Shown: positions 1 to 64,000 of the stretch, piece after piece | How positions within the stretch are numbered: position 1 is the stretch's first letter | How the letters are laid out: each line of letters starts with the position of its first letter | Source: a virus | Taxonomy: Duplodnaviria > Heunggongvirae > Uroviricota > Caudoviricetes | IMG/VR virus record: IMGVR_UViG_3300008262_000026 | DNA length: 64,000 nt | Reading direction: 5' to 3' (one strand) | Notes under the pieces: model-generated | Told to the model about the DNA's origin: nothing | The model's database searches: none | What the model saw: the letters and a program-made list of their open reading frames with translations, nothing else | Position numbers and translations under genes: made by a program

Positions 1-43
1 GTGCTAAAATGGTCTGATAAAGTTTTAGATGGTATTGATTTGA

Positions 44-280
44 ATGAAAAACTACCCGATGAAGAAAATGACTGAACCAACAGACACAGAAATCCTTGAA
101 TTTCTACTCAATCAGTTCCAATCACATTCTCTTCAAATGAATGGTGAAAGTGATTGGAAATTTATGAGTAGTGGATTTCCTATGAATAGAGCAAAAGGAC
201 AAACCGCAAGAGATGCTGTGATTACTGCTATGAAAAAAGCAAAAGATAGTAAAGAATTCTATGAATGGTTAGAAGAATGA
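44..280 (+). CDS. hypothetical protein (paralog of 8620..8814)
   Basis: Plus-strand ORF. Shares DTEILEFLLNQF.SHSL...GFPMN.AKG.TARDAVI motif with 8620..8814. True start may be the internal ATGACTGAA. Confidence 0.5.
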   Translation: MKNYPMKKMTEPTDTEILEFLLNQFQSHSLQMNGESDWKFMSSGFPMNRAKGQTARDAVITAMKKAKDSKEFYEWLEE

Positions 281-468
281 AAATTACAGAAATGAATAAG
301 AAAGTTATGCCCGAAACATATGAAGTTAGATATTATTTTTCGGGATACATAACTCCAGAAGAAATCCAAGATACTATGCTTTCAAGTTATGGAATGACTT
401 ATGAGAAATTTGGAAAAAATGTTATGGAGGAGTTCAACGAAGCATATAAATTTATGGATTTGGAGTAG
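265..468 (+). CDS. hypothetical protein
   Basis: Plus-strand ORF abutting neighbours. Start uncertain. Confidence 0.4.
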   Translation: MVRRMKITEMNKKVMPETYEVRYYFSGYITPEEIQDTMLSSYGMTYEKFGKNVMEEFNEAYKFMDLE

Positions 469-562
469 TAAAAATGCCCGAGTTTCTAATGCTCTTTATG
501 CTTGTTTATATGGGAGGTTCTATGTTTTTGGGACTACTTGAATACCTTATGGATAGAAAGAA

Positions 563-763
563 ATGACTGAACCACTATCTTACAAACTTGATACAAGTAA
601 AATTCAAACTCTTGAAGATGTGCGAAATATCTTTGAGTGTATGAACTTGGTTTCTAATGCTAATGAAACTCACGAAAAGTCTGAACTTCTCAAACAATAT
701 TTTACTATTCCTTATGTCGCAGAAAGTGTGAAGTTGAATTGGGAGGATTTGAAAAATGACTGA
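563..763 (+). CDS. hypothetical protein
   Basis: Plus-strand ORF. Stop overlaps next start (ATGACTGA). Confidence 0.45.
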   Translation: MTEPLSYKLDTSKIQTLEDVRNIFECMNLVSNANETHEKSELLKQYFTIPYVAESVKLNWEDLKND

Positions 764-923
764 ACAAGAAGAACTTCTCAAAGAGTATCAACAAGAAATT
801 GAGAAATGTTGGGAACTTGCTCAAAAACTTGATTCCCTAAATCCTGACCTTGTTGGTGCCTTTACTGGTTCTCCAAGTGAGAGGATTGAACGACAACTTT
901 ACACTCTTGGTATTTTGAACTGA
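756..923 (+). CDS. small hypothetical protein (paralog of C-terminus of 40501..40767)
   Basis: 55 aa. LNPDLVGAFTGSPSERIERQLYTLGILN is nearly identical to the end of 40501..40767. Confidence 0.5.
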   Translation: MTEQEELLKEYQQEIEKCWELAQKLDSLNPDLVGAFTGSPSERIERQLYTLGILN

Positions 924-924
924 A

Positions 925-1158
925 ATGAAACCAGTAAAAATTACAGCAGAAATCACAGTCACTCCTGAAATGTTTATTGAGTGGTGTGGTCAAGATGATT
1001 ATCTAAAGAATGAAGAAAAGTATAAGGATTATGTTGAAAGTTGGGTTCATTCCAAGTTTAGTTCTTATGGTAAATTTTTTGGAAAATATGATTATTTCAT
1101 TAATAAAACTATACCCGATAATGGAAATGGTTTGAAAATTATTATTCAGGAAGTTTAA
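925..1158 (+). CDS. hypothetical protein
   Basis: Plus-strand ORF, ATGA overlap with upstream stop. Followed by a terminator cassette. Confidence 0.5.
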   Translation: MKPVKITAEITVTPEMFIEWCGQDDYLKNEEKYKDYVESWVHSKFSSYGKFFGKYDYFINKTIPDNGNGLKIIIQEV

Positions 1159-1162
1159 TAGG

Positions 1163-1218
1163 ACACCTGAATAACTGTCACAAGGGCATCCCACAGGTGC
1201 CCTTTTTGGTCTATAATG
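1163..1218 (+). terminator. cassette A1: CACCTGAA-AACTG-CACAAGGGCA hairpin terminator + TATAAT (1212..1217)
   Basis: GC hairpin AAGGGCATCCCACAGGTGCCCTT plus T5, then TATAAT. Confidence 0.6.
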
Positions 1219-1238
1219 ACATTATGCGAAACAAACTA

Positions 1239-1502
1239 ATGGAAACCGAAATCATCAACGGACACAAAGCAGTTGTCCGTCATATCTTCAAACCAGAAGA
1301 AATTAAAGTTGGTTCAAAATGGATTCGTGCTGATGGTTCTGGTGGTATTGTAACAATTGAAGGTGTCAATCAATATGGTTCAATGGAACCTTGGACTGAA
1401 GTTGAGTTCTCTTGGGATTTTGATGGAGAAAAGGTGATTCACGCAAAAGATGCCTTCTCTTTTCAATGTCGTTATCTGTTGATTGTTGAGGATGAAGAAT
1501 GA
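1239..1502 (+). CDS. hypothetical protein
   Basis: ORF after cassette at 1163..1218. Start trimmed to the first ATG downstream of the TATAAT. Confidence 0.45.
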   Translation: METEIINGHKAVVRHIFKPEEIKVGSKWIRADGSGGIVTIEGVNQYGSMEPWTEVEFSWDFDGEKVIHAKDAFSFQCRYLLIVEDEE

Positions 1503-1690
1503 AAATCTATCTGGTTGCTGAAGACTATGATTATGGTCCAGGTTATAATCTGGGGGAAATTCACAAGGCATTCAAATCAAAAGAAAAAGCAGAAGAACTA
1601 GCAAAGAAAATGCTTGATGAGTATAATCAGGAACCTTTCCAAACGGTTTTTGATGTTATCTATGTAATGGAAATGGAGATGGAAGAATGA
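1499..1690 (+). CDS. hypothetical protein
   Basis: ATGA-overlapped plus-strand ORF. Confidence 0.45.
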   Translation: MKIYLVAEDYDYGPGYNLGEIHKAFKSKEKAEELAKKMLDEYNQEPFQTVFDVIYVMEMEMEE

Positions 1691-1965
1691 TTTACCTTTC
1701 ACTGTCACTTAAAAATCCATTCTCAGAAAGATATTCAGTTGTCTATGAGAAATTTGGAAAAACTTGGAATCCTTATAAGTTTTGGGATTTCAGTATTTCC
1801 AAAAATAGTTTTATTTTTGGATTTGCCTTTGACTTTAGCATCAGACAAGACCACGCAGGTTTTGGTTTTGATATTAGCATTTTTGGTTGGGGTATTGACT
1901 ATAGATTTTATGATGACCGACACTGGGATTATAAAATGGTTGCTGGGAGGAATACTAATGATTGA
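1687..1965 (+). CDS. hypothetical protein (F/G/D-rich)
   Basis: Plus-strand ORF. Stop overlaps ATG at 1958. Confidence 0.4.
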   Translation: MIYLSLSLKNPFSERYSVVYEKFGKTWNPYKFWDFSISKNSFIFGFAFDFSIRQDHAGFGFDISIFGWGIDYRFYDDRHWDYKMVAGRNTND

Positions 1966-2134
1966 AGCACTTGAATCTGCTTGGTATGAGGGAAGAGTCT
2001 TTTGTGCCTTTGAAACCCGTGAAGAATGTAAGGATTACATTAAAAAATGCTATCCTAATATTGACCCATTTGATGTTCAACTAAAAACAATGTATGTAAG
2101 TGAATACAAACCTTCTGGATACTTTGACCGATGA
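1958..2134 (+). CDS. hypothetical protein
   Basis: MIEALES... starts in ATGATTGA overlap. N-terminal part of track ORF 1739..2134 is judged spurious. Confidence 0.4.
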   Translation: MIEALESAWYEGRVFCAFETREECKDYIKKCYPNIDPFDVQLKTMYVSEYKPSGYFDR

Positions 2135-2403
2135 AACAACTTAAACTCTTCCAATACGATAAGAAATCTTGGTATGATGAAGAAACCTCCCATACTTGGC
2201 AGTTTGGTATCTTCAAAAACCGCACATTTCTTTGGGTGAATTATGAGAACCCCACTAATCAATTTTGGTCTTCTGGTGGGTATTTTATAACTCTTTCATT
2301 TCTTTCTTGTTCTTTCTTTGGATTAGAATTCAACAACTGCGAACAGTGCCTTAGTTTTCACTTCTTTTCTGAATACTTTGAGGGGTGGGAGGAACAAAAC
2401 TGA
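2131..2403 (+). CDS. hypothetical protein
   Basis: Plus-strand ORF, ATGA overlap. Confidence 0.4.
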   Translation: MKQLKLFQYDKKSWYDEETSHTWQFGIFKNRTFLWVNYENPTNQFWSSGGYFITLSFLSCSFFGLEFNNCEQCLSFHFFSEYFEGWEEQN

Positions 2404-2635
2404 TTATGTCTTGGAAAGGTTATCACGTTTGGAACATTATTGAAAAGGAAACTGGTAGAGGTATGCTGTGTGCATTTCTATCTAGAAAGGAATGTGTTGA
2501 CCTTTGAAACAGGTAGTATGGAAGATGCTGAAGAAAAGTGGAGACTAGATAAGTTTACCTTTGAGCAATCTTTACTATTACGAAGAGAAACTGTTATGGA
2601 ACACTTTCCCCTTGTAGATTTAAATAACTGGGATT

Positions 2636-2878
2636 ATGACATTTGATAAAGACGAATACTACTCTTGGATAGCAGAAAACGACACATACCCAGAGCATTC
2701 ACATAAGTGGATTGTTGAGTTATATACGGGACTTAGTGTAGATTCTTATTTCAGGTCTTTAGGTCCATTTGATACCAAAGAGGATGCACATAAGTTCTCT
2801 CAGCATTATAAGAAGACATATACAAAACGAGGATTTATCTATAGAGCTTCTATCAAACCATTATGTGAGGTATTATGA
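2636..2878 (+). CDS. hypothetical protein
   Basis: Plus-strand ORF. Confidence 0.45.
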   Translation: MTFDKDEYYSWIAENDTYPEHSHKWIVELYTGLSVDSYFRSLGPFDTKEDAHKFSQHYKKTYTKRGFIYRASIKPLCEVL

Positions 2879-3063
2879 CTAAAACAGTAAAGTTCGTATC
2901 AGTCACTCGCACGATTGACCATAAGACACGGATTCATTATTTGGATGCCATTGATGAGGATGGTTTGCATTGGATGGCACAGATGGACCACAAGACAGAA
3001 CCTTTCCTGTGCTTCATTAGAGAATGGAGAAAAGACCCTCAACAACCGAAAATTTATGACTGA
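2875..3063 (+). CDS. hypothetical protein
   Basis: Plus-strand ORF, ATGA overlap. Confidence 0.45.
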   Translation: MTKTVKFVSVTRTIDHKTRIHYLDAIDEDGLHWMAQMDHKTEPFLCFIREWRKDPQQPKIYD

Positions 3064-3256
3064 ACCTGATTACAAAATTGAAGAGTTATTCAACACTAGA
3101 ATTCTGAAAGTTCAGTTCGTCATTTATGCTAGAACATACGATTCTTGGTCATTTGCTGTAGATGACAGATTTGATACTCTTGAGGAAGCAAAAGAAGTTG
3201 TTAGAATTCTGAGAAAATATAAAAAACGAGTATTTCATTATGTGGAGGAAGAATGA
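3056..3256 (+). CDS. hypothetical protein
   Basis: Start moved to ATGACTGAACC, the typical start form in this genome. Confidence 0.45.
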   Translation: MTEPDYKIEELFNTRILKVQFVIYARTYDSWSFAVDDRFDTLEEAKEVVRILRKYKKRVFHYVEEE

Positions 3257-3422
3257 CTGAAGAACAAAATGACAAAGAATAAGGTTGTATTTTATGGTGC
3301 TTGGGTAGTTTGGATTTCTTGTTGCCTATCTCCTGCACTTATTTTCGCATATCTTTTACATCAACAGTATGATTTAGATATAAAAATGTATGAATTGAGA
3401 ACAGAACTTATAGGAGTAAAAA

Positions 3423-3728
3423 ATGACTGACGACGAAATCCTTGAACTAGCAAAACTTGTTGGTGCTATGTGGATACATCTGCCACAACATGAAGAAAAC
3501 ATCAATCATCCAGAATTCGGAAGGCATACCTACATTTACGGAATAGCATACGAAAATGCACAGTATAATAAATGTGTTGCTGCTCTTCTCAAAGAACTTG
3601 TAAGGCAATACTCTACTTCTCTTCCACCAGATTCTGGTATGGATGAGTTTTATGCTAGAATGCATGGTGGAGAATCCGTGATATATGTTGATGATATTTT
3701 GAAAGTGATTAAGGAACTTGAAGGATGA
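3423..3728 (+). CDS. hypothetical protein
   Basis: Plus-strand ORF. Confidence 0.5.
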   Translation: MTDDEILELAKLVGAMWIHLPQHEENINHPEFGRHTYIYGIAYENAQYNKCVAALLKELVRQYSTSLPPDSGMDEFYARMHGGESVIYVDDILKVIKELEG

Positions 3729-3882
3729 ATAAGTATTCTGTGGTGCTTCATAGTGATGTAAGTGATTCTGATGTTTGGTTGAACTTTATTGTGAATACTC
3801 CCATGACACCAAAACAACTTGAAACTTATTATAAGTGTCAGAGTTTATCTATCAGTAAAGTAGATGTTGTGGAATTGAACCG

Positions 3883-4050
3883 ATGACTAAACCACATAAT
3901 GACCCTAAATTGATTAAAGAATTGAGGGAAAGAAGTGGTGCTGGACTTATGAATTGCAAGAAAGCACTATGCTCAACAAATGGAGATATGGAAGAAGCAA
4001 TTAAATGGTTAAATGAGCATCGCAGTTGGTGGGATGGTATTATTTACTGA
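3883..4050 (+). CDS. EF-Ts N-terminal (UBA-like, EF-Tu-binding) domain protein, 55 aa
   Basis: Not in the ORF track (<60 aa). [43 protein letters not shown] matches the EF-Ts N-terminal signature ([25 protein letters not shown]..L). Confidence 0.55.
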
Positions 4051-4057
4051 GGAAAAA

Positions 4058-4261
4058 ATGAATCAAAGAGCACAAAAAATCTGGAAAACCTTCTGTGATG
4101 AAGTAATTCGTCCACCATCAGAAGACCAAAAAGAAGCATTGGCATCAGCAATTCGTATGATTATAGATGAGTATGAAATTTTTATGGACAATGATAGTTT
4201 TGGTAATATGGTAGTAACTTCTAATGAACTTCGTATTCTTGCTGATGAGTTGGACAAATGA
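4058..4261 (+). CDS. hypothetical protein
   Basis: Start trimmed to MNQRAQ. The track's N-terminal extension overlaps the EF-Ts-like ORF. Confidence 0.45.
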   Translation: MNQRAQKIWKTFCDEVIRPPSEDQKEALASAIRMIIDEYEIFMDNDSFGNMVVTSNELRILADELDK

Positions 4262-4446
4262 GTTACCGTTGGATGACACATAAAGACCTTTCTGCTGCAA
4301 TAAGAGCACAGAATATCCTAAATTCAAGAGTAAAACGAGGGGAGATTGAACAACCAACAAAATATTCTTATGTTGTGTGTGGTTGTGGTGAAGAAGGTTG
4401 TGGATTTATTAGTTGTGTAAAAAATGAAAGTCAAAGAACTAATTGA
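4258..4446 (+). CDS. hypothetical protein
   Basis: Plus-strand ORF. Confidence 0.4.
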   Translation: MSYRWMTHKDLSAAIRAQNILNSRVKRGEIEQPTKYSYVVCGCGEEGCGFISCVKNESQRTN

Positions 4447-4660
4447 AGAACTACAAAAGTATCCAGAGGATATGGAAGTAGTTTTGCTTGGTGGTTGTGG
4501 TAGTTATGAACCATCAATAGAGGTAGAAAAAGTTACAGTAACGGTTTATCCAGAAGATATCAATGAAAAAGATGATTTTATGAAATCTTATTTTTCTAAA
4601 GATAGTGATGATTATTGGAGTTTTCGTAGAGTAGACGTGGATGTTATTGTGTTATGGTAA
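4424..4660 (+). CDS. hypothetical protein
   Basis: Plus-strand ORF. Confidence 0.45.
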   Translation: MKVKELIEELQKYPEDMEVVLLGGCGSYEPSIEVEKVTVTVYPEDINEKDDFMKSYFSKDSDDYWSFRRVDVDVIVLW

Positions 4661-4920
4661 TTATGAAACTCACAAGAATGATATTTGATTATTGGCGTTA
4701 TTGGATGTTATTTGATGATAGTGATGTAGAGTGGGTGAATATAAATGGAACAGAAGGTATTTGTTATTATGACGGGTATAATGCTACTTTCTGGTATTTG
4801 TTGAATATTTCATATTATCAAATGAATAACAAACTTTATGCCAAAACTGGATGTAAGGAACCTTATGAAGTTTTGAGTGATTTTGATGAGGACTACTTAT
4901 TGGAGAATGGTTATAAATGA
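4654..4920 (+). CDS. hypothetical protein
   Basis: Plus-strand ORF. Confidence 0.45.
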   Translation: MVIMKLTRMIFDYWRYWMLFDDSDVEWVNINGTEGICYYDGYNATFWYLLNISYYQMNNKLYAKTGCKEPYEVLSDFDEDYLLENGYK

Positions 4921-5147
4921 CCGAACTAACACCAGTGCAACAAGATTTATTAAATCTATTTCAACAAAAAGTTAAAAATTCTATTAAAGAAAGCAAAGTA
5001 GAGTATGACCCTACTACTTTTAGACCAATTAAAAAAATTGTATTAGAGATTGATTTGGAGTTTATGTGTGATAATTCTTTTTATATTTTAAAAGAAAAAT
5101 TATATGAAGTCGTTGGAAAAGTAATATGTGGGATTGAGACCACCTGA
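4917..5147 (+). CDS. hypothetical protein
   Basis: Plus-strand ORF followed by terminator cassette 5141..5196. Confidence 0.45.
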   Translation: MTELTPVQQDLLNLFQQKVKNSIKESKVEYDPTTFRPIKKIVLEIDLEFMCDNSFYILKEKLYEVVGKVICGIETT

Positions 5148-5196
5148 ACAACTGGCACAAGGGCACTGCAGAGGTGCCCTTTTTTGGTCTATAATG
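5141..5196 (+). terminator. cassette A2 (terminator + TATAAT 5190..5195)
   Basis: Same architecture. Confidence 0.6.
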
Positions 5197-5218
5197 ATTT
5201 CATACACACAAAGGACTG

Positions 5219-5419
5219 ATGACTTCTGAAAAAGCAAAACAAATCTATGATGCTTGGGAAAATGAGTATTGCCTACAAAAACATTTCTATGAACACCGTG
5301 CTCTTGCTGCTGCTATCCGTGCTGTTGCTGATAGATTTGCTACTGACTGGGGAGAATTACAACATCCTTATGATGTATTGAATGAGATTGCTAATGAACT
5401 GGAGAACCTAAATGACTGA
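5219..5419 (+). CDS. hypothetical protein (weak similarity to 17956..18180)
   Basis: Shares AAAIRAV/AAALRAV core with 17956..18180. Confidence 0.45.
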   Translation: MTSEKAKQIYDAWENEYCLQKHFYEHRALAAAIRAVADRFATDWGELQHPYDVLNEIANELENLND

Positions 5420-5600
5420 CTCTAAAACTCTAATTCAACGCATCGCAACGGCAATCTCCACTGCCCCTCAAGGTGAAACCTATGAGGACTGCCGCAATAA
5501 TGAGGCAAAGGCAGTTCTTGAAGAGATTGCTAATTGGATGGATGAGTATGAAAAACCTTGGACTACTTCTTCCAGATTTCGTGGGGAGGCAAACAAATGA
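5412..5600 (+). CDS. hypothetical protein (paralog of 42807..42995)
   Basis: IATAISTAP.GETY.D.RNNEAKA.LEE is shared with 42807..42995. Confidence 0.5.
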   Translation: MTDSKTLIQRIATAISTAPQGETYEDCRNNEAKAVLEEIANWMDEYEKPWTTSSRFRGEANK

Positions 5601-5803
5601 CTAAACCAGATTATAAAACTCTTCTCACCACACAATTCACGAAAGACCTTCTTTCTATCTACAAATCTGTTCGGAAAAATCGTAAAAAAATTCGTGAAGA
5701 TTTAGATGACGATTTTTGGACTGAAGATATTGATTGGAGTGTAGTAGAATATTTCATTTATGACCTTGAAGAATTAGCAGAGTATTTGGAAGCAAACAAA
5801 TGA
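5597..5803 (+). CDS. hypothetical protein
   Basis: Start trimmed to ATGACTAAACC. Confidence 0.45.
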   Translation: MTKPDYKTLLTTQFTKDLLSIYKSVRKNRKKIREDLDDDFWTEDIDWSVVEYFIYDLEELAEYLEANK

Positions 5804-6027
5804 AATGTAAAACCTGTAAGCACTGGAAATCCAACCCATTTGGAACTGGAATCTGTAGTGGCATCACATCAGAATTCAAGACAGTTTCACTTCCTTCTGT
5901 GATTGATAAGAAAGGAAACGAACAAAAGAGAAGTAAGTTACTGAAAGTTCGTTCTGGTATTTTTGGTATTGTTGATACTGTAATGACCCCACCGGATTTC
6001 TATTGTAAAAATTGGAGACAAAAATGA
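5800..6027 (+). CDS. hypothetical Cys-rich protein
   Basis: CKTCKHW...C motif, possible zinc ribbon. Confidence 0.45.
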   Translation: MKCKTCKHWKSNPFGTGICSGITSEFKTVSLPSVIDKKGNEQKRSKLLKVRSGIFGIVDTVMTPPDFYCKNWRQK

Positions 6028-6248
6028 AAGATTTTCATGCCCTACTAATAATCATTTTTGCATTTATGCTCCTTACTTTTTCTCTTTTTGTTGCTGACAT
6101 GGCATCAAAAGCATACAACACGCAAAAAGACGGGGAGATGTTTGTGAAAACTTATGAGATGGTGGTAGAATGTCGTAAGAACATTGGGTTCCCATCTGCT
6201 GATAAGATATGTGGTGAGTTGCCCACTTTTGTAAATAAGGTATCTTGA
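6012..6248 (+). CDS. small membrane protein
   Basis: N-terminal hydrophobic helix LLIIIFAFMLLTFSLFV. Confidence 0.45.
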   Translation: METKMKDFHALLIIIFAFMLLTFSLFVADMASKAYNTQKDGEMFVKTYEMVVECRKNIGFPSADKICGELPTFVNKVS

Positions 6249-6255
6249 GGATTTT

Positions 6256-6459
6256 GTGATGGATGATGGAACTTGGATTATTTTTCCACTGCTTTTATTT
6301 CAGTTTGCTTGGACTAGTATGTGGTATAATTATGGAAACTATAATGGAAATAAGGAATCTGTAGATAAGACAACTATTGAGTGTATAGAAAAACCTAATG
6401 TATGCAAAGACCGATACCAGTACATGAAACTTGGAGAAAAATTGGAGAAGAGTAAATGA
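6256..6459 (+). CDS. small single-TM protein (CxxP..CK..YQY.KL family, copy 1)
   Basis: TM helix plus IECIEKPNVCKDRYQYMKL motif shared with 6456..6647 and 7493..7741. Confidence 0.5.
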   Translation: MMDDGTWIIFPLLLFQFAWTSMWYNYGNYNGNKESVDKTTIECIEKPNVCKDRYQYMKLGEKLEKSK

Positions 6460-6647
6460 ATGATGATTATTGGTTTGGGCCCGTATTAGTATTGGCGACT
6501 ATGATTACATTTGGAATGTTTTTATTTGGTTCCAATCACGGATATAATGTAGGAAAAGTAGAAAAAATCAAATACTGTATTGAGAAGCCAGCAGAATGTA
6601 AGTTGGAGTATCAGTATTTGAAGTTAAAAGAGCAGCAAGATAAATAA
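6456..6647 (+). CDS. small single-TM protein (same family, copy 2)
   Basis: YCIEKPAECKLEYQYLKL. Tandem paralog of 6256..6459. Confidence 0.5.
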   Translation: MNDDYWFGPVLVLATMITFGMFLFGSNHGYNVGKVEKIKYCIEKPAECKLEYQYLKLKEQQDK

Positions 6648-6919
6648 TGAATTCTCCATATAAAGTTTTAGATGTGAATTTTAATAATTGGGCAGATGCT
6701 CAAGAATATGCGTGGAAGTTAATATATAAAGATAAAATAGAATACGTTAGTATTTTTATCTGGAATGATTATCGTGGTGAATATGGGCTACTTCAGGAAT
6801 TAGAAATACGTAGGGGGGTGGAGCCAAATCCACACTTCAATACTTGGACATTTGCTCCGTACTTTTGGAGACAAAAAATAAATTCTTCCAAACAATTATC
6901 AGTATACTTAGAGGATTAG
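6647..6919 (+). CDS. hypothetical protein
   Basis: Plus-strand ORF. Confidence 0.45.
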   Translation: MNSPYKVLDVNFNNWADAQEYAWKLIYKDKIEYVSIFIWNDYRGEYGLLQELEIRRGVEPNPHFNTWTFAPYFWRQKINSSKQLSVYLED

Positions 6920-7214
6920 CTATGATTGAAATGCGTATTGTAGAGCACGAAATGGGCGTAAGGTCAGATATTCAGTATCGGTATAAGTATCAACTACCCT
7001 CCGAGTTTATTTCCCCAGATTCAGAAGGGCAGGAATGGGTGTGGAGTGATTGGCAAACTGCACCCTATGTAAATGCTGCAGATATTTGAGATGACTGATT
7101 GTTGGGATTGTATCCACTTAGAAAAGAGAAGGGGTGGATTTCAATATTGCCTACTTAATGGAGGTAGGATAAATGTTGATGCAAACAAAGACCGTTGTGA
7201 TGAATGGGTAGTGG

Positions 7215-7496
7215 TTGAAGAGGACATTGAAAATGACTGAAGATTATGATAACATCAAGAGAATTGCTGAGGAACTACGAACTTGTGCTTGTTCTTGGGA
7301 ACCAAATGCAAAACTTCTTGGTAATGTGAGTGCAAAAGATAGGGATAAGGAGTTATTGAGTATCAATAGTGGGTATGATGAACTGCGAACAGTTTATAAT
7401 GAACTCAAAAAAATCTTTGACAGTGGAATCCGAAGCACAGAAAGTTTTGAAAGTGCCAAAGATTATAACCACATTTATGCTCCTGGAACAAAATGA
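7215..7496 (+). CDS. hypothetical protein
   Basis: Plus-strand ORF. Confidence 0.45.
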   Translation: MKRTLKMTEDYDNIKRIAEELRTCACSWEPNAKLLGNVSAKDRDKELLSINSGYDELRTVYNELKKIFDSGIRSTESFESAKDYNHIYAPGTK

Positions 7497-7741
7497 ATAA
7501 AGACAACGAAGGACTTGCTGTTATTGGACTTGTTGTAGTATGTCTTTATGTTCCATTTTCATTAGTATTTTCTGCCATTGGAATCTATTATATGAATAAT
7601 GTGAATAGATTGATTGACCAAAAAACTGTAGATTACACTATCAATGAGTCCATCAAACTCTGTGTGGGGAATCCCAAGTGGTGTAAGAACAAGTATGAGG
7701 TGATTAAGTTTGATGAGGCACAGGAGAAGAAAGAACGATGA
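7493..7741 (+). CDS. small single-TM protein (same Cys-motif family, copy 3)
   Basis: TM helix plus GNPKWCKNKYEVIKF. Confidence 0.45.
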   Translation: MNKDNEGLAVIGLVVVCLYVPFSLVFSAIGIYYMNNVNRLIDQKTVDYTINESIKLCVGNPKWCKNKYEVIKFDEAQEKKER

Positions 7742-7962
7742 CTGAACGAAACTTTGTAAAAGAACTTTGCTATTCCCGATGTGTTGATATGGAGGATGGG
7801 AATGATACTGAAACCATTTGCTATCACTCTTTGATTTCTATTATTACCGAATTCCATAATAGAATTGAAGAACTTGGAAATCAGGTTGAAAACTTAAAAT
7901 GGGATAAAATTAGAGAACTTGAAAGTCAAATTGAAGACCTGAAATATAGAACTTATGACTGA
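7738..7962 (+). CDS. hypothetical protein
   Basis: Plus-strand ORF. Confidence 0.45.
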   Translation: MTERNFVKELCYSRCVDMEDGNDTETICYHSLISIITEFHNRIEELGNQVENLKWDKIRELESQIEDLKYRTYD

Positions 7963-8164
7963 CATAAGAAATCAACCATTCACAACTGATGCACTCACCA
8001 TTCGGCAACTCAAAGAAATCTTGAGTGTTCTTCCCGATACTAATGAGTATGGTGAGGATTATGAGGTATGGACTGGGGATGGTGGTTCCTTCTCAAATGT
8101 GATAAAATCTGTTTGTGCCTTGAATAAAAGAGAAGATGGTTGTGACATTATTTTGGAGGTATGA
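7955..8164 (+). CDS. hypothetical protein
   Basis: Plus-strand ORF. Confidence 0.45.
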   Translation: MTDIRNQPFTTDALTIRQLKEILSVLPDTNEYGEDYEVWTGDGGSFSNVIKSVCALNKREDGCDIILEV

Positions 8165-8377
8165 AAAATGACTGAACAAGAACACCTTGAATGCGAAATT
8201 CAAGAATATCAAATTGAACTTCAACAACACGAAGAAGCAATAGAACGACTCAAAGTTCGCATTGAACAAAAAGAAAAAGAACTTGAAATAATGCTCTTAA
8301 AGAAACTTTGAATTATTATATCAGACCACCACAAGAATTAGACCCCAAGAATCTTCCGTATTTTGTAGGTAACTGAA

Positions 8378-8623
8378 ATGACTAATCAACAACCCCCTGA
8401 TATTATTGAAATCGGTGGTGTAAAATACCAACGAGTGGAAGAACCAAAACCACCGACACTTTATGATACTTTTATTAAAGAGCACGGAGATTACCCAATG
8501 GGCAGGAAAGATGCTTGTGATATTGTAAGAGGTTGGTTGATTGACCACACCGTAATTGAAACTGAAGATGCCGAAAGGGTTACATTTACTATTCTAAAAG
8601 AACAACTACAAACACCAAAATGA
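8378..8623 (+). CDS. hypothetical protein
   Basis: Plus-strand ORF. Confidence 0.45.
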   Translation: MTNQQPPDIIEIGGVKYQRVEEPKPPTLYDTFIKEHGDYPMGRKDACDIVRGWLIDHTVIETEDAERVTFTILKEQLQTPK

Positions 8624-8814
8624 CTGAACAACCATCAGACACAGAAATCCTTGAATTTCTACTCAATCAATTCAAATCTCATTCTCTCAAGATGGATGGT
8701 GTGAGTGATTGGGTGTTTATCAACACTGGATTTCCTATGAATCACGCAAAAGGAAGAACCGCAAGAGATGCCGTAATTGCCGCAATGAGGAAGCAGAAGA
8801 AAAATGAATCCTAA
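8620..8814 (+). CDS. hypothetical protein (paralog of 44..280)
   Basis: See 44..280. Confidence 0.5.
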   Translation: MTEQPSDTEILEFLLNQFKSHSLKMDGVSDWVFINTGFPMNHAKGRTARDAVIAAMRKQKKNES

Positions 8815-9037
8815 ACAAAGTGGGTATTATTATACTTACTATTATAATATAAGACCTGATGGATATTTCTACAAGTGCATCTACTGGTGTCAAGAAAGGC
8901 AGAAGTGGATTTCTTGGAGAAGTCCCTTCAGTTCTTCCCTACATCACTTTGAGGTTGAAAGATTTGAAGAAGAAACCAGAAGTGATTTTTATAGTGAATG
9001 TTTAGATAAACTTAAAGGAGTCAAAAATGAAATTTGA
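8804..9037 (+). CDS. hypothetical protein
   Basis: Plus-strand ORF. Confidence 0.4.
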   Translation: MNPKQSGYYYTYYYNIRPDGYFYKCIYWCQERQKWISWRSPFSSSLHHFEVERFEEETRSDFYSECLDKLKGVKNEI

Positions 9038-9371
9038 TTATTGTGCAGAAATTCTATCTAAAAACTACTTACCCGCATACCATTTCAGATACACACTAAC
9101 TGAAAATGAAGTAAGAAAATTTCTTCATAAGTATGGATATGATAATAATGATTTTATGTTAGTATTCAGTAATCCAACTGTAGATGATTTTTATAAAATT
9201 TTATCGTCAGTAGAGATTATCAAAGATTCTCTTTCAAGTGATAAAGTTGATTTAGGTATTGACTATAAGAAGAAGTATGAGGAACTTGTAGAACTTCTGG
9301 AACCTCATAAGATTGATGATATGCCACCAGAAACAACACTCAAGATGATTTTACAATATGGGAAACCCTAA
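9027..9371 (+). CDS. hypothetical protein
   Basis: Plus-strand ORF. Confidence 0.45.
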   Translation: MKFDYCAEILSKNYLPAYHFRYTLTENEVRKFLHKYGYDNNDFMLVFSNPTVDDFYKILSSVEIIKDSLSSDKVDLGIDYKKKYEELVELLEPHKIDDMPPETTLKMILQYGKP

Positions 9372-9521
9372 TGGATAAGAAAAAACCATATAAACATAAG
9401 ATAAGGATAGATTCTTCTGGTGCCAGTGAATGGGTAAATATGCTAGAATACTTTATGAGTGATGAAGGAAAGGAAGAACTGAAGAAATTGTCTGAATTTG
9501 CAGAGAGGAATAGGAAAAGAA

Positions 9522-9722
9522 ATGAAAAAAGTTGATTGCAATAACTGTATCAAGTTATGGGATATACTTGACGATATTGACACTGCTAGTGATATAATAA
9601 AACCTACCGATGAAGGTGGTTATCGTAAATTTTATGATTATGTTATGACTAAAGTAAATGATAGATTCTCAATCATTAGCAGTGATGGGTACTCATTGTT
9701 TTATGGACAGTCCAATGACTAA
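9522..9722 (+). CDS. hypothetical protein
   Basis: Start trimmed to MKKVDCNNC. Confidence 0.4.
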   Translation: MKKVDCNNCIKLWDILDDIDTASDIIKPTDEGGYRKFYDYVMTKVNDRFSIISSDGYSLFYGQSND

Positions 9723-9990
9723 CAGAAATCAATGCTTACAGGTTACTCTATTTTATGGTGATGTGGTGAATGAGTTTGATAAACTCTTAACCGATTTGAG
9801 GCACTCTTATATCAAAGAAAGGTTCCATTCTTTTGTTCATGGGCAATGTTATAAATTCATCATTATAGAATATAAAGAGCAAGAAGCAATTTCCTCATTT
9901 CTTTCTCACAGAGAAGATGTTCTCACAAACCGAATCATCACTTTGACTGATGAACAAGTAAGTGTCCTAATTAGTTTATTTTTAAAATGA
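9715..9990 (+). CDS. hypothetical protein
   Basis: Start trimmed to ATGACTAAC overlapping the upstream stop. Confidence 0.4.
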   Translation: MTNRNQCLQVTLFYGDVVNEFDKLLTDLRHSYIKERFHSFVHGQCYKFIIIEYKEQEAISSFLSHREDVLTNRIITLTDEQVSVLISLFLK

Positions 9991-10565
9991 AGCAATTCAA
10001 CATCAATGAAACCGTAAAACTTCACCAACCAAACTGGTATGAAGTTGATGTAGATAAACTCTCTAAAGCAACAATGAAAGATGTAGCACATCTTCTTGCT
10101 TCTTTGCGAGTTTCTGAAACTTATGATTATTTTGAGGCAGTCAAACCATTCCTCAAAATCCCAGAGAAATCTAAAACTCTAGAAGAAATCCAGCAAGAAC
10201 TGGATGAGAAGTTTGAGAAACTCTTAGCAACAACTAAGAAGGAATTTGCTGTATCTAAACAAAGGGCAGAGTACGATTTTGACAAAAAGTTTTATAGAAT
10301 AAATGAGAACTTTAAGTATATAAAACAATGGGGTCGTCTTCCATACATTACTTTAGACTCAACTGTACCTCCTCAAATGAATGGTGCTTATTTTGTATCA
10401 ACGGGTTCTGCACAACAATGGACAACTGAATTTAGATTTGGAAAAGGTAATGTTGGTTATTACTGTATTGAACCAGATGTGAAGTTTCATATGAGTAAGA
10501 AACCGAATTTTATTGTGAGATTCTTTATGAATAAGTGTCTTGGGTTCAAGTGGAGGGATGTATGA
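9987..10565 (+). CDS. hypothetical protein (192 aa)
   Basis: Plus-strand ORF. Confidence 0.5.
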   Translation: MKQFNINETVKLHQPNWYEVDVDKLSKATMKDVAHLLASLRVSETYDYFEAVKPFLKIPEKSKTLEEIQQELDEKFEKLLATTKKEFAVSKQRAEYDFDKKFYRINENFKYIKQWGRLPYITLDSTVPPQMNGAYFVSTGSAQQWTTEFRFGKGNVGYYCIEPDVKFHMSKKPNFIVRFFMNKCLGFKWRDV

Positions 10566-10735
10566 TTAAACTGACTTACGAAGAATGGGAACCAGAGTAT
10601 ATTAGAACACACTGTAGTGTCACAGAAGAAGAAATTGAAAAGTTTAAAGACCAATATTATGGTGGTTTGAATACTTATGATGAGTTTAAACAAATTCTAA
10701 AAGAAGAATATGAGAGGTATCTGAAAGATGACTAA
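10562..10735 (+). CDS. hypothetical protein
   Basis: Start trimmed to MIKLTYEE. Confidence 0.4.
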   Translation: MIKLTYEEWEPEYIRTHCSVTEEEIEKFKDQYYGGLNTYDEFKQILKEEYERYLKDD

Positions 10736-10961
10736 CCCAAATCCAGAATGTCCCAGGGAAGACTGTAGATTTACTCAAAGTTTTGGAATGACAACTTGTG
10801 TTTATTATCCACCAGTTTATGATAAGAATGGAGTGAATATTAATCCTGATGGAAACACAACAACTTTTGAGGTTTATTGTGGTTCTTGTGGTAAAACGTG
10901 GGTAGGTAGAACTCGTTTGGGCAAAACGACTTATGAGGAAGTAAAGAATGACTCAAATTGA
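10728..10961 (+). CDS. hypothetical zinc-ribbon protein
   Basis: CPREDC ... CGSCGK four-Cys arrangement. Confidence 0.45.
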   Translation: MTNPNPECPREDCRFTQSFGMTTCVYYPPVYDKNGVNINPDGNTTTFEVYCGSCGKTWVGRTRLGKTTYEEVKNDSN

Positions 10962-11133
10962 AATAGGTTCCAAATGGAAACATAAGGACTCTGATGATAC
11001 CTATGTTGCAATAAAACAATATTCTCATAGAGTTGTTCTTAAGCACGAATTGTCTGGAATAGTTGTAAGAGTTAGTGTGGGGCATCTGAATCCTGATGGT
11101 TTTGCTGAATATGAGAGGATGAAAAATGACTGA
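10948..11133 (+). CDS. hypothetical protein
   Basis: Plus-strand ORF. Confidence 0.45.
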   Translation: MTQIEIGSKWKHKDSDDTYVAIKQYSHRVVLKHELSGIVVRVSVGHLNPDGFAEYERMKND

Positions 11134-11320
11134 AACTTGGTATGTTCTTTATGGTGGAACCAGTGTAGATGGAAGAGGTCCGGGAATTTATGTTGGAAGA
11201 ACCACCGACGAAAAGGTAGCACTGGAACACTACCATAAGTGTAGGAAAGACCCTTATAGCACTGGATATGTGCTGGTTTATATGGACGACAAAGCATACA
11301 GAATGTATATTTCAGAATGA
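11126..11320 (+). CDS. hypothetical protein
   Basis: Plus-strand ORF. Confidence 0.45.
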   Translation: MTETWYVLYGGTSVDGRGPGIYVGRTTDEKVALEHYHKCRKDPYSTGYVLVYMDDKAYRMYISE

Positions 11321-11321
11321 T

Positions 11322-11747
11322 ATGACGAATCCACTAATTCAGAAGTTCTATGAGTTGCATCCAGAGAAGAAGCAAACTCCAAAAGTCATAAAAGCAGAAA
11401 ACTTTAAAGTAGAAATAAAACCAAAGGTTCAATACGAACTTGATAAGAAGTTTTCAGAGCAACTTAACGATTTGCAAGTTAAATTTGCCGAACAAGTTAA
11501 ATTTGCTGGATATTCAAACCCATCAGTTGCAACAGCACCATATAATCCAAGTGCAAACACAAAAGCATCAACAAGTATCAAATCTTATGATGTGAATAGT
11601 GTTTCCGATTCGTTTTTTCAAGTTGCAGAAAAAATCAAAGATGGAACAGCAAAAGTAACCAGTATGAATATGGAATATGATAATGTTGGTGGTAGTTTTA
11701 TGGCAGGACAAAGAATAACCTTTGAGGTTTATGTTTATGAATTCTGA
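11322..11747 (+). CDS. hypothetical protein
   Basis: Start trimmed to MTNPLIQKF. Confidence 0.45.
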   Translation: MTNPLIQKFYELHPEKKQTPKVIKAENFKVEIKPKVQYELDKKFSEQLNDLQVKFAEQVKFAGYSNPSVATAPYNPSANTKASTSIKSYDVNSVSDSFFQVAEKIKDGTAKVTSMNMEYDNVGGSFMAGQRITFEVYVYEF

Positions 11748-11888
11748 AGAACTTATCAAAAAAATTGAGAATATCTTACAAGGCAAGTCACTTGAAGAAT
11801 ACTTGAGGGAGAATATCGTAACTCAAGAAGAAAGGGATTATATTGATAGGGTATTATTAAAATCAATCTATGAGAAGTTTGGTGAGGA

Positions 11889-11943
11889 CACCTGAAGAAC
11901 TGGCACAAGGGCATCCCACAGGTGCCCTTTTTGCCTTATAATA
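11889..11943 (+). terminator. cassette A3 (terminator + TATAAT 11937..11942)
   Basis: Same architecture. Confidence 0.6.
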
Positions 11944-12132
11944 ACTGCATACACACAAACACATTATGGAAGCAAAAGTTACTAAAACTCTAACTTTGGT
12001 TTTGAGTGAATCTGATTGTAAAGAATTGAGAAATCAATTGGTAGAAATTGATGAACTTTGGAATCTTGAAGCAGCAGAGTTGAAGGAGTATTATAAAGGG
12101 TCTACTCTTGGTAAATTGTGGGAACATCTAAA

Positions 12133-12175
12133 CACTTTCTAAACTGGCACAAGAACACCACTTACGTATGAACTG
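12133..12175 (+). promoter_or_regulatory. hybrid element: ACTGGCACAAG (cassette-A core) fused to ...CGTATGAACTGATG (motif-B-like 3' end)
   Basis: CACTTTCTAAACTGGCACAAGAACACCACTTACGTATGAACTGATGACT precedes ORF 12176. Confidence 0.35.
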
Positions 12176-12466
12176 ATGACTACTGTTTATCTTTTGTTTT
12201 ACGACCCTGATACTGGTTCTAGAGAAGAATGGAACTACAACTATACTCCTTGTGAGTCGTTTTCAAATCCCGAAGACCGTGAAAAGCGAATTGAATATTT
12301 GAAAACTTCTAAGAACGATGATGGTGACAGTTGCGAATATGAGTTTCTAAGGTATGATATTGAAACTATGACTTCCAATCAACTTCAAAATCCACCTGAA
12401 TTCAATGTAAGCCCAAGAGGTGAATGGACTTATTCACATGAATATCTACAAGACGAGGACACTTGA
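12176..12466 (+). CDS. hypothetical acidic protein
   Basis: Plus-strand ORF between hybrid motif 12133..12175 and cassette 12459..12515. Confidence 0.5.
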   Translation: MTTVYLLFYDPDTGSREEWNYNYTPCESFSNPEDREKRIEYLKTSKNDDGDSCEYEFLRYDIETMTSNQLQNPPEFNVSPRGEWTYSHEYLQDEDT

Positions 12467-12515
12467 ACAACTGGCACAAGGGCACTTCACAGGTGTCCTT
12501 TTTTGCAGTATAATG
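12459..12515 (+). terminator. cassette A4 (terminator + TATAAT 12509..12514)
   Basis: Same architecture with GU-containing stem. Confidence 0.55.
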
Positions 12516-12535
12516 ACCTTATCAGATACACTCTT

Positions 12536-12757
12536 ATGGAAACTGTAGTTTTATTGTTAGAAGGTCCTGATGGTAGGAGTTATACTGCAACTAATTTTTA
12601 TAAAGATTCTTGGGTTGTTAGGAGATTTTTAGATATGAGACCATCTGATTGGTGGATAAGTAATAGTTTCAGACAATGTGGTGTTTGTAATACATATACT
12701 TCTGAATTATTAGAAGAAACATTTACTATCTTGGCAGAAAGAAGGATTTTGCTATGA
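12536..12757 (+). CDS. hypothetical protein
   Basis: Start trimmed to the ATG downstream of the TATAAT at 12509. Confidence 0.4.
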   Translation: METVVLLLEGPDGRSYTATNFYKDSWVVRRFLDMRPSDWWISNSFRQCGVCNTYTSELLEETFTILAERRILL

Positions 12758-12918
12758 CTGAAGACCAAAAAGAAGTTGCAAGATACTTGATGGAAGAACT
12801 GCGGCATCTTGCTCATAAGGAAGAACTAGAACAAAAATATTATGATTATGGACTTGATGACTTGCTCAATGCTACTGCTGATTTCCTTGAGGTGATGGTA
12901 AATGAAAATTCTAATTGA
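12754..12918 (+). CDS. hypothetical protein (54 aa)
   Basis: ATGACTGAA start. Not in track. Confidence 0.4.
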   Translation: MTEDQKEVARYLMEELRHLAHKEELEQKYYDYGLDDLLNATADFLEVMVNENSN

Positions 12919-13075
12919 ACAAGATTCCACAGGAACTGGAAGGTTTTGGTGGGACCTTAATACTGGTCCAGAGCACATTGACCGTTATTGTGGATTTGCT
13001 GATACTTTAGGTGAAGCATTTGAGGAAGTTGTAAAAAGCAACACTCTTAATGCCACTCGTTACTTTGGTGAATAA
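12902..13075 (+). CDS. hypothetical protein (57 aa)
   Basis: MKILIEQDST... Not in track. Confidence 0.4.
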   Translation: MKILIEQDSTGTGRFWWDLNTGPEHIDRYCGFADTLGEAFEEVVKSNTLNATRYFGE

Positions 13076-13076
13076 A

Positions 13077-13697
13077 ATGAAAAATAAAGAAATTGAACAA
13101 GTAAAACAAGAAATCAAAGTTTTGCAATCAAAACTTGCGTTGCTGGAAGAAATGGAAAAGTATAAGAGTCCAGCAGAGGAAGCATATAAAGAGTGGATGG
13201 GTAAGTATCCTCCAACGGATGAAAGTGTTGATAATACTGATGATATAAGGTGGAGAGCATTTCAAATGGGTTGGATGAAAGCACAGCAAACTTATGAGGT
13301 AGGAGAGTATCAACCAACACCACAAACTCCAGAGCAAGTTGAAGAAGGACTAAAACAAGCATTCAGAGAAGCAAAAGAATCTGAAGGGTGGCAAGACACA
13401 CAAAAAAAGATTGAGGGATTTATTTCTATTGAAGAACTTGATTGTATAAGGTTGCGACTTGGGAAAACCTTAGAAGATGTGATTAGGGAATGGACTACTA
13501 TTTTCAATATTCGGGGTGATATGGATAGAACCACTATGATTCAAGATTTGTGCAATAAAATATATGGATGGTTGCCTGCCGAACAAAATAGTAAAGGAAC
13601 ACAAAGGATAGAAACTGAAATTGCTGTTGATTCTCATAATGAACTTCTAAACAAAATCAAATCAAAGATTTATAGTAATGAAGGACATTCTAATTAA
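13077..13697 (+). CDS. hypothetical coiled-coil protein
   Basis: Start trimmed to MKNKEIEQVKQEIKVLQSKLALLEE. Confidence 0.5.
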   Translation: MKNKEIEQVKQEIKVLQSKLALLEEMEKYKSPAEEAYKEWMGKYPPTDESVDNTDDIRWRAFQMGWMKAQQTYEVGEYQPTPQTPEQVEEGLKQAFREAKESEGWQDTQKKIEGFISIEELDCIRLRLGKTLEDVIREWTTIFNIRGDMDRTTMIQDLCNKIYGWLPAEQNSKGTQRIETEIAVDSHNELLNKIKSKIYSNEGHSN

Positions 13698-14082
13698 ACT
13701 CAAACCACTTCAATGGGTTCCTCCATCACAAACATTGGAGGAATTCTATTTTGGTGTATGTCCTACTCCAGCCATCACATCTAAGAGATTCAAGTATCTC
13801 AAGAGTATTGATTCTCCTTATGTTGATATCTACTCTGATTATGATACTTATGCGACTGCTGTTTCTCAACACGACTCCATACACTACTTGACAGGATATG
13901 GATTTGATAGGTATGATGAAAGTAAGATTGCACACATAGAAGCATCATTCAATTTGAGTGATTATCCAATTACAAAGGGAAACCTTGATTACTATAGAAA
14001 CCGAATCAAGTTTCAGATACCCAAAGGACTTGGTAGGAAAGTAATTCTTGAAACCGCAGAAAACCTTAGAGATTTATACTAA
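13678..14082 (+). CDS. hypothetical protein
   Basis: Plus-strand ORF. Confidence 0.45.
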   Translation: MKDILIKLKPLQWVPPSQTLEEFYFGVCPTPAITSKRFKYLKSIDSPYVDIYSDYDTYATAVSQHDSIHYLTGYGFDRYDESKIAHIEASFNLSDYPITKGNLDYYRNRIKFQIPKGLGRKVILETAENLRDLY

Positions 14083-14100
14083 ACAACACAAGAGGAACCT

Positions 14101-14469
14101 ATGACTTACGACAAACAACTTGCAGAAGAACTTTACGAAGGACTCAAAGACCTTCAGGATTATATCAATTATTATAATATTCCACTTCCATTAGTTGAGA
14201 AATATAGTAATCTCATTCATAGATATGAAGAACAAAAAGACAGGGGAACTGGAAGAACCACTACACTTTATATGCAAGCAATTGCAAATGCACTTGCGAA
14301 TCCCGGAAAGGAAGTGGAGTTTATTGACCATTTTCCAGTGACTTGTAATGTTAGTCGCCACGCAAGTAACATAACAAGTATTATTGAAAAACTTGGATAT
14401 AATATTTCTGTATCAATCAATTCTAAAAAAGTAATTCTCTGTAATACCTTTCGTGGAGTTGGAAGGTGA
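14101..14469 (+). CDS. hypothetical protein
   Basis: Plus-strand ORF. Confidence 0.5.
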   Translation: MTYDKQLAEELYEGLKDLQDYINYYNIPLPLVEKYSNLIHRYEEQKDRGTGRTTTLYMQAIANALANPGKEVEFIDHFPVTCNVSRHASNITSIIEKLGYNISVSINSKKVILCNTFRGVGR

Positions 14470-14852
14470 CTGATAATCAAAATGTAAGACCAGAAGTAAT
14501 CAAAAATGCTCTGGAGTTTATTGATGAGTATTCTGGTGCTTTGAAAGAACTTGCTGACATTGAACGCACTGAACGCGAACAAAGAAGTAATCGTATTCTT
14601 CAACGATACAATGATTACTACAATCTTGAATGTGCTTCTCTTCCTCACGGCACACCTATTACACCAGAGCATCAGCAAATGATTACACTTCAATGTATGA
14701 TTGATGCGTTGAGGTGTGAGAATCTCAATCGGGAATATAACCAGATTGATATTGTTGATATTGAGGACTTGATTGAACGATTGGATAAACAAGCAACTGC
14801 ATTTCTGAAAAAAGTTAGAGAGTTCAAAGACAGTGCTGATGGGGTAGCATAA
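14466..14852 (+). CDS. hypothetical protein
   Basis: Plus-strand ORF followed by cassette 14863..14910. Confidence 0.5.
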   Translation: MTDNQNVRPEVIKNALEFIDEYSGALKELADIERTEREQRSNRILQRYNDYYNLECASLPHGTPITPEHQQMITLQCMIDALRCENLNREYNQIDIVDIEDLIERLDKQATAFLKKVREFKDSADGVA

Positions 14853-14862
14853 GGACAGATAA

Positions 14863-14910
14863 AGAACTGGCACAAGGGCATCCCATAGGTGCCCTTTTTG
14901 GTCTATAATA
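14863..14910 (+). terminator. cassette A5 (terminator + TATAAT 14904..14909)
   Basis: Same architecture. Confidence 0.6.
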
Positions 14911-14932
14911 CTCTTATACACAAAGAACTCAA

Positions 14933-15457
14933 ATGACTATTGACCTTTCAAAATACATCGGACAAGAAGTTGTGGGAACTCTTGCCGATGAAACTAAAAT
15001 TATTGGCACTATTAAATTTATCAATGAATGGGAATCATATCCTTATTCCATAAGTGGATGGTTCTTTAATAAAAAAGGGAAGGGTTATACTAGATCTCAA
15101 ATCACATCAATCACACCAATCAACCCAACTATGAACGGCATTGCACAATGTAGTCCCAACATTAATCTTTCAGATTTTGAAGGTCAGAAAGTTTATTTTA
15201 AGTGTGTGAATGATAATGAGATGTTTGGAACGGTGGTTAAATCTCTTTCTTCAAACAGATGTTATGTCAATATTCCCTGTGGTGGTAGTTTTATAACGTC
15301 TGACCTTCAAGAAATCTACGGTGAAGGTGCCTACGAAATCAAAACCAAATCAACCTTTGATGAACCCTCTGACTCTGCAGTAGAAAAAGCAAAGGAAGCA
15401 ATCAAAGACCTCACAGAGGAACAAATCGCAAAACTTCTTCACAGTTTGAAAAAATGA
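14933..15457 (+). CDS. hypothetical protein
   Basis: Plus-strand ORF. Confidence 0.5.
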   Translation: MTIDLSKYIGQEVVGTLADETKIIGTIKFINEWESYPYSISGWFFNKKGKGYTRSQITSITPINPTMNGIAQCSPNINLSDFEGQKVYFKCVNDNEMFGTVVKSLSSNRCYVNIPCGGSFITSDLQEIYGEGAYEIKTKSTFDEPSDSAVEKAKEAIKDLTEEQIAKLLHSLKK

Positions 15458-15888
15458 CCAAACTTTTTATCTACAATCCAACTCACCCAGATGCCAAATC
15501 TAATGGCATTATTGAGTATGATATTCTCTGTGCTACTATGCGTCTGACTGGAGAAGATAAAGGTCTTGTTCGGTTTGTCTATGATACTAATGGTTGGTAT
15601 TGGCATATTGATGATATTGACAAACAATATGTTGATGGTGGAGGAGCACTGAGTAAGATTGAAAATGCTTTTGCTGCCGAAGAAGGAACTGAGTTTGTGG
15701 GATGGAAAAGGACTAAACAATATCGTCTCACGAAAGAGGAAATCAACTCATTTGTGATTGGAAAAAAAGAAAAGGTAGAAGGTGGAACAATGACATATTA
15801 TAAAGTATTTGTTCCTTGTGGTGTGGCAAGAGTTCTTCCTTCATATGTTTCTGGTAACAAACAAAATTGCGGAATTCTCAACAAATGA
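15454..15888 (+). CDS. hypothetical protein
   Basis: Plus-strand ORF. Confidence 0.5.
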   Translation: MTKLFIYNPTHPDAKSNGIIEYDILCATMRLTGEDKGLVRFVYDTNGWYWHIDDIDKQYVDGGGALSKIENAFAAEEGTEFVGWKRTKQYRLTKEEINSFVIGKKEKVEGGTMTYYKVFVPCGVARVLPSYVSGNKQNCGILNK

Positions 15889-16154
15889 CTAAACTTTGTA
15901 AGGACTGTGTGTATTATAAGCACTATGACAGTTCAATGAATACTAATGGGTGGTTGGATGAATGCACTTGCCCAGCACTGAAAAAGAAACCAAATCCCGT
16001 AACTGGAGAAGTTGCTAAAACATATTGCAGTTCTGAAAGGGATTATGATAGGCGTTGTGGTCAGAATGGTAGGTATTGGAAATCAAAAGATGCACCAGAA
16101 CCAGAACCAAACATTAAGGATTCTTGGTTGAATAAAATTTTTAATATTTTTTGA
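15885..16154 (+). CDS. hypothetical Cys-rich protein
   Basis: Start trimmed to MTKLCKDCVYY. Confidence 0.45.
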   Translation: MTKLCKDCVYYKHYDSSMNTNGWLDECTCPALKKKPNPVTGEVAKTYCSSERDYDRRCGQNGRYWKSKDAPEPEPNIKDSWLNKIFNIF

Positions 16155-16435
16155 TTAGTAGGTATTGGGAAATGACTGACAAATTTACGATTGAAGACCT
16201 TTTTGATTATGTGTGTAGATACATTGCCTCTGCTTCTTCAAGTGATGAGATTACAGATACTCATAAACGATATGCGATTCTAATCTTTACTGGATTTCAA
16301 GAGTATGTTCTTGACCATTGGCAGGGTGAAGATAATGCAGATGATGCTTGGGTAGATATGAAAGACCTTGACTTTGCTGATTTTGTTTCTAAAAAACTTG
16401 ATGAAATTGAGCAAAAAACAAATGAATCTTCTTGA
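16151..16435 (+). CDS. hypothetical protein
   Basis: Plus-strand ORF. Confidence 0.45.
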   Translation: MISRYWEMTDKFTIEDLFDYVCRYIASASSSDEITDTHKRYAILIFTGFQEYVLDHWQGEDNADDAWVDMKDLDFADFVSKKLDEIEQKTNESS

Positions 16436-16619
16436 GCAACAGTGGAACTTTGATAAGTGTTGGTGTAACGAATGCTGTAAGAAAGAAACTGGATTTTATA
16501 ATATGGCACGAATGGTACTTTGTCCCGAATGCGGTAATAAAAGATGCCCAAGAGCAACCAATCATATGCTAGAATGCACTGGTAGCAACGAACCCAATCA
16601 GGAAGGGAGTATTTACTAA
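16422..16619 (+). CDS. hypothetical zinc-binding protein
   Basis: CWCNECC...CPECGNKRCP. Start trimmed. Confidence 0.45.
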   Translation: MNLLEQQWNFDKCWCNECCKKETGFYNMARMVLCPECGNKRCPRATNHMLECTGSNEPNQEGSIY

Positions 16620-16813
16620 TGAATAAAAAACTTCAACAGTTCTGGATTAGGCGACATATGTGGAGTTGGTGTTTTGATTGTTGGTTTAAACTAATGTATC
16701 CACATATTTTCTACGCTCAACTTGGCGGATATGATAAATTTGATACAGAAGATGATAATTGGTGGTTTTGGATGTATTTGAACAACTTTAATGGAGATTT
16801 GGAGGAAAGATGA
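16619..16813 (+). CDS. hypothetical protein
   Basis: Plus-strand ORF. Confidence 0.4.
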   Translation: MNKKLQQFWIRRHMWSWCFDCWFKLMYPHIFYAQLGGYDKFDTEDDNWWFWMYLNNFNGDLEER

Positions 16814-17025
16814 AAAACTTTCTTCTCACCTTATGGTATAGATACAAGGAATGGAGATATGAACGCAAGTGTATCAAATACTTTGGAGCAAAACCAGAAA
16901 AGATTTACCTACCAGCAGAAGATTATGATTTTCTTGTGAAGAAACTACAAGAACCACCTGACCCAGAAGCAATGAAAAGAATGAAAGAACTGCTTGAACG
17001 AACTTCACCTTGGGAAACAAAATGA
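16810..17025 (+). CDS. hypothetical protein
   Basis: Plus-strand ORF. Confidence 0.45.
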   Translation: MKNFLLTLWYRYKEWRYERKCIKYFGAKPEKIYLPAEDYDFLVKKLQEPPDPEAMKRMKELLERTSPWETK

Positions 17026-17207
17026 AAAAACAAGATCTCAAAGAACTTCTTACTCCAGAGTTTCTATCAACTCTTCGTATTGCGGTAGAGTGTTGTAATT
17101 GGGATGTTGATATGGTTGAAACTATGAACTTTTGCTATTGGTGCTATGAAATGGTAGATTTGCCCCTGCCAGAATTTGATATGAGTTTTGAAATGGAGGA
17201 AGAATGA
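17022..17207 (+). CDS. hypothetical protein
   Basis: Start trimmed. Confidence 0.4.
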   Translation: MKKQDLKELLTPEFLSTLRIAVECCNWDVDMVETMNFCYWCYEMVDLPLPEFDMSFEMEEE

Positions 17208-17526
17208 AATACAACACCACAATGATTTTAGATGGTAAAACTATTGATGTGATGATTGAAGCAAATACACTTCAAGAGGCAAAGATTCTGATTAAACAAA
17301 AATACAAGAACTCTCAAGTAATTGGAGTTTGTGTAATTCCCCCTTATAAAAATGACTAAAACTATGGAATTTACTCCCGAAGAACAGAAAGTCATTTTCA
17401 ATGCAGTTAGGCAATATCAAATGAATAAAGTTTCCTTGAATGGAAATCAGTATAAGGTATGTGAGGAGATTCTAAACAAGATTTTCCCTCAAGTTTATAC
17501 TCAAAAACAAGAACAACCCACTTAAA

Positions 17527-17922
17527 ATGTTTAGCAAGAAAGTATTATCCACTGACAAGGCAAAAACCACACTTAACTGGTGGGAATATTGGATTGGTCA
17601 CTGTATTGCAACAGGTTTTCAATCTATGCGACTTGCTTTCATTAACTGGACACATTTGATGTGGTTTGAGGAAGAACAGAAGAACTATGCTCTTCTGAAA
17701 GATGATGACCCACTGGAGCAGTGTATCTTATACTTTTGGGATTCTCTTGAAGATGAAACATACCCCAAAGAGTTTCTTGAAGAACTAATGCAAATGGCAG
17801 ATGATGTTCAAACTGGTAAAGTAAAGACAGTTCCATTCACTCAAGATATGATGAATGAGATTATGGACTTGGTGGGTGACACTTTGGAAACCGGCACAGA
17901 GGACTGTCAGGATTGTGATTGA
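17527..17922 (+). CDS. hypothetical protein
   Basis: Plus-strand ORF. Confidence 0.5.
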   Translation: MFSKKVLSTDKAKTTLNWWEYWIGHCIATGFQSMRLAFINWTHLMWFEEEQKNYALLKDDDPLEQCILYFWDSLEDETYPKEFLEELMQMADDVQTGKVKTVPFTQDMMNEIMDLVGDTLETGTEDCQDCD

Positions 17923-17955
17923 TGCATTATAATATTTACATATGAATGAGATTTT

Positions 17956-18180
17956 ATGACTGAACTTTCTCCAGCAGCACAAGCAGTAATGGATGCTTGG
18001 TGGAATGATTCAAAAGACAATCGTTCTGGTATTGCTGCTGCTCTCCGTGCTGTTGTAAATCAAATTGAGGTGATTCCACTTTACAGAAATCCTGTGGATG
18101 CTGCAGTTCATCACACTCAAATGAAAATCCAAAAACAACTTATTTCTATTGCCGACGAACTTGATGGAACCAATGAATAA
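17956..18180 (+). CDS. hypothetical protein
   Basis: Plus-strand ORF. Related to 5219..5419. Confidence 0.45.
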   Translation: MTELSPAAQAVMDAWWNDSKDNRSGIAAALRAVVNQIEVIPLYRNPVDAAVHHTQMKIQKQLISIADELDGTNE

Positions 18181-18376
18181 CATCACAGAAACAGAAGAAA
18201 TCTTTGAGGAATGGTTCAATGAACTGGAAGGATTCTCTTATCGTTCCGAACGATTCTGGGATGATTTCTATTATGCCTCAAGGTCTGGTGATACAAAATC
18301 TATGACCAAGTGGTTGAAAACTGCCTTTCAGGTAGGTTATGATGCCGCACAAAAATCTTATGGAGGAACTCAATGA
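18149..18376 (+). CDS. hypothetical protein
   Basis: Plus-strand ORF. True start probably the internal MNNITE. Confidence 0.4.
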   Translation: MPTNLMEPMNNITETEEIFEEWFNELEGFSYRSERFWDDFYYASRSGDTKSMTKWLKTAFQVGYDAAQKSYGGTQ

Positions 18377-18687
18377 TTGAAACTTTGATTGCTGGTCTTA
18401 CTTGTGGAATTGCTACATTCTATGGAATGGGTGATGGATTTCACGGACAAACTACTGCCAATGGAGAACGATTTGATGCTTACCGTTGGACTGCGGCCCA
18501 TCCCCATCTTGCAATGGGAACAAAGATTCGTGTAACAAATCAAGATAATGGAAAACAGGTAATCGTGCGAGTAAATGATAGGGGTCCGTATTCTCACGCA
18601 AATATTGACCTTTCCTATGCTGCATTTGCTCACATTGCATCCACAAGTAAAGGAAATGCCACTGTTTGTTGGAGAGTTGTTGGATGA
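18373..18687 (+). CDS. RlpA-like double-psi beta-barrel (DPBB) protein
   Basis: TANGERFD...AAH..L..GT.IRVTN..NGK.V.VRVNDRGPY...IDLS.AAF matches the RlpA/expansin-like DPBB signature. Confidence 0.6.
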   Translation: MIETLIAGLTCGIATFYGMGDGFHGQTTANGERFDAYRWTAAHPHLAMGTKIRVTNQDNGKQVIVRVNDRGPYSHANIDLSYAAFAHIASTSKGNATVCWRVVG

Positions 18688-19013
18688 TTGATACTTCTTT
18701 GTTCCCTTATGAAACTTTCCCAGTAAGGCTAGAAGTTACTCAAGAGAATAGAATCTGTTGGTTTAAGGATAAGGTGGACCTACAGAAGCATATAGACAGA
18801 TATAAACTGGACAAAAGAAAAATTAAGGTATTCTATCGCGATGAAAAATCCACTGAGCCTAGTAAAACAGACAAGAAAACGGTACGACAAAGAACTCCAA
18901 AAAACAGTGCTGGAAGTGCAAATACAGGTAGGAAACGCACCAAAAGCGTGGATAAACCTAGAAACACTGCTGGAACTCCAAAAGCAAAACCAAAACCAAG
19001 AAAACCAAAATGA
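18684..19013 (+). CDS. hypothetical protein with highly basic C-terminal tail
   Basis: C-terminus PKNSAGSANTGRKRTKSVDKPRNTAGTPKAKPKPRKPK. Confidence 0.45.
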   Translation: MIDTSLFPYETFPVRLEVTQENRICWFKDKVDLQKHIDRYKLDKRKIKVFYRDEKSTEPSKTDKKTVRQRTPKNSAGSANTGRKRTKSVDKPRNTAGTPKAKPKPRKPK

Positions 19014-19154
19014 CTAAAAAGGAAAAACTTACCTTAGCCTTGACTCATTTGGATGATATGACTAAACTGGTAGAGGGAAATTTGTGGGAAGGATTTCTTT
19101 CTTCTCATATTATTCCTATTAGGTTTGAAATAATCCGACAATTGCAATTGGAGA

Positions 19155-19376
19155 ATGTTGATGAGTGAGTATAACTGGATTGATGATAGTTTTCGTATTG
19201 AAAAAAAGAAATGGGGAACCTATCAATCCTTTGACAAAGAAGGCAATGGTATCATTACATCGCTCACAGAAGAGCAATGTATTTTTTCCACTCGTCATTA
19301 CTTGAAGAGTAAATTTGAGAATAAGATTGATGAAACCGTGACAAAATACGACGGTAAAATGAGTTATCAACTCTAA
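19155..19376 (+). CDS. hypothetical protein
   Basis: Plus-strand ORF. Confidence 0.45.
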   Translation: MLMSEYNWIDDSFRIEKKKWGTYQSFDKEGNGIITSLTEEQCIFSTRHYLKSKFENKIDETVTKYDGKMSYQL

Positions 19377-19400
19377 ATACGAAAAGAAAAAGCATTTTAG

Positions 19401-19610
19401 ATGGAAAACTTTAGAATAGGCGATAAGGTAATCTATACTGGTTCTGACAGTGACCAAGTAAGATTTGGTTCTAATGATGACCCAACAAAAGTTCTAATTA
19501 CAGGAGACACCTATCAAATTGAAAAAGTAGAAGTCCATAGTTGGCACACTAAGTTACATCTTAGAGGAATAAAAGGTAAATTTAACTCTGTATCATTTGA
19601 AAAATTATGA
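19401..19610 (+). CDS. hypothetical protein
   Basis: Plus-strand ORF. Confidence 0.45.
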   Translation: MENFRIGDKVIYTGSDSDQVRFGSNDDPTKVLITGDTYQIEKVEVHSWHTKLHLRGIKGKFNSVSFEKL

Positions 19611-20051
19611 CTAAACGCACTTATACAACTAAATCTGGAACCACCTTTGAATGGGAAGAAACCAAAGAGGTCTTAAAGGCAATCAAAGAACTTCACAATG
19701 AAACTAAAAATGACACCAAATCAAAAACTGTGGAGTGATGTTTTTCGTTGTGCCGTAGAAAGGTCTAATCTTTACTTTAAAGAAAAAGACTTAGATAGGC
19801 AAAAACGGGAACATACTACAGTTGTTCTTTCTCTGCAAAAAGGTGAACAATTCTGGAGGCATATTCTATGAATTATCACGTTTATGACGAAACTACTCCC
19901 TGGTGTGCTTGGTTGCAATACTGCGAAATATGTTATCAACTGAATGTTCCAAGGCAACCAAGTGTTACCCGATTTATGATCTATAGAAATTATCTTAAGG
20001 AGGTAGGAGTTCTCTGATTTTTGAAATAAATACTCAAATTGAGAGGACAAA

Positions 20052-20222
20052 ATGTATAAAGAACTAAACGAATATGAAAAAGCACTTGCTAATTTTGCAG
20101 ACCGTGCGGGAATTATTGCTGGACTTGAAATCTCAGGTAAAATGTCTCAGGAAGAGGCACATCAGCAAATTAAAGAACTTTACAAAAACCTCAAGCACCT
20201 CAGAAAGCAAGAGAAAGTGTAG
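20052..20222 (+). CDS. hypothetical protein (56 aa), possibly the 5' part of a frameshifted gene continuing in the +1 frame to 20340
   Basis: MYKELNEYEKALANF... in frame 0 stops at TAG 20220. A zinc-ribbon segment (KCSKCK...CKICSK) begins exactly there in the +1 frame. Confidence 0.35.
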   Translation: MYKELNEYEKALANFADRAGIIAGLEISGKMSQEEAHQQIKELYKNLKHLRKQEKV

Positions 20223-20332
20223 TAAATGTAAAGTTGAGAAACCACTTGATAACGACCACTTTGAAGAGGTAAAATCCTTTAAAAGTGGTTTTTCTTACTA
20301 TTGTAAAATTTGTTCTAAACCCAAGAGACGTG

Positions 20333-20863
20333 ATGACTGATTTTGATTATAAAAAGTATTCTTTAGAGAACTTGGAAAATTGGATTTCCGATGCCATTCT
20401 GTCTGCAGAAGCATCTCCTGAGGAAATTTATGAAACCATTGTGAATGCAGTAAGGCAAGAGTATGATTATTTTAATTATCATACGACAAGAACTTATGAA
20501 CTTCTCTCTCTTCTGAATGGTAACAAGGTAACTGATGTTCTAGCATTAGATGGAGTGCAAATAGACCCTGCAGGAAATAATGTTGGTGTCTGCGATAGTG
20601 ATAATCTTTCTGATTATTGCAAGCAATCGTGGAATAGTTTTTGGCAAGAAGATGAATATAGTATTCGCGAAGAAGAATACTACAACAAACCAAATTCTAC
20701 ACCAAGTAAATGGATTCTTCCTGTAGAAATTGATGATGCAAGTGGAGAAAGTTTCATCACTCTTCCCAATGACCTACTAGATAAACTTGAATGGAAGGAA
20801 AGTGATGTTCTGGAGTATCTTGACAATCAAGATGGTTCCTTTACACTTAAGAAAGTACAATGA
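20333..20863 (+). CDS. hypothetical protein (177 aa)
   Basis: Start trimmed to MTDFDYKKY (ATGACTGA overlap). Confidence 0.5.
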   Translation: MTDFDYKKYSLENLENWISDAILSAEASPEEIYETIVNAVRQEYDYFNYHTTRTYELLSLLNGNKVTDVLALDGVQIDPAGNNVGVCDSDNLSDYCKQSWNSFWQEDEYSIREEEYYNKPNSTPSKWILPVEIDDASGESFITLPNDLLDKLEWKESDVLEYLDNQDGSFTLKKVQ

Positions 20864-21045
20864 CTTCTAAAATACAGACTGCTGGTGCATATAACGAGCA
20901 CGATGGATACTCTTTCATCATCAGTTTTGATAATAATCGTTGTATGACTCTGGAAGGCCTTACAAAAGAAGATATTTACGAAATCGCATCTTGTGCTCTT
21001 TGTATGCTTCCTGAGGAGGATTACCGAACTTTGTTAAATTCCTAA
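20860..21045 (+). CDS. hypothetical protein
   Basis: Plus-strand ORF. Confidence 0.45.
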   Translation: MTSKIQTAGAYNEHDGYSFIISFDNNRCMTLEGLTKEDIYEIASCALCMLPEEDYRTLLNS

Positions 21046-21081
21046 ACTCTGATAAAATACTATAACCTACACAAAAACAAA

Positions 21082-21309
21082 ATGGCACTCTCTGAAAAAC
21101 TGACCGAAGAACTTCTTGAAGTTAAAAGTCATCTTCGCAATGCTCTTAAGATTTCTGCAGTAAATGAGAAATCTTTTGTATCAAAGCAACTTGCAGATAT
21201 TCTGTTTGCTATTGATACTCTTGAAAAGACTGAAAATCTTATGGATAAACTTGAGAATCGCAAACCAGGCGATAGTGGTATCTTTGGAAGCTTTTTCACT
21301 GATATGTGA
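21082..21309 (+). CDS. hypothetical protein
   Basis: Plus-strand ORF. Confidence 0.45.
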   Translation: MALSEKLTEELLEVKSHLRNALKISAVNEKSFVSKQLADILFAIDTLEKTENLMDKLENRKPGDSGIFGSFFTDM

Positions 21310-21573
21310 TATTAAGCAACATTGCGACAACCTAAAGACATTCTTAAGAACAGGGGTTTTTCGCATAGATATGTTAGGATTTAAAGATATTTCACATTAA
21401 TATATGACATTTTCAAGAAAAAACAACAGCGAACTCACACAAGATGAGTGGAAAGAAATGGTTGATTTGAAAAATGCCATTGACTATAATATCACACAAG
21501 TTCATCCTGACAAGCAGGAACAGTTCACTGAGTATCTTGTAAGAAGTCTAAAAGAACGAGGTGGTTGAAAATT

Positions 21574-21608
21574 ACTGGGCCCCTCAAAGTGCATCAGTAA
21601 TGTAAGCA
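21574..21608 (+). promoter_or_regulatory. motif B copy 1 (ACTGGGCCC-N4-AAAGTGCATCAGTAATGTAAG)
   Basis: 35-bp conserved element. ATG followed directly by TAA in this copy. Confidence 0.6.
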
Positions 21609-21791
21609 ACGAACATACTGACTAACTCTTGTGCTTGAACTAATCGCTTCTGCTCTGATTGCATCTTCAAACCGCTCAGAAGATGCGAATAAATTCTGTG
21701 CCTATGTTGTAGGTATTCCATACGCATCAGATAACTTCAGTGATGAAGAGTGGAATCGATTTGTCTATTGCCGAGAAACCCTGAAAACTAA

Positions 21792-22109
21792 TTGATTATG
21801 AAATTCTCTGACCTACAATTCAAACCACACCCCAACTATCCAGACACTGGTATTCAAGCAATCCACTACTTTGATAATGGATATGGTGTAAGTGTAGTGC
21901 GTTTTACCACTGAATTTGGTGGTTCTTATGGTGCTGATGTGGGACTCTATGAGGTAGCAATCCTCAAACGATATGTCCAAAAAGGATATGGTGCAGACCT
22001 TGATTGGGAATGGGAAATCTGCTATGATACTCCAATCACTGATGATGTTCTCGGGTGGCAATCCGAAGAAGAAGTTGAAGTCCTACTCTATGAGGTTGAA
22101 AATCTTTAA
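21792..22109 (+). CDS. hypothetical protein
   Basis: Plus-strand ORF. Confidence 0.5.
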   Translation: MIMKFSDLQFKPHPNYPDTGIQAIHYFDNGYGVSVVRFTTEFGGSYGADVGLYEVAILKRYVQKGYGADLDWEWEICYDTPITDDVLGWQSEEEVEVLLYEVENL

Positions 22110-22111
22110 TT

Positions 22112-22639
22112 ATGGCACAATTTAATGTTGGTGATATTGTCACCAAAATCTATGGTAAAAAGCCTGGTGAGGTTACTTACGCTTCTGGTGGATACTATAC
22201 TTGTAGGTATCTTCACTCCAGACAAACTTTTTATGCTTACGAGCGAGATCTAAAACTTTACGAAGAGGAAACTGAAATGACCACTGATACTAAAACTCTC
22301 TACTCCTTTACGATTGATGGTGAGAACCGTTGTCGTTATGGCACTCACATTGGCACCAACAGTCAGAACCAATATCTGATTGAAGAAAAGGGCACTGGTG
22401 CTATTCATGTCTTTGATAAGAAAGACCTGGAAGAAGTGGTTCCTTATACTTTCAGTGCCTCTATCAACGGCAAGGAAACTCATTACATCGGCACTCCTGA
22501 TGTTCTGAAGAAAGGTGATGTGCTGCTTCACACTGGTTCTACCACTCCTCAGGTTGCTGTTGTGACTGGTGTGGATACTAAGAACAAAGGTGCCCGTGCC
22601 AAATTCAAGGGTGCCAAGATCGTCACTGAGGCAATCTGA
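22112..22639 (+). CDS. hypothetical protein (175 aa)
   Basis: Plus-strand ORF followed by cassette 22640..22688. Confidence 0.5.
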   Translation: MAQFNVGDIVTKIYGKKPGEVTYASGGYYTCRYLHSRQTFYAYERDLKLYEEETEMTTDTKTLYSFTIDGENRCRYGTHIGTNSQNQYLIEEKGTGAIHVFDKKDLEEVVPYTFSASINGKETHYIGTPDVLKKGDVLLHTGSTTPQVAVVTGVDTKNKGARAKFKGAKIVTEAI

Positions 22640-22688
22640 AAACTGGCACAAGGGCATCCCACTGGTGCCCTTTGATGCCTTATAATAA
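22640..22688 (+). terminator. cassette A6 (terminator + TATAAT 22681..22686)
   Basis: Same architecture, interrupted T-run. Confidence 0.5.
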
Positions 22689-22709
22689 TCAAGTAAACAA
22701 CGAAACCCA

Positions 22710-23027
22710 ATGAAACCTATTCTTGCTATTTTCGGTGGTGTGATTGGTGTAGGTGCCCTGACATGGGGACTCACCTATCATGAACTGATCTTCACTGGAT
22801 TCTTTGCTCCTAAGTTTGAGAATGTTCGTAGGAACACTTTTGAGCAATCCAAATCCTTCCGAACTGGTGCTGTTCAAGAACTTCAGAACATGCAGTTTGA
22901 ATACATCAAAGCATCACCTGAACATAAGAAAGCACTTGCTGATGTGATTCGGCATCGTGCCGTTGAAGTTCCTGCTGATGCCATGCCTTCCGATCTTCAG
23001 TCCTTTATTTCTAATCTTCCTCAGTGA
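22710..23027 (+). CDS. membrane-anchored hypothetical protein
   Basis: N-terminal TM helix ILAIFGGVIGVGALTWGL. Confidence 0.5.
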   Translation: MKPILAIFGGVIGVGALTWGLTYHELIFTGFFAPKFENVRRNTFEQSKSFRTGAVQELQNMQFEYIKASPEHKKALADVIRHRAVEVPADAMPSDLQSFISNLPQ

Positions 23028-23032
23028 TTCTG

Positions 23033-23572
23033 ATGACTACTAACTATCCTGAATTTATTGCTTTTCCTAAAATTCCCCGCCTTCATAAGGAATGCGTGGT
23101 TACTGAAAAGATTGATGGAACTAATGGCATTATCTACATCACTGATGATGGAGATATGTTTATTGGAAGTCGCAATCGTTGGTTGAGTGCAGAATCCGAT
23201 AACTTTGGTTTTCATCGTTGGGCATCTGAAAATAAAGATGAACTGATGAAACTTGGTTTTGGTCGTCATCATGGAGAGTGGTGGGGTAGTGGCATTCAAC
23301 GAGGATACAATCTCCCTAAAGGTGAGAAGAGGTTTTCTCTGTTCAATGTGAATATCTGGAATTATGAAAACATTCCTGCCTGTTGCCATGTGGTTCCAAC
23401 TCTTTATACTGGAGAGTTTAGCACTAATGCAATTGATGATGTAATGTATAATCTTGAAACTAATGGTTCTGTTGCTTCTGAAGGTTTTATGAATCCTGAA
23501 GGTGTGATGATTTACCATTCTGCTGCTAATCATTATTTCAAGGCACCTTTTGATAAAAATCATAAGGGTTGA
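23033..23572 (+). CDS. ATP-dependent RNA ligase (PF09414/Rnl-like nucleotidyltransferase)
   Basis: Motif I KIDGTN, motif IV EGFMNPEGVMIY, motif V KAPFDK. ATG start chosen over the track's GTG. Confidence 0.6.
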   Translation: MTTNYPEFIAFPKIPRLHKECVVTEKIDGTNGIIYITDDGDMFIGSRNRWLSAESDNFGFHRWASENKDELMKLGFGRHHGEWWGSGIQRGYNLPKGEKRFSLFNVNIWNYENIPACCHVVPTLYTGEFSTNAIDDVMYNLETNGSVASEGFMNPEGVMIYHSAANHYFKAPFDKNHKG

Positions 23573-23633
23573 GGACACTTTCTAAACTGGCACAAGACCC
23601 TTCCCATTCTCAGCAAATCTACCCTATACTAAC
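23571..23633 (+). promoter_or_regulatory. cassette A7, degenerate (ACTGGCACAAG core, TATACT 23625..23630, no clean hairpin)
   Basis: Shares CACTTTCTAAACTGGCACAAG with the 25881 and 12133 copies. Confidence 0.35.
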
Positions 23634-23651
23634 TTCAGTTCAAACAAACAA

Positions 23652-24137
23652 ATGAAAACTATCGTTTCTGTTGCCGCACTTGCTATTCTTGGTCTTACCC
23701 TGACTGGTTGTGAAATTGAAGCGGATTCTGATGATACTCAACGTTCTCAACAAGAACGTATTCTGAAAGAGGCAACTTCGCAAACTGGTATGCCTGCTAT
23801 CAAGAACTTCCGTGAGCGTAAGTTGCTGAAGCAGATTATTGAAATGCGTGATCAGGATGGTGTTGTGACCTACACTTACACTCTTCCCGAAACTACTGGT
23901 GTTCCCGTGTTTCTGTGTAATTCTATTGGATATGGTATTCCTGCTGCTACACAATATACCAATCCTGAGAAGTATGAATACACTGGCACGACTCTTCCTC
24001 AGGCAGATCCTAATGGTTTGTTCTCTCCTGATAGTGCTGATGGCACTTGGGTGATGTGTTCTGATCCCAGTGGTAGTGGCAAGACCCGTCCTGTTTATGT
24101 TGAACCCCGTATTATTGTTTCTCCTTTCAAACTGTGA
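23652..24137 (+). CDS. lipoprotein
   Basis: Signal peptide plus lipobox LTLTGC. Confidence 0.6.
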   Translation: MKTIVSVAALAILGLTLTGCEIEADSDDTQRSQQERILKEATSQTGMPAIKNFRERKLLKQIIEMRDQDGVVTYTYTLPETTGVPVFLCNSIGYGIPAATQYTNPEKYEYTGTTLPQADPNGLFSPDSADGTWVMCSDPSGSGKTRPVYVEPRIIVSPFKL

Positions 24138-24331
24138 TGAACTCCAAAGGATTTACTCTTGTTGAACTGATGATTGCCGTTGCTATTCTTGGCATTCTTG
24201 CTGCTATTGGTATCGGTGCAATCTCAGGCAATTCTTTTATTCAAACCAAAGATTCTTGCCTGAATGCTGGTGGCAAATGGTCTGAGGGCATTCAATACGG
24301 TCGTGTGACTCAACTCTGTACTTATAACTGA
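24137..24331 (+). CDS. type IV pilin-like (prepilin N-terminal methylation motif) protein
   Basis: MNSKGFTLVELMIAVAILGILAAIGIG has the class III signal with G|F and E5. ATG start chosen over the track's GTG. Confidence 0.6.
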   Translation: MNSKGFTLVELMIAVAILGILAAIGIGAISGNSFIQTKDSCLNAGGKWSEGIQYGRVTQLCTYN

Positions 24332-24333
24332 TT

Positions 24334-24633
24334 ATGTCTCCTAAAAATTCTATTGGTAAGGAAAAGGCAATTCAACTCTACAACACCAACTGGTGGGAAG
24401 GACTTTCTTATGAAGAGATTGCTGAATTTCAACTTTTCACTTCTGAACTCTGTTGCCCCTTTGATGTATTTCACGAAGCAGTTGAGAAGTCACTGGGTCG
24501 TCCTGTATTCACTCACGAATTTGGATTGAACTATCAGGGTATTTGTAATGAGTTTCTTGGAGAAAAAGAATCTCCTACAACGGATGAAATTCTGAATCTG
24601 ATTCCTCAAGAAAAACTTATTGTTATCAAATAA
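24334..24633 (+). CDS. hypothetical protein
   Basis: Plus-strand ORF. Confidence 0.45.
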   Translation: MSPKNSIGKEKAIQLYNTNWWEGLSYEEIAEFQLFTSELCCPFDVFHEAVEKSLGRPVFTHEFGLNYQGICNEFLGEKESPTTDEILNLIPQEKLIVIK

Positions 24634-24872
24634 TGGACGAAGATACTAAACAATTTCTGAAGTTTGCCGGCATTTGTGCTGGCATTACCACTGTTTCAAT
24701 GCTGATTCTTGTAGGTGCCGGTTATACATTTGAGGCGATTGAAGACTCCATTAAATTCAATCGTTATCAAGATGCGATGAAAGAGTACCGACAATGTGCC
24801 CAAAAGTACCAAGATTCCCTATCTGTGAGACTTTATTGTGGCGATGAACCTTCCTCTACTATGATGCTATGA
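24633..24872 (+). CDS. membrane protein
   Basis: TM helix ICAGITTVSMLILVGAG. Confidence 0.45.
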   Translation: MDEDTKQFLKFAGICAGITTVSMLILVGAGYTFEAIEDSIKFNRYQDAMKEYRQCAQKYQDSLSVRLYCGDEPSSTMML

Positions 24873-25060
24873 TTGGACGCATTCTTGGTACAGGAATCGG
24901 AATACTTCTGATTCTCCTTGTGCTTCTTGCAAGAGGTATTCCTGTCTTGTTCTTTATCAAGATGCTGCCTCTTGTTCTGATTCTTATTCTGGGAGCAGCA
25001 TTTGTCTATGCTGGTCTCACTTCTGACTGATTGTTCTTTACTCAACTAACTTAAATTATT

Positions 25061-25882
25061 ATGTCTCTCGCAAAAGTTGCTATCGGTGGTGGTGCAGTTG
25101 TTCTTGCCCTTGTGCTCACTGCTGGTCAATTCACCACTATCAACACTGGTGAAAATGGCCTCTACACTGATTTCCAAGGTAAGGTGAAGAATGAGATTCT
25201 CACTCCTGGAATCAAGTATGATGGTCTGGGTTCTATCAAGGTATTCAATACCCGTAAGATTACTGTTCAATCTAACGACCTGACTCCTAAGACCAAAGAC
25301 AACACCATTATGAAAGATATGGATGTTGTGGTTACTTACAGTCTGTCTCCTACCAGTCTGTATGAGTTCTACACTGGTTATGATATTACTAATCACTCTC
25401 TGAGTCAGAATGGTCAGATTGAACTGATGGCAAGTTTCATCAAGCGTCTGATTACTTCTGCTGTGAATCAATCGGTTGATGAATATCCTGCTCTGGAAGT
25501 GAACAGCAGTCTGGATAAAATTCAGGAAACTATCAAACAGAACCTGAATATTGCTCTGGAGAAGAACAATCTTGCTGGTAAGATTGATATTGAATCTGTG
25601 GTGGTTGTAAAGGCAGACCTGCCCGAACAACTGGTTGATTCTGTGAATCGTGTGGTTGCTGCTCAATCTGACTACAAGGAACAGGAAGTGAAGACTCGCA
25701 CTGCTCAACTGAAAGCAGAACAAAACAAGGCACTTGCTTCTACTGTGACCAACCAATCTCTGGAGTATCAACGTAACGAAATTCTCAAGGCAGCATTTGA
25801 GAATGGTAGCATTCAGAAGATGGTGATTATCAATGGTGCTAAGATGGACTTCCTCCCTGGTGGTTTCTCTGACGGTAAGTGA
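25061..25882 (+). CDS. SPFH/band-7 (prohibitin/HflC-like) protein
   Basis: N-terminal TM helix followed by an SPFH-type domain (TTINTGENGL..., long coiled-coil tail). Confidence 0.7.
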   Translation: MSLAKVAIGGGAVVLALVLTAGQFTTINTGENGLYTDFQGKVKNEILTPGIKYDGLGSIKVFNTRKITVQSNDLTPKTKDNTIMKDMDVVVTYSLSPTSLYEFYTGYDITNHSLSQNGQIELMASFIKRLITSAVNQSVDEYPALEVNSSLDKIQETIKQNLNIALEKNNLAGKIDIESVVVVKADLPEQLVDSVNRVVAAQSDYKEQEVKTRTAQLKAEQNKALASTVTNQSLEYQRNEILKAAFENGSIQKMVIINGAKMDFLPGGFSDGK

Positions 25883-25940
25883 CACTTTCTAAACTGTCAC
25901 AAGGGCATCCTACAGGTGCCCTTTTCTGCTTTATAATACT
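25881..25940 (+). terminator. cassette A8 (terminator + TATAAT 25932..25937)
   Basis: Same architecture. Confidence 0.6.
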
Positions 25941-25960
25941 CTCATAAGCAAAGGGTTCAA

Positions 25961-26692
25961 ATGTTCCAATTCGCAGAAGTCGGTGGTGCAGTTCGGGATA
26001 AGTTCCTGGGACTGGATTCCAAAGACGTTGATTTTGTTGCTGTTCCTGAAAATGCTGATACCTTTCTGAATGCAGATGCCGCATTTATGTTTCTCTGCAC
26101 TCACCTGAAAGAACAGGGGTTCAAAGTATTTCTGGAAACTCCTGAATTCTTTACTGTTCGGGCACAAGTTCCTGATGGTCATCCACTGAAAGAACGCACT
26201 AATGTTGCTGATTTTGTGCTTGCCCGTAAGGATGGTCCCAGCAGTGATGGTCGCCGCCCTGACTTTGTTCTGCCCGGAACCCTGATGGATGACCTGCAGA
26301 GACGGGATTTTACCGTCAATGCGATGGCAATTCTGAATGGGGAACTGGTGGATCCATTCGGGGGCAGGAACGATCTGGAGGAGGGTCTGCTGCGGTTTGT
26401 GGGTGATCCTACCCAACGCATCGCAGAGGACGGTCTGAGGGTCATGAGGGCACTGAGGTTCTTTGTAACTAAAGGGTTTAATATGGATGCCGATACTTGG
26501 GATGCAATCAACAGTGATTTTGCTGCTGAAATGCTGACCAAAGTATCTGTAGATCGTATCCGTGAGGAACTGGAAAAAATGTTCTTTACGAATACTCTGT
26601 GGAGTCTGAAAGTTCTGGATGATTTGAATACCGAAGTTCGCAAGGCAATCTTCCGTGATGGCCTGCGTCTGATGCCCACTCTGAAAAAGTAA
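25961..26692 (+). CDS. nucleotidyltransferase, poly(A) polymerase/CCA-adding enzyme head-domain family
   Basis: GGAVRD...DVDF (GGxVRD plus DxD) signature of class II tRNA nucleotidyltransferases. Only 243 aa. Confidence 0.6.
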   Translation: MFQFAEVGGAVRDKFLGLDSKDVDFVAVPENADTFLNADAAFMFLCTHLKEQGFKVFLETPEFFTVRAQVPDGHPLKERTNVADFVLARKDGPSSDGRRPDFVLPGTLMDDLQRRDFTVNAMAILNGELVDPFGGRNDLEEGLLRFVGDPTQRIAEDGLRVMRALRFFVTKGFNMDADTWDAINSDFAAEMLTKVSVDRIREELEKMFFTNTLWSLKVLDDLNTEVRKAIFRDGLRLMPTLKK

Positions 26693-26765
26693 ATTATGAT
26701 TAACCTTCTAAAAATCGCATTCATTGCTTATATTGCAGTTGCTATCTACGGTCAGGGTATTAAAG

Positions 26766-27314
26766 ATGGAAAAAGAGAATGTAACAGACCTCAGGAAGCA
26801 CCTGTTGCAACGACACCTAAACCTTGAACTACATCGTCCATTTTTAGATGAAGAACTCAACATCGCCACTTTTTATTGTTGGAACCTATCAGGACAACTG
26901 GTAGGATACCAGCAATACAACCCAAATGGTGATAAGAAAATCTTCAACTCTAAACTGGAGGGCAAATACTACACCTACAGAAACAAGAATCACCAAACAG
27001 TAGTTGTATGGGGCACTGAGAGTCTCTATCAGTCAGATGGTGTTGTCTATCTGACTGAAGGAATCTTTGATGCTGCCCGTATGACAAATGTGGGACAATC
27101 TGCTCTTGCTGCTATGGCAAATAATCCACCAAAGGATTATAGAAACTGGTTGCAAATGCTAAATCGTCCTGTGGTTGCTGTTTGTGATAATGATGATGCA
27201 GGAAAAAAACTTGCCAAGTTCGGGCATTATGTAGAAGTGGTGCCTGATGGTAAAGATTTGGGTGATGCTCCTGATGATTATGTTAGGTATCTACTCAACA
27301 AGTATGCCACCTGA
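26766..27314 (+). CDS. Toprim domain protein
   Basis: LTEGIFDA ... VCDNDDAG ... (Toprim E and DxD motifs). Start trimmed to MEKENV. Confidence 0.5.
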   Translation: MEKENVTDLRKHLLQRHLNLELHRPFLDEELNIATFYCWNLSGQLVGYQQYNPNGDKKIFNSKLEGKYYTYRNKNHQTVVVWGTESLYQSDGVVYLTEGIFDAARMTNVGQSALAAMANNPPKDYRNWLQMLNRPVVAVCDNDDAGKKLAKFGHYVEVVPDGKDLGDAPDDYVRYLLNKYAT

Positions 27315-27364
27315 ACAACTGGCACACTGAGGCACCCAGAACGTTCTGGGTGCCTTTATAGTAA
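27308..27364 (+). terminator. cassette A9: perfect 24-bp palindrome GGCACCCAGAACGTTCTGGGTGCC + TTTATAGT
   Basis: CACCTGAACAACTGGCACA lead-in, 12-bp perfect stem. Confidence 0.55.
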
Positions 27365-27385
27365 CAAGATAATCAACCACACATC

Positions 27386-27724
27386 ATGAAACTCTATCCT
27401 GTTAAGATTGTCTACATCACAATGGTTGCTGCAGTCAATGAAGATTTCGCATATCGTTATGTGAAAGAGGATCCAAATGTGATTGTTGTAGATTCAGATC
27501 CAGATCAAATTGTAGTTCGACCTGCAATTCAAAAGGAAAAGGATATTCCATCAGAATGGAATGGAGCACTTCCTTATGGTGACAATGAAAAGGAAATGAC
27601 TTGCAATCAGATTGTGAGAATGAGTAGCAAAAGCGTTTTCATTGATAGTCTGAGTGAAGCAGAGAAGAACAAGATTCTTCATAAATTCACTGCCGAAGAA
27701 CTTGCCGAATTTCTGTATAAGTGA
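27386..27724 (+). CDS. hypothetical protein
   Basis: Plus-strand ORF after cassette 27308..27364. Confidence 0.45.
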   Translation: MKLYPVKIVYITMVAAVNEDFAYRYVKEDPNVIVVDSDPDQIVVRPAIQKEKDIPSEWNGALPYGDNEKEMTCNQIVRMSSKSVFIDSLSEAEKNKILHKFTAEELAEFLYK

Positions 27725-27882
27725 AATGTCTGAACTCACATTCCTGATTGATGAAGCAGTGAAGAGTATGGAAAAACATGAAGGAATTCGCTCTGCACTG
27801 TATTTGAGAGCAGCACACGATTATATTCACAATATCCAGTCAATTACTCTTGAGGTTTGTCTAGAAAATTATGTGCCAGTGA

Positions 27883-27937
27883 CACCTGAATAACTGACAC
27901 AAGGCACTTGACAGACAAAATCAAATGCCTTATACTA
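27883..27937 (+). terminator. cassette A10 (variant hairpin + TATACT 27931..27936)
   Basis: CACCTGAATAACTGACACAAGGCA lead-in. Confidence 0.45.
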
Positions 27938-28000
27938 AATAAACAAACAAAGATAAGGCAGCAACTTACTGCACTAAACCGTTAATTTAGACACGCAAAA

Positions 28001-28040
28001 AACTTATCTTGTCTAAAAGTTGATACAGCATTAAAAACTG
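28001..28040 (+). promoter_or_regulatory. copy of the TTATCTTGT...GATACAGCA module in the 5' leader/promoter region of the TROVE gene
   Basis: ACTTATCTTGTCTAAAAGTTGATACAGCATTAAAAAC resembles GGTTATCTTGTAAAAGATACAGACAGCAATT from the tRNA-like inserts. GGTTAACC palindrome follows at about 28055..28075. Confidence 0.4.
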
Positions 28041-28092
28041 TTTCCATCTTTTAGGTTAACCGACATTAACCAATCAACTTGAGGAAATTACT

Positions 28093-36260: not shown

Positions 36261-37502
36261 ACCAAACAAATGCAATTCAAACTTCGTCCTCACCAACAAC
36301 GCGGCATTGATGCTATGTCTAAGCATAGCAAAGGTCAACTAATCGTCCCCACAGGTGGCGGCAAGACCCTTAAGATGATTTACGATGCTGTGCGTGAGTT
36401 CTCTCAAGAAACTCCTCAGACTATTGTAGTTGTCGCTCCTCGCATTCTGCTTGCTGAGCAACTGTCTGCTGAGTTCCTGGAGTTTATCACTAACGCTAAG
36501 GTTTTCCACGTCCATAGTGGAGAGACGCATCACCAATCTTCTACTCGTCCTGATACTATTGCGGAATGGGTTGATGCTCACTCTGACCGTCACAAACTGA
36601 TTGTAACCACCTATCACTCTCTGCGTCGTCTTGTTGATGCTGAGGTTGATGTGGATACCATCTACTTTGACGAGGCACACAATAGCGTTCAGCGTCACTT
36701 TTTCGCTGCAGTTGAGCATTTTTCTTACGATGCAAAGCGTTCCTACTTCTTTACTGCAACTCCTAAGCACAGCGTCACTGCCGGCAAACCCGGAATGAAT
36801 GATGTTGATGTTTATGGTCAGGTCATCTGTAAGGTTCCTGCCCCTGAACTTGTGAGTGGTGGTTATATTGTTCCGCCTAAAGTCATCGTCAAGCAACTGC
36901 CTATGGTGACTGGTAAGCAGACCAACTATGACCGAGATGCTGCAAATCTTCTGGAAACCATTGATGAGAACTCTGTGGGTAAAATCCTGATTTGTGCTAA
37001 GGCAACCAAGCAGATTGTCTCTCTGATTGCAGAAACCGATTTCTGCTCTGAACTCAATCAGCGCGGTTATTCTTGGATGTATATTACTGCCAAGACGGGT
37101 GCGGTGATTGACGGTAAGAAAGTCAATCGTGAGGTGTTCTTTGATACTCTCAGTGCCTGGAGTAAGGATAACGACAAAAAGTTCGTCATTCTTCACCACT
37201 CCATTCTCAGCGAAGGTATCAACGTTTCTGGTCTTGAGGCAGTTCTGTTTATGCGGAATATGGACTTCATTGGAATCTCCCAAACTATCGGTCGGGTGAT
37301 TCGTCTGCACCACGATGATGCTCGCGAACTTGCCTCTGGTAATATCCAACCGGGTGCTCTGGAAACTTATACCAAGTCCTTTGGTCTGGTTTGTATTCCT
37401 GTCTATAGTTCGGTTGGTGTTGCTACTGCTCGCTCTGTTCAGGCAGTTGTTGATACCATCTTTGAGAAGGGAGAACCTGCCATCAGTGTGGTGCGGCGCT
37501 GA
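36255..37502 (+). CDS. SF2 DEAD/DEAH-box helicase (ResIII-type N-domain)
   Basis: LRPHQQ, Walker A PTGGGKT, DEAH FDEAHN, TATP, QTIGRVIR. Start lies inside motif B copy 36226..36260. Confidence 0.75.
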   Translation: MSTKQMQFKLRPHQQRGIDAMSKHSKGQLIVPTGGGKTLKMIYDAVREFSQETPQTIVVVAPRILLAEQLSAEFLEFITNAKVFHVHSGETHHQSSTRPDTIAEWVDAHSDRHKLIVTTYHSLRRLVDAEVDVDTIYFDEAHNSVQRHFFAAVEHFSYDAKRSYFFTATPKHSVTAGKPGMNDVDVYGQVICKVPAPELVSGGYIVPPKVIVKQLPMVTGKQTNYDRDAANLLETIDENSVGKILICAKATKQIVSLIAETDFCSELNQRGYSWMYITAKTGAVIDGKKVNREVFFDTLSAWSKDNDKKFVILHHSILSEGINVSGLEAVLFMRNMDFIGISQTIGRVIRLHHDDARELASGNIQPGALETYTKSFGLVCIPVYSSVGVATARSVQAVVDTIFEKGEPAISVVRR

Positions 37503-37515
37503 GTCGCATCCTAAG

Positions 37516-37549
37516 ACCCCTGTATCCATCAGGGGTCAAACCCCGATTT
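37516..37549 (+). terminator. hairpin terminator after helicase gene (GACCCCTG-tatccat-CAGGGGTC + U-tract)
   Basis: 8-bp GC-rich stem followed by AAACCCCGATTTTT. Confidence 0.5.
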
Positions 37550-37621
37550 TTCTGCAATTCTATTGCAAGGGTGTCATAGGTCATTCTTCGCAAGCAAATC
37601 GACAATTTTTTGAAAAGTGTA

Positions 37622-38284
37622 ATGATTGACTTTGATGTTTACGGTCTTGAGTCTCTTGTGTGGGTATATGCAACGCAAGAAGGTATCATTACTCCCAATA
37701 CTTGGGAGAAAATCATCAGCAAATCTGTGTATGGTGAACACATACCAGGAGATATTTTTATGGCAGATGGGATGAAAAATCAGTTTGGATTGAACATAAA
37801 ATCACTTCTAAAATCTTTCACGAAAGGTGACATACAAACCTGTAGTTTTGTTCAGTGTCGTTGTCCTTTAGATGAAAATGAAAACATTGGAGAAGGTGTA
37901 ATTAAGACTCTTGTTGAAAAAAGAGAGGAAAGTTTTAAGGAGTTTAATCTTGACACTATGCTTGATGTAATTATTCTCCATAATCGTTCTGACAATGATT
38001 ACAATGTTAGGGTATTTGTTGAAAAGCAAGATGAGTATGAAAATCTAAATCTTATTTGGGATGATTCTCGTGCTTATCTTAATCCAGATAGGTCAAAAAA
38101 TAACTGGAAGAAGACCTGGAAAATAAAAAGAGTTTCTGGTAATGCAAGTGCATTTCAAACTTGCGTATATGTGAAAAAGACTTTTGATGCCAACAAGTGC
38201 GTTGCCAATTTTACTGTCAAATGCTATGATAACTATGAGGTCTCTATCCAAGAAGCAAAAGAAAAGTATGATAAAGTACAGTAA
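37622..38284 (+). CDS. hypothetical protein
   Basis: Between helicase and methyltransferase. Start trimmed. Confidence 0.45.
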   Translation: MIDFDVYGLESLVWVYATQEGIITPNTWEKIISKSVYGEHIPGDIFMADGMKNQFGLNIKSLLKSFTKGDIQTCSFVQCRCPLDENENIGEGVIKTLVEKREESFKEFNLDTMLDVIILHNRSDNDYNVRVFVEKQDEYENLNLIWDDSRAYLNPDRSKNNWKKTWKIKRVSGNASAFQTCVYVKKTFDANKCVANFTVKCYDNYEVSIQEAKEKYDKVQ

Positions 38285-39083
38285 AGAAAATATAGATTTG
38301 TACTTGCAGGATTGTATTGAGTGGATGGGAAGTTTAGATGATAATAGTGTTGATATGACTCTAACATCCCCACCTTATGATAATATCAGAAATTACAATG
38401 GTTATTCTTTTGACTTTCAATCTATAGCAAAAGAATTGTATCGCATCACTAAAGATGGTGGAGTTGTAGTTTGGAATGTTGCTGACCAAACTATCAATGG
38501 TAGTGAAACTGGAACTTCTATGAAACAAGCACTGTATTTTGTGGAGTGTGGTTTTAAGTTGCACGATACTATGATTTACTTAAAAAAGAACCCAATGCCA
38601 AGTAGTGGTAAGAGGTATCATCAATCTTGGGAATATATTTTTTGCTTTAGTAAAGGAACGCCAAACACATTTAATCCGATTGAGGTTGAGTGTAAGTACG
38701 GAAATCTAAAGGCAAATCAAAAGTATCGTGGAAAGGATGGTGAAAAAAAATATAAAGTTACGAAAAGAAACGCTTTCTCAAAAGTAAGAAATGTTTTCGA
38801 GTATGTTATAGGTGGTGGTCATACCACAAAAGATAAGATAGCATTTGAACATCCTGCAATAATGCCTGAAAAACTTGCAGAAGATCAAATTAAAACTTGG
38901 ACAAATGAAGGTGATTTGGTTATTGACCCCTTTGCTGGTTCTGGAACTACTGCAAAAATGGCATATTTGAATAATAGGATATTTTCTGGTTGCGAGATTA
39001 GTGAAGAATACTGTAAGATTTTCATAAAACGTTTGGAAGAACACATTACTAAAAATGTAAATGTTCTTGAGTTTATTGTATGA
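38268..39083 (+). CDS. DNA methyltransferase, beta-class (SPPY motif IV, N4C or N6A)
   Basis: DMTLTSPPYDN then LVIDPFAGSGTTAKMA. Start trimmed to MIKYSKENIDLYLQDC. Confidence 0.7.
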   Translation: MIKYSKENIDLYLQDCIEWMGSLDDNSVDMTLTSPPYDNIRNYNGYSFDFQSIAKELYRITKDGGVVVWNVADQTINGSETGTSMKQALYFVECGFKLHDTMIYLKKNPMPSSGKRYHQSWEYIFCFSKGTPNTFNPIEVECKYGNLKANQKYRGKDGEKKYKVTKRNAFSKVRNVFEYVIGGGHTTKDKIAFEHPAIMPEKLAEDQIKTWTNEGDLVIDPFAGSGTTAKMAYLNNRIFSGCEISEEYCKIFIKRLEEHITKNVNVLEFIV

Positions 39084-39268
39084 AAGAAGGATTCAGTGTA
39101 GGTAAGGGTGACGAAGTATATGCAGCGATTCCTTATGGAAACGCAGGATACCTTATCATCCATCAGGGGCAGCAACTTGAGAAACTTTGTAGAACCGAAA
39201 GTTCTGCTAGAAAGTATATTAACGATTGTAAGAAAGGCAAAAGTGTAGCACAGTTGCCTGTTGATTGA
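39080..39268 (+). CDS. hypothetical protein
   Basis: Plus-strand ORF. Confidence 0.45.
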   Translation: MKEGFSVGKGDEVYAAIPYGNAGYLIIHQGQQLEKLCRTESSARKYINDCKKGKSVAQLPVD

Positions 39269-39303
39269 AACTGGGCCCCTTAAAGTGCAGTAGTAGTATG
39301 AAC
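39269..39303 (+). promoter_or_regulatory. motif B copy 7
   Basis: Contains the ATG of a 41-aa basic ORF (39298..39423). Confidence 0.6.
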
Positions 39304-39425
39304 ACACCTAACTGGAAACACAACTCTGGTAAATGTAAGAAAACCAAGGGTATGTGCAAGGGCAAAATCAAATCCCGCAAACAGTCTCTTCAATCACTTA
39401 AACTGAAACTGAACATTAACTGATT

Positions 39426-39617
39426 ATGACTGACTTCTCACAAAAACGATTCGTAGATATTGGTCAAACACTCTATATTGAGTGGTTGAAAACTATGACT
39501 AATGCTCAAGCTGCAACTGAACAAGAACGACGGGAAGTTCTTAAGTTCGGTGCTGAACTTGCATTTGAGGCAGCAGAAGAGTTTGCCAAAGTATTCCGCA
39601 ATCAAGAGGACAACTGA
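39426..39617 (+). CDS. hypothetical protein
   Basis: Plus-strand ORF. Confidence 0.45.
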   Translation: MTDFSQKRFVDIGQTLYIEWLKTMTNAQAATEQERREVLKFGAELAFEAAEEFAKVFRNQEDN

Positions 39618-39618
39618 A

Positions 39619-39804
39619 ATGATTTCCAACGAACTTCTCAATCAACTTCAAGAACTTACTCAATCTGCTAATCTTCTTCCTTCTGTTGAGAGTGCTATTC
39701 ACAATCTTATGGAGAGTGCTCGTCAAGAAGGATATAGTGATGGTTTTGATGAAGGTATGTATCAAGAGAGTTATATCAATTCTATGACTTATCCTGGAGA
39801 ATGA
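39619..39804 (+). CDS. hypothetical protein
   Basis: Start trimmed to MISNELL. Confidence 0.4.
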   Translation: MISNELLNQLQELTQSANLLPSVESAIHNLMESARQEGYSDGFDEGMYQESYINSMTYPGE

Positions 39805-40013
39805 CCGAAATGACCACTAATAAAGAACTACTGAATAAGATTCTGACTGGTATTGCCCAGAAGAACTTTACTGACTTTGAAACATTGGAAATCCGTAAGA
39901 GTGATGACCTTGACTATCACGTTGTTTCTGTGTGGGAAATTCGTAACGCATTAGAAGATGCTTTTATTGCTGGTATGACAACTGGTGCTAGTCTTAATCT
40001 AAAGGATAACTGA
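39801..40013 (+). CDS. hypothetical protein
   Basis: Plus-strand ORF. Confidence 0.45.
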   Translation: MTEMTTNKELLNKILTGIAQKNFTDFETLEIRKSDDLDYHVVSVWEIRNALEDAFIAGMTTGASLNLKDN

Positions 40014-40014
40014 A

Positions 40015-40338
40015 ATGACTATTCAAGCAACTGAACTTCTCCAACTGTTTGCCAAAGCAAATAAACTTGGTCTGACTGTTGAGGTTAATGAAGATAAAGA
40101 TGGGGATTATGTAGTCCGTATCTTTGAAATGTATTCTCCCCGAGACTTTGATGAGTATGTAGTCATCACTCAAACAGGTGAGAAAACTTGGAATAAAGGA
40201 AATCCTCTTGATTATGTGATGGAAACTCTTGATAGAAAACTGGATGAACAAGAACAAAAGAGAATCAAAGCAGAAAAACGCAAAGAACTGATTGCTCGTC
40301 TAACTCCAGAAGAACGCGAACTCCTTGACCTGAAATGA
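40015..40338 (+). CDS. hypothetical protein
   Basis: Plus-strand ORF. Confidence 0.45.
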   Translation: MTIQATELLQLFAKANKLGLTVEVNEDKDGDYVVRIFEMYSPRDFDEYVVITQTGEKTWNKGNPLDYVMETLDRKLDEQEQKRIKAEKRKELIARLTPEERELLDLK

Positions 40339-40500
40339 TTAACGACTGGTTTTTTCACGAACAAACTGAAGAGTATCAAAGATGCTGGAGATTACTTTCA
40401 AAGGACGGTAATCATCCCGAATTGGATTATAATGAACTAATTCATACGATTGTAGAACTTTATACTAAAATTGATGACCTTGAGGCACGATTGAATAAAG

Positions 40501-40767
40501 ATGACTAAAGATGTTTTTGTTCCTTCCAATGGTATGCGTGTTGGAGATTCATTGAATATTATCTGTACTGGTAGAAAACAAATGACTGAACAAGAAGAAC
40601 AACTACTTAAAGAGGACTACAAAGAACTTGAAGAAGAAGTTGAAAAGTGCTTTGACCTTGCACAACGACTTGATGCTCTAAATCCTGAACTTGCTGGTGC
40701 TTTTACTGGTTCTCCAAGTCAAAGGATTGAACGACAACTTTATGCTCTTGGTATTTTGAATAACTGA
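40501..40767 (+). CDS. hypothetical protein (C-terminus paralogous to 756..923)
   Basis: See 756..923. Confidence 0.5.
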   Translation: MTKDVFVPSNGMRVGDSLNIICTGRKQMTEQEEQLLKEDYKELEEEVEKCFDLAQRLDALNPELAGAFTGSPSQRIERQLYALGILNN

Positions 40768-40769
40768 TT

Positions 40770-40997
40770 ATGACTAACAAAACTCAGACAGTAAAAGTTG
40801 ATTCCATCACTAATGAGATTTCAATTCTCAATGAAGAGGGTAGGGTCATCTTTACGATTGGTATTCTTGATGGACATACTATTGAGGTTCGTGGGGGTAA
40901 TGTAGTAAAAGATAAAGGAGTTCTTTATAACGAAAACCTCAACGTAATTCCTTGGTCTACTAATGTGGTTGTGATAAGCAAACTGAGGTATGAGTGA
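40770..40997 (+). CDS. hypothetical protein
   Basis: Plus-strand ORF. Confidence 0.45.
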   Translation: MTNKTQTVKVDSITNEISILNEEGRVIFTIGILDGHTIEVRGGNVVKDKGVLYNENLNVIPWSTNVVVISKLRYE

Positions 40998-41202
40998 AAT
41001 GACCACCACAATCACTAAAGAACAACTGGATCAACTCTGGAATGCTATTGAATACACACGGGGAACAATCGGTCATCTGCCTCAACAATCAATAGAGAAA
41101 CCTGATTGGGTGCTCATTCATAAAGGTAGGGCACATCAATCTAGGGCATTTTTGACTCAGGCAAAAGACCTTGTAAATCAACTCAAAGGAGAACTGAAAT
41201 GA
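40990..41202 (+). CDS. hypothetical protein
   Basis: Plus-strand ORF. Confidence 0.45.
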   Translation: MSEMTTTITKEQLDQLWNAIEYTRGTIGHLPQQSIEKPDWVLIHKGRAHQSRAFLTQAKDLVNQLKGELK

Positions 41203-41396
41203 AAATCGTAGCACACACTCCCCGTGGAGTCTTTAAAAGCACAGATAAAGAATACAACCAAGAAGATTACTTGAATCTCTGCAATCTTCTGTCTCAAGTT
41301 ACACATATGAGTTACTTTAGTTTGGATACTGATACTGGAAGCATTTACCTTCCTAAGGAAATGATTCAGCGTTCTGTGTTTGTGATTGAAATGTAA
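41199..41396 (+). CDS. hypothetical protein
   Basis: Plus-strand ORF. Confidence 0.45.
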   Translation: MKIVAHTPRGVFKSTDKEYNQEDYLNLCNLLSQVTHMSYFSLDTDTGSIYLPKEMIQRSVFVIEM

Positions 41397-41430
41397 CTGG
41401 GCCCCTGAAAGTGCATCAGTAGTATGAACA
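41395..41430 (+). promoter_or_regulatory. motif B copy 8
   Basis: Contains the ATG of a 44-aa ORF (41424..41558). Confidence 0.6.
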
Positions 41431-41559
41431 CTCAACCAAAATCACAATCTTCCTGGATTGATGAACTTATCCGATGGGAAAATGCTCATCCAGAGTATAA
41501 ACCATTCAGAGAAGATGAGGATTCCCAACGTCGCCAAAACACCAAAGAAAACTACTGAA

Positions 41560-41838
41560 ATGTCTGAATTCATTTGCATCACTTTTGGTCCTTCGGAAAA
41601 TGTTGACCGTTTTGGTTGGTGGAATCGTAAGGAGCGGTTTCCTACTCAACGTCAAGCAGAAAAGTGTGGTCTTGACCAACTCTGTATTGCTGGAACTTTC
41701 GGATATGTTGTGATTGAGGAGGGTAAAGATTTCTGGAAAGTTGTAGATGAACTGGGCGCACCTGAACACGCTGTTTCCATCACTGCAAATCATTTCACCT
41801 ATTCTGTTCAACGTTCTCCCAAACTGCAACTTGTATGA
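41560..41838 (+). CDS. hypothetical protein
   Basis: Start trimmed. A 44-aa ORF (41424..41558) starting in motif B precedes it. Confidence 0.45.
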   Translation: MSEFICITFGPSENVDRFGWWNRKERFPTQRQAEKCGLDQLCIAGTFGYVVIEEGKDFWKVVDELGAPEHAVSITANHFTYSVQRSPKLQLV

Positions 41839-42000
41839 AGAAGTATCGCGTTGTACTTGAATACTGGGTTCCTAATGAAGATGGAAACCTTTGGGAAGTC
41901 AAGTTTGTCTCTTCTCGCTCGTCTTGCGGCAAGATTGCAGATGATTTTCTATCCCAAGACCGTCAAAACCTTATTCGCGGCGTTGAAGTCGCTCCCGCAA

Positions 42001-42174
42001 ATGTCTAATAAACTGATTGAAACTGAATACCACTTCATTGATGAAGAACTGTATAATCAAGTTCTCCAAGAAGCATCTGTGGAAGGTGTATCCATTGACT
42101 ACTACTTGATGGAGTTCACTGAGGTCTCCGGTCCACGACTTGTTTATGATGGAGAAAAGTGGATTGAGGACTGA
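42001..42174 (+). CDS. hypothetical protein
   Basis: Start trimmed. The track's N-extension overlaps ORF 41836..42009. Confidence 0.4.
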   Translation: MSNKLIETEYHFIDEELYNQVLQEASVEGVSIDYYLMEFTEVSGPRLVYDGEKWIED

Positions 42175-42303
42175 AATGCAAGTGTATAACGTCTGCAGCA
42201 ATCTCCAGACCAAGCAACTGGAATGGGTCTGTAATCCTATCACACAGGATTCTCAACCTGCCTGGAAGATTGCTACCATCTGTCGTAAAAGTTCTCCTCA
42301 AAA

Positions 42304-42573
42304 ATGACTTACTCTAACCTCTCCAAGATTAAACCACAACTTAGAACTTCTGGTCGCGTTTCTGGGAACTTCGGAAAATCAAAGGTTAAGGCAGGTTCTA
42401 CACTCAAAGACCTTGGAGTAACTGAGGCAAAGGTAGTCAAATGTGCGACACAGAAAGAATATCTGAGTCGTCTTTATACTGCATTTGATACTACCACTGA
42501 CCCCAAACTTCGCCAGTTTCTTTACACTGAAATCAAGAAGATTCATATTCAACACGGAACTTGGAGGGACTGA
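42304..42573 (+). CDS. hypothetical protein
   Basis: Plus-strand ORF. Confidence 0.45.
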   Translation: MTYSNLSKIKPQLRTSGRVSGNFGKSKVKAGSTLKDLGVTEAKVVKCATQKEYLSRLYTAFDTTTDPKLRQFLYTEIKKIHIQHGTWRD

Positions 42574-42577
42574 TAAC

Positions 42578-42612
42578 AACTGGGCCCGTCAAAGTGCATC
42601 AGTAGTATGAAC
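42578..42612 (+). promoter_or_regulatory. motif B copy 9
   Basis: Canonical copy. Confidence 0.6.
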
Positions 42613-42806
42613 GACACGACCTTTCCTGCCTGATGTATATTCTCAACGAAAACGCAAAGAATGACCCTGCAGTGCAACTTGCAATGCAGAACTATACCAA
42701 ACAAATTGCTGCTCAGCATCAGTATCAGCAGCAAGTTCGGGACGGTAAGATTAAACCCGAACCGATTAAAGTCTGGAACATTTCTGACCGCGACTGATTA
42801 CTCAAA

Positions 42807-42995
42807 ATGACTAAAACTCTGTTGCAATGTATCGCAACTGCAATCTCCACAGCACCAGCGGGAGAAACTTATGCAGACACAAGGAATAATGAGGCAAAAG
42901 CAGCACTTGAAGAAGTTCTTAAGTGCTTGAAAGAAGTCCCCAATCCAAATGCAAATAGGTCTGCAATCAATAGGATTGAAATGGAATTGATGTAA
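42807..42995 (+). CDS. hypothetical protein (paralog of 5412..5600)
   Basis: See 5412..5600. Confidence 0.5.
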   Translation: MTKTLLQCIATAISTAPAGETYADTRNNEAKAALEEVLKCLKEVPNPNANRSAINRIEMELM

Positions 42996-43055
42996 TAAAA
43001 GACCAACACTTCTCAACTGATTCTCTCTCACTAAACTCTCACTTCTCTCAAAACA

Positions 43056-43289
43056 ATGGAACTCACTTCTCAACAACTGCAACAACTGATTGAAACCTAC
43101 GCTGAGCAAGTCGTAGAAGGAATGGATATTGATTGTCTGGTTCAGTTTGCATACGAAACCATTGTGGAGAATATGTCCAATATGGGACAAGAAGCAGTCC
43201 TTGATAACATTGAAGGTTACTGGGATACTGATGAAATTGAAAGTGTGATTGAATCTGTAGGTGCTGACCCTAAAGAGGTTCTTAACTGA
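43056..43289 (+). CDS. hypothetical acidic protein
   Basis: Plus-strand ORF. Confidence 0.45.
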   Translation: MELTSQQLQQLIETYAEQVVEGMDIDCLVQFAYETIVENMSNMGQEAVLDNIEGYWDTDEIESVIESVGADPKEVLN

Positions 43290-43323
43290 ACTGGGCCCGT
43301 GAAAGTGTATCAGTAGTATGACC
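43288..43323 (+). promoter_or_regulatory. motif B copy 10
   Basis: Canonical copy. Confidence 0.6.
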
Positions 43324-43492
43324 ACCCACGATTCCCAACAATGACTCAAACTAACGGAATGGTTCGGATTGCTGTTTATTTCAATCAAGACCTGAATGAT
43401 GATGAGGTGATGAAGTTTGTGGATAATCTACTCCACGAACACCCTAATGTTGCTGACTACGAATACGACCACTTTCCTATCCAGAACTGATT

Positions 43493-43774
43493 ATGTACCG
43501 CACACTTTCTGAACTTCGCAACAGCGTCAATCGCCTGATTGAGCAACAAGGTGAGAACGCACCCTGCGCTGCATTTGTATTCACCAAAGAGGATGTGTTC
43601 TTCTATCCTACTGGTGATGATGGATTTGAGAACCTGGATGAACAAGTGCATCTGAATGATGATGATACTTGTGAGGTTCTAAATGAACTTGGTTCGTGTG
43701 ATTATATGTACGAACAAGTTTTTGAGATTATTGACGATGAAGTCCGCCGAGTTCGTAACAAGCAAGCAGTATGA
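43493..43774 (+). CDS. hypothetical protein
   Basis: Plus-strand ORF. Confidence 0.45.
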   Translation: MYRTLSELRNSVNRLIEQQGENAPCAAFVFTKEDVFFYPTGDDGFENLDEQVHLNDDDTCEVLNELGSCDYMYEQVFEIIDDEVRRVRNKQAV

Positions 43775-43918
43775 AATACGAAGTTAAACTCTATCAAGGG
43801 GGCAAAGTGTTCATTGAGGAAGTGTATGCTAGCACACCGAAAGATGCCCGCGAAACTGCACTCATTCGCAACCCAACTTGCAAGGTAGTTGGAGTGAATG
43901 CAAAGTTTAACTGATAAC

Positions 43919-43953
43919 AACTGGGCCCGTGAAAGTGCATCAGTAGTGTAAGG
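43919..43953 (+). promoter_or_regulatory. motif B copy 11 (GTGTAAG variant)
   Basis: Variant copy. Confidence 0.6.
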
Positions 43954-43964
43954 GCAATCCTCAA

Positions 43965-44192
43965 ATGACCGACCAACAACAAATCACTGACGCATTTATG
44001 AGGGACTTTGAGGAACTCCTGCGTCGTTATAACGCTGACTTCACTGTTACTGAGGAATCGCGTGGTCCATATTGTTACGAAGCAGTCGCTGAAATTTGCT
44101 TCAATGGAGTCTATGATAGTGAAGGAAATACAGTAAGACCTTATATTGACTTCACATTGCCCAACTACATCAATCCCAATCAAACTAACTGA
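43965..44192 (+). CDS. hypothetical protein
   Basis: Plus-strand ORF. Confidence 0.45.
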   Translation: MTDQQQITDAFMRDFEELLRRYNADFTVTEESRGPYCYEAVAEICFNGVYDSEGNTVRPYIDFTLPNYINPNQTN

Positions 44193-44193
44193 A

Positions 44194-44478
44194 ATGAGAA
44201 CTATCACCGTTGCTCCAATTTCTTTCGCTAAGGCAAACGAAAGGACTAACGAACTTTGCGAGAAGATTAACTATCTTTATCGTGATGGTCTTAGCACCAA
44301 ACAGATTGCAAAGGAACTGAATCTTTCTGCCTCTAATGTTCGCCGTTATTACTACGGTGTGCATAACTGTGCCCAGGCACATTATCACTGGAAAAATGCC
44401 TTCAATGCAAATAAGGCAGTTGGTTATATCCAAACCGCACTGAATCAAGTTCGTGTTGGTGCTTGCGTTTCTATCTGA
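44194..44478 (+). CDS. small helix-turn-helix DNA-binding protein (sigma-70 region-4/LuxR-like HTH)
   Basis: LSTKQIAKELNLSASNVRRYYYG is a typical HTH. Start trimmed to MRTITV. Confidence 0.5.
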   Translation: MRTITVAPISFAKANERTNELCEKINYLYRDGLSTKQIAKELNLSASNVRRYYYGVHNCAQAHYHWKNAFNANKAVGYIQTALNQVRVGACVSI

Positions 44479-44656
44479 TTTACACTCAAAAGAACAATGA
44501 CTTCCACTACTTTCTATCAAAAGTATCCTGAATATCTCTACCAAGATTGTATGTCTTGGATGGATTTCTACAACTATATGCTGAGTCTTTCTTGGGTTCA
44601 AGATGATGAAGCACTCAAGCAATCCTATCAAAACGAGTTCAATCAGCACAAGGTTT

Positions 44657-44899
44657 ATGACGTTTGATTTCATTGATTATGTCCTGGATTTCTATGGTTC
44701 AGGCGGCATCTATGATATGGGTGCCACAAGGGAACAGGTAAAAGAAGCAACTCAAAAACATATTGAAACTGCTAACTTTCCCTTTGATGGTGATACGATT
44801 GACCGAGAGGCAGTGAGAGATATTCTGATTAAAGAATACGGTCTGATTTTTCCTAAGTCCAATGGCACGAAGAAAAACACTCACATTCAAGTCTCCTGA
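44657..44899 (+). CDS. hypothetical protein
   Basis: Start trimmed. Confidence 0.4.
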   Translation: MTFDFIDYVLDFYGSGGIYDMGATREQVKEATQKHIETANFPFDGDTIDREAVRDILIKEYGLIFPKSNGTKKNTHIQVS

Positions 44900-45013
44900 C
44901 AAAGTGAAACTGATTGCCCTTATCTTCATCGTTTTCTTTACATTCTCTCCAGCAGTTCGTAACAGCACTGCAAGCGTACTTCATACCACTGCTGATCTTA
45001 TCTCTCCTGAACA

Positions 45014-45226
45014 ATGACTCTTTCCGCTAAAACAGTTCTGAATCTTGCTGCTGCTCTTACGCCAGAAGTTATAGATTACATTAACAACGACGAGCGATGG
45101 GTTGAACTAATGATGGAGGTGATTCCTGATGCACTTGAGAGTAAAATTGGGAAACTTGATTGCGACCTGATGATGGAACTTTCTATGTGCATTATGGATA
45201 GGATTTACCTGAAAACTAGCACCTGA
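45014..45226 (+). CDS. hypothetical protein
   Basis: Plus-strand ORF. Confidence 0.45.
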   Translation: MTLSAKTVLNLAAALTPEVIDYINNDERWVELMMEVIPDALESKIGKLDCDLMMELSMCIMDRIYLKTST

Positions 45227-45244
45227 TTATATCAACGAGGAAGG

Positions 45245-45360
45245 GAGTTTTGCCTCGCTTAAGTAAATAAAGTGACTTCCGCAGAGTGTAGATAATTCCA
45301 GAAGGATGTGGTTGTATATGAGAGGGGACTGGTAATCTCCTCTTTTTTATACTTTGTGAT
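45245..45360 (+). ncRNA. conserved ~115-nt non-coding element copy 1, ending in terminator hairpin with loop ACTGGTAAT (candidate sRNA)
   Basis: GGAAGGGAGTTTTGCCTCGCTTAAGTAAATAAAGTGACTTCCGCAGAGTGTAGATAATTCC...GAGAGGGGACTGGTAATCTCCTCTTTTTT. Confidence 0.4.
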
Positions 45361-45521
45361 TTTTCGGAGATTTCATCCTAGCACACCTCCCATAGTACCT
45401 GAACGCAGAATCACCGATTTTTTGGAAAACAGACCCCAGTGATACCAAGGGTTCTCAGCGGGTCTCACCTGAGACTGCCTGCCCATACCAGCATCCGCAG
45501 CAGAATCCCAAGAATGATAAT

Positions 45522-45556
45522 AACTGGGCCCGTGAAAGTGCATCAGTAGTATGAGC
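45522..45556 (+). promoter_or_regulatory. motif B copy 12
   Basis: Contains the ATG of a 56-aa ORF (45551..45721). Confidence 0.6.
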
Positions 45557-46064
45557 GGAACCCAAATGTTTCACATCTACCAAACTCAACCTGACGGTAG
45601 TGTAGAACTACTGTATGAGACTTACGATGAAGAAGCGGCAGAGAATGAGGTTGAACGAATCAACTCTAATCTGCAACGTGCGGGTATTCCATCGTGGGTC
45701 AGCTGCGCACACTATTCCTGATGATTGACTTTATTGCTATCTCGTTTTTCTCTTTTCCTATTGCATTATCATTTGCATTGGAAAACGATTCAAGTAAAGA
45801 AAATGGCAATGCAGTATTTCTTTGTTCTTCATTTTACTTAGTTTATCTCATACTTATTGCCATTTTCTTTAACCATTAAAAATGACTCAAAACGATTATA
45901 CTGACTACATTCAAGAGAAAGGTTATACTCTTGCTGAATGTAAGCGTCCATCCTATCCTCAGGTTCCCGAAGATATGCGGGACATTTACAAAACTTATGA
46001 AGAGTATCGTGCTGCTCTTCACGACTTTCTCAACGGAAACTGAACCTCTTACTTAACACACAAA

Positions 46065-46490
46065 ATGGTTACTCTGACTTCTAACTATAAGCAATCTCTG
46101 CAACCTGAAACTATAGAGAAGATTGAAAAACTCATTGAAGATTCCTATGATTATGTCCTGGAGGATATTCTGGACTTCATTGATACTCATAGTGAGAGTG
46201 ATTTTATGACCTACTATGAGGAATACTACGATAAAGTAGAAGAATTCGGTATGGATGTTGTAGAAGATTTCATCAGCGAATTCTACATTGATTCTTTGGA
46301 CAGTGTTGGAGAAGCTTATCGTGGAAACTATTACTCTGCGGGTGATTTTGCAGAATCTTATTGTGAAGAAATGGGATACGATATTCCTGATTTCATTGTA
46401 GTTAATTGGGAAGAAACTTTCAGTCGTAATCTATGCTATGATTTCGTTTATACTGAAAGCAATGGTAATGTATTCTGCAAGAATTGGTGA
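46065..46490 (+). CDS. hypothetical acidic protein
   Basis: Plus-strand ORF. Confidence 0.5.
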   Translation: MVTLTSNYKQSLQPETIEKIEKLIEDSYDYVLEDILDFIDTHSESDFMTYYEEYYDKVEEFGMDVVEDFISEFYIDSLDSVGEAYRGNYYSAGDFAESYCEEMGYDIPDFIVVNWEETFSRNLCYDFVYTESNGNVFCKNW

Positions 46491-46494
46491 GTAT

Positions 46495-46529
46495 AACTGG
46501 GCCCGCGAAAGTGCATCAGTAGTATGACG
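46495..46529 (+). promoter_or_regulatory. motif B copy 13
   Basis: Contains the start codon of ligase 46524. Confidence 0.6.
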
Positions 46530-47450
46530 ACCAAACAAATGCAAAACATTCATATTGACCATCCAGAAGATTGTATCCTGACGGGCAATCTGTCGGTTCT
46601 TGATTGGTTTTATGATGCTGATTCTAGCATCAGTGTGAAACTTGATGGTGCCCCGGCATTAGTGTGGGGAACTAACCCGCAGAATGGTAAGTTTTTTGTC
46701 TGCACGAAAGCAGCATTTAACAAGCAAAAGATTCGCCTTTGCTATAATGAAGATGATGTTTTCCAGCACTTTGGTCATCAGCATCGCGTAGCACAAATCC
46801 TCATTTTCTGCCTGGACTTCCTGCCTCGCACTAAACAAGTGCTGCAAGGTGATTGGATTGGTTTTGGTAAGGGTTTGGATACCTTTACTCCCAACACGAT
46901 TACCTATAAGTTTCCTGAGGTAATTCGTCAAGAGATTATCATTGCTCCGCACACGATTTACAGTGGTGCTGATGATATTCGTGAGATGACTGCTGCTCCT
47001 CTGACTAGCAAACTCATCAGCACTAAGGATTGTCTTTTCGTGCAACCTGAGGTGTCGCTGAATCCTCATCGTGAAGATTTGGAAGAGGTGTGTAACTTTG
47101 CTAGGCAAATGAGTACGCTGTGTGAGTTTGTGAGCGAAAAGAAAGCATCACAAATCAAAAAAGAGATTAACGCTTGCATCCGTGAGCAAAGGGACGTTTG
47201 TGAGTATGAAATCGCAGAAAAATGCGATTGTGATAAGAACCTGATTCGTTTGTGGAAACTGGTTGCATCTATCAAGATGGATTTGTTCCTGTTCATTGAT
47301 AGTAGCACGGACATTCGCTGCGAGATTGAAGGTAAGTTCAGCGACCACGAAGGTTATGTTATCGTGAATCAATTTGGAATGATGAAAGTGGTTGACCGTG
47401 AGACTTTCTCTTGTGCAAACTTTACGATTGCAAAAAACTGGGCAAAGTGA
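46524..47450 (+). CDS. ATP-dependent polynucleotide ligase family protein (Rnl1-like, second ligase)
   Basis: Motif I VKLDGAP, motif IV DHEGYVIV, motif V MMKVVDR. Start inside motif B copy. Confidence 0.5.
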   Translation: MTTKQMQNIHIDHPEDCILTGNLSVLDWFYDADSSISVKLDGAPALVWGTNPQNGKFFVCTKAAFNKQKIRLCYNEDDVFQHFGHQHRVAQILIFCLDFLPRTKQVLQGDWIGFGKGLDTFTPNTITYKFPEVIRQEIIIAPHTIYSGADDIREMTAAPLTSKLISTKDCLFVQPEVSLNPHREDLEEVCNFARQMSTLCEFVSEKKASQIKKEINACIREQRDVCEYEIAEKCDCDKNLIRLWKLVASIKMDLFLFIDSSTDIRCEIEGKFSDHEGYVIVNQFGMMKVVDRETFSCANFTIAKNWAK

Positions 47451-47454
47451 CTAT

Positions 47455-47489
47455 AACTGGGCCCGTGAAAGTGCATCAGTAGTATGAGC
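47455..47489 (+). promoter_or_regulatory. motif B copy 14
   Basis: Contains start of 47484. Confidence 0.6.
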
Positions 47490-47807
47490 AACACCGTTAC
47501 GATGGACCTTTCCACTGTAGACCAGCAAATCCGCATCCTTGATTCACTCAATGAGATTGCGTATATGAAGGTGAGTTCTTCTAATCTTGGTGGGACTACT
47601 TCATACTTCCTGCATATCTCACTGGACAAAAAAGAGGACTGGGTGAATAACATTTTTCACAACAGTCGCTATGCTATTTTTGCACTTCAATCCGGTAAGA
47701 TTGAACTGATTGCGAAACACTATCAAATGCCTAAGTTTCGTAAGTGCAATATCAAATCTGCTGCCCAAGTTGCGGAAAAGATTGCATCCTACTGCATTAA
47801 CAACTGA
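47484..47807 (+). CDS. hypothetical protein
   Basis: Starts in motif B. Confidence 0.45.
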   Translation: MSNTVTMDLSTVDQQIRILDSLNEIAYMKVSSSNLGGTTSYFLHISLDKKEDWVNNIFHNSRYAIFALQSGKIELIAKHYQMPKFRKCNIKSAAQVAEKIASYCINN

Positions 47808-47812
47808 TTATT

Positions 47813-48037
47813 ATGACTGACGCACAAAAGATTGAGTTTATTGTTAAGTTGCTGCAAGAGACAGCAAATAAAACTCACTGCAAAGATGGTGACGATTATG
47901 AAGATTATGACTCTGCGGATGAATGGTACAATCCAGCAGATAATGGTAATTTTGATGATGCTTTTGCAGATGGAGAAATCTGTGGAGAAATAGAATATGC
48001 CCGTACTATTCTTGCAAAGATTCAAGAACTGAACTAA
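47813..48037 (+). CDS. hypothetical acidic protein
   Basis: Plus-strand ORF. Confidence 0.45.
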   Translation: MTDAQKIEFIVKLLQETANKTHCKDGDDYEDYDSADEWYNPADNGNFDDAFADGEICGEIEYARTILAKIQELN

Positions 48038-48067
48038 CAACTGATTCACACTTAGCATTGAACACAA

Positions 48068-48391
48068 ATGACTAATCAAGGCAAACAATGTGAAAGGTGT
48101 GGTAAAGGCACCTACGAAATCGCTGACTTGAATGATGAAATTCACGGTGAACTTCATTGTAACAACTGCGGGCACTTTAGTAAACTTAATTCTACACCCA
48201 AAACGAAAGAAATCAAGTCCGTCATTGTAACACGTTCCATTGAGTATTCTCCCGAAGCATATCTTGAATGTTGCAAAGAAGATGATGAAGAACCCACACA
48301 AGAAGGTTTCATTGAATTCATCCAAGATTGGATTTATGATGACTTTAGGTGTGGTAACACTGCACAAGAAATCACCACTCTGAACTACTAA
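48068..48391 (+). CDS. hypothetical zinc-ribbon protein
   Basis: CERCGKG...CNNCGHF. Confidence 0.45.
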   Translation: MTNQGKQCERCGKGTYEIADLNDEIHGELHCNNCGHFSKLNSTPKTKEIKSVIVTRSIEYSPEAYLECCKEDDEEPTQEGFIEFIQDWIYDDFRCGNTAQEITTLNY

Positions 48392-48579
48392 TGGAAACTG
48401 CATTCGTCACGCCTAAGTCTAAGAAAGCAAAGAACAGGTTTGCTAATCTTATGGAGTCAAATCCTGAATGTTTCGTAGAACAAGACAAGGGAAATCGTTT
48501 CTTTCTGTGTTCTGCAAATAGCAAATACTTTTTCTGGGTTGACCTGAACAATGACCCAAATTGGCAAGTGGAGTTCTGA
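48391..48579 (+). CDS. hypothetical protein
   Basis: Plus-strand ORF. Confidence 0.4.
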   Translation: METAFVTPKSKKAKNRFANLMESNPECFVEQDKGNRFFLCSANSKYFFWVDLNNDPNWQVEF

Positions 48580-48731
48580 ATCAAAATGAATATGACACCC
48601 AAACTGTATGTTTTCGGCAACTATGATACAGGTGAAATGGTATCAGTAACCGCATCTTGTCTCACTGCCGCAACTGCAAAACTTCGTGATGATTATGAAT
48701 ATCACAACTTCTACGTTGAGTCACTGACTAC

Positions 48732-48766
48732 AACTGGGCCCGTGAAAGTGCATCAGTAGTATGACC
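48732..48766 (+). promoter_or_regulatory. motif B copy 15
   Basis: Contains start of 48761. The upstream ORF reads into the motif and stops at its TGA. Confidence 0.6.
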
Positions 48767-49102
48767 CCCAATCGCTTTCCAATGAACTTCAACGACATTC
48801 ACGATAGCATCAATCTTGCGTCCAAACTTGCCAAGGACAACTATGATGCTCGCAACGGTATCATTGACCGTCTGAATGAGACTGTTGTTGTTGATGTTCG
48901 TTCCCGTGCATCATATATTGCTGGTGAATGTTCGTACTATTTTCCGCTGCACAATCAGAACGGCGATAAGATTAACGAGGTCAAACTCTATTGTCGTTGT
49001 TCTCCCACTGTCAAAGGAGGAATTCGTTATTCCTATAAATTGAATGGTAAGGTCATTCCTCGTCATAAAATTGCCCAACGAATGAGTGATTTGGGAGTCT
49101 AA
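48761..49102 (+). CDS. hypothetical protein
   Basis: Starts in motif B. Confidence 0.45.
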   Translation: MTPNRFPMNFNDIHDSINLASKLAKDNYDARNGIIDRLNETVVVDVRSRASYIAGECSYYFPLHNQNGDKINEVKLYCRCSPTVKGGIRYSYKLNGKVIPRHKIAQRMSDLGV

Positions 49103-49256
49103 AACTTCTATGTCAAATGAACACTCACACCTCCTACTCAATGCCTAGTTTTTCAACCAGAGTTCTTGCCTTTCTGAATACTCTTACTGATGAACAGTTA
49201 GATGATTTCAGTGACGATGACATTATGCAACACATTCTAAATCAAGAGGAAAACCA

Positions 49257-49565
49257 GTGAAAAAGTATCAAGAACTGGAACAAAAGATTCGTGAACTTCA
49301 ACAAGAAGTAAATCGCCTGAAAGAAGAAGAAAAAGAGAACAAGATTCCTGATCTTTTTAATCTTGAACCCACACTTGAAGTTCTAAAGAATCCAAGGAAG
49401 AATTATGGTCGGTTGATTTTATCTTTTGAATGGGTTCTTACTCCTCAAGGTCATACGCATTGGGGAAACCTTTGCAGCGGAAACAAACCACTGACCGACC
49501 AGGATATTATTCAACTTCAAAAGTGGGTGATTCTTTACTATCAACAACAACAGAAATCCAAATGA
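49257..49565 (+). CDS. hypothetical coiled-coil protein (tandem paralog 1)
   Basis: MKKYQELEQKIRELQQEV...DQDIIQLQKWVILYYQQ. Confidence 0.5.
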   Translation: MKKYQELEQKIRELQQEVNRLKEEEKENKIPDLFNLEPTLEVLKNPRKNYGRLILSFEWVLTPQGHTHWGNLCSGNKPLTDQDIIQLQKWVILYYQQQQKSK

Positions 49566-49855
49566 AAAAGTATCAACAACTAGAAGAGAAAATCAAAGAA
49601 CTTCAACAAGAAGTAGAGCGTCTGAAAGAAGAAGAAAAAGAGAATAAACTTCCTGATTATTTCAAGATTGAAAAAGTTCTTGAGTTTCTAGAAGATACCA
49701 GTAAAGTTTGGTTGATTGATGAATGTTTTACTTGGGAATCTACTCCTCAAGGTGATGACTACTGGTGCGAACTTAGTGAGGAACTACGCCCAGTGAATGA
49801 CCAGGATATTATTCAACTCCAGAAGTGGGTGATTCTGTATTATCAACAGAACTGA
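49564..49855 (+). CDS. hypothetical coiled-coil protein (tandem paralog 2)
   Basis: MKKYQQLEEKIKELQQEV...DQDIIQLQKWVILYYQQN. The track's 49430 start is a read-through extension. Confidence 0.5.
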
Positions 49856-49861
49856 AAATGA

Positions 49862-49975
49862 GGAAGAAGTTTGCCTCAATTCACAAACAAAAGTGACTTC
49901 GTAGAGTGTGAATAATTCAATAGGATAGGTGATTGGGTGTATGAAGCAAGGACTGGTAATCCTTGCTTTTTTTAT
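49862..49975 (+). ncRNA. conserved ~115-nt non-coding element copy 2 (candidate sRNA)
   Basis: GGAAGAAGTTTGCCTCAATTCACAAACAAAAGTGACTTCGTAGAGTGTGAATAATTC...GCAAGGACTGGTAATCCTTGCTTTTTTT. Stem covaries with copy 1 and the loop is identical. Confidence 0.4.
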
Positions 49976-50289
49976 TGCTTATGAAAGATAAAAGGTATTA
50001 AAAACAATTAAAAAGCCATTTTTAAATATAAACGTGTAATTAAGCTGTGTGATACTTATTATGATTAAAGGGTGATTTTGATAAGAATTCGTATCAAATA
50101 GGGTTGGTCATTTAATACACTCAGAACCCTTAATAATCCATTTAAATCCTTCTAGACCCCTTAGTATTCTCATTTAAATCCAGCCAGGTCTTGTGATCTT
50201 AGCGAGCGTACCATAAGAAACGCAATTTGTCAAGGGATAACCACCGCCGCGAGATTTTGAAATCCTCATAAGGGACTCACAAAAGTATC

Positions 50290-50300
50290 AGAGGTGCTTA
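50290..50300 (+). promoter_or_regulatory. T4-type late promoter box TATAAATA
   Basis: CTTATAAATACTCC upstream of ORF 50317. Confidence 0.35.
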
Positions 50301-50316
50301 TAAATACTCCACGAAC

Positions 50317-50547
50317 TTGACAGAATCCTCAAGTTGTCGTACAGTAGCTACACGCACTAATTGGAGCAAAGTTCAGATGGTTTCGTCTTACGCACTGGCA
50401 CAAAAGAAGAAAGTTCGTGTAACCCTGGAACTCAATGTGTTTCAGGATTTTGATGCAAAACAGATTGATTTTGAAAAACTGTTTGAATTGGAACCTGCCG
50501 AAAGTGTGCAGGTCTACGTTGAGGATTTCTCTGAGAATCCTTGGTGA
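50317..50547 (+). CDS. hypothetical protein
   Basis: Preceded by exact TATAAATA at about 50293. Start may be the internal MVSSYA. Confidence 0.4.
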   Translation: MTESSSCRTVATRTNWSKVQMVSSYALAQKKKVRVTLELNVFQDFDAKQIDFEKLFELEPAESVQVYVEDFSENPW

Positions 50548-50558
50548 TTTCTATAACG

Positions 50559-50636
50559 CTCTGAGACCCCTGTAGAATCGCCTACAAGGGGCATCTGAAC
50601 CCTTGGATATACTTTGGGATACCCAAGGGTTTTTTA
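50559..50636 (+). terminator. two consecutive hairpins (GACCCCTGTAG.../...CTACAAGGGG and CCCTTGGATAT...ATACCCAAGGG + T6)
   Basis: Second hairpin is followed by TTTTTT. The first shares the GACCCCTGTA arm with the 37516 hairpin. Confidence 0.5.
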
Positions 50637-50665
50637 TATGAAATGAAGAGTTCCAGAGTGACTAC

Positions 50666-50700
50666 AACTGGGCCCGTGAAAGTGCATCAGTAGTATGAAC
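50666..50700 (+). promoter_or_regulatory. motif B copy 16
   Basis: Contains start of 50695. Confidence 0.6.
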
Positions 50701-51105
50701 ACTCCCCAAACCACGATGGAGATTCTTCAATATACTCAAGCACTCTGCGAATCGCTTGAGGTTGATTATCGTCTCTACTGTACAAGGTCTCACCGTCATT
50801 GTGTTGAGCGCAATCAAGATGCACACTATCACAATAAGTGTCTGCAGGAGATTGCGAATGGTACTTATACCTTCACCACTACCTTTGAGATAGTTGAAGG
50901 TCGCAAGTATTACAAGGTTGTGATGCTTACTTCTGGGAATCGGAGTGTTCATTGCTTTGTGAACAAGACGACTGGTGATGTATTGAAATCTGCCTCCTGG
51001 AATGCACCTGCAAAGGGAGTCAGATACAATCTTCTGAATAAAGAATCGCGGGAGAATTGCTACCGCTATGCAGACTGGAGTGGTCGCTATCTTTACCTTC
51101 GTTGA
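50695..51105 (+). CDS. hypothetical protein
   Basis: Starts in motif B. Confidence 0.5.
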   Translation: MNTPQTTMEILQYTQALCESLEVDYRLYCTRSHRHCVERNQDAHYHNKCLQEIANGTYTFTTTFEIVEGRKYYKVVMLTSGNRSVHCFVNKTTGDVLKSASWNAPAKGVRYNLLNKESRENCYRYADWSGRYLYLR

Positions 51106-51145
51106 GTTCATCTTTCTTTTCAATTCACCTTACTTGATTAAAACA

Positions 51146-51469
51146 ATGTTTGAACAATCCTTCCCCCCTGCTGATGCTATGGTCAATCAACTCTCCAAGA
51201 TTGAGTATAAGAAGCATTGGCAACAGTTTGTGACATTTACTCTGACTGTGTTTGCTATTGTAACTGTTCTGGCACAAGATGCATACAAGCGTGTGACTGA
51301 ATGGTATCAGAATGGCGGCAAAGAGCAACTGATTTCTTATGCTCACCGTTCCGCACTGTTTATCAATAAGCATACAGGTCTTGGTAATAAGTTCTATGCT
51401 GCACTGGTTTCTGTACATAATCGGATTGAACTTTCCGCGCATCAGGTAGATGATGCTTTGAGTGCCTGA
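51146..51469 (+). CDS. hypothetical protein
   Basis: Start trimmed. Confidence 0.4.
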   Translation: MFEQSFPPADAMVNQLSKIEYKKHWQQFVTFTLTVFAIVTVLAQDAYKRVTEWYQNGGKEQLISYAHRSALFINKHTGLGNKFYAALVSVHNRIELSAHQVDDALSA

Positions 51470-51491
51470 GTATAACTTATTCTTCACAATC

Positions 51492-51662
51492 ATGACTGAA
51501 AAAGAAATTCAAATTCGGGCACAAGTTCTTCCTCTGATTGATAGTCTGGCATCCAATTTGTTTGATGATGGACAGGCAATCTATGGGCGCAAGTTGGATA
51601 GAATTCTCATGAAGCTTGAGAGTATTCTAAATGAGACTTCCGACCAGTCTAAACCATTCTGA
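51492..51662 (+). CDS. hypothetical protein
   Basis: Start trimmed to MTEKEIQ. Confidence 0.4.
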   Translation: MTEKEIQIRAQVLPLIDSLASNLFDDGQAIYGRKLDRILMKLESILNETSDQSKPF

Positions 51663-51678
51663 ATGAGTGCCTGAGTTA

Positions 51679-51713
51679 AACTGGGCCCCTCAAACTGCAT
51701 CAGTAGTATAAGC
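51679..51713 (+). promoter_or_regulatory. motif B copy 17 (TATAAGC variant)
   Basis: Variant copy. Confidence 0.6.
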
Positions 51714-51897
51714 ACAACCGACACAAACAAATGGCAACCCTGAGCACTGAAAAGACCTATACTCTGATTCTTTCTGAGGATGAAATTCGGATGATTTTCT
51801 CTTCGGTTGAGAATGCTCTGGAGTCCAATCTGTTCTCTATGCAATATGAAAAGATTGCCAAGGATTTTGCAGAGGAAATTGCCCCTGAACTGATCTG

Positions 51898-51932
51898 AAC
51901 TGGGCCCCTTAAAGTGCATCAGTAGTATAAGC
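51898..51932 (+). promoter_or_regulatory. motif B copy 18 (TATAAGC variant)
   Basis: Variant copy. Confidence 0.6.
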
Positions 51933-51956
51933 ACAACCCCATCGCTACTTTCCCCA

Positions 51957-52268
51957 ATGCGTAAGATTGAAACCCTGATGAACTCTGCCATTCAGAATGA
52001 GCAGAACTGGTCTCAAGATAACACCACTGTTACTACTCTGAATGGTGTATCTTCTGTCCGTCTGCATGGCAATCTGATTGCTGATATTGGTGATACCTGG
52101 ATTCGTCTTTTTGACGGTGGGTATAAATCTAAAACCACCAAAAGCCGACTGAATGCTATTCTTGCAGTTCACGGCAATGGTGATAAAGTTTACCAGAAGA
52201 ACTTCAACTGGTACGTTGAAACTAACGGCACTGAAGTTCCCTTCTCCAATGGTCTCACTCTTCGCTGA
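51957..52268 (+). CDS. hypothetical protein
   Basis: Downstream of motif B 51898..51932. Confidence 0.45.
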   Translation: MRKIETLMNSAIQNEQNWSQDNTTVTTLNGVSSVRLHGNLIADIGDTWIRLFDGGYKSKTTKSRLNAILAVHGNGDKVYQKNFNWYVETNGTEVPFSNGLTLR

Positions 52269-52276
52269 GTGACTAC

Positions 52277-52311
52277 AACTGGGCCCCTCAAAGTGCATCA
52301 GTAGTATGAAC
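52277..52311 (+). promoter_or_regulatory. motif B copy 19
   Basis: Contains start of 52306. Confidence 0.6.
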
Positions 52312-52542
52312 ACCGATTCTCAAATGAACTTCGATTTCGTTAAGTCTGCCTCCGCTGCTGGTCTTAATCACCAGTGGAATCTTGTCTCTCATTATGTACT
52401 GCACAAGTCCAACTATCCCGGAATGACTGTTAGCGAAACCATCGCGTTCCGTGATGCACTTAAGGTTGAACTTGACGACCGTTGGGAGAATGGAGACAAG
52501 CAAGCTTTTGAGGAAATGATTGCACGAACCTTCGGTCGCTGA
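52306..52542 (+). CDS. hypothetical protein
   Basis: Starts in motif B. Confidence 0.45.
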   Translation: MNTDSQMNFDFVKSASAAGLNHQWNLVSHYVLHKSNYPGMTVSETIAFRDALKVELDDRWENGDKQAFEEMIARTFGR

Positions 52543-52546
52543 GTGA

Positions 52547-52580
52547 AACTGGGCCCGTCAAACTGCATCTATAGTGTAGG
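52547..52580 (+). promoter_or_regulatory. motif B copy 20 (CTATAGTGTAGG variant)
   Basis: Variant copy. Confidence 0.55.
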
Positions 52581-52617
52581 GGCACAATTCCCACCACAAT
52601 TCTTTACTCTAACTCTC

Positions 52618-52830
52618 ATGTTTGATTTTGATCAGTTTCTCAAGGATCTTCTCTCTGAAGGTTTTGTCTGGTCTGATGATTATCTGGTCAAGAAAGATAA
52701 CAACGGTGTCGTTCATACCTATACTCCCAACGAGAATGATTGTTCCTATTTGCATCAACAATTCCGTTGCATTGTAGGTGTAGGAAATGAGTTGATCGGT
52801 AGCAATCGCATTGTCTGCACTTTCTCCTGA
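52618..52830 (+). CDS. hypothetical protein
   Basis: ATG start chosen over the track's GTG lying inside motif B. Confidence 0.4.
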   Translation: MFDFDQFLKDLLSEGFVWSDDYLVKKDNNGVVHTYTPNENDCSYLHQQFRCIVGVGNELIGSNRIVCTFS

Positions 52831-52864
52831 TTCCTTTACACTTACTCCAGGGGTTCTAAGACAT

Positions 52865-52899
52865 AACTGGGCCCCCGAAAGTGCATCAGTAGTATAAGG
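52865..52899 (+). promoter_or_regulatory. motif B copy 21
   Basis: TATAAGG variant. Confidence 0.6.
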
Positions 52900-52914
52900 A
52901 CAAACGAAACCAAG

Positions 52915-53106
52915 ATGATCACCGAATCCTACATCTCTGCTCTCTACTGGTTCGCCTACAGTGTTGTTAACCTTGCAGAGCAGTTTAACATTAAGCACTC
53001 AATGGGTGACTGGTTCAACTTCGAAATCGGTGCAGATGTGTTTCACGATGATATCTGCCGTGCCCTTGCTGTTGATACTGAATCCAAGCAAGTCTACGGG
53101 TTCTGA
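52915..53106 (+). CDS. hypothetical protein
   Basis: Downstream of motif B. Confidence 0.45.
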   Translation: MITESYISALYWFAYSVVNLAEQFNIKHSMGDWFNFEIGADVFHDDICRALAVDTESKQVYGF

Positions 53107-53148
53107 TACCCAATCCGTTTCCCACTAACTAACACTTTTCTTCCCCCA

Positions 53149-53394
53149 ATGACTAACACCTACCAGACCAATCTGACCGACCGCACCTATAACGGTTGGA
53201 CCAACTATGAGACCTGGAATGTTGCTCTCTGGATTGGCAATGATGAGGGTCTGTATAACCTTGCCCGTGAGTGTGGTGATTATCAAACCTTCCTGAATGA
53301 GGTCGGTGTGGGATACTCTACTCCTGACGGTGTGAAGTTTGCCGATCCGAAAGTTAACGTGATTGAGATTAACTCTGACGTGTTTGATTTCTGA
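53149..53394 (+). CDS. hypothetical protein
   Basis: Plus-strand ORF. Confidence 0.45.
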   Translation: MTNTYQTNLTDRTYNGWTNYETWNVALWIGNDEGLYNLARECGDYQTFLNEVGVGYSTPDGVKFADPKVNVIEINSDVFDF

Positions 53395-53430
53395 GTGGCC
53401 AGTTACACTTAAGAGTTCCCAGTTAACAAC

Positions 53431-53465
53431 AACTGGGCCCGTCAAAGTGCATCAGTAGTATGACG
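53431..53465 (+). promoter_or_regulatory. motif B copy 22
   Basis: Contains start of 53460. Confidence 0.6.
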
Positions 53466-53657
53466 AACGATACCAAGATGACCCAAGAGCAAGCACAAAC
53501 CATCAACAACTTTTTCACGGTTGATGAGTGGGATGCCATCTATTCTGCAATGGGTGATTATGCTAACTACGGTGATGATGAGTCTGACGTTGCTGATAGT
53601 GTCCGCCTGAAGATTGCCAAGTTGGTTGCACTGACTGAGCACAACATTTCCATCTGA
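53460..53657 (+). CDS. hypothetical protein
   Basis: Starts in motif B. Confidence 0.45.
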   Translation: MTNDTKMTQEQAQTINNFFTVDEWDAIYSAMGDYANYGDDESDVADSVRLKIAKLVALTEHNISI

Positions 53658-54248
53658 ATCACACAAACTCTTCGCTCCTTAGTTAACACTCCAATGCACA
53701 ACGTCACTGCCTCTCGTTATACCTTTGATGAGATTGTCCAGCAATGCTTTGATGCTATCAATCGCATTCCCACAGTGAGCACCAGCAGCGACGACAGTTT
53801 CTATAACGAACTCCTGCAATTTGAGGAGTATCGTCATCTTATCGGTCTCGCACAGTAAGCATACACAAGGGGAATGAGATGCGCCCCTATTAAAGACACT
53901 CACACTCCAAACAGTTTCTTACACTTTTCTTCCTATGTCTCGCGACCTTGCTATTGCCATTCTCCGCAGCAATCAAGTTGCCACTGGCACTCAGCTTCTG
54001 GAGGTTCTTGATGTTATCGCATCTGACGTTGCAGAAGCAAATGCCGCACAAGAAACTGACGCTAACTGATACAAACTCTCTGTTCTTTATTCACACTAAC
54101 TGACTTCATTATGACCAAGCAAGTTCTTATCTCTCTGCTTAAGCAAGGTAACACTGGCACTGAGATTCTGTCCATTCTGGATGCAATCGCTGAGGACAAT
54201 TCCACTGAGGGTTACAATAGCGAACCCACTGCAGATGTGATTGCTTTC

Positions 54249-54281
54249 TGATAGTCTGGGGGCAGAGGGTTTGACACTCTC
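54249..54281 (+). repeat. GC-rich hairpin GGGGGCAGAG-ggtttgacac-TCTCTGCCTCC
   Basis: 10-bp stem in otherwise AT-rich DNA. Start of 400-nt non-coding region. Confidence 0.4.
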
Positions 54282-54654
54282 TGCCTCCTTATGTTATGAT
54301 TGGTGATGTAGTGATTCGGCAGTGTTTTATGCCGCGTTCCTTATGCCGCCGCGCGGCGTTAACGCCCCGTATAAGAATTTGGGTCCTTCCTAACCTACAG
54401 AGGTGACAAATCGACCTCTAAATATCGTTCTCTTAAAAATTTTCCGCAAGTACTTGAAGAATGAAAAACGCCCGCAGAAAAACCCCATATTGGAATTTCT
54501 GGAAGGTTGTCTTTGCAGGATGGTTAATTCGCTATCCTGATAAAATTTTCAGATTTATCGGAGTGCCCCTTGGAATTCTGATAGTGATGATATATAATGC
54601 GGTTACGAAATAAAAAAGTAATAAAAAAATTTTCGGAAAAATTTTTGAGACCCT

Positions 54655-54846
54655 ATGGAAAAAATATATCACATATATGCAAAGAATAAGTGCATTTATC
54701 ACTGTTTATCAGAGGATAAATTCTCTGAGACCTGGGAGATGCTGCACAGAATGATTGAGTTTATTGATATGAATATTTCTAAGGAAGATTTGCAGTATGA
54801 GGAAGTTATCACACACAGAGAGGTAATTCTAAATTCCTCTCATTGA
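54655..54846 (+). CDS. hypothetical protein
   Basis: First ORF after the long structured non-coding region. Confidence 0.4.
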   Translation: MEKIYHIYAKNKCIYHCLSEDKFSETWEMLHRMIEFIDMNISKEDLQYEEVITHREVILNSSH

Positions 54847-54896
54847 CAAGTGCATATATAGACTGTTAAAATTGAGTTTGAAGGTTATTTTAACTT

Positions 54897-55664
54897 ATGG
54901 CAAAAGGATTTACTGTAAAAGCTGCGGCACCAAAACCCAAAGAACAAGAATGGGATATTGATGCAATTAAAGAAAGAATGAGAGGGAAGAGCATCGTCTT
55001 CTGTTTACCTGGAAGAGGATGTTCATTTATTTTCCTCAAGGCATTTGTACAACTCTGTTTTGACTTAGTTCAGAATGGAATGAGTATTCAGATTTCTCAA
55101 GATTACTCTTCTATGGTTAACTTCGCACGATGCAAAGTTCTTGGTGCAAATGTTCTTCGTGGTCCCAATCAGATTCCTTGGGACGGAAAACTTGAATATG
55201 ATTATCAACTTTGGATTGACTCTGACATTGTTTTTGATTCAACCAAATTCTGGCAACTCTGTGATGTTGCTTTCCCAGAAGAAGGAGAGGAGCGTGAAAT
55301 TGTCGCAGGTTGGTATGCAACTGAAGACGGTCACACAACCTCTGTCGCGCACTGGTTGGAAGAAGACGACTTCCGCAAGAATGGTGGAGTCATGAATCAC
55401 GAAACTGTTGAGAGTATCTCAAAGCGTCGCAAACCCTTCACTGTTGACTATACAGGTTTTGGTTGGGTAATGATTAAGAAAGGTGTCTTTGAGAACCTTG
55501 AGTACCCTTGGTTTGCTCCAAAGATGCAAGTATTTGAATCTGGAGCAGTTCAGGATATGTGCGGCGAAGATGTCTCATTCTGTCTTGATGCAAAGGAAAA
55601 AGGTTTTGAAATTTGGTGTGACCCACGGATTCGGGTGGGACATGAGAAAACTCGTATTATTTGA
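54897..55664 (+). CDS. putative glycosyltransferase-like protein (DxD motif)
   Basis: WIDSDIVF DxD-type motif and overall GT-like pattern. Weak call. Confidence 0.35.
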   Translation: MAKGFTVKAAAPKPKEQEWDIDAIKERMRGKSIVFCLPGRGCSFIFLKAFVQLCFDLVQNGMSIQISQDYSSMVNFARCKVLGANVLRGPNQIPWDGKLEYDYQLWIDSDIVFDSTKFWQLCDVAFPEEGEEREIVAGWYATEDGHTTSVAHWLEEDDFRKNGGVMNHETVESISKRRKPFTVDYTGFGWVMIKKGVFENLEYPWFAPKMQVFESGAVQDMCGEDVSFCLDAKEKGFEIWCDPRIRVGHEKTRII

Positions 55665-55688
55665 TTGAAATTAAGGAGGTAACTTAAA

Positions 55689-55829
55689 ATGGCTAAAGGT
55701 GGATTGAACAAGACTGTATTTGAAGCAGGAGCTCCTAAGAAAACTCGTCAGGGACGTTCTTCTCGTACATTACTAAGCGCAACGTCTCGTAATGGAAGAA
55801 AGAAGAGATATCGCGGTCAAGGAAAGTAA
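55689..55829 (+). CDS. small very basic protein (46 aa)
   Basis: Strong SD AAGGAGG 8 nt upstream. R/K-rich. Confidence 0.45.
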   Translation: MAKGGLNKTVFEAGAPKKTRQGRSSRTLLSATSRNGRKKRYRGQGK

Positions 55830-55835
55830 TTCATT

Positions 55836-56054
55836 ATGATTCAACTAAACCCACCCATTCCTCTTGTGACCCCAAAAGGTAATGGGTGGGCATTTTTTTG
55901 TATTGATCGTTCTCAAGAGCACGATTTGGAGTGGGTCGTATTTATAGATAATACAGGAGAATGTTGGACTTTTAAGAATTCGCAAATTCGCATTCAAAAG
56001 AATTACACTCTAAACAGAAATAATATTCCAAGTCTCGGGATAGAAACCCCGTAA
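55836..56054 (+). CDS. hypothetical protein
   Basis: Plus-strand ORF. Confidence 0.4.
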   Translation: MIQLNPPIPLVTPKGNGWAFFCIDRSQEHDLEWVVFIDNTGECWTFKNSQIRIQKNYTLNRNNIPSLGIETP

Positions 56055-56277
56055 AAAGTTCTGATTTTCTATAAATCAGGAGAAAAAAATGACTCAAAAA
56101 ATGCTTAGAGAAATTTCAAATGACGATTTAACTCCCAAAAAGCACAACTTTATTCTTCAAAACGAAATACATTCCAAAATTCGTAATGATAATGATTATG
56201 ATGATTGGGAGTATGGTACAGAACCACTTTATGAGGTAAAAAACCTTAATAAATAAGATAGATTTGTTAAGGTTTTT

Positions 56278-56679
56278 ATGCCTTTAGAACGGGTAAGTAA
56301 AGGTTTCAAAGATCTGAGTATGACATTTCAGGTCAACCCAATTAACTATGATCTCATTGCTCTGAAAAACGAGACTGCAATTGCCCGTTCTATCCGCAAT
56401 TTGGTGCTTACATATCCTGGCGAAAGATTTTTCAATCAAAATCTGGGTTCAAAAGTTAGTCGGTCTCTTTTTGAGAATATTGATGATATTTCTTCATCAA
56501 TCATCAAAGACGAAATTGAAAATACTATTCGAAACTATGAACCTAGGGTAAATTTAATCGAAGTAATAGTTAGTCCAAACTACGATAGTAATGAATTTAA
56601 CGTTACAATCAACTATCGCATCGTAGGAATTGACGTTCTTCCTCAACAATTATCATTTGCACTACAGCCAACAAGATAA
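56278..56679 (+). CDS. 25: baseplate wedge protein gp25 (lysozyme-like)
   Basis: Size and the RNYEPR motif are shared with T4 gp25. Position is immediately 5' of gp6. Confidence 0.75.
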   Translation: MPLERVSKGFKDLSMTFQVNPINYDLIALKNETAIARSIRNLVLTYPGERFFNQNLGSKVSRSLFENIDDISSSIIKDEIENTIRNYEPRVNLIEVIVSPNYDSNEFNVTINYRIVGIDVLPQQLSFALQPTR

Positions 56680-58590
56680 ATGGCATTAGTTAATTTTACT
56701 AATTTAGACTTCGACCAAATAAGATCCTCAATTCGCGAGTACTTAAGAGCGAATTCAAATTTTACTGACTATGACTTTGAAGGATCAAATCTCTCAACAC
56801 TCATTGACGTTTTAGCATATAATACCTACATTTCCTCATACAATGCTAATATGATTAGCAATGAGGTTTTTATTGATAGTGCAACTCTCAGGGAAAATGT
56901 AGTCTCTTTGGCAAGGAATATTGGATATGTTCCCCATTCTCGCTCCTCTTCAAAGGCAAATATTTCATTTTTTGTAGATACAACTGGATTTTCGACTAAT
57001 CCTCTTACCCTAACTCTTAAATCCGGGGTTGTTTGTACAACCAATACAACTTTTGGTAATCAAAGTTTTTCCTTCATAATTCCGCAAGATATAACAATTC
57101 CCATAGTGAATGGAATTGCTTTATTTGAAAACATAAACATTTTTGAAGGAACATTCGTAGTTAATAATTTCACGGTAGATGCAAATAACCCAAATCAAAG
57201 ATTTATCTTAGACAATCCAAATATTGACATAGATTCTATTAATGTTTTTGTCAGAGATACTCAATCAAGTACTATTAGAAGATCCTTCAAATTATCAAAA
57301 AATCTTTTTCAGATTAATTCAGAATCAAGTGTTTTCTTCATTCAGGAAATTGAAGATCAGAGATATGAATTAATTTTTGGTGATGGAATTTTTGGGAAAA
57401 AACTTGAGAATTTAAATTATATTGAAATCTCTTATACTATCACAAATGGGCCGGCGGCTGATGGGGTATCATCATTTTCATTTAATGGTCGTATTGTTGA
57501 TAATAACAATAGAGTTATCACGTCTGGCATTTCTCTAATCACAACAAATTCTTCCTCACAAAATGGAAGAGAAATAGAATCAGTAGAGTCTATTAAAAAG
57601 TATGCTCCAAGAAAATATTCTGCGCAAAATAGAGCTGTAACAGCAACTGATTATGAGACAATCATTCCGACAATCTATCCCGAGGCAGAATCTATATCTG
57701 TTTTTGGTGGAGAAGATTTAAGTCCTCCAAAATACGGAAAAGTTTTTATTAGTATAAAACCAATTAATGGACCTTTTGTTTCCAATCAGGTTAAAGATAA
57801 CATTATAAACTCTTTGCGAAGGTATGCTGTTGCGGGAATAGTACCTGAAATTATTGATCTAAAATATCTCTACATCGAATCCAACACCACTGCATATTAT
57901 AATTCGAATTCTACATCCGATCCCAATTACCTAAAGGATATTATTCTAACGAATATAAAGAATTATGCGAATTCAAAAGAACTTAACAAGTATGGAGCAA
58001 GATTTAAGTATAGTAAATATTTAAAAATCATAGACGATACTAATACTGCAATCACTTCAAATATAACCAAAATAGTAATACGACGCGATTTGAGGGCAGA
58101 AGTGAATAAATTTGCCGACTATGAGATTTGTTATGGTAACGAATTTCATATTAAAAATTATTCTGGATATAATATTAAGTCTTCTGGTTTCAATGTATCA
58201 GGAATAAATGATACTCTTTATTTGTCTGACATTCCTAATAGTGATGGATTAACCGGAAGTATTTTCTTCTTTAAATTACAATCATCCAATACTCCAATAA
58301 TTGTAAGAAAAAATGTCGGAAAAATTGACTACAAAAAAGGAGAAATAAACCTGTACCCAATAAATATAACTTCTACGGCAAAATCATCATATTCGTTCCC
58401 TATAATTCAAATTTCAGCAGTTCCAAAGTCAAATGATGTGATCGGATTGCAAGATTTATATTTACAACTAGATATTAATAATAGTTCGTTAAATATGTTA
58501 TCTGATGAAATTTCTTCTGGTTCAGATATATCTGGATCAACCTATAAGTTTACATCAAGCTACACTAACGGAGACCTTGTAAGAATATAA
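56680..58590 (+). CDS. 6: baseplate wedge protein gp6
   Basis: 636 aa. N-terminus MALVNFTNLDFDQIRSSIREYL...LIDVLAYNTYI is typical of T4-like/cyanomyovirus gp6. Synteny with gp25. Confidence 0.7.
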   Translation: MALVNFTNLDFDQIRSSIREYLRANSNFTDYDFEGSNLSTLIDVLAYNTYISSYNANMISNEVFIDSATLRENVVSLARNIGYVPHSRSSSKANISFFVDTTGFSTNPLTLTLKSGVVCTTNTTFGNQSFSFIIPQDITIPIVNGIALFENINIFEGTFVVNNFTVDANNPNQRFILDNPNIDIDSINVFVRDTQSSTIRRSFKLSKNLFQINSESSVFFIQEIEDQRYELIFGDGIFGKKLENLNYIEISYTITNGPAADGVSSFSFNGRIVDNNNRVITSGISLITTNSSSQNGREIESVESIKKYAPRKYSAQNRAVTATDYETIIPTIYPEAESISVFGGEDLSPPKYGKVFISIKPINGPFVSNQVKDNIINSLRRYAVAGIVPEIIDLKYLYIESNTTAYYNSNSTSDPNYLKDIILTNIKNYANSKELNKYGARFKYSKYLKIIDDTNTAITSNITKIVIRRDLRAEVNKFADYEICYGNEFHIKNYSGYNIKSSGFNVSGINDTLYLSDIPNSDGLTGSIFFFKLQSSNTPIIVRKNVGKIDYKKGEINLYPINITSTAKSSYSFPIIQISAVPKSNDVIGLQDLYLQLDINNSSLNMLSDEISSGSDISGSTYKFTSSYTNGDLVRI

Positions 58591-58594
58591 TAAA

Positions 58595-61500
58595 ATGACA
58601 GAAACCAGAATCAAAATCAGTTCTATTGTTGAAAATCAACTTCCACAGTTTGTTAGAGAGGAATTTCCTCTTGTTTCTGAATTTTTATCACAATATTATA
58701 TTTCATTAGAAAGTCAAAGTGGAGTAAATGATTTACTTCAAAATATAGACCAATATATTAAAGTAGATCAATTAACCAATTTAATAGACTATACAGTTTT
58801 AACTTCAGATGTAACATATTTTGATTCTACTATAAACGTAATTTCAACCTCTGGATTTCCTGATGAATATGGTTTATTGCTAATTGATTCCGAAATCATC
58901 ACATACACATCAAAAACTTCTACAACATTTGAAGGATGTGTTCGTGGATTTAGTGGTACTACTTCATATGAAATAAAAGATGAATTCGTATTCACAGAAA
59001 CAGAAGTACAAGAGCATAGTTTTATTGTAAACGGTGCCCCAAATAAGGTTACAAACTTAAGTATTCTTTTTCTTAAGGAATTTTTAAATAAAGTTAAAAA
59101 ACAAATCACACCTGGGTTTGATGATAGGGAGTTATATTCGGATCTAGATGAAAGATTGTTCATAAAGCAATCAATAGATTTTTACTCATCAAAAGGTACT
59201 GATAATTCCTTTAAGATTTTATTCGGTGCATTATACGGACAGAATGTTGAGGTAATAAGGCCAAGAGATTATTTGATTCAACCATCAGATGCTCAATATA
59301 GAATTACATCAGATTTGGTTGTAGAATCTATTGAAGGAAATCCTGAAGATATTGTAAATAGAACTCTATACCAAGACCAAACATCATTTATAAGCTCCGC
59401 GCAAGGAACTATTACAAAAGTAGAGAGAATTAGAAGAGATTCTAAAGATTATTATGTCATTAGTTTGGACTCTGATTATAACAAAGATATTGGTTCTGTT
59501 GGGTCTATTTTTGGGAAATTTACTATTCACCCAAAAACAAAACTAATTTCTAATATAGTATCTGGATCAACTACTTTAGAAGTTGATTCTACGGTTGCAT
59601 TTCCACAGAATAACGGAAACCTTATCATTGATCTTGAAAATGGGACTTCGTTATTTGTAACGTATAAGTCAAAGAACTTAAATCAATTTTTAGGTTGTTC
59701 TGGAATTTCTCAAGATATTTTAGCATCCACAGAAGTAAAATCGGATTCCTTTGCATATGGCAATTCTTCTGATGGAATTGTCAAGATTAGAATTTTGGGT
59801 GTTCTGTCTGAACTAGAATTACCAACGGACACTAAATTATATTCAAAGGGAGATACTGTAAAAATAAAAACTTTGGGTATAGATTTAAATGACTATAAAT
59901 CTAATAATTGGTTTTTCAATATTCCAGTAAAGTATGACGTAAAATCTATACACTTACTTGATATCTCAGATAAATCTTACAAAGTTGATTTATATTATAC
60001 ACATTCTCTTAGAGTAGGGGACTATGTAACATTAATCTCATCAACTGGAAGAGAGCAATCTGGTTATGTAGTATCATTTAATAATGAAAAGTCATTTAGT
60101 ATTCAATTTGGATCAGAAAATCTAGCATTAGATGTAAATTTAAGTTATATTGCTAGAAAAAACCTATCAAAGGTCTCTTCGGATAATTATCCATCAGTAA
60201 ATCAATATATTTCAAACGTACAGAATGTATATTATAGTAACAATAAGTCATTATATGTAACTTCCCCCTCTCTTCCCACATATTTGAATAGAAATATAAG
60301 TGTAAGCGATAGATCTATAACATTTAGTGGGTCTTTTGATGGGGAAATTCTGGATTTTGGATCTCCTCATGGATTTTATACCGGGGATTCTATTGTATAC
60401 AAACCAACAACAAATAATACATTAGGAATTTCTACCGGAGTTTATTTCGCAAAGAAAGAAAGTGAAACTAAATTAAAACTGGCAAGAAGTAGAAGTAATA
60501 TTTTTACTAATAATTTTATCACAGTAAGCGGCATAGTAACAAATGCAAAATTTGAATTAACAGATTTTACATATGGAGATTTAAGCACACAATTATTAGA
60601 ATCCCAAAAATTAATCAGAAAAATTTCAGAACCAGAAACTGATAGTAATGTTTATGAAACTATCCCTGGACTGACTGGAATTTTTGTAAATGGAGTTGAA
60701 CTACTTAACTACAAATCAAAAGATAATGTTTATTATGGTCCTATAGAAAATATTATTCCTATAGCACCTGGATCTGGGTACGACGTAATTAATCCACCAA
60801 TATTATCAATAATAGATCCTGTGGGGGCAGGGGCGAGTGGATATTGCTCAGTAATTGGCAGCCTTAACAGAATTGATATTATAGATGCCGGATTTGATTA
60901 CGTCGAACAACCTACAATTGAGATTGTTGGGGGAAATGGGTACGGGGCATCGGCAAAGGCAAATTTAATTTCATTTGACCATACTTCAAGTTTCAATTCT
61001 CAGGGGTCTGCAAAATTAGTCGAATTAAATCCAATTAACACCATCGGATTCTCCGATTATCATAAATTTAGGGATCTTGAGGAGGTTGTTTATATAACTG
61101 ATTCTCAAATTGCTTTGGGAGGATTATTCGAAAATTCGACTTATTTTGTTTCTGTTCAGGATGCATACAATATTAAATTGCACAAATCCTTTTATGATGC
61201 AAGTGTTGGTATTAATACTGTAGAATTAACTTCGTATGGAGTCGGAAATCATACATTTAAATCTAGAAATAAGAAGAAAAAAATTGGATCTATTACTGTA
61301 CAAGATGCGGGGATAGGATATCAGAATAAATTAACTTCTACTGAAATAAGTGGTATTAGTACAACATCAGATATAATTACAATATCTAATCATGGATACA
61401 ATAGCGGAGAAATAGTTGTATATAACGCAACATTGTCCCCGATAGGAGGATTATCCTCCTCCACTTCATATTATGTAACTAGAATTAACAGTGACCAATT

Positions 61501-64000
61501 TAAATTGTCCCAAATTGGAATTAATACGCTTGGGATTTCTACTACATTCTATTATGAATCAAAGCAATATGTAGATTTAACCTCTGTGGGCGCTGGAGTT
61601 CATAAATTTAACTATCCAGAAATTAAAGTATCTGTTAGTGGGAGAATTGGAGTTTCTACAATTTCAAATCAAAATTTTGGTGCCATAATCCAACCAGTTT
61701 TCAGTGGCGAAATACAATCAGTATTTGTAGAATCTGGTGGTGAAAAGTATGGGTCCGAAGACATTTTAAATTACAATAGACAACCTCTTTTTGAATTGAA
61801 TTCTGGTTCGGGAATTCAATTAAAACCAATTATTTCCCAAGGCAAAATTGTTGATGTATTAATCAACAGTTCTGGAAGTGGTTATAATTCGGTGCCAAAT
61901 ATTGAGATAATTGGTGATGGTATAGGTGCTTCATTAACACCTATTTTCTCAAATGGGTCTCTATCCGAAATTAAAATTATCAATGGAGGAATAGGTTATA
62001 ATCCTTCAAATACATATATTACAGTAACATCATCCGGATATGGTGCAAAATTTGAAGCACAAATTAAACCTTGGAAGATTAATTTAGTAGAAAGATTGAT
62101 CCAAAATTCCCAAATACCAGATGATGATGGAATTCTAACCTCTGGATTAAATGGCGATTATGGTCTCGAATATACTCATGCATATTCGCCCAGAAATTTA
62201 AGATCCTCGGTGCAGGCATCTTTCTTTAAAGAGGGGGAAAAACTATATGTGCCAGATTTGCAGTTATTTAATAATAAAGAACAATTATCATATGCACATT
62301 CTCCAATTATTGGATGGGCATATGACGGAAACCCAATATATGGACCATATGGGTATTCATCAAAACTTGGAGGATCCGTTAAGGCTGTAAGAACTGGATA
62401 TAAATTATCAGACTCAGTAACTGAAGATAGACCAAAAACTTCTTTATATCCTAAAGGATTCTTTGTTGAAGATTATGTTTATGTGGGTAATGGTGATTTG
62501 GATGAGCATAATGGAAGATTCTGCATTACTCCAGAATATCCAAATGGTATCTATGCATACTTCTCTACTATTAATGGGGATTATGTAGAATCTTCGGGTA
62601 TGTTTATGAACTATAGACGCCCAATTTTCCCTTATGTGTTGGGAAATTCTTACAAATCAAAACCAATCGAATTTAATTTCAATAGGGAATCAAATCAAGA
62701 TCATATTGATATAAATCAAACGGACTGGAGAAGAAATACTAAACCATATGGTATTTTGGATAATCCAAATTCGTATGAATTTCTTTTAAATCCAAATAAT
62801 ATTAAACTCCAAAATTCAACCATAAAATCAGTATCTACAGGATCTATAGATTTTATAAAAATCATTTCCCCCGGAAATGATTACAAAGTAAATAATAAAA
62901 TAAATTTTGATTCTTTACCCTATAGTGATAGTGATAGTGCTAGGGCTAAAGTTTCTTTAATCTCCGGAAAATTAATATCCCAAATTAGCGTAGGAACTTC
63001 TATATTTGATGATGTTAAATTTTATCCAAGCGATAAGGAATTTATTGGATTTACATCTGTCCCCCATAATTATTCAAATAATGATCTAATCACTATCACT
63101 GGCGAATATGATTATCAAAAATCTGCCAATATAAGTGTATCTAACAATACACTCACAATAACTTCAGGTGTAGGATCAGCCCAATATACGGGTTTAGTAA
63201 CTTACTTTTCAGTTTCTGGTAATTTAAATTATCCAAATATTGGAGAAAATGATATTTATCAAATAGGAAATGAGCAAGTAAAGATCTTAAATGTTGATGC
63301 ACAGTCTTCCAGAATAAGAGTACTTCGTAACCAAAATAATACCTCAGGAATAGTAACATACACTGCGGGTTCTATTTTAAAAGAAAATCCTAGAAAATTT
63401 AAAGTCAATTTTGGTATTTCCACTTCATATAATTATGAAATTAATAGGGAATTCTATTTTGACCCTAAAGAATCTGTGGGATTGGGAACAACATCAGGCG
63501 TAGGAATTGTAAGCACCATTTACTTTTCTAACCCAGGCGTAGGAATTACTCAAAGTACTATTCCAACACAATCAATTTATATTAGGAATCACAATTTAAA
63601 TACTGGAGATTCTGTAATTTATTCTGCAAATGGAGGATCAAGAATTTCCGTATCAACTAATGGATATTCTAGTTTCCAACTTACAGATAACTCTATTGTC
63701 TATGTCGCTAAAATTACAAATGATTTGATTGGATTATCGACAAATAAAATTAGTATTGGTTCAACGGGAACTTTTGTTTCTGCTGGATCTACTCCAAGTA
63801 ATATTTTATATTTTACTTCAGTTGGATCGGGAAATACTCACAGTTTCAAAACAAATTATACAAATACATTAACGGGACAAATTTCCAAAAATGTTGTTAC
63901 TGTTTCTACGGCAGAAACTCACGGACTTTCATTGCGGGATGAAGTTTTTATTGACGTAAAATCTGGACTTTCCACAACATTTGTGGTTAAGTATGATGAC
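58595..64000 (+). CDS. giant structural (baseplate wedge gp7-like) protein, 5' portion (1801 codons open to window end)
   Basis: Uninterrupted plus-strand frame from ATG 58595 to the window end. Follows gp6 as gp7 does in T4-like and cyanomyovirus genomes. Confidence 0.55.
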   Translation, partial: MTETRIKISSIVENQLPQFVREEFPLVSEFLSQYYISLESQSGVNDLLQNIDQYIKVDQLTNLIDYTVLTSDVTYFDSTINVISTSGFPDEYGLLLIDSEIITYTSKTSTTFEGCVRGFSGTTSYEIKDEFVFTETEVQEHSFIVNGAPNKVTNLSILFLKEFLNKVKKQITPGFDDRELYSDLDERLFIKQSIDFYSSKGTDNSFKILFGALYGQNVEVIRPRDYLIQPSDAQYRITSDLVVESIEGNPEDIVNRTLYQDQTSFISSAQGTITKVERIRRDSKDYYVISLDSDYNKDIGSVGSIFGKFTIHPKTKLISNIVSGSTTLEVDSTVAFPQNNGNLIIDLENGTSLFVTYKSKNLNQFLGCSGISQDILASTEVKSDSFAYGNSSDGIVKIRILGVLSELELPTDTKLYSKGDTVKIKTLGIDLNDYKSNNWFFNIPVKYDVKSIHLLDISDKSYKVDLYYTHSLRVGDYVTLISSTGREQSGYVVSFNNEKSFSIQFGSENLALDVNLSYIARKNLSKVSSDNYPSVNQYISNVQNVYYSNNKSLYVTSPSLPTYLNRNISVSDRSITFSGSFDGEILDFGSPHGFYTGDSIVYKPTTNNTLGISTGVYFAKKESETKLKLARSRSNIFTNNFITVSGIVTNAKFELTDFTYGDLSTQLLESQKLIRKISEPETDSNVYETIPGLTGIFVNGVELLNYKSKDNVYYGPIENIIPIAPGSGYDVINPPILSIIDPVGAGASGYCSVIGSLNRIDIIDAGFDYVEQPTIEIVGGNGYGASAKANLISFDHTSSFNSQGSAKLVELNPINTIGFSDYHKFRDLEEVVYITDSQIALGGLFENSTYFVSVQDAYNIKLHKSFYDASVGINTVELTSYGVGNHTFKSRNKKKKIGSITVQDAGIGYQNKLTSTEISGISTTSDIITISNHGYNSGEIVVYNATLSPIGGLSSSTSYYVTRINSDQFKLSQIGINTLGISTTFYYESKQYVDLTSVGAGVHKFNYPEIKVSVSGRIGVSTISNQNFGAIIQPVFSGEIQSVFVESGGEKYGSEDILNYNRQPLFELNSGSGIQLKPIISQGKIVDVLINSSGSGYNSVPNIEIIGDGIGASLTPIFSNGSLSEIKIINGGIGYNPSNTYITVTSSGYGAKFEAQIKPWKINLVERLIQNSQIPDDDGILTSGLNGDYGLEYTHAYSPRNLRSSVQASFFKEGEKLYVPDLQLFNNKEQLSYAHSPIIGWAYDGNPIYGPYGYSSKLGGSVKAVRTGYKLSDSVTEDRPKTSLYPKGFFVEDYVYVGNGDLDEHNGRFCITPEYPNGIYAYFSTINGDYVESSGMFMNYRRPIFPYVLGNSYKSKPIEFNFNRESNQDHIDINQTDWRRNTKPYGILDNPNSYEFLLNPNNIKLQNSTIKSVSTGSIDFIKIISPGNDYKVNNKINFDSLPYSDSDSARAKVSLISGKLISQISVGTSIFDDVKFYPSDKEFIGFTSVPHNYSNNDLITITGEYDYQKSANISVSNNTLTITSGVGSAQYTGLVTYFSVSGNLNYPNIGENDIYQIGNEQVKILNVDAQSSRIRVLRNQNNTSGIVTYTAGSILKENPRKFKVNFGISTSYNYEINREFYFDPKESVGLGTTSGVGIVSTIYFSNPGVGITQSTIPTQSIYIRNHNLNTGDSVIYSANGGSRISVSTNGYSSFQLTDNSIVYVAKITNDLIGLSTNKISIGSTGTFVSAGSTPSNILYFTSVGSGNTHSFKTNYTNTLTGQISKNVVTVSTAETHGLSLRDEVFIDVKSGLSTTFVVKYDD

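Follow-up and report, generated by a model that had tools for sequence, protein, structure and literature searches.

Promoter-early stem-loops (PeSLs) have been described in the T4-like phages RB49/phi1, T4/PST and KVP40/nt-1 (Arbiol et al. 2010, PMC2839356; Comeau et al. 2014, PMC4122927). The cyanomyoviruses S-PM2 and Syn9 have sigma70-like early promoters and possess no Alt, Mod, MotA or AsiA (PMC2984593). Stem-loops were noted in the S-PM2 ORFanage, including one at 11369–11391, and a PeSL mechanism was judged unlikely for that phage (PMC4503421).

The window, the whole stretch of 64,000 nucleotides analysed here, is assigned by its gene content to the T4-like cyanomyoviruses. Its gp6 baseplate wedge protein is 57–61% identical to the counterparts in Synechococcus phages B3/B23, S-SM2 and P-TIM68, and further T4-like core genes were found. 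The genes lie on the plus strand without exception, and the region of 1–28 kb is dense with small ORFans. A scan of the window for AACTGGCACAAGGGCA with at most three mismatches gave nine matches, all on the plus strand, against 0.24 expected, and 0 of 100 shuffles attained nine. This bears out the repeat family announced in a preliminary description of this DNA; its count of ten copies is replaced by 12, all on the plus strand, found with a profile built from relatives. The invariant parts were read from 212 non-identical relatives from IMG/VR, S-PM2, B3/B23 and S-SRM01. Seven copies are canonical, with AACTGG starting at 1173, 5150, 11898, 12469, 14865, 22641 and 25892. All 12 are intergenic, between small plus-strand ORFs at 1–28 kb, the majority of which have no family match. 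The copies are listed below; transcription start sites and 3′ ends of this phage are predictions.

1162..1217, plus strand: cassette 1; box 1162–1182 (GACACCTGAATAACTGTCACA), hairpin 1182–1204, T-run, −10 TATAAT 1212–1217, predicted +1 at 1224; first ATG 1224, second ATG 1239.
5139..5195, plus strand: cassette 2; box 5139–5159 enclosing the stop TGA (5145–5147) of the upstream ORF, hairpin 5159–5181 with T6, −10 5190–5195, ATG 5219.
11887..11942, plus strand: cassette 3; box 11887–11907 with upstream stop TGA 11893–11895, hairpin 11907–11929 with T5, −10 11937–11942, ATG 11966.
12131..12178, plus strand: "hybrid" copy; AACTGG 12142, box (ACACTTTCTAAACTGGCACAAG), motif-B-like GTATGAAC 12166–12173, ATG of the next gene 12176; no hairpin (dG −0.2) and no −10.
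12458..12514, plus strand: cassette 4; box, hairpin 12478–12500 with T6, −35 TTCACA 12486–12491, −10 12509–12514, ATG 12536; promoter matching the sigma70 consensus at 11 of 12 positions.
14854..14909, plus strand: cassette 5; box, hairpin 14874–14896 with T5, −10 14904–14909, ATG 14933.
17879..17933, plus strand: degenerate copy 17890; box variant AACCGGCACA, CTGTCA-18-TATAAT, −10 17928–17933, no stable hairpin.
22630..22686, plus strand: cassette 6; box enclosing upstream stop TGA 22637–22639, hairpin 22650–22672 followed by TTTGATG instead of a proper T-run, −10 22681–22686, ATG 22710.
23574..23630, plus strand: copy 23585; box and TATACT (23625–23630) at the family spacing, no hairpin (dG 0), ATG 23652.
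25881..25937, plus strand: cassette 7; box with the perfect dyad GTGACA-N10-TGTCAC, hairpin 25901–25923, −10 25932–25937, ATG 25961.
27306..27362, plus strand: variant cassette 27317; box enclosing upstream stop TGA 27312–27314, palindrome 27331–27354 (dG −22) differing from the canonical hairpin, −10 TATAGT 27357–27362, ATG 27386.
27882..27936, plus strand: variant cassette 27893; box variant AACTGACACA, −35 TTGACA 27908–27913, 17-nt spacer, −10 TATACT 27931–27936; weak stem only, without a GC terminator; Ro-like gene 156 nt downstream.

The canonical copies share a 9-bp stem, AAGGGCAYY/RRGTGCCCTT, and a loop of 5 nt; their dG lies between −13 and −15 kcal/mol. In five of the seven a run of five or six Ts follows, two of them paired at the stem base; the exceptions are 25892 (TTTTCT) and 22641 (TTTGAT). 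TATAAT comes 3–4 nt after the T-run, near the ~4 nt originally claimed, and the canonical copies are rightly described as a TATAAT promoter joined to a terminator-like hairpin. On sequence alone these copies have the features of intrinsic (Rho-independent) terminators, and the best four terminator-like sites by score within 1–20 kb are four cassettes. Two further details of the preliminary description are correct: 27331–27354 is a perfect 24-nt palindrome, and the hybrid copy does join the family core to a motif-B-like end, with the box at 12142 followed by GTATGAAC. The centre of the anatomy it gave has to be shifted, however; what it omitted are a −35-like hexamer in the hairpin loop, a fixed distance between box and −10, and the constancy of the box.

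The promoter part is strongly conserved. Among 226 non-identical family members the TATAAT profile is T.97 A1.0 T.87 A.89 A.75 T1.0, and a purine stands 7 nt downstream in 100%. In the relatives a TTSACA-like hexamer (the −35 region as a whole reads TTSAMA-like) lies 7 nt past the box and 17±1 nt from TATAAT; most window copies have weak −35 hexamers with three of six matches (CCCACA or TCCCAC). The hairpin brackets this −35: its 5′ arm occupies the 7 nt from box to hexamer, the loop opens with the hexamer, and the 3′ arm falls inside the 17-nt spacer and in this phage carries a U-tract. An ATG is found 21–23 nt past the −10 in 8 of the 11 window copies that have one, leaving a leader of 15–17 nt between +1 and ATG with a weak or absent Shine-Dalgarno sequence. 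A predicted sigma70-like promoter is placed just upstream of the start of the next gene.

The constant element of the family is the box and not the hairpin. The consensus of the box in the 212 relatives is G(A/C)CAC-N6-AACTGGCACA, at about −63 to −43, or in longer form G(A/C)CAC(T)T-N4-AACTGGCACA(A/G)G, at about −63 to −41, and every position of AACTGGCACA is at least 92% conserved in the 226 members. The distance from box to −10 is 29–30 nt in 202 of 212 members. Copies 23585, 17890 and 27893, in which the GC hairpin is absent, retain box, spacing and −10, which suggests that the box works independently of the hairpin. Since the box keeps its 29–30 nt from the −10 whatever the hairpin, we infer a DNA-acting upstream promoter element; the fixed distance could partly go back to a common ancestor that already had the 7-nt box-to-(−35) interval and the 17-nt spacer of sigma70 promoters. 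A sigma-54 promoter (TGGCAC-N5-TTGCW, with GG and GC 10 nt apart) was considered and rejected, as TGGCACAAGGGCA has GC 7 nt after GG. The last two or three codons of the upstream ORF, together with its stop, often lie in the box: 98 of 179 cassettes have this stop ending within −3 to +2 of AACTGG, and where it ends at −2 (48 ORFs) about 40 ORFs terminate in ...DT*. The upstream ORFs that end in the box have unrelated coding ends.

The hairpin is under selection, its structure being kept while its sequence is free. The mean dG over the 212 members is −11.5 kcal/mol versus −5.0 in shuffles, and 72% of members versus 4% of shuffles reach −8 or better, with 118 distinct 5′ arms. In loci retrieved by box and TATAAT only, the stem is paired in 94.6% of cells versus 73.7% in shuffles, with 124 versus 35 double-change cells and covariation at 9 of 9 pairs; these counts come from a CM-derived, structure-fitted alignment that inflates pairing somewhat. 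Stems slid along as controls are paired in 41–63% of cells. A T-run of at least four follows the stem in 52 of 89 loci of this less biased set, retrieved by box and TATAAT, and in just 14% of members retrieved by the exact 16-mer; given the latter figure, termination may not be what the hairpin generally does. At the gathering threshold Rfam has no match at the cassettes of the window. Its only two matches in the window, both to a tRNA model, lie at 29670–29786 and 30162–30274.

The family is widespread in cyanophages. The cassette is present in the S-PM2 ORFanage (at least four cassettes), in B3/B23 and in S-SRM01, and in at least 120 IMG/VR stretches among the matches listed; the strict pattern has a single match in 596 Gb of bacterial and archaeal genomes. 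The S-PM2 cassette at NC_006820 11342–11419 covers the stem-loop reported at 11369–11391 (PMC4503421). Related contigs, more than 20 of them, show a scrambled gene order. In the relative L003, positions 5345–5613 are 99.3% identical to window positions 918–1186, a 269-nt module made up of the gene 925–1158 and the initial 28 nt of cassette 1. In L003 the module is inserted between homologues of the window genes 22710–23027 and 23033–23572, which are only 74–83% identical, and its right junction falls between box and hairpin. This one module places a cassette at an indel or replacement junction between related phages.

A second element of the window, motif B, bears on the reading of the box.

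34086..53463, plus strand: motif B; (A)ACTGGGCCC-N3-AAAGTGCATC-N2-TAGT-ATG, 19 copies; variant copies outside this interval at 21573, 30288 and 31593.

As the preliminary description held, AACTGG is common to the cassette family and motif B: the 19 copies begin with AACTGGGCC, and three others with TTACTGG or AAGTGG. Each motif B copy spans ~30 nt from a stop codon to the next start codon. AACTGG covers roughly −52 to −47 relative to a predicted sigma70-type promoter in the cassette family; motif B has it 29 nt ahead of the ATG that starts the next gene. Of 59 ATGs in this position 57 begin an ORF of 39 codons or more, one case being confirmed by ortholog alignment; with the next gene starting at this ATG, TAGTAT cannot be its −10. 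Orthologues of window genes preceded by motif B have cassette-type (A) elements in other phages, so both families occupy equivalent positions. One factor might read AACTGG in both, as the preliminary description proposed.

The cassettes resemble PeSLs in being repeated between the genes of a T4-like myovirus where small ORFans abound, in combining a stem-loop, here a putative terminator, with a predicted sigma70-like early promoter and a start codon close behind, and in their association with insertion or replacement of genes in related phages. Their stem, AAGGGCA...TGCCCTTTTT in the window, is also similar to the nt-1 consensus A3-4G3-loop-C3T3-4, and a predicted host-type −35/−10 promoter ahead of early-type genes is shared with S-PM2 and Syn9. 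In contrast to classical PeSLs, whose stem-loop lies upstream of the −35, the window stem-loop straddles it; the AT-rich tract upstream of the −35 is absent and its place is taken by the GC-neutral, mixed-composition 21-nt box G(A/C)CAC-N6-AACTGGCACA; Shine-Dalgarno sequences are weak or absent; and the family is common to many diverged cyanophage lineages and not to one phage pair. The sequence-specific upstream box is, on this comparison, a new element on a PeSL-like cassette. The cyanophage papers covered, PMC2984593 and PMC4503421 among them, make no mention of a conserved box or a loop-embedded −35. Anatomy, the covarying hairpin and the exchanged module, established in silico along with conservation and spacing, point to PeSL-like mobile promoter/terminator cassettes. 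The copies are thus probably compact, self-contained intergenic regulatory cassettes of a T4-like cyanophage, composed of a terminator-like hairpin, a host-type promoter and the box, with promoter, terminator and box activities that we infer from the sequence.

Readings in which RNA structure or RNA binding is central fare less well. The preliminary description proposed an antiterminator-like pairing of the lead-in CACCTG with CAGGTG in the hairpin; as an attenuator, this would decide between stop and read-through. Copies 1173 and 11898 do contain the two hexamers, as does 12469 if G-U pairs are allowed, but no more than these two or three window copies have both, and a complementary 6-mer is found in only 7 of 68 family members examined. 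In the 89-sequence alignment this pairing is seen in 64.2% of cells versus 61.6% in shuffles, its covariation score is 0.091 versus 0.075, and each core pair is broken without compensation in 28–32 sequences; RNAfold never chooses the helix, and CACCTGA is mostly the final codons and TGA stop of the upstream ORF. With CACCTG/CAGGTG near shuffle level and the upstream dyad not covarying, a mutually exclusive alternative helix finds no support, and attenuation of this kind is very improbable. The box might otherwise act on RNA: in read-through transcripts it would lie immediately 5′ of the terminator stem and be bound by an RNA-binding protein of the phage or its host. This could be an antiterminator of the RAT/BglG or nut kind or a factor for RNA processing or stability, and it would allow timed read-through into the next operon and delayed-early expression without MotA; MotA, AsiA and Alt are indeed missing from cyanomyoviruses (PMC2984593). 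The box directly borders the hairpin's 5′ arm, with overlap where the stem is extended, as conserved sequences lie just 5′ of or overlap the terminator stem in RAT/terminator (BglG/SacY-type) systems and lambda nut, and it shares AACTGG with motif B, whose start codon requires that motif B be transcribed. There is also an imperfect upstream dyad, TGTGNCA-N10-TGNCACA; 12 of the 212 members have it in perfect form, as do copies 25892 and 27317 of the window. Across the 212 members, however, the dyad is without significant covariation and mostly complementary at three of seven positions. Unlike RAT/BglG and nut sites, the box comes with no supported mutually exclusive structure, it keeps its phase with the −10 rather than with the 3′ arm or T-run, and it is retained where the hairpin is wholly absent. 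We consider an RNA-acting box unlikely.

An equally doubtful reading denies the box any regulatory role and sees in it only a linker for recombination, a patch of homology or a site-specific enzyme's target, homogenised by frequent exchange, so that the cassettes would be essentially boundaries of mobile gene cassettes. The presence of a 99.3%-identical gene-plus-box module at another locus of the L003 relative, with its junction within a cassette, the scrambled gene order and the overlap of the box with the ends of unrelated ORFs agree with this, and PeSL mini-circles were demonstrated experimentally for RB49 and phi1 (PMC2839356). But exchange by homology needs no single 10-mer at least 92% invariant beside a fully diverged hairpin, and the strict phasing with the −10 is left unexplained. 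A linker role is compatible with the cassette reading as an extra consequence of it.

If the copies are regulatory cassettes, the stem-loop would serve the RNA of the upstream operon as an intrinsic terminator or 3′-end protector, and termination there would insulate the promoter against read-through. Host RNA polymerase with its primary sigma factor would then initiate the next, presumably early, operon at TATAAT, and the box would act on DNA as an UP-like element or as an activator or operator site. Since cassettes are near-identical within and between phages, they may double as homology patches for shuffling small genes together with their own expression signals. T4 early promoters carry A/T-tract upstream elements that are read by alpha-CTD, a reading modulated by Alt ADP-ribosylation. 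The predicted promoters would be analogous in their strong −10 and a conserved sequence at about −40 to −60; they differ in that the window element is a specific mixed-sequence 10-mer and not an A/T tract, and we know of no Alt homologue in the phage of the window. A strong −10 combined with an upstream element would let phage promoters outcompete those of the host.

Judged by its larger genes, the window is assigned to a T4-like cyanomyovirus. Megablast of 25 kb of the window against isolated phages gave zero matches: no isolate is close at the nucleotide level, and the replicon was instead identified via its proteins. The gp6 baseplate wedge protein (56680-58590) shares 57-61% identity with its counterparts in Synechococcus phages B3/B23, S-SM2 and P-TIM68, and a Ro-like protein shares 70% with that of B3/B23. 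Coding potential is confined to the + strand; ORFs of 40-200 aa, the majority without a family match, crowd the first ~28 kb.

The repeat of a hairpin joined to a TATAAT box, reported in the preliminary description, is present far beyond chance: the core AACTGGCACAAGGGCA, with up to three mismatches, has nine matches, all on the + strand, versus 0.24 expected. With a profile derived from relatives, 12 copies of this cassette are detected in the window. The seven canonical ones (AACTGG at 1173, 5150, 11898, 12469, 14865, 22641 and 25892) have a stem of 9 bp, a loop of 5 nt and a dG of about -13 to -15 kcal/mol; five of them carry T5-6 after the stem, then 3-4 nt and TATAAT. The copy at 27317 has another hairpin, which contains the perfect 24-nt palindrome noticed earlier. 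Copies 27893, 17890 and 23585 lack the GC hairpin and keep the upstream sequence and the -10 at the same spacing; only the upstream sequence is retained in copy 12142, previously called a hybrid. Eleven window copies have a -10, and in 8 of them the start codon lies 21-23 nt beyond it. The earlier description is thus accurate, but it had not identified which part stays constant.

This part, here called the box, emerges from comparison of relatives. An exact-match scan of IMG/VR with a 16-mer yielded 88 loci in 73 distinct contexts, about 58 of which share the whole architecture, and profile searches of the loci fetched by then gave 212-226 non-identical family members. Among isolated phages, the cassette occurs in S-PM2 (in the 'ORFanage'), B3/B23 and S-SRM01. 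In the column profile, every position of the 10-mer AACTGGCACA is at least 92% conserved, the -10 reads T.97 A1.0 T.87 A.89 A.75 T1.0, and a purine lies 7 nt 3' of it in 100% of members. A second conserved block, G(A/C)CAC(T)T, lies 10-11 nt 5' of AACTGGCACA. The end of the box is 29-30 nt from the -10 in 202 of 212 members, and a TTSACA-like hexamer, separated from the box by a 7-nt segment, is located 17±1 nt 5' of the -10. By sequence, this anatomy is that of a predicted sigma70-type promoter with an additional sequence-specific element upstream, at about -63 to -43. Spacing excludes a sigma-54 interpretation of TGGCAC. The strict composite GACAC-N6-AACTGGCACA-N29-30-TATAAT has a single match, on a 1-kb contig, in 596 Gb of bacterial and archaeal genomes, hence the cassette is not a common host promoter type.

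The -35 hexamer is enclosed by the stem-loop, whose 5' arm fills the 7-nt gap from box to hexamer and whose 3' arm floats in position within the spacer. The stem-loop is conserved in structure and not in sequence, with 118 distinct 5' arms. The mean dG is -11.5 kcal/mol versus -5.0 in shuffles, and values of -8 or below occur in 72% of hairpins versus 4% of shuffles. To avoid ascertainment through the hairpin sequence, loci were fetched by AACTGGCACA-N29-30-TATAAT alone, and 89 sequences among the matches listed were aligned with a covariance model. In these 89 sequences, stem positions pair in 94.6% of cells (73.7% in shuffles; 41-63% in slid controls), two-sided changes occur in 124 cells versus 35 in shuffles, and all nine of the nine pairs covary. 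The stem-loop is under selection. A run of at least four T after the stem is found in 52 of the 89 sequences fetched by box and TATAAT, versus only 14% of the members ascertained by the 16-mer; a canonical terminator, as predicted from sequence, is common and is the rule in the window, but is not universal across relatives. An Rfam search gave zero matches at the cassettes.

The antiterminator-like helix between CACCTG and CAGGTG that had been proposed earlier is not supported by the same comparison. Only two or three window copies contain both hexamers; of 68 members examined, 7 have a complementary 6-mer. Among the same 89 listed matches, this helix pairs in 64.2% of cells versus 61.6% in shuffles, covariation is at background (0.091 versus 0.075), and 28-32 sequences disrupt each core pair without a compensating change. 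CACCTGA is coding sequence in most cases. Of the 179 cassettes with a clear upstream ORF, 98 have the last base of its stop codon between -3 and +2 of AACTGG, and 56 more have it at the left edge of the box; a stop ending at -2 is seen for 48 ORFs, about 40 of which terminate in Asp-Thr-stop, coded by GACAC(T/C)TGA. An upstream dyad, TGTGNCA-N10-TGNCACA (form TGTGCCA-N10-TGGCACA), was considered as a hairpin or palindromic operator and rejected, since it lacks covariation and only 12 of 212 members carry it in perfect form.

The distance from the box to the -10 is fixed while the hairpin varies in size and position, and the box is kept in copies without a hairpin. For both reasons the box probably acts on DNA, in phase with RNA polymerase, where it could be an UP-like element or an activator or operator site alongside the promoter. 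Action of the box at the RNA level is improbable, and we give similarly little weight to the box being purely a recombination linker. Homologues of the small ORFs from 1-28 kb occur in many differing orders in more than 20 related contigs. A module of 269 nt at 918-1186, comprising the gene 925-1158 (a 77-aa ORFan) and the first 28 nt of the first cassette, is 99.3% identical to positions 5345-5613 of L003, a relative's stretch. There it lies as an insert between the counterparts of window genes 22710-23027 and 23033-23572, whose identity is just 74-83%; the insertion is absent from this interval both in L050, another relative, and in the window. Such identity at different positions, in phages otherwise 74-83% identical, indicates recent horizontal exchange. 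The high identity ends between the box and the hairpin, and from the -10 on only family-level similarity is seen.

At least four cassettes are located in the 'ORFanage' of S-PM2 (NC_006820), at 5075-5147, 8569-8647, 9852-9925 and 11342-11419; the annotated start of S-PM2p035 (9900) falls within the third. The 'ORFanage' is a dispensable region, for which acquisition from freshwater phages has been suggested.

By sequence organization, the closest known system is the promoter-early stem-loops (PeSLs) of T4-like phages. Both are composites of a stem-loop, here a predicted terminator, and a promoter in an ORFan setting of T4-like phages, tightly coupled to the next start codon and linked with gene exchange; the behaviour of the 918-1186 module is that described for PeSLs in RB49/phi1, T4/PST and KVP40/nt-1 (PMC2839356, PMC4122927). 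In contrast to PeSLs, whose stem-loop precedes the -35, the cassette stem-loop straddles it, and a specific box takes the place of the AT-rich upstream tract. Early promoters of the sigma70-like type are an accepted feature of cyanomyoviruses (PMC2984593); one S-PM2 stem-loop has already been noted, and the PeSL mechanism was judged unlikely for this phage (PMC4503421). The box was undescribed in the literature searched, the key older S-PM2 genome and Syn9 transcriptome papers lying outside its scope; searches with motif strings matched only unrelated primer lists, and promoter analysis is absent from the S-SRM01 paper.

A second repeat family, motif B, has the form (A)ACTGGGCCC-N3-AAAGTGCATC-N2-TAGTATG and comprises 101 non-identical copies overall, 22 of them in the window:

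Motif B copies in the window
34086-53463 (n=19; + strand), plus 21573, 30288 and 31593

The AACTGG that it was said to share with the cassettes is real, and lies within a few nt 3' of the upstream stop in both families. The ATG of TAGTATG opens an ORF of at least 39 codons in 57 of 59 cases, and the protein after copy 39269 aligns with its orthologues from residue 1 (MNTPNWKHNSGK versus MSTPNWQHNSGK). Where ATA or GTA replaces ATG, the gene starts 17-40 nt further downstream. With translation of the next gene beginning at this ATG, motif B is a complete stop-to-start spacer of ~30 nt. A sigma70 promoter with TAGTAT as the -10 was ruled out, the ATG inside TAGTATGA being a start codon, and a sigma70-like -10 is missing from any usable position. 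An ACUG/CAGU stem proposed by eye was also ruled out: positions 24-25 vary and their invariant partners never compensate. Blastn against isolated phages gave zero matches for motif B. Several genes preceded by motif B have orthologues in other phages with A-type cassettes, and copy 50666 lies ~30 nt 3' of a strong terminator; both observations place motif B in promoter-equivalent positions. Candidate roles for motif B are leaderless-type promoter, processing site and translational operator, and a single factor shared by the two families is possible.

Other elements of the window belong to neither family. An RNA-repair-type gene cluster is located at 23033-30274:

RNA-repair-type cluster and adjacent tRNA-model matches
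23033-23572, + strand: RNA ligase domain, member of the cluster
25961-26692, + strand: tRNA nucleotidyltransferase, member of the cluster
28093-29559, + strand: Ro60-like protein, member of the cluster
29670-29786 and 30162-30274: tRNA-model matches of 113-117 nt, 3' of the Ro60-like gene

ARAGORN called zero tRNAs, including at both tRNA-model matches, which may be tRNA-like domains of Y-RNA-like RNAs. Directly 3' of the Ro-like gene and 5' of the first tRNA-like element, a promoter-like site without a box (29570-29605; GAAGGGGG-TTGACA-ACCTCTCCCCCTTC..TAAAAT, spacer 17 nt) has the same loop-embedded -35 design. Two non-coding repeats of ~125 nt (45227-45350 and 49856-49985; 76% identical to each other) end in a hairpin with the loop ACTGGTAAT and a T-run, and may represent small RNA genes or a further family of terminators. 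In the motif B region, a helicase ORF (36255-37502) covers only positions 267-589 of a 986-position profile, and two separate Dam-like methyltransferase ORFs (30865-31593 and 38184-39083) share one PHROG match; splitting or duplication of genes may underlie both observations. The sequence CTCTAAATA at 54416-54424, 5' of the gene adjoining the baseplate module, matches NATAAATA, the late-promoter motif reported for cyanomyoviruses, so that the window appears to hold three signal classes: A, B and late.

We consider the cassette family real, widespread and mechanistically suggestive, with activities that are predictions. The 10-mer of the box is as invariant as the -10, phased to it, and near-absent from cellular genomes in the strict form searched. 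T4-like cyanophages lack Alt, Mod, MotA and AsiA, and the timing of their early and middle transcription is still a puzzle (PMC2984593). We tentatively speculate that the AACTGGCACA box, and possibly also the AACTGG-led motif B, could be the putative site of a dedicated protein, whether phage-encoded, virion-delivered or a recruited host factor, that marks phage transcription units in these cyanomyoviruses. A search for candidate box-binding proteins brought up only ORF 20333-20863, whose C-terminal part gives a weak MazE/AbrB-like (SpoVT-AbrB) match (E 2.8e-4, under Pfam's cut-off); homologues of this ORF are found in many cassette-bearing contigs, and as a candidate DNA-binding protein it is a speculative lead.

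The family extends the PeSL concept of mobile regulatory cassettes to cyanophages, backed by a clean exchange junction, and provides a concrete, widely conserved cis-element for testing cyanophage early and middle timing. The cassettes help to explain how large ORFan regions are assembled and their expression sustained in abundant aquatic viruses. A dedicated box protein, if real, would constitute a new phage transcription-control system, with a cis-element carried on mobile gene cassettes between cyanophage lineages of fresh water and the sea.

What the first reader, a model, noticed from the sequence alone, without database searches (positions are those of the whole stretch)
3883..4050. Phage-encoded mimic of the EF-Tu-binding N-terminal domain of EF-Ts
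A 55-aa ORF (absent from the ORF track) reads [45 protein letters not shown]. This reproduces the conserved EF-Ts N-terminal module ([31 protein letters not shown]). A free-standing EF-Ts N-domain could dock on host EF-Tu. EF-Tu is a known target of phage exclusion (Lit) and a subunit of RNA-phage replicases. A small modulator of EF-Tu would be a novel early function.
Basis: partly seen in the sequence, partly recalled or inferred. Interest (0 to 1): 0.65.

Follow-up and report, generated by a model that had tools for sequence, protein, structure and literature searches.

The report
Phage stand-alone EF-Ts N-terminal domain
A T4-like phage carries a conserved 55-residue gene that is just the EF-Tu-docking N-terminal domain of elongation factor Ts, without the catalytic part, so it probably binds the host's EF-Tu, although nobody has tested this.

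Summary
Window 3883-4050 (+) encodes the quoted 55-aa protein. Residues 8-46 are a real EF-Ts N-terminal (TS-N/UBA-like) domain: Pfam EF-Ts_N scores above its gathering threshold, TIGR00116 gives E 1.6e-13, E. coli EF-Ts in the PDB gives E 6.5e-9, and the AF2 model superposes on EF-Ts in EF-Tu:EF-Ts crystals at 0.4-0.9 A.

The protein ends where the linker to the EF-Ts core would begin, so it cannot be an exchange factor.

It is a real gene. It is start/stop-coupled in a small-gene operon of a divergent T4-like phage whose closest relatives are cyanomyoviruses, and its GC matches the phage. dN/dS is 0.13-0.27. About 12 protein clusters and 10 or more IMG/VR contigs share phage-specific N- and C-terminal motifs.

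The EF-Tu-binding hairpin residues (L11, R12, C22, K23, A25, L26 in E. coli numbering) are invariant in the phage family.

Ralstonia phage RSP15 and a 485-kb uncultured phage appear to have captured the same domain independently. Sinorhizobium phiM12-group phages already carry an annotated, uncharacterised 'elongation factor Ts-like protein' that is probably homologous.

EF-Tu docking is therefore well motivated but only inferred, and its consequence (shield, brake or adaptor) is open. I rate this a new member of an annotated but unstudied family, of moderate interest.

The parts
3883..4050 (+). 55-aa gene: a stand-alone EF-Ts N-terminal-domain protein (stop codon included)
   Evidence: ORF list and sequence. 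Pfam, NCBIfam and PDB hits. dN/dS is 0.13-0.27 against homologues. GC 36.3% and GC3 29% match neighbouring phage genes.
3883..3906 (+). Phage-specific N-terminal motif M-T-K/E-P-H-x-D-P (residues 1-8). It replaces the 'MAEITA' start of bacterial EF-Ts.
   Evidence: P4 and H5 are invariant and D7 and P8 nearly invariant in 16 family members. The motif is absent from the best 80 bacterial genome matches kept (of 587 confirmed), which cover only residues about 3-54 and mostly 7-46. A related 'EP..D' start occurs in phiN3 gp159.
3904..4020 (+). TS-N/UBA-like three-helix domain (residues 8-46; helices 8-18, 22-31, 36-45). [quoted passage not shown]
   Evidence: AF2 models. Foldseek PDB matches to the EF-Ts N-domain. 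Invariant L14, R15, C25, K26, A28, L29 and G34.
4018..4047 (+). Aromatic C-terminal tail [12 protein letters not shown] (from residue 44). It replaces the EF-Ts linker to the core domain.
   Evidence: The family diverges from EF-Ts at R41->N and at G44. The tail is semi-conserved as NEH-x-S-(W/S)-(W/Y)-(D/H). It is modelled as a short helix 47-51 at low confidence, pLDDT about 56.
3883..3886 (+). ATGA start/stop overlap with the upstream 53-aa ORF (3725-3886), suggesting translational coupling
   Evidence: Read directly from the sequence.
3873..4085 (.). DNA block 90-100% identical to IMG/VR contig L001, with flanks that fall to 60% or less. The gene behaves as a sharply bounded mosaic cassette.
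   Evidence: Alignment A1 and sliding identity.
4058..4261 (+). Downstream 67-aa gene (MNQRAQKI...) with a GAGGA Shine-Dalgarno at 4049-4053. It is adjacent to the EF-Ts-N gene in both the window and L001.
   Evidence: No Pfam or PHROG hit.
3423..3728 (+). 101-aa gene whose homologue lies immediately downstream of the EF-Ts-N gene in the sister clade (L011-L018). It is a conserved near neighbour.
   Evidence: tblastn 63% identity. L014 gene order. No family hit.
4424..4660 (+). 78-aa gene, the third member of the locally conserved trio. Its N-terminus is fused to the EF-Ts-N tail in the metagenomic chimera P0002.
1182..1214 (+). Intrinsic-terminator-like hairpin AAGGGCA...TGCCCTT plus T-run, at the upstream boundary of the small-gene transcription unit
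5159..5191 (+). Near-identical terminator-like hairpin plus T-run, at the downstream boundary of the unit that contains the gene

Best explanation
The gene encodes a miniaturised, phage-adapted copy of the N-terminal TS-N/UBA-like domain of elongation factor Ts. An ancestor of this T4-like lineage captured it from a bacterial tsf gene, and it has been kept under purifying selection since. It lacks the whole EF-Ts core, including the Asp80/Phe81 wedge that expels GDP, so it cannot catalyse nucleotide exchange.

The most likely mechanism is that its conserved helix1-loop-helix2 hairpin docks on helix D of the G-domain of host EF-Tu. That is the site used by the EF-Ts N-domain and by the L7/L12 C-terminal domain. 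The protein would then act as a non-catalytic EF-Tu ligand.

Occupying helix D could have three consequences:
(a) it could shield EF-Tu from host effectors that anchor there;
(b) it could compete with EF-Ts and L7/L12 and so tune the EF-Tu cycle;
(c) through the phage-specific PHxDP N-terminus and aromatic tail, it could tether EF-Tu to another partner.

Shown here: homology, fold, gene reality, selection, family distribution and retention of the hairpin residues. Inferred: EF-Tu binding, its consequence, and early expression.
For: Homology and fold:
- Pfam EF-Ts_N above gathering score; TIGR00116 E 1.6e-13 on the N-terminus only; PDB EF-Ts E 6.5e-9.
- The AF2 three-helix model superposes on EF-Ts bound to EF-Tu at 0.4-0.9 A.

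No catalytic part:
- The protein ends at residue 55. There is no PF00889 hit, and the score is 50.5 bits against the 104-bit full-length cut-off.

A real, selected gene:
- ATGA coupling and phage-like GC and GC3.
- dN/dS is 0.19 with dS about 1.0 against the L011 clade, 0.13 for L001 against L011, and 0.27 against L001.
- About 12 clusters at 90% identity and 10 IMG/VR loci, on contigs up to 122 kb, encode 49-80-aa versions.
- It is kept in distant relatives that share few other small genes.

Hairpin retention:
- EF-Ts positions L11, R12, C22, K23, A25, L26 and G31 are invariant in 16/16 phage members, and K24 in 15/16.
- Divergence starts only at R41/G44, where the EF-Ts linker begins.

The hairpin is the documented EF-Tu-binding element shared with L7/L12, and helix D is the docking site (PMC4739770; PMC9825190; PMC5574714).

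Precedent for protection by helix-D occupancy: EF-Ts blocks ADP-ribosylation of EF-Tu by the helix-D-anchored Rhs toxin Tre-Tu (PMC9825190).

EF-Tu is a recurrent battleground in phage defence: Lit, type IV Thoeris and Avs7 (PMC13581612).

Apparently independent N-domain-only captures occur in Ralstonia phage RSP15 and in a 485-kb uncultured phage. Each is closer to bacterial EF-Ts than to this family.

EF-Ts_N modules are fused to polymorphic-toxin immunity domains (Imm11 + SUKH) in protein P0029.
Against: - No interaction was tested or modelled. The tools do not allow a co-fold.
- The affinity of an isolated EF-Ts N-domain for EF-Tu is unknown to me. In E. coli the N-domain acts together with the core and the C-terminal module.
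- EF-Tu is extremely abundant, so stoichiometric titration by a small phage protein would be costly.
- Some family members weaken the TGAG loop (P0030 TNAS, P0160 TDAP). The probable phiM12-group homologues have a degenerate signature (VPGWGTMEYRYAL), so the shared function may not need canonical EF-Tu contacts.
- Conservation of the hairpin could partly reflect fold stability.
- The bacterial comparison set was selected by a pattern covering positions 17-25, which inflates bacterial conservation there.
- There are no hits to known defence or anti-defence models.
- The host is not identified. The closest bacterial N-domains are 53-71% identical over the matched segment, across many phyla (one outlier, L048, is 45%).
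Confidence: 0.5

Rival explanations
1. The protein is a generic UBA-like protein-interaction module that has been repurposed. It derives from EF-Ts but now binds a different phage or host partner, not EF-Tu.
For: - Family-specific invariant residues lie outside the EF-Ts part: P4 and H5 are invariant, D7 and P8 nearly so, and there is an aromatic tail.
- The probable phiM12-group homologues have lost most of the [12 protein letters not shown] signature yet are conserved in four phages.
- Weak cross-hits to UBA_7, UBA and NAC show that the fold is a general interaction scaffold.
- The homologues of window 3423 and 4424 stay within about 1.2 kb of the gene in two clades, so they could be partners.
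Against: - In the window's own family the surface-type hairpin residues R12, K23 and K24 (EF-Ts numbering) are as invariant as in bona fide EF-Ts. Changing partner would not be expected to preserve this.
- Identity to E. coli EF-Ts is still 55-59% over the domain.
- Independent phage lineages captured this same domain.
Confidence: 0.27
2. The protein is a translation booster. It acts as a trans-acting piece of EF-Ts that accelerates EF-Tu recycling, as was proposed for other phage EF-Ts-like genes.
For: This hypothesis was put forward for Colossus gp247 and for Ceduovirus gp21 (PMC3556154; PMC7150918). The phage also invests in translation and RNA upkeep: a CCA-adding enzyme and a PHROG 'RNA-binding protein' (phrog_850) gene.
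Against: The catalytic core (PF00889, Asp80/Phe81) is entirely absent. On established EF-Ts mechanism, an isolated N-domain has no means of expelling GDP and should compete with host EF-Ts.
Confidence: 0.05
3. The protein is a free L7/L12-CTD-like decoy. It competes with the ribosomal stalk for translational GTPases in general (EF-Tu, EF-G, IF2, RF3) and so remodels translation.
For: - EF-Ts-N and L7/L12 CTD share the hairpin motif (PMC4739770).
- There are weak L12 hits: Pfam PF00542 E 0.095 and TIGR00855 E 0.015 for P0007.
- hhalign aligns residues 8-32 to L7/L12 residues 67-91.
- JGI auto-named one member 'ribosomal protein L7/L12'.
Against: All the L12 similarities are sub-threshold (hhalign probability 5%). 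The sequence is far closer to EF-Ts. A global block of factor recruitment would also hurt phage translation.
Confidence: 0.08
4. The ORF is a non-functional remnant of captured host DNA, a spurious ORF, or assembly contamination.
For: It is very short, has no detectable strong Shine-Dalgarno of its own, and was absent from the first-stage ORF track.
Against: - Purifying selection: dN/dS 0.13-0.27 at dS about 1.
- Length and both termini are conserved across about 12 clusters and 10 or more viral contigs.
- Composition is phage-like and the start is translationally coupled.
- There is no rpsB-tsf context, unlike true bacterial or contaminant hits.
Confidence: 0.03

Closest known systems
N-terminal TS-N/UBA-like domain of bacterial elongation factor Ts (E. 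coli EF-Ts residues 1-54; PDB 1EFU, 4PC1-7)
   Same: The three-helix fold is the same (RMSD 0.4-0.9 A) at 55-59% identity. The signature LR..(T/S)GAG..(D/N)CKKAL is retained, including R12 and K23 (E. coli numbering).
   Different: It stands alone at 55 aa, with no linker, no core (PF00889), no coiled-coil and no C-terminal module. It therefore has no GEF activity. It has new N-terminal (PHxDP) and C-terminal (aromatic) motifs. It is phage-encoded and not next to rpsB.
'Elongation factor Ts-like protein' of Sinorhizobium T4-superfamily phages phiM12, phiM7, phiM19 and phiN3 (phiN3 gp159, AKF13426.1, 59 aa)
   Same: It is a small stand-alone protein of the same size and fold in a T4-superfamily phage. 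hhalign against the family profile gives probability 84.6%, E 6.9e-6 and 38% identity over 42 columns, including the N-terminal EP..D motif. It has a hydrophobic C-terminal tail (NGFLVIF against DGIIY) and lies in a small-gene region.
   Different: The EF-Ts signature is degenerate (VPGWGTMEYRYAL). It is undetectable by tblastn from the window protein. It lies next to phage tRNA genes. It exists only as an annotation, and I found no functional study in the searchable library.
Caulobacter phage Colossus gp247 (truncated EF-Ts, 98 aa)
   Same: It is a phage-encoded fragment of EF-Ts that has been discussed as a possible translation modulator (PMC3556154).
   Different: It corresponds to subdomain N of the core, with the catalytic Phe81, not to the N-terminal domain. 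It is the complementary piece of EF-Ts.
Lactococcus Ceduovirus gp21 (EF-Ts domain-like fold)
   Same: It is an early-region phage gene with EF-Ts similarity and a hypothesised role in translation (PMC7150918).
   Different: Its similarity is to the C-terminal, dimerisation part of EF-Ts.
C-terminal domain of ribosomal protein L7/L12 (helices 4-5)
   Same: [quoted passage not shown]
   Different: Sequence similarity is only sub-threshold. The overall fold and the ribosomal context differ.
Independent stand-alone EF-Ts-N ORFs: Ralstonia phage RSP15 (unannotated 70-aa ORF, LC121084 110782-110994) and uncultured 485-kb phage LR745208 (105-aa ORF)
   Same: Each is an N-domain-only derivative of EF-Ts in a phage genome. 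TIGR00116 N-terminal hit, E 7.4e-10, for RSP15.
   Different: They are only 35-45% identical to the window protein and are closer to bacterial EF-Ts (53-68%). They have different extensions: a CPHC-containing tail in RSP15 and an N-terminal coiled-coil-like segment in LR745208. They are probably separate captures.
EF-Ts_N-Imm11-SUKH fusion proteins (P0029 and relatives)
   Same: They use EF-Ts-N-like modules outside EF-Ts, in a conflict-system (immunity protein) context.
   Different: They carry two tandem modules fused to immunity domains in a 488-aa protein from an unclassified 3.8-kb metagenome contig. They were not studied further here.

Membership tests
Elongation factor Ts (TIGR00116 / PF00889, EF-Tu guanine-nucleotide exchange factor) | N-terminal TS-N domain with the conserved signature | tested here: met
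   TIGR00116 positions 6-44, E 1.6e-13. PF25025 scores 34.1 bits against a cut-off of 33.2.
Elongation factor Ts (TIGR00116 / PF00889, EF-Tu guanine-nucleotide exchange factor) | Core domain (PF00889) carrying the catalytic Asp80/Phe81 wedge | tested here: not met
   The protein stops at residue 55 and has no PF00889 hit.
Elongation factor Ts (TIGR00116 / PF00889, EF-Tu guanine-nucleotide exchange factor) | Whole-protein score at or above the equivalog cut-off (104 bits) | tested here: not met
   50.5 bits.
Elongation factor Ts (TIGR00116 / PF00889, EF-Tu guanine-nucleotide exchange factor) | rpsB-tsf gene neighbourhood typical of bacteria | tested here: not met
   The neighbours are small phage ORFs with no family hits. 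Compare L002, where full-length tsf follows rpsB.
EF-Ts_N / TS-N UBA-like domain (PF25025) | Profile score above the gathering threshold | tested here: met
   34.1 bits against 33.2, E 2.7e-8.
EF-Ts_N / TS-N UBA-like domain (PF25025) | Compact three-helix bundle that superposes on solved EF-Ts N-domains | tested here: met
   AF2 pLDDT 82. Foldseek top hits are 4pc3_C, 1efu_B, 2cp9 and others, RMSD 0.4-1.7 A.
EF-Ts_N / TS-N UBA-like domain (PF25025) | Binds EF-Tu G-domain helix D | not testable with these tools
   Only residue retention could be examined.
Phage stand-alone EF-Ts-N family (window, P0001, P0007, P0030, P0152-P0160, IMG/VR L010-L019) | 49-80 aa, an N-terminal M-(T/N)-(K/E)-P-H-x-D-P motif, the TS-N domain, and a NEH/aromatic tail | tested here: met
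   Alignments A3, A4 and A5. 45-93% identity to members.
Phage stand-alone EF-Ts-N family (window, P0001, P0007, P0030, P0152-P0160, IMG/VR L010-L019) | Located in small-gene arrays of T4-like phage contigs | tested here: met
phiM12-group 'elongation factor Ts-like protein' | Detectable homology to phiN3 gp159 | tested here: inconclusive
   hhalign probability 84.6%, E 6.9e-6. Foldseek TM 0.61 at 32% identity. No tblastn hit.
Canonical UBA domain (PF00627, ubiquitin-associated) | Profile score above the gathering threshold | tested here: not met
   14.2 bits against 22.4. UBA_7 scores 25.2 against 27.
Ribosomal protein L7/L12 C-terminal domain (PF00542) | Profile score above the gathering threshold | tested here: not met
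   13.5 bits against 25.9. hhalign probability 5%.
Known anti-phage defence components (PADLOC-DB) | Any model hit | tested here: not met
   No family at E<=0.01 for the window protein or for P0007.

The most novel reading that the evidence does not exclude
The protein is a phage counter-defence factor of a new type, an 'EF-Tu helix-D cap'. By occupying the EF-Ts/L7-L12 docking helix on a fraction of host EF-Tu, it would protect EF-Tu from, or deny it to, host abortive-infection or toxin systems. Candidates are those that anchor on helix D, or that need the EF-Tu:EF-Ts scaffold: Tre-Tu-like ADP-ribosyltransferases and CdiA-CT(EC869)-like tRNases that cut tRNA 3' ends. In a related phage the gene sits two genes from a CCA-adding tRNA repair enzyme. 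EF-Ts-N modules fused to Imm11/SUKH immunity domains would be the bacterial counterpart of the same trick.
Probability: 0.15. Interest if true: 0.75.

Novelty: new member of a known kind. Interest (0 to 1): 0.47.

Why it matters
EF-Tu is the most abundant translation factor. It is a recurring target or cofactor in phage-host conflict: Lit and type IV Thoeris cleave it, Avs7 recruits it, several toxins modify or exploit it, and RNA phages use it as a replicase subunit. No DNA-phage protein is known to address EF-Tu through the EF-Ts/L7-L12 docking site.

This study adds three things:
- A conserved family of 50-60-residue proteins that consist of only that docking module.
- At least two further phage lineages with apparently independent captures of the same module.
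- A probable cultured-phage homologue in the phiM12 group, which infects the genetically tractable S. meliloti.

Together these make the question directly testable with simple biochemistry and genetics.

If binding is confirmed, the protein would be a natural minimal EF-Tu ligand. It would be useful as a probe of the EF-Tu cycle and could reveal a new host-takeover or anti-defence strategy. If binding fails, the protein is one more small UBA-like phage protein of unknown role.

Tried and rejected
- Megablast of window 3000-5000 against GenBank phages found no match. The genome is not a sequenced isolate.
- tblastn of the protein against 50,697 phage records, even at E<=10, found no homologue in cultured cyanophages. 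Most 'phage' hits were full-length bacterial tsf in contaminated or unverified records (for example L002 and L103). Only RSP15 and LR745208 are genuinely N-domain-only.
- I looked for a donor or host through 185,579 species genomes. The 80 best hits kept were ordinary EF-Ts N-domains, 53-71% identical (one at 45%), from many phyla. None had the phage N-terminal motif, so no donor can be named.
- PADLOC gave nothing. PHROGs gave only a weak hit to an unknown family, phrog_35727, E 0.0015.
- Sigma-70-like promoter sites are not enriched (32 found against 35 expected), so early timing cannot be supported that way.
- Neighbouring genes have no Pfam or PHROG hits.
- The similarity to L7/L12 CTD is real as a motif but statistically weak.
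- A metal-site idea (H5/C25/H46) was dropped because H46 and the second Cys are not conserved.
- Many short proteins among the top 150 representatives are frameshifted or truncated fragments of bacterial EF-Ts, not free-standing domains, so they were not counted.
- I could not retrieve the primary EF-Ts mutagenesis paper. Statements about individual contact residues (R12, M19, M20, K23) rest on my recollection of Kawashima et al. 1996 and Zhang et al. 1998.
- Co-folding with EF-Tu is not possible with the structure tool's input restrictions.
Full report
**1. Observation**

Window 3883-4050 on the + strand is an ATG-to-TGA ORF of 55 codons. It encodes [55 protein letters not shown]. Its ATG overlaps the TGA of the upstream 53-aa ORF (ATGA, 3883-3886). 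The next gene starts at 4058 behind a GAGGA box. This tight, co-directional packing of small genes is typical of phage operons.

The resemblance to EF-Ts is statistically solid:
- Pfam EF-Ts_N (PF25025) scores 34.1 bits, above the curated 33.2, with E 2.7e-8. UBA_7, UBA and Ribosomal_L12_C appear only below threshold.
- NCBIfam TIGR00116 (tsf) gives E 1.6e-13 but covers only profile positions 6-44 of 293. The 50.5 bits fall short of the 104-bit cut-off for a whole EF-Ts.
- phmmer against PDB sequences gives E. coli EF-Ts (1efu_B) at E 6.5e-9, aligning residues 9-43 with EF-Ts 6-40.
- AlphaFold2 predicts a three-helix bundle (helices 8-18, 22-31, 36-45, then a short low-confidence helix 47-51). 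Mean pLDDT is 82, both from the single sequence and from a 12-sequence family alignment.
- The best Foldseek matches in the PDB are the EF-Ts N-domain inside EF-Tu:EF-Ts complexes and Q-beta replicase. RMSD is 0.4-0.9 A over 37-40 residues at 55-59% identity. Generic UBA and NAC domains follow at much weaker scores.

**2. What the window is**

The 64-kb window is phage DNA of T4-like myovirus type. It encodes a gp6 baseplate wedge, a helicase, primase pieces, DNA methyltransferases, a CCA-adding tRNA nucleotidyltransferase and a gene matching the PHROG family 'RNA-binding protein' (phrog_850).

The gp6 protein is 58-61% identical to gp6 of Synechococcus and Prochlorococcus myoviruses. No GenBank phage matches at the DNA level. 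The phage is therefore an uncultured, divergent T4-like phage whose closest relatives are cyanomyoviruses, and its host is not established.

The first 20 kb or so is an array of tiny + strand genes. Two near-identical hairpin-plus-T-run terminators, at 1182-1204 and 5159-5181, bracket the unit that holds the ORF. Sigma-70-like sites are not enriched, so early expression is an inference from position only.

**3. It is a real gene under selection, and it defines a family**

An exhaustive phmmer search of 1.84 billion representatives was followed by a profile search of 5.8 billion proteins. Together they recovered about 12 clusters of 49-80-aa proteins (P0001, P0007, P0030, P0152-P0160). All start M-(T/N)-(K/E)[12 protein letters not shown] and end with a NEH/aromatic tail.

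IMG/VR holds 10 loci, on contigs up to 122 kb. Most encode a 53-aa version.

These contigs are relatives of the window phage that share many of its small genes in shuffled order. More distant 90-114-kb contigs share little else in the region shown, apart from this gene and the CCA-adding enzyme.

Nei-Gojobori dN/dS over the first 50 codons is as follows:
- 0.27 against L001 (3 synonymous and 4 non-synonymous differences)
- 0.19 against the L011 clade (dS about 1.05, dN 0.20)
- 0.13 for L001 against L011

GC (36.3%) and GC3 (29%) match the neighbouring phage genes. Recent host capture and contamination are therefore both excluded.

Between the window and L001 the gene sits in a block of about 210 bp (3873-4085) that is 90-100% identical. 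The flanks drop to 60% or less, and the upstream gene differs altogether. The gene evidently moves as a discrete mosaic cassette.

**4. What is kept and what is lost relative to EF-Ts**

I aligned 16 family members with 80 bacterial EF-Ts N-domains. The bacterial set was retrieved by a pattern over positions 17-25, so bacterial conservation there is inflated.

Retention in the phage family, in E. coli numbering:
- L11, R12, C22, K23, A25, L26 and G31: 16/16
- K24: 15/16
- T/S15: 16/16
- G16, A17 and G18: 14/16

Helix 3 is freer. The family departs from EF-Ts at R41 (to N) and G44, which is exactly where the linker to the core domain would start.

Nothing corresponding to the core (PF00889), the Asp80/Phe81 wedge, the coiled coil or the C-terminal module exists. 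The protein therefore fails the membership test for EF-Ts as an exchange factor and passes the test for the EF-Ts_N domain.

[quoted passage not shown] 2001, as cited in PMC4739770). Helix D of EF-Tu (residues 144-156) is the contact site for both EF-Ts and L7/L12 (PMC9825190; PMC5574714). My recollection, which I could not verify here, is that R12, M19, M20 and K23 are N-domain residues at or near this interface (Kawashima et al. 1996; Zhang et al. 1998). I treat that as a lead.

**5. Mechanism**

The best-supported reading is a non-catalytic EF-Tu ligand that docks on helix D. Three downstream consequences are possible, and the evidence does not separate them.

(a) Shielding. EF-Ts itself protects EF-Tu from the Rhs ADP-ribosyltransferase Tre-Tu, which anchors on helix D (PMC9825190). 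EF-Tu is also cleaved by Lit and by type IV Thoeris, and is recruited in its GDP form by Avs7 (PMC13581612). In addition, the Tu:GTP:Ts complex is the scaffold for a tRNase toxin that cuts tRNA 3' ends (PMC9071432).

(b) Competition with EF-Ts and the L7/L12 stalk, which would damp the EF-Tu cycle.

(c) Tethering of EF-Tu to another partner through the phage-specific termini.

Three circumstantial observations support a role in conflict:
- EF-Ts_N-like modules occur fused to Imm11 and SUKH immunity domains (P0029). They also occur as triple repeats ahead of a sequence that looks like the start of a TIR domain (P0031, by eye only; Pfam reported only UBA/EF-Ts_N-type matches).
- In L101 and L102 the gene lies two genes downstream of the CCA-adding enzyme.
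- Ralstonia phage RSP15 (an unannotated 70-aa ORF) and a 485-kb uncultured phage (a 105-aa ORF) each carry an N-domain-only derivative that is closer to bacterial EF-Ts than to this family. This implies repeated capture of just this module.

Caveats:
- No binding was tested.
- The affinity of an isolated N-domain for EF-Tu is unknown.
- EF-Tu is very abundant.
- Some members, and the phiM12-group proteins, have a degraded signature.

I put EF-Tu binding at about 0.5. The alternatives are a repurposed UBA-like module at about 0.27, an L7/L12-type decoy at about 0.08, a translation booster at about 0.05 and junk at about 0.03.

**6. Comparison with what is known**

The closest annotated relatives are the 59-aa 'elongation factor Ts-like protein' genes of Sinorhizobium phages phiM12, phiM7, phiM19 and phiN3, which belong to the T4 superfamily. 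I found them through BFVD, located phiN3 gp159 at KR052482 96279-96458 next to phage tRNA genes, and read its sequence.

hhalign against the family profile gives probability 84.6%, E 6.9e-6 and 38% identity over 42 columns, including the N-terminal EP..D motif. tblastn does not connect the two.

JGI's pipeline already labels members of the window's family 'translation elongation factor EF-Ts' or 'ribosomal protein L7/L12'.

Published discussion exists only for other pieces of EF-Ts:
- Colossus gp247, the core subdomain N with Phe81 (PMC3556154).
- Ceduovirus gp21, which resembles the C-terminal part (PMC7150918).

Both were proposed to boost translation, and neither was tested. Full-text searches found no paper on a stand-alone EF-Ts N-domain in phages or cyanophages. 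The phiM12 genome paper is not in the searchable library.

**7. Verdict**

Homology to the EF-Tu-binding domain is proven. 'Mimic' is really 'captured homologue'. EF-Tu docking is plausible but untested, and the claim of novelty must be tempered by existing annotations.

It is a new and unusually well-preserved member of an annotated but functionally unstudied family of phage stand-alone EF-Ts-N proteins. Interest is moderate (0.47). It would rise considerably if the protein proves to be an EF-Tu-directed takeover or anti-defence factor.

Noticed in passing
P0029 (488 aa; locus L100 875-2341), P0024, P0031, P0011: EF-Ts_N-like modules occur outside EF-Ts. P0029 has two of them followed by Imm11 and SMI1/KNR4 (SUKH) immunity domains. 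P0031 has three followed by a sequence that looks by eye like the start of a TIR domain (HVFISHS, not confirmed by Pfam). P0011 has three at its C-terminus. This suggests the module is reused in conflict systems.
   Followed up: partly
L003 2447-2659 (Ralstonia phage RSP15, LC121084 110782-110994): An unannotated 70-aa ORF encodes an EF-Ts N-domain (TIGR00116 E 7.4e-10) with a CPHC-containing tail. It lies in the gap between ORF136 and ORF137. It has no homologue in other GenBank phages.
   Followed up: partly
L004 2309-2626 (uncultured 485-kb phage LR745208): A 105-aa ORF has a coiled-coil-like N-terminus and a C-terminal EF-Ts-N-like domain. It is another stand-alone derivative, in a huge phage.
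   Followed up: no
L107 36279-36458 (Sinorhizobium phage phiN3 gp159) and phiM12/phiM7/phiM19: The annotated 'elongation factor Ts-like protein' lies immediately upstream of phage tRNA-Asn and tRNA-Met genes. These genomes also carry a tRNA nucleotidyltransferase, peptidyl-tRNA hydrolases and a RelA/SpoT protein.
   Followed up: partly
L101 8681-10243 and L102 (90-114-kb metagenome contigs): In distant relatives the EF-Ts-N gene (P0154) lies two genes downstream of a CCA-adding tRNA nucleotidyltransferase that is 59% identical to window 25961-26692. In the window the two genes are 22 kb apart.
   Followed up: partly
P0002 (36 aa, JGI contig of 2,644 bp): This is a chimeric protein. It joins the N-terminus of the window 4424-4660 ORF (MKVKELIEELQKYPEDME) to the last 21 residues of the EF-Ts-N protein ([21 protein letters not shown]). 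It looks like a recombination product at a short DME/GAAGATATGGA microhomology.
   Followed up: no
window 1182-1204 and 5159-5181: Two near-identical terminator-like hairpins (AAGGGCAYYSCASAGGTGCCCTT followed by a T-run) are repeated 4 kb apart. They look like a reused regulatory cassette bounding a small-gene operon.
   Followed up: no
window 44-280 and 8620-8814: These are paralogous small genes (…TDTEILEFLLNQF(Q/K)SHSL(Q/K)M(N/D)G(E/V)SDW…), duplicated 8.5 kb apart. Homologues are present in L016.
   Followed up: no
window 6256-6459, 6456-6647, 7493-7741: Three small predicted membrane proteins share a C-terminal C-x-E/G-K/N-P-x-x-C-K-x-x-Y-x-Y/V-x-K-L/F motif. They form a local paralogous family of unknown role.
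   Followed up: no
window 3423-3728, 3883-4050, 4424-4660 against L014 4001-4638: The EF-Ts-N gene and the homologues of the 101-aa and 78-aa ORFs stay within about 1.2 kb in two clades, despite shuffling of the surrounding genes. This may be a functional trio.
   Followed up: partly
GenBank 'phage' records AFYI01000001, OR844988, OQ572403, CAKLQF020000002, MT835604 and others: Several records in the phage collection carry bacterial EF-Ts sequence. Three are annotated tsf or elongation factor Ts (AFYI01000001, CAKLQH020000036, CAKLQF020000002), and I confirmed a full-length 309-aa tsf in MT835604 (L103). The rest are unannotated and I did not open them. These records look like bacterial or contaminated sequence rather than phage-encoded EF-Ts.
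   Followed up: partly

Follow-up and report, generated by a model that had tools for sequence, protein, structure and literature searches.

The closest described systems are the promoter-early stem-loops (PeSLs) of the T4-like phages RB49/phi1, T4/PST and KVP40/nt-1 (Arbiol et al. 2010, PMC2839356; Comeau et al. 2014, PMC4122927), which are dense, highly similar, co-oriented promoter-type repeats, intergenic in hyperplastic regions before small ORFs of unknown function. The 3' end of a PeSL carries a Shine-Dalgarno sequence and the start codon, and the homologous blocks of related genomes begin or end at these repeats, with cassettes inserted, replaced or moved. In S-PM2, one paper judged PeSLs too sparse to account for the acquisition of genes (PMC4503421). 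In T4 middle promoters, where a MotA box at -30 accompanies a sigma-70 -10, and in the PmSLs of nt-1, a TAnnnT -10 is combined with a box near -30 instead of a -35. Integron attC cassettes form co-oriented arrays split by a short conserved exchange site.

The window (the whole stretch of 64,000 nucleotides analysed, IMG/VR virus record IMGVR_UViG_3300008262_000026) is from an uncultured, aquatic T4-like (cyano)myovirus. Between 21573 and 53465 it holds 22 same-strand (+) copies of a 35-base element, clustered in a hyperplastic region within 32 kb directly upstream of the gp25/gp6 module and before small variable ORFs. They resemble PeSLs in density, mutual similarity, orientation and setting, in bounding homologous blocks and, where the ATG is embedded, in having a start codon at the 3' end. 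GGGCCC occurs at 23 sites in the window (2.7 expected), 22 of which sit in the + strand repeat. The consensus is TGA-n4-AACTGGGCCC-N3-AAAGTGCATCAG-TAGTAT-RA, numbered from the first A of AACTGGGCCC. The first-pass annotation was right as to the 22 copies and as to their conservation over the full length; the N4 spacer that it gave after GGGCCC is one base too long (the real spacer is 3 nt), so that its consensus as written matches nothing, even with three mismatches allowed. The stop codon of the upstream gene, usually TGA, lies 0-8 nt 5' of the element and belongs to the conserved pattern. In a set of 140 non-redundant copies from the window and IMG/VR loci, G5-C10, A14-16, T18, G19 and T29 are invariant (140/140), T26, A27 and T31 are kept in 136-139 copies, and C35-A36 is conserved.

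The copies head cassettes of one to nine tightly packed ORFs, about 85-90 in all, which overturns the earlier picture of one copy for each of about 25 very small genes. Early-type functions in the cassettes include a helicase, two DNA methylases, an anti-restriction protein and an RNA ligase. Proteins beginning with MT, MN or MS are indeed frequent, as had been noted, but this is not specific to element-headed genes, since such N-termini are also common within cassettes because of ATGA stop-start overlaps. A second repeat class (class A: GACACyTGAAnAACTGGCACAAGG, a GC hairpin, a T-run and TATAAT) has the same orientation, the same position at cassette heads, an AACTGG start and similar CA-rich leaders, and elements similar to it are found in phages B23, S-SRM01 and Syn9. 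Class A differs from the element in its real terminator hairpin and consensus TATAAT, and thus fits the PeSL definition. It occupies 1-28 kb of the window, the element 21.5-53.5 kb, which makes a distinct temporal class for the element-headed genes plausible from their arrangement.

Table 1. Element copies and intrinsic-terminator-like hairpins of the array (window coordinates).
Feature	Coordinates	Strand	Description
Copy 1	21573..21607	+	TACTGGGCCCCTC-AAAGTG-CATCAG-TAATGT-AAG; ATG-TAA start-stop; next ATG ORF at 21798
Copy 2	30288..30322	+	TAATGT-AAG, start-stop; gene start 30335
Copy 3	31593..31627	+	Most divergent; AAGTGGGCCC...TAATAT-AGG; gene start 31646; heads 8-gene cassette
Copy 4	34086..34120	+	TAATGT-AAG; gene start 34132
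Copy 5	35322..35356	+	CTATAGTGT-AAG; downstream start 35371 or 35456
Copy 6	36226..36260	+	Embedded ATG 36255 in frame; helicase starts at second ATG 36270, like its homologues (MQ...)
Copy 7	39269..39303	+	Heads 9-gene cassette; conserved 41-aa ORF has no start other than embedded ATG 39298
Copy 8	41395..41429	+	Embedded ATG 41424 out of frame with gene at 41461
Copy 9	42578..42612	+	Embedded ATG opens 8-codon uORF; its TGA overlaps real ATG 42633 (TGATG)
Copy 10	43289..43323	+	Embedded ATG opens 8-codon uORF; its stop overlaps real ATG 43341 (ATGA)
Copy 11	43919..43953	+	TAGTGT-AAG; gene start 43965; HTH ORF 44194-44478 within cassette
Copy 12	45522..45556	+	About 170 nt 3' of terminator 45320-45344; embedded ATG 45551 in frame; second ATG 45566
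Copy 13	46495..46529	+	Embedded ATG 46524; second ATG 46539 is the DUF6267 start aligning with homologues (MQNIHIDHPE)
Copy 14	47455..47489	+	Embedded ATG 47484 in frame; second ATG 47502
Copy 15	48732..48766	+	Embedded ATG 48761 in frame; second ATG 48782; upstream ORF 48586-48759 ends inside element
Copy 16	50666..50700	+	38 nt 3' of terminator 50612-50628; embedded ATG 50695 in frame; second ATG 50716
Copy 17	51679..51713	+	TAGTAT-AAG; gene start 51731
Copy 18	51898..51932	+	TAGTAT-AAG; gene start 51957
Copy 19	52277..52311	+	Embedded ATG 52306 in frame; second ATG 52324
Copy 20	52547..52581	+	CTATAGTGT-AGG; gene start 52618
Copy 21	52865..52899	+	TAGTAT-AAG; gene start 52915
Copy 22	53431..53465	+	Embedded ATG 53460 in frame; second ATG 53478; last copy before baseplate (gp25/gp6) module
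Terminator-like hairpin and T-run	45320..45354	+	Inside the array
Terminator-like hairpin and T-run	50612..50638	+	Directly upstream of copy 16

We propose, with moderate confidence, that the element is a promoter and at the same time the boundary and recombination module of the cassettes, a PeSL-like unit without the terminator. Its promoter activity and transcription start site are inferred from sequence. The element is co-oriented with the genes, and the -10-like hexamer at its end, pointed out in the first-pass annotation, is borne out: TAGTAT and its variants TAATGT and TAGTGT vary at positions 28 and 30 and so follow the TAnTnT pattern of a -10, a hexamer also present in three other lineages. 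The hexamer lies 14-31 nt (commonly 15-20 nt) from the real ATG, and the TATAAT of class A about 21-23 nt. Host RNA polymerase would take TAGTAT (positions 26-31) as the -10, with AAAGTG and the clade-specific GC-rich box (GGGCCC, centred near -30) standing in for the -35, and would start near position 36-38; the resulting leaders would be short, poor in G and devoid of a Shine-Dalgarno. A sigma-70-like -35 is missing at 17 bp upstream of the -10 (the sequence there is CTGGGC), and a scan with consensus promoters neither called the element nor found promoter-like sites enriched in the region; over 24 kb no other enriched promoter-like sites were seen. The element also differs from PeSLs in having no stem-loop terminator just upstream of the promoter and no T-run (only copy 16 has a separate terminator close by), in lacking a Shine-Dalgarno sequence, in a -10 that overlaps a translated ATG, in a -37 to -25 box that varies among sister lineages, and in its occurrence in a cyanomyovirus-like branch. 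Against the promoter reading and TAGTAT as its -10 stand the want of a sigma-70-like -35, the hexamer losses in P-TIM68 and those genes that can start only at the embedded ATG.

The start codon is either embedded in the element or lies 15-30 nt downstream, and the leaders are almost free of G. An embedded ATG (TAGTATG, positions 30-32) had been ascribed to most copies; it is present in 12/22, three further copies have TAATGTAAG, in which the ATG is followed by TAA, and the remaining seven have ATA or GTA at the same place. The earlier remark that no Shine-Dalgarno fits before this ATG is correct. The "essentially leaderless" transcripts deduced from it would not arise with TAGTAT as the -10: the hexamer then overlaps the embedded ATG, which lies upstream of any start site set by that hexamer, and transcription from the element itself would begin at about 36-38 and make use of the second ATG. 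A -10 for leaderless initiation, ending 6-8 nt before the A of the start codon, would fall on TGCATC (positions 18-23) or GCATCA (positions 19-24), neither of them a -10 hexamer. With TAGTAT as the -10, genes that start at the embedded ATG, such as the DUF6267 gene of S-SM2 and SynMITS9220M01 and some gene families of the window's clade that have this ATG only, would be untranslatable from the copy directly upstream and depend on read-through.

Judging by the reading frames, ribosomes evidently read the embedded AUG, and the suggestion that the element acts at the RNA level is upheld to this extent. The embedded AUG is in frame with, and open to, the main ORF in 123/136 non-redundant copies and in 30/39 gene families; with an embedded ATG the spacing to the next ATG is invariably divisible by three (15, 18, 21 or 24 nt), whereas in copies without one it varies by single bases inside one gene family. 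Where the embedded ATG is out of frame, it opens a mini-uORF with a stop that overlaps the real ATG. Of 71 copies having the embedded ATG, 41 retain a second one in frame 15-24 nt downstream; it aligns with the starts of homologues and is the ancestral start in most of these copies. Since terminators are few in the array, the mRNA over a given gene would mostly be read-through that began at copies further upstream, and the element would thus also be part of the mRNA, where it carries stop codons in all three frames for the upstream gene and, when position 32 is G, presents an AUG to ribosomes. Ribosomal use of this AUG explains why it is kept in frame, followed by a stop overlapping the real AUG, or stopped at once.

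The embedded-ATG-only genes are accounted for by a different placing of the promoter, in which the -10 is the upstream hexamer (T/G/C)AAAGT (positions 13-18) and transcription starts at about 24-26, or both hexamers act as tandem promoters that feed the two ATGs; this has a minor but real chance of being correct. The embedded AUG would then be 4-6 nt from the 5' end, which is the leaderless arrangement of the first-pass annotation, and TAGTAT would belong to the initial transcribed sequence, where it might act as a sigma-dependent pause signal. In favour of this placing, A14 and T18 never vary within the window's clade, 137/140 copies have a purine at position 25, and the hexamer is TAAAGT in SynMITS9220M01 and a perfect TAAATT in 13/13 copies of P-TIM68, whose second hexamer is without its final T in 4-5 of the 13. 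However, the first base is G or C, not T, in the window's clade, and 8/13 S-SM2 copies end the hexamer in C instead of the critical -7 T; the conservation of the second in-frame ATG and a G-poor leader that starts only at about position 35 are left unexplained.

That the element has no promoter activity and works purely in RNA, as "punctuation" for translation initiation or processing in long polycistronic transcripts, is very unlikely. The reading of the embedded AUG by ribosomes, the three-frame stops and the coupling of the mini-uORFs to the real start all agree with it, but neither a stable nor a conserved RNA structure was found in the element: folding energies are -5 to -13 kcal/mol, with z-scores about 0 (range -1.9 to +1.0, all but one of six at -0.4 or above), and a weak ACUGG/UCAGU pairing is broken in variant copies without compensating changes. 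The element has no match to a curated Rfam covariance model, the only hits being tRNA models at 29.6-30.3 kb. G32, on which the AUG depends, is present in only 58% of copies, against a nearly invariant TAnTnT. Moreover, copies 12 and 16 come after intrinsic terminators and therefore need a promoter, and the lack of other enriched promoter-like sites also speaks against a purely RNA-level role.

A motif search across relatives indicates that the array is not a recent expansion. The element is found in more than 110 metagenomic contigs, although their genes now share only 70-80% identity, and related versions exist in cultured phages. In all, 115 sequences hold 275 non-redundant copies, and no contig has them on both strands. 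S-SM2, SynMITS9220M01 and P-TIM68 have in common a skeleton of a 13-nt box, AAA(G/T)(T/C)G, 6 nt and TAnTnT; S-SM2 and SynMITS9220M01 keep the same hexamer and AAAG(T/C)G spacing, and P-TIM68, whose version does have a Shine-Dalgarno-type AAGGA, has a variant form. The box (-37 to -25, centred near -30) is different in each sister lineage: GGGCCC in the window's clade, GGGGGGTCGC in S-SM2, TTACTCACC in SynMITS9220M01 and TTAGTTACC in P-TIM68.

Comparison of homologous loci shows that cassettes have been shuffled at the element. Block order is permuted in L001, L003, L005 and L010-L012, with blocks beginning exactly at the element. Homology ends at elements in 26-30% of cases against 3.7% expected, an enrichment that is partly trivial because elements sit at gene boundaries; in only 14/357 blocks does the alignment cross an element and extend 60 nt or more to either side. 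One downstream gene family (20 copies) has 12 different families upstream of it. Variation at positions up to 3 follows the upstream gene family and variation from position 17 on the downstream one; linkage to the neighbouring genes switches inside the invariant core, within positions 4-16, which include the GGGCCC palindrome. The roughly 30 near-identical bases serve as crossover points, by the mode proposed for PeSLs, and cassettes are thereby exchanged among genomes and rearranged within them. A site-specific recombination site or selfish mobile repeat in the manner of integron attC, at which a dedicated enzyme cuts or crosses over in GGGCCC and the promoter features are secondary, would suit the cassette boundaries, the linkage switch and the seldom conserved neighbours across an element, yet is scarcely probable. 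No integrase or recombinase family is found among the 95 ORFs of 21-56 kb, and the GGGGGGTCGC and TTACTCACC boxes of the sister lineages are not palindromic. Unlike in integrons, every cassette comes with a promoter-like site, and it is the sequence of the repeats that is nearly the same, not a structure that is conserved. Such a site would not explain why the copies are strictly co-oriented, lie at a fixed distance from gene starts and show a -10-like pattern, and T4-type homologous recombination on about 30-50 bp suffices, as proposed for PeSLs (PMC4122927).

Within the promoter reading, the TAnnnT-type -10 and a box near -30 instead of a -35 are shared with T4 middle promoters and nt-1 PmSLs, although the MotA box, (a/t)(a/t)(a/t)TGCTTtA centred at -30, and AACTGGGCCC are unrelated in sequence. 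MotA and AsiA domains are absent from the 25 Pfam families matched by the 95 ORFs of 21-56 kb; cyanomyoviruses have been reported to lack both. The lineage-specific box might be the site of a co-evolving phage activator that replaces -35 recognition in a MotA/AsiA-like manner, the promoter doubling as a translated start on read-through mRNA, an extension that we consider unlikely. One candidate activator could be the small sigma-70-region-4-like HTH protein encoded at 44194-44478; its sigma-70 region-4 match is borderline and no homologue is detectable in the cultured relatives that carry the skeleton, which lends no support to the earlier suggestion that it might bind the element. If an activator of this kind does operate, the element would represent a hitherto unrecognised activator-dependent ("middle-mode") promoter class in this cyanomyovirus branch.

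The window contains 23 GGGCCC sites (2.7 expected), 22 of which lie, all on the + strand, within one repeat between 21573 and 53465. This element, the layout of which is given in the table, has a spacer of 3 nt; the first-pass annotation had placed four variable nucleotides (N4) there, and its consensus finds no match even at ≤3 mismatches because the spacer is one base too long. That every gene has a copy of its own, as the same annotation supposed, is contradicted by the arrangement of the 22 copies, which head cassettes of 1-9 ORFs (~85-90 ORFs in total). Positions 30-32 form an ATG (hereafter the embedded ATG) in 12 window copies and ATA or GTA in 7; the other 3 have TAATGTAAG, an ATG with TAA directly after it. 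Stops are present in all three frames within the element (TGA at -6 and 12, TAG at 26 and TRA at 31), and ~12% of the upstream ORFs terminate inside it.

On a simple ORF map every gene of the window is on the + strand and the genes are packed tightly, with frequent ATGA overlaps. The functions recognised are of an early type (helicase, two DNA methylases, anti-restriction protein, RNA ligase, DUF6267 protein and tRNA nucleotidyltransferase), and the element array stops immediately ahead of the baseplate genes. The gp6 of the window has its best matches, at 58-61% amino-acid identity, in the Synechococcus/Prochlorococcus myoviruses B3/B23, S-SM2, P-TIM68 and S-B05. The G+C content is ~0.41-0.45 over the cassette array (22000-54000) versus 0.34-0.36 in 1-20 kb, and in the structural genes past 56 kb it is again below that of the array, at 0.29-0.32. 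Paralogous segments of 73-83% identity are common to distant cassettes, also between the parts of the window bearing the element (class B) and a second repeat type (class A), and a tandem duplication is found near 49.2-49.8 kb. A 730-nt gene-free gap just upstream of element copy 30288 (copies are named by start coordinate) is occupied by three tRNA-model matches (45-55 bits), each with its anticodon loop enlarged by an insert of 43-60 nt; a hairpin (GTTATCTTGTAAAAGATAC) and a CAGCAA motif are common to the inserts. None of the three is called by ARAGORN; interrupted or intron-bearing tRNAs of the phage are one possible identity, tRNA-like decoys another.

Layout of the element, its counterparts in cultured relatives, and coordinates of other features of the window (element position 1 is the first A of AACTGGGCCC)
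Feature	Position	Sequence or remark
Element, TGA	-6 to -4	usually terminates the upstream gene; 4 nt separate it from AACTGGGCCC
Element, consensus	1-10	AACTGGGCCC
Element, consensus	11-13	variable 3 nt
Element, consensus	14-19	AAAGTG
Element, consensus	20-25	CATCAG
Element, consensus	26-31	TAGTAT
Element, consensus	32-33	R-A
SynMITS9220M01, 8-10 copies		ATGTTACTCACCyCT-AAAGTG-TCCCTA-TAGTAT-G
S-SM2, 13 copies		AAAGGGGGGTCGCnn-AAAG(C/T)G-TCCCTA-TAGT(A/G)T
P-TIM68, 13 copies		AATGTTAGTTACCTCT-AAATTG-ACTTAT-TAATGT-AATCAAGGAATGAAATT-ATG
Class A, full copies	1173, 5150, 11898, 12469, 14865, 22641, 25892	
Class A, partial copies	12142, 17889, 23585, 27317, 27892	
Paralogous segment pair	75-233 / 8630-8788	
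Paralogous segment pair	779-919 / 40620-40760	
Paralogous segment pair	5422-5545 / 42811-42934	
Paralogous segment pair	49236-49399 / 49541-49704	
tRNA-model matches	29670-29786, 29898-30015, 30162-30274	+ strand
Mini-uORFs	42607-42633, 43318-43344	embedded ATG out of frame
HTH protein	44194-44478	+ strand, 94 aa
gp6	56680-58590	baseplate gene

The element was found in 26 IMG/VR stretches, in 87 metagenome stretches (freshwater, estuarine, TARA and GOS) and in one small contig of a freshwater MAG. A recent repeat expansion had been allowed for in the first-pass annotation; since the element is spread over many contigs, most of which align with the window in patches only, at 66-82% identity, the array is not a recent local expansion. 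In no contig do copies lie on both strands (115 sequences, 275 non-redundant copies). In a set of 140 non-redundant copies, drawn from the window and from the IMG/VR loci, the bases G5-C10, A14-16, T18, G19 and T29 are invariant, T26, A27 and T31 have exceptions in 1-4 copies, and positions 11, 13, 28, 30 and 32 vary freely; some of the conserved bases were imposed by the search patterns on one or more copies of every contig, and the remaining copies were gathered at up to six mismatches. A megablast of 8 kb against cultured phages gave no match, no cultured phage matching the window at the DNA level, and the exact element is absent among 50,697 phage records. The MAG contig (CAYVBV010000194.1, 2.5 kb) carries three element copies and was binned with an uncultured freshwater Polynucleobacter; it is probably phage DNA in the wrong bin, and the bin is uninformative on the host. 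Candidate hosts of the phage clade are picocyanobacteria of fresh or estuarine water and heterotrophs.

Cultured relatives keep the skeleton of the element with a different upstream box, the core common to the lineages being AAA(G/T)(T/C)G, 6 nt and TAnTnT. The final hexamer varies in the manner of a -10 box, a pattern common to four lineages, and we infer from the sequence that the element acts as a promoter with TAGTAT as its -10. C35-A36 is conserved and G nearly vanishes from about position 35 until the ATG of the gene; the distance from the hexamer to the real ATG is 14-31 nt, commonly 15-20 nt. With TAGTAT as the -10, transcription would be expected to start near position 36-38. Element copies 45522 and 50666 come after strong terminator-like hairpins (45320-45344 and 50612-50628, respectively), therefore transcription must restart there. 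The first of these hairpins and a further one at 49943-49969 (+) have the loop ACTGGTAAT in common, and they sit in ORF-poor stretches (45226-45522 and 49855-50377, respectively) of the otherwise tightly packed array. If TAnTnT is a -10, a lineage-specific 13-nt box would lie at about -37 to -25, with GGGCCC centred near -30. A single similar core, with a spacer one base shorter, is found upstream of gp55 (GGGGTGAAAATGCTGTATAGTATGTGAG) in Syn9 (NC_008296, about 43,145-43,193), through which the published start-site data of this phage could calibrate the promoter register.

The main rival to this placement is a -10 at positions 13-18, (T/G/C)AAAGT. P-TIM68 has this upstream hexamer in perfect form (TAAATT), but the first T is missing from the element of the window and the last T from 8 of the 13 S-SM2 copies, and TAGTAT is preferred for this reason. 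A standard sigma-70 promoter with a -35 was rejected, as the scan does not call the element and such sites are not enriched. The lack of a sigma-70-like -35 also counts against the promoter reading as such; that no other promoter-like signal is enriched in 34-54 kb (47 sites versus 41 expected) counts in its favour. An RNA hairpin or riboswitch-like structure was rejected as well: the fold energies of six copies are no better than those of shuffled sequence, variant copies disrupt a weak ACUGG/UCAGU pairing without compensatory changes, and no Rfam family matches the element. Inspection by eye disposed of a sigma-54 site (the GG-N10-GC spacing does not fit, and to our knowledge cyanobacteria lack sigma-54), of a T7/SP6/Syn5-type single-subunit polymerase promoter (the similarity is partial, the variable positions disagree, and we know of no such polymerase in these phages) and of NtcA, LexA and HLR1 boxes (at least 2 mismatches, not conserved in the sister lineages).

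As a conserved regulator of the element, the HTH protein of the window was likewise discarded, nothing linking the two. Its match to sigma-70 region 4 or a LuxR-type HTH is borderline (25.6 bits versus a cut-off of 25.7); diverged homologues (34-38% identity) are encoded by three related contigs, and none was found among cultured phages. A domain search over 21-56 kb of the window detected neither MotA nor AsiA, and these phages are reported to lack both proteins.

From the embedded ATG, an open frame runs into the main downstream ORF in 123 of the 136 non-redundant copies and, counted by gene family, in 30 of 39, where chance would predict one third. Within gene families, spacings are only 15, 18, 21 or 24 nt where it is present, whereas single-base differences (e.g. 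16-20 or 19-33 nt) occur where it is absent. Out of frame, it opens a mini-uORF the stop of which overlaps the real ATG, as in two cases in the window and in several 6-codon uORFs of P-TIM68. These patterns of frame, spacing and mini-uORFs argue that ribosomes do read the embedded AUG. In 41 of 71 copies with an embedded ATG, codon 5-8 is another in-frame ATG, and in DUF6267 and the helicase this second ATG lines up with Met1 of the homologues (DUF6267: MTTKQ-MQNIHIDHPE in the window, MKNLHLQHPE in S-SRM01; the helicase of S9220M01 starts with MQ). In some families, and for DUF6267 of S-SM2 and SynMITS9220M01, the embedded ATG is the sole start. Transcripts initiated from TAGTAT would lack the embedded ATG because the two overlap; read-through would be the simplest account of its translation. 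Given numerous tandem promoters and scarce terminators, the bulk of the mRNA covering a gene would originate farther upstream and carry the element in full. An AUG within the -10 of a promoter would impose a rule on leader length, a multiple of three, and thus offers a natural experiment on translation.

Cassettes are shuffled at the element. Homologous blocks occur in differing order among relatives and start exactly at the element: the DUF6267 cassette (46495 onwards in the window) directly follows the 39080 gene in three related loci (L010, L011 and L012) and lies between the 39080 and 39298 genes in a fourth (L005), while in the window it is 7 kb from the 39080 gene, with other cassettes between. 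Between 26 and 30% of homology-block ends fall inside a 56-nt window around the element versus 3.7% expected, an enrichment that is in part a trivial consequence of the intergenic location of the elements. Of 357 blocks, no more than 14 cross an element with ≥60 nt of alignment on each side. One gene family occurs 20 times downstream of the element and is preceded there by 12 different upstream families. By mutual information, the element is tied to its upstream gene family up to position 3 (z 4-12) and to its downstream one from position 17 onwards (z up to 14), therefore linkage breaks within the invariant core.

Class A comprises ~12 copies at 1-28 kb. Its layout is GACACyTGAAnAACTGGCACAAGG, a GC-rich hairpin (GGGCAyCC..GGTGCCC), a T-run and TATAAT, with an ATG ~21-23 nt further; several of the hairpins were scored as terminators in the terminator scan, and TGGCACA-type elements resembling class A are present in the phages B23, S-SRM01 and Syn9. 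As a classical terminator-plus-promoter module, class A fits the published description of promoter-early stem-loops (PeSLs), a stem-loop with an early promoter behind it (PMC4122927), and the element under study, lacking a terminator, is thus a second class within one genome. Recombination between such short conserved regulatory repeats was proposed for PeSLs (PMC4122927), and the element behaves alike. It works like a PeSL, but without stem-loop, -35 or Shine-Dalgarno sequence, and has in addition a lineage-specific box near the presumed -30, an apparently translated ATG within the putative -10, and stops in every frame. In the searchable literature we found no description of the element and, on cyanophage PeSLs, only the remark that S-PM2 has them at a density judged insufficient to account for its acquisition of genes (PMC4503421).

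PeSL-type modular shuffling is thus extended to a branch for which no report of dense PeSLs was found in the literature. The T4-like cyanomyoviruses, with the aquatic phages related to them, rank among the most abundant phages, and most of their genes without assigned function lie in the hyperplastic regions. A defined 35-bp module at cassette heads provides a practical means of drawing the limits of transcription units and of mobile cassettes in metagenomic contigs, and, should the lineage-specific -30 box prove to bind an activator, it would show by what means transcription is timed in these phages.

Follow-up and report, generated by a model that had tools for sequence, protein, structure and literature searches.

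Does the group of RNA-enzyme genes that lies upstream of a Ro-like gene in this phage genome form a single RNA-damage countermeasure built around a Ro60-like ribonucleoprotein, as its initial annotation proposed? The genes lie in an accessory region in the genome of a T4-like cyanophage (Kyanoviridae). The features concerned are listed below, with positions given in the window, by which we mean the entire stretch of 64,000 nt that was analysed.

23024..23572, + strand: minimal ATP-dependent RNA ligase, 182 aa (Pfam PF09414, PHROG 548, AlphaFold/Foldseek)
25061..25882, + strand: SPFH/Band-7 protein, 273 aa (Pfam PF01145, E 2e-19)
25901..25923, + strand: terminator-like hairpin with T-rich tail (consensus scan, pattern match only)
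25961..26692, + strand: short class-II nucleotidyltransferase (NTase), 243 aa (Pfam PF01743 and PF12627, PHROG 24229)
26766..27314, + strand: 'mini-DnaG', 182 aa (PHROG 849, AlphaFold and Foldseek, homologue alignment)
27908..27936, + strand: predicted near-consensus sigma-70-type promoter upstream of the DUF2828 gene (11/12 positions; consensus match only)
28093..29559, + strand: DUF2828/DUF7788 protein, 488 aa (Pfam DUF7788 E 2e-53, DUF2828 E 9e-37)
29577-29605: second predicted near-consensus promoter, upstream of the tRNA-like array (consensus match only)
29670..30274, + strand: three tRNA-like RNAs at 29670-29786, 29898-30015 and 30162-30274 (Rfam tRNA model, 45-55 bits)
46524..47450, + strand: DUF6267 protein, 308 aa (Pfam DUF6267 E 1e-75; PHROG 455, function unknown)

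Identity of the enzymes

The genes for the RNA ligase, the NTase and the Toprim protein are all on the plus strand at the positions first assigned to them, and Pfam, PHROG and structure matches show that all three enzymes are real. They are not contiguous, however, and about seven unrelated ORFs separate the ligase from the NTase, including lipoprotein-like, pilin-like, DUF7736 and small hydrophobic ORFs and the SPFH gene. The last is a context gene whose membership in the set is uncertain; it lies 1.7-3.5 kb upstream of mini-DnaG in loci L058-L061 and L067 of the window's lineage and 9.9 kb upstream in L053/L054, and only a lead from the literature connects it with RNA repair (PMC13086221). 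To judge from its sequence pattern, the hairpin between the SPFH gene and the NTase is probably where a transcription unit of their own begins for the NTase and mini-DnaG.

The ligase gene has a GTG start that overlaps the stop codon of the ORF directly upstream (22710-23027). The KIDGTN and KAPFDK motifs are present as first described, and the claimed EGxV motif reads EGVM here (PEGVM). The protein matches Pfam RNA_ligase (PF09414; E 6.9e-13, 49.5 bits against a cut-off of 27) and PHROG 548 'RNA ligase' (E 5e-26). The best PDB matches of its AlphaFold model (pLDDT 90) in Foldseek are Naegleria NgrRnl (E 3e-6) and T4 Rnl2 (E 1e-5), with TbREL1 and archaeal Rnl3 also among the best, and DNA ligases score worse; the family profile also matches T4 Rnl2 (E 0.0027). 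An alignment of 27 homologues shows residues K29, E85, E159-G160 and K173 to be invariant. Homologues number more than 7,900 in all, those among the matches listed being 145-211 aa long, mostly 177-206. The protein is an adenylyltransferase domain only, of the Rnl2/Rnl5-like nick-sealing type, and it differs from known nick-sealing ligases in having neither the Rnl2 C-domain nor the Rnl5 N-terminal OB, the accessory domain that they need.

The class-II signature GGAVRD...DVDF claimed for the NTase is present, and GGAVRD, DVD, RRD and EDGLRVMRALRF can be read directly in the translation. Matches to PF01743 (E 6.6e-19), to PF12627 and to PHROG 24229 'tRNA nucleotidyltransferase' (a 245-position profile; E 5.5e-51) are accompanied by best PDB matches to the CCA-adding enzymes 6ibp and 1miv (E 1e-24), while the NCBIfam CCA equivalogs match in part and far under their cut-offs. 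By HMM search, then, the ligase is of the RNA-ligase rather than the DNA-ligase type, and the NTase is assigned to the CCA-adding/poly(A) polymerase family rather than to an unrelated one. It consists of head and neck domains only, without an HD domain and without the body/tail tRNA-binding region by which characterized CCA enzymes anchor the tRNA.

Although the listed ORF of the Toprim protein spans 26724-27314, its homologues begin at the ATG at 26766. Pfam Toprim_2 scores under its cut-off (19.2 versus 22.1 bits), and it is PHROG 849 'DNA primase' (E 1.6e-36) and structure that identify a DnaG-type core. The AlphaFold model (pLDDT 90) matches the E. coli DnaG core (Foldseek E 8e-8) as well as Aquifex primase and T7 gp4, whereas the RNase M5 Toprim reaches only E 0.018. 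Close homologues keep E98, D141, D143 and D164 without exception; the primase catalytic residues are retained and the nucleotide-binding motifs, judged by eye, are apparently kept. Mini-DnaG is thus the RNA-polymerase domain of a DnaG/T7-type primase, made up of the N-terminal subdomain and Toprim, and it has no zinc-binding and no helicase-binding domain.

The supposed second polynucleotide ligase at 46524..47450 does contain KLDGAP, but it is a DUF6267 protein without significant ligase homology. K39-x-D-G, H-E-G 275-277 and K288 are invariant, there are no PDB matches, and hhalign against RNA-ligase profiles aligns motif I alone, at a probability of 9% or less; it is at most a putative ligase, by motif.

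The nucleotidyltransferase and mini-DnaG pair

The conserved core of the locus is the NTase with mini-DnaG, which are adjacent or fused in unrelated phages. Mini-DnaG lies 0.7-3.1 kb downstream of the NTase at 12/13 NTase loci. In Vibrio phage eugene 12A10 and Shewanella phage 1/40, whose mini-DnaG proteins are 38-41% identical to that of the window, the two genes overlap or are directly adjacent. Fusions of mini-DnaG to CCA NTases occur in either order (NTase-HD-miniDnaG in P0397; miniDnaG-NTase-HD in P0474, on two contigs), as does a fusion to a HAD phosphatase, and P0385/P0512 are further fusion proteins.

In relatives and in unrelated phages the pair is embedded in complete 'healing and sealing' cassettes of the T4 style, whose other members are Rnl1, an Rnl5-like ligase, polynucleotide kinase and a phosphatase of the HAD or calcineurin type. 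A close relative of the window, L057 (NTase 77% and mini-DnaG 86% identical), encodes back to back an Rnl5-like ligase, Rnl1, a kinase, the NTase, mini-DnaG and a HAD_PNKP phosphatase, with stop and start codons shared or overlapping; mini-DnaG, whose start overlaps the NTase stop, is placed between kinase/NTase and phosphatase. The cultured Vibrio phage eugene has a phosphoesterase, an AAA_33 kinase, an NTase-HD protein and mini-DnaG.

Unsupervised clustering of the neighbours of 87 mini-DnaG loci in 35 lineages returned the NTase as top neighbour (8 lineages), followed by Pnkp (6), calcineurin-type phosphoesterase (6), Rnl5-like ligase (5), Rnl1 (4) and HD proteins (3). An RNA-repair enzyme occurs within 6 kb of mini-DnaG in 16/35 lineages, and at least one repair gene occurs at 5/80 DUF2828 control loci and at 0/18 loci of ordinary full-size DnaG-like primases (Fisher p = 2e-6 and 3e-4, respectively, for lineages and controls that are not phylogenetically independent and for window sizes that differ between test and control). 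The clustering proposed initially exceeds chance for the NTase/mini-DnaG pair and is weak for the minimal ligase and the Ro-like gene. At 17/19 loci related to the ligase there are no repair neighbours, and its block (ORF 22710-23027, the ligase, the lipoprotein-like and the pilin-like genes) moves independently of the remaining genes; one locus, L087, has the run Rnl1, kinase, phosphatase, minimal ligase, NTase.

The Ro-like gene and its RNAs

The gene first called TROVE matches DUF2828 and DUF7788, not Pfam TROVE, and the profile of its product did not find Ro60 in the PDB. The protein matches PHROG 850 'RNA-binding protein' (E 2e-144) and has a vWA-type DxSxS motif, with D294-V-S-G-S298 invariant. 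Elsewhere it carries the annotation 'Ro-like RNA-binding protein'.

The Rfam tRNA matches downstream contain long insertions. Each RNA has an acceptor stem (7 bp), a D arm and a T arm, and a 43-60-nt insert with a hairpin and a CAGCA motif replaces the anticodon arm. Since none of the three encodes a 3′ CCA, they are possible NTase substrates, and, as ARAGORN found no tRNA genes in the window, the 64 kb encode no other substrate of tRNA shape. A covariance model, R1, places such an RNA beside DUF2828 at 29 close and 14 distant loci, with a further match in Cronobacter phage S13. DUF2828 is constantly accompanied by tRNA-like RNAs of 110-128 nt and by tRNA arrays (56/80 loci), not by enzymes. 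Both predicted promoters fall in intergenic DNA, and the DUF2828 gene and its RNAs are a neighbouring, separately inherited module with its own predicted promoters.

Competing readings and a proposed role

That the ligase, NTase and Toprim protein are one co-adapted countermeasure, with the Ro-like protein and tRNA-like RNAs as a scaffold recruiting the enzymes to damaged RNA, seems to us unlikely. Everything from the ligase through the tRNA-like RNAs does lie within 7.3 kb on a single strand, five of 80 diverse DUF2828 loci have Pnkp and/or RNA ligases, and ROT/TROVE has been proposed from comparative genomics as an RNA-repair platform (PMC7824862). Nevertheless, neither the NTase nor the mini-DnaG gene occurs within 8-10 kb of DUF2828 at any of the 38 close or 80 diverse loci, and the minimal ligase occurs at 1/38 close loci, with one weak ligase-profile match among the diverse ones. 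The NTase/mini-DnaG pair lies more than 100 kb from DUF2828 in Synechococcus phage B3 and in 258-kb contigs, and the separate predicted promoters, the hairpin before the NTase, the preference of DUF2828 for RNA partners and the lack of Ro60 homology by Pfam or PDB profile search also argue against a common scaffold. The initial RNA-repair reading is partly borne out, and it is the arrangement around Ro60 that is weak. A second mini-DnaG lineage (L106, L108, L110, L115, L120, L121, L129 and L130) has DUF2828 3.5-5.8 kb upstream of mini-DnaG and a phosphoesterase, most loci adding Pnkp plus Rnl1 or an HD protein. Because its gene order differs from that of the window, this proximity arose independently, which speaks for the scaffold; with DUF2828 beside mini-DnaG repair cassettes in two arrangements (upstream there, downstream here), a facultative link is possible. 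Still less probable, and in our view scarcely tenable, is that the set matures the phage's own tRNA-like RNAs, which would be excised from a precursor and given CCA by the NTase to make a mature Ro-like ribonucleoprotein, mini-DnaG and the ligase perhaps nicking or joining them (for example as circularised or permuted RNAs). Their tRNA-type ends, the lack of an encoded CCA and of other tRNA-shaped substrates in the window, and the CCA addition documented in vivo for a YrlA RNA, a Y-like RNA (PMC4201824), fit this idea; but in most relatives with DUF2828 and the RNAs there is no ligase, NTase or mini-DnaG nearby, NTase/mini-DnaG pairs occur in phages without DUF2828 within 6 kb, and host CCA-adding and tRNA-processing enzymes would suffice.

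It is conceivable, though doubtful, that the genes came together merely as accessory genes accumulate in variable regions of T4-like phage genomes, mini-DnaG being a spare or split replication primase, the NTase maturing phage tRNAs and the ligase an unrelated accessory. The fold and motifs of mini-DnaG are those of DnaG/T7 primase cores, and Kagunavirus homologues (34-36% identical) follow a DNA helicase and adjoin a DNA polymerase in the replication module, so that members of the family can also be ordinary primases. Jumbo phages reportedly encode stand-alone DnaG Toprim proteins whose zinc ribbons are separate (PMC7824862). The ligase block is independently inherited, and 19/35 mini-DnaG lineages have no repair neighbour. 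Against this stand the fusions, the insertion of mini-DnaG inside a repair cassette with its start overlapping the NTase stop, the neighbour enrichment and the absence of repair genes from the ordinary primase loci. Kyanoviridae, moreover, already encode a T4-type gp61 primase.

We therefore favour, with a probability of about 0.6, the reading that these genes are a cut-down phage set for RNA (tRNA) repair and maintenance, composed of separately inherited modules lying side by side, the roles of its enzymes being drawn from homology and gene context. During infection the NTase would rebuild 3′-CCA tails on tRNAs and likewise on the three CCA-less tRNA-like RNAs, which lie 2.4 kb downstream; the ligase would seal nicks with 3′-OH/5′-phosphate ends in base-paired RNA; and mini-DnaG probably works on RNA 3′ ends alongside the NTase, perhaps extending them on a template, filling gaps or trimming ends. 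In combination, the three enzymes would offset host tRNA-cutting defences, and an immune system of the host that cuts the 3′ tails of tRNAs has been reported (PMC12851939). DUF2828 and its RNAs would be a separate module, sometimes beside repair cassettes and not required by them.

Within the 64-kb window there is neither a 5′ kinase nor a 3′ phosphatase, nor any cyclic phosphodiesterase or RtcB, the last cited by analogy in the initial annotation. The T4-style pathway is thus incomplete here, and only breaks already bearing 3′-OH and 5′-phosphate ends could be handled, unless healing enzymes were supplied from elsewhere in the genome or by the host. We found no published description of a mini-DnaG-like primase regularly accompanying RNA-repair genes. 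Sets of phage RNA-repair genes that include Rnl1/Rnl2, a CCA-adding enzyme and ROT/TROVE have been described (PMC7824862), and phage RNA repair is accordingly a known kind of system, to which the primase-like member looks to be a new addition. Whereas T4 combines RNA ligase with end healing, the window carries a reduced version, in which a ligase is present without kinase or phosphatase.

RNA ligase, nucleotidyltransferase and Toprim genes of the window

The window probably comes from a T4-like cyanophage (Kyanoviridae), since Pfam recognizes Kyano_Gp96 and the baseplate proteins gp25 and gp6 in it, and since its DNA resembles that of Synechococcus phages B3 and B23 and Prochlorococcus phage P-SSM7. 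All of the genes called in the studied region are on the + strand, at a GC content of 0.32-0.45, and the principal features are as follows.

23024-23572, + strand: minimal ligase, a 182-aa RNA ligase
25961-26692, + strand: NTase, a 243-aa CCA-type nucleotidyltransferase
26766-27314, + strand: mini-DnaG, a 182-aa Toprim/primase-core protein
28093-29559, + strand: DUF2828 gene, initially called TROVE or Ro60-like
29670-30274: three tRNA-like elements of 113-118 nt, 3′ of the DUF2828 gene
46524-47450, + strand: DUF6267 gene, initially called a second ligase

The initial annotation had recognized the first three of these genes as an RNA ligase, a nucleotidyltransferase and a Toprim protein, and all are confirmed where it had placed them; PF09414 and PF01743 score above cut-off for the first two, whereas Pfam Toprim_2 stays below threshold for mini-DnaG. 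The minimal ligase carries the motifs KIDGTN, PEGVM and KAPFDK and is matched by PF09414 (RNA_ligase; 49.5 bits against a cut-off of 27) and by PHROG 548. K29 (within KIDG), E85, E159-G160 and K173 are invariant across 27 homologues, whose profile finds T4 Rnl2 in the PDB (E-value, 0.0027), and its AlphaFold model (pLDDT 90) matches Naegleria NgrRnl (E-value, 3e-6) and T4 Rnl2 (1e-5) in Foldseek, with further matches to TbREL1 and archaeal Rnl3; the DNA ligases fall behind these RNA ligases, the best being that of ASFV (1e-4) and the others 5e-3 or worse. Since the protein stops just after motif V it consists of the adenylyltransferase domain alone, and an accessory nucleic-acid-binding domain, whether the C-terminal domain of Rnl2 or the N-terminal OB fold of Rnl5, is absent; the NCBIfam DRB0094 equivalog gives 19 bits against a cut-off of 151. 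On its sequence we assign the minimal ligase to the ATP-dependent RNA ligases of Rnl2/Rnl5-like type, with a predicted RNA strand-joining activity. The family is large (more than 7,900 homologues), those among the matches listed being 145-211 aa long and mostly 177-206.

The product of 46524-47450, by contrast with its earlier designation, is a Pfam DUF6267 protein with no statistically supported ligase homology. Its KxDG, HEG and K288 motifs are invariant and ligase-like, but sequence and profile searches of the PDB for a ligase gave no match, and hhalign against four ligase profiles aligned only motif I, with a probability of at most 9 %. DUF6267 is a very conserved family of about 300 aa, apparently of cyanophages, with more than 4,000 homologues; diverged paralogues are found 1-2 kb 3′ of the minimal RNA ligase at two loci (L077:2350-3228 and L083:3629-4507) and directly 3′ of mini-DnaG at another (L135:6564-7658).

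The NTase matches PF01743 (68.9 bits against a cut-off of 23), PF12627 (27.6 against 22) and a PHROG family of short 'tRNA nucleotidyltransferases', and its translation shows the GGxVRD...DxD head, the RRD motif and, in the neck, the EDxxR nucleotide-selection motif. Its closest solved relatives are CCA-adding enzymes, with residues 89-213 aligning to 6ibp and 1miv. Only head and neck domains are present; the body and tail, through which class-II CCA-adding enzymes grip the tRNA elbow and restrict what they add to CCA, are absent. The NTase accordingly covers only positions ~60-220 of the NCBIfam CCA models (360-470 residues), and it scores far below all of their equivalog cut-offs (for example, 125 against 290). 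By sequence it belongs to the class-II CCA-adding enzyme/poly(A) polymerase family, an assignment that spans the CCA-, CC-, A-adding and poly(A) types alike.

The start of mini-DnaG is most likely the ATG at 26766. The protein matches PHROG 849 'DNA primase' (E-value, 1.6e-36), and its AlphaFold model (pLDDT 90) covers the whole catalytic core of the DnaG proteins of E. coli, Aquifex and M. tuberculosis and of T7 gp4, with Foldseek E-values for the DnaG cores of 8e-8 to 5e-5 and TM-scores (query) of 0.53-0.67. E98, D141, D143 and D164 are invariant in close homologues; among 50 diverse members E98 is invariant, and D143 and D164 are at least 90 % conserved. The 182 residues correspond to the catalytic core only, lacking both the N-terminal zinc-binding domain and the C-terminal helicase-interaction domain, and TIGR01391 (dnaG) gives 16 bits against a cut-off of 284. 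Among PADLOC defence-system models only one for DRT matches mini-DnaG, weakly and through a DnaG-like domain (E-value, 2e-5), and there is no match for the minimal ligase, NTase or DUF2828 protein.

Neighbours and fusion partners of mini-DnaG

Mini-DnaG lies 0.7-3.1 kb 3′ of the NTase in 12 of 13 NTase loci, and in two cultured phages unrelated to the window phage, Vibrio phage eugene 12A10 and Shewanella phage 1/40, it overlaps or abuts a full-length NTase-HD gene; it is the best-conserved partner of the NTase in this set. A search of 1.8 billion representatives yielded 656 members of the mini-DnaG family, mostly stand-alone proteins of 165-205 aa. The longer members include NTase-HD-miniDnaG, miniDnaG-NTase-HD and miniDnaG-NTase fusions, and also fusions to HAD phosphatase, Mom-family domains, Arr-like ADP-ribosyltransferases, a cytidylyltransferase-like domain, GNAT and ParB_N (family proteins P0395, P0477, P0393, P0437, P0379, P0419 and P0396). 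Several of the fusions are present on more than one contig, and the partners, the CCA enzyme, HAD phosphatase and Mom family among them, all act on nucleic-acid termini or use tRNA; the founding Mom-family member uses Gly-tRNA (PMC13219725).

All same-strand ORFs within 4 kb of mini-DnaG were clustered without prior labels at 87 loci, representing 35 lineages (70 % identity), and the top clusters were named afterwards with Pfam. Counted by lineage, these are CCA NTase (8), Pnkp (AAA_33 kinase plus HAD_PNKP; 6), calcineurin-type phosphoesterase (6), OB plus PF09414 Rnl5-like ligase (5), T4 Rnl1-type ligase (4) and HD (3), with NAMPT, NT5C, DNA ligase and homing endonucleases as further recurrent neighbours. 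Within 6 kb of mini-DnaG, 16 of the 35 lineages (43 of 87 loci) have one or more of NTase, Pnkp and RNA ligase, against 5/80 DUF2828 loci and 0/18 loci where the primase is an ordinary, full-size DnaG-like one (Fisher p = 2e-6 and 3e-4, respectively, for lineages that are not fully independent and spans of unequal size in the test and control sets). Linkage is strong between mini-DnaG and the NTase, and likewise between mini-DnaG and repair enzymes.

The clearest case is a contig of the window's own lineage (L057), where a Rnl5-like ligase, Rnl1, a kinase, a 271-aa NTase, mini-DnaG and a HAD_PNKP phosphatase form a tightly packed cassette in which stops and starts are shared or overlapping. 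Another relative, L087, has Rnl1, kinase, phosphatase, minimal ligase and NTase, and a third, L106, has DUF2828, a phosphoesterase, a Rnl1-like ORF, a kinase, a GNAT-like ORF and mini-DnaG; 5′-kinase and 3′-phosphatase/cyclic phosphodiesterase families for end healing are present in all three. The ligase slot near the NTase/mini-DnaG pair is filled by Rnl1 and a Rnl5-like enzyme in L056 and L057, and by Rnl1 and the minimal ligase in L087; such variation within the lineage fits the swapping of one ligase family for another described for RNA-repair systems in the available part of PMC7824862. In the window the minimal ligase comes first and the NTase/mini-DnaG pair after it. A Pfam scan of 130 further window ORFs found no kinase, phosphatase, HD, 2H or RtcB family, and among the window ORFs scanned there was none for a 5′-kinase or a 3′-phosphatase/cyclic phosphodiesterase. 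Since it has a ligase and the NTase/mini-DnaG pair without end-healing enzymes, the window set is a reduced version of the cassette of its relatives. Of the parts of a T4-type healing-and-sealing system the window has the RNA ligase but not the kinase and phosphatase, and the ligase itself is weakly linked, with repair neighbours at 2 of 19 loci; it moves in a block of its own, consisting of ORF 22710-23027, the ligase, a lipoprotein-like gene and a pilin-like gene.

A membrane/secreted-protein module (23652-25882) sits inside the cluster as originally drawn. Between the minimal ligase and the NTase are genes for a lipoprotein-like protein (PHROG 24725), a pilin-like protein that carries a methylation motif at its N terminus, DUF7736 and an SPFH/Band-7 protein, together with two small hydrophobic ORFs. 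The SPFH gene recurs 5′ of the NTase in relatives, and the rtc RNA-repair locus of P. aeruginosa has been noted to contain an SPFH gene (PMC13086221); with this one literature lead and lineage-restricted synteny as the basis, an RNA-repair scaffold role of the SPFH protein is conceivable. Elsewhere, a small GNAT-like (MCD C-terminal-like) ORF is directly 5′ of mini-DnaG in loci L108 and L106, and a GOLLD RNA (L133:413-880; Rfam, 175 bits) is next to some 14 arrayed tRNA genes, the last of them just 5′ of a mini-DnaG gene; a CCA NTase follows after another 3 kb.

The DUF2828 gene and its tRNA-like RNAs

The gene at 28093-29559 had been read as a TROVE gene around which the repair enzymes were built, and neither part of this reading is well supported. 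Pfam identifies DUF2828 and DUF7788 rather than TROVE, and a profile search of the PDB matched no Ro60, the best hit being a spurious one to S21; the vWA MIDAS-type motif DVSGS (294-298) is invariant in 12 diverse homologues, and homologues have been labelled 'Ro-like' by other annotators. The enzymes do not form a conserved block with this gene: at 38 loci on viral contigs that carry a close DUF2828 homologue (±10 kb) the minimal ligase is found once and the NTase and mini-DnaG not at all (0/38 each), and among 80 diverse DUF2828 loci (±8 kb) there is one weak ligase match and again neither NTase nor mini-DnaG (0/80 each). In phage B3 the NTase (gp211) and mini-DnaG (gp218) are ~117 kb from DUF2828 (gp345), and on 258-kb contigs the distance is ~100 kb. 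Within the window a consensus scan finds a terminator-like hairpin between the SPFH gene and the NTase, and intergenic sigma-70-type promoter matches (11/12 positions) 5′ of DUF2828 (27908-27936) and 5′ of the tRNA-like array (29577-29605). Synteny and the placement of promoters and terminator lead us to reject a single conserved operon with the Ro-like gene. What DUF2828 does keep company with is tRNA genes, found within 8 kb in 56 of the 80 diverse loci (L179-L258), often in arrays of 10-30; Pnkp and/or Rnl1/Rnl5-like ligases are near it in five (L188, L196, L197, L203 and L222).

The three tRNA-like elements have tRNA acceptor, D and T arms, with a 43-60-nt insert in place of the anticodon arm; none of the three encodes CCA, and ARAGORN detects no tRNA in the window. 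An alignment with a phage B3 'pseudo-tRNA' and two long Cronobacter phage S13 'tRNAs' shows a covarying hairpin (UAUCU/AGAUA vs CAAACU/AGUUUG) and the motif CAGCA to be common to them all. A covariance model of this RNA (R1) finds 1-5 copies just 3′ of DUF2828 in all 29 close relatives whose sequence 3′ of DUF2828 is present, and copies 5′ or 3′ of it at 14 of the 61 distant loci. The clade that combines DUF2828 with mini-DnaG yields none, either in L108 with Rfam or across the clade with R1. The family members are 110-128 nt long without encoded CCA, and occur, usually in arrays of 1-5, on cyanophage-like contigs, on more distant viral contigs and in the T4-like Cronobacter phage S13 (for example L001:10888-10997, L096:10895-11137 and loci L002-L030, L197, L198, L218 and L228, among others). 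Between the full elements of the window are extra fragments of the same design (30078-30156, 29826-29870, 29615-29630 and 30020-30035), including copies of the hairpin and of CAGCA and a T-arm-like hairpin, GATGGTTCGATCCCATC, within AGATAAG/CTTATCT; they could be the remains of decayed copies or, alternatively, a fourth RNA with another arrangement. It is plausible that the tRNA-like RNAs are substrates for the NTase, and CCA addition to a tRNA-like Y RNA has a precedent (PMC4201824). Together the DUF2828 'Ro-like' protein and its long, arrayed tRNA-like RNAs make up a module that is widespread in phages and lies within tRNA gene clusters; its occasional placement beside repair cassettes offers a handle on the role of phage Ro-like particles.

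Several genes farther to the right are of separate interest. ORF 30335-30871 encodes a 178-aa protein of PHROG 6927 (function unknown) that matches a PADLOC type II restriction-enzyme model (E-value, 4e-13), and the gene of a Dam-like N6/N4 DNA methyltransferase (30865-31593) begins before this ORF has ended; with this match and overlap the two may be a phage-borne restriction-modification pair, and they are adjacent in L012 too. A gene for a DEAD/ResIII-type helicase (36255-37502), which PADLOC models of PbeA/ZorD-type helicases match weakly, has another N6/N4 DNA methyltransferase gene (38184-39083) close by, which brings the methyltransferases in the window to two.

Possible role of mini-DnaG and relation to known systems

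The family label of mini-DnaG suggests a replication primase, and the helicase adjacency of its Kagunavirus relatives agrees with this. Such adjacency was seen only in Kagunavirus and at none of ~60 full-length IMG/VR family loci, and in the window mini-DnaG follows the NTase instead of lying beside a helicase in a replication module; relatives of the window phage presumably also carry an ordinary gp61 primase. A Toprim nuclease of the RNase M5 or OLD type was considered and rejected, since the RNase M5 Toprim matches with an E-value of only 0.018 against ~1e-7 for the DnaG/T7 core, although a nuclease role of some kind is still conceivable. By eye the protein keeps what look like the primase motifs G..GYQ.Y, K..FNS, EGxxD, DxDxAG and PxGxDLG, and this would favour nucleotide transfer over simple cleavage. 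A more far-reaching reading, to which we give a probability of roughly one in four, is that mini-DnaG is an unrecognized phage tRNA-repair enzyme, a primase-derived RNA polymerase core without a zinc finger that would act on RNA and not on DNA.

Cleavage of tRNA is a widespread bacterial means of stopping phages, and tRNA repair by phages is known mainly from T4, whose Pnkp and Rnl1 counter the PrrC anticodon nuclease by 'healing and sealing' the tRNA. In the window phage the NTase would rebuild CCA tails, the minimal ligase would seal 3′-OH/5′-phosphate nicks in paired RNA, and mini-DnaG would work on RNA 3′ ends beside the NTase. A rationale for such a set is provided by host systems that, in the available parts of the reports, cut tRNA tails or arms, namely Cas12a3 (PMC12851939) and OLD (PMC12445682). 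One possibility is that mini-DnaG refills tRNA 3′ strands trimmed beyond the CCA, with the 5′ strand as template and the CCA enzyme finishing the tail; alternatively, it could synthesize short complementary RNA 'splints' by which single-strand breaks become nicked duplexes for Rnl2/Rnl5-type ligases. If the repair role is correct, the NTase and mini-DnaG would between them counter host defences in which tRNA tails are cut or nucleotides excised. The most constant companion of phage CCA-adding enzymes proves to be this primase-like Toprim protein; it lies inside ligase/kinase/phosphatase cassettes, both in many aquatic phages that have not been cultured and in Vibrio and Shewanella phages that have. 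From this association one would expect a fold known from DNA priming to act on RNA, and the 'DNA primase' label of PHROG 849 may be wrong in many genomes.

Like T4 with its Pnkp and Rnl1, the window phage encodes an ATP-dependent RNA ligase set of the kind thought to restore cut tRNAs, and its close relatives carry a true Rnl1, polynucleotide kinase and HAD_PNKP phosphatase beside the same NTase/mini-DnaG pair. Unlike T4, the window has no kinase or phosphatase, its ligase is domain-minimal and Rnl2/Rnl5-like rather than Rnl1, and two further members of the set, the CCA-type NTase and the primase-like protein, are missing from T4. Modular RNA-repair systems combining a ligase, a nucleotidyltransferase, end-modifying enzymes and a scaffold were reportedly set out by Burroughs & Aravind in 2016, and the available part of a later survey describes the same components in systems that include those of jumbo phages (Iyer et al., 2021; PMC7824862). 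The present set resembles these in its RNA ligase, its Pol-beta-type (CCA-adding) NTase and, optionally, a ROT/TROVE-like protein and tRNA-like RNA. Since T4 Pnkp/Rnl1 and the modular jumbo-phage systems are already described, the RNA-repair idea of the initial annotation concerns a known kind of system, and the novelty rests on the mini-DnaG association, not on the Ro-like link. In the available part of the jumbo-phage survey (PMC7824862) a DnaG-type Toprim, here the best-conserved partner of the NTase, is not listed among repair components and is treated only as a replication primase. In the searchable full-text literature, a scope outside which the Burroughs & Aravind 2016 survey falls, we found no description of a DnaG-type Toprim in RNA repair, and no paper in it has 'Toprim' together with 'Pnkp'.

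Salmonella and its relatives have an rsr (Ro60)-YrlA-RtcB/RtcA RNA-repair operon (PMC4201824, PMC7790460). The window likewise has a gene for a ring/vWA-type RNA-binding protein beside non-coding RNAs with tRNA-like domains, near RNA-repair enzymes, but the protein is DUF2828/DUF7788, the ligase is ATP-dependent and Rnl-type rather than RtcB, and the linkage is not conserved. The RNAs also differ from YrlA, whose ends lie in the Ro-binding stem, in having tRNA topology with free acceptor ends and an insert in place of the anticodon arm. With DnaG and T7 gp4, mini-DnaG shares the two-subdomain fold and the acidic Toprim residues, and stand-alone Toprim proteins and split DnaG primases are recorded for jumbo phages in the part of PMC7824862 available; unlike these primases it is found, Kagunavirus excepted, mainly among RNA-repair enzymes and not with helicase or polymerase. 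Another parallel is RlaP, an RNA-ligase-associated Pol-beta nucleotidyltransferase known, according to the accessible part of PMC12776372, through its conserved linkage to RNA-repair ligases and proposed, in that of PMC7824862, to restore nucleotides before ligation. Mini-DnaG is likewise a candidate accessory enzyme found by linkage to RNA-repair ligases, although its fold is that of Toprim/DnaG rather than Pol-beta.
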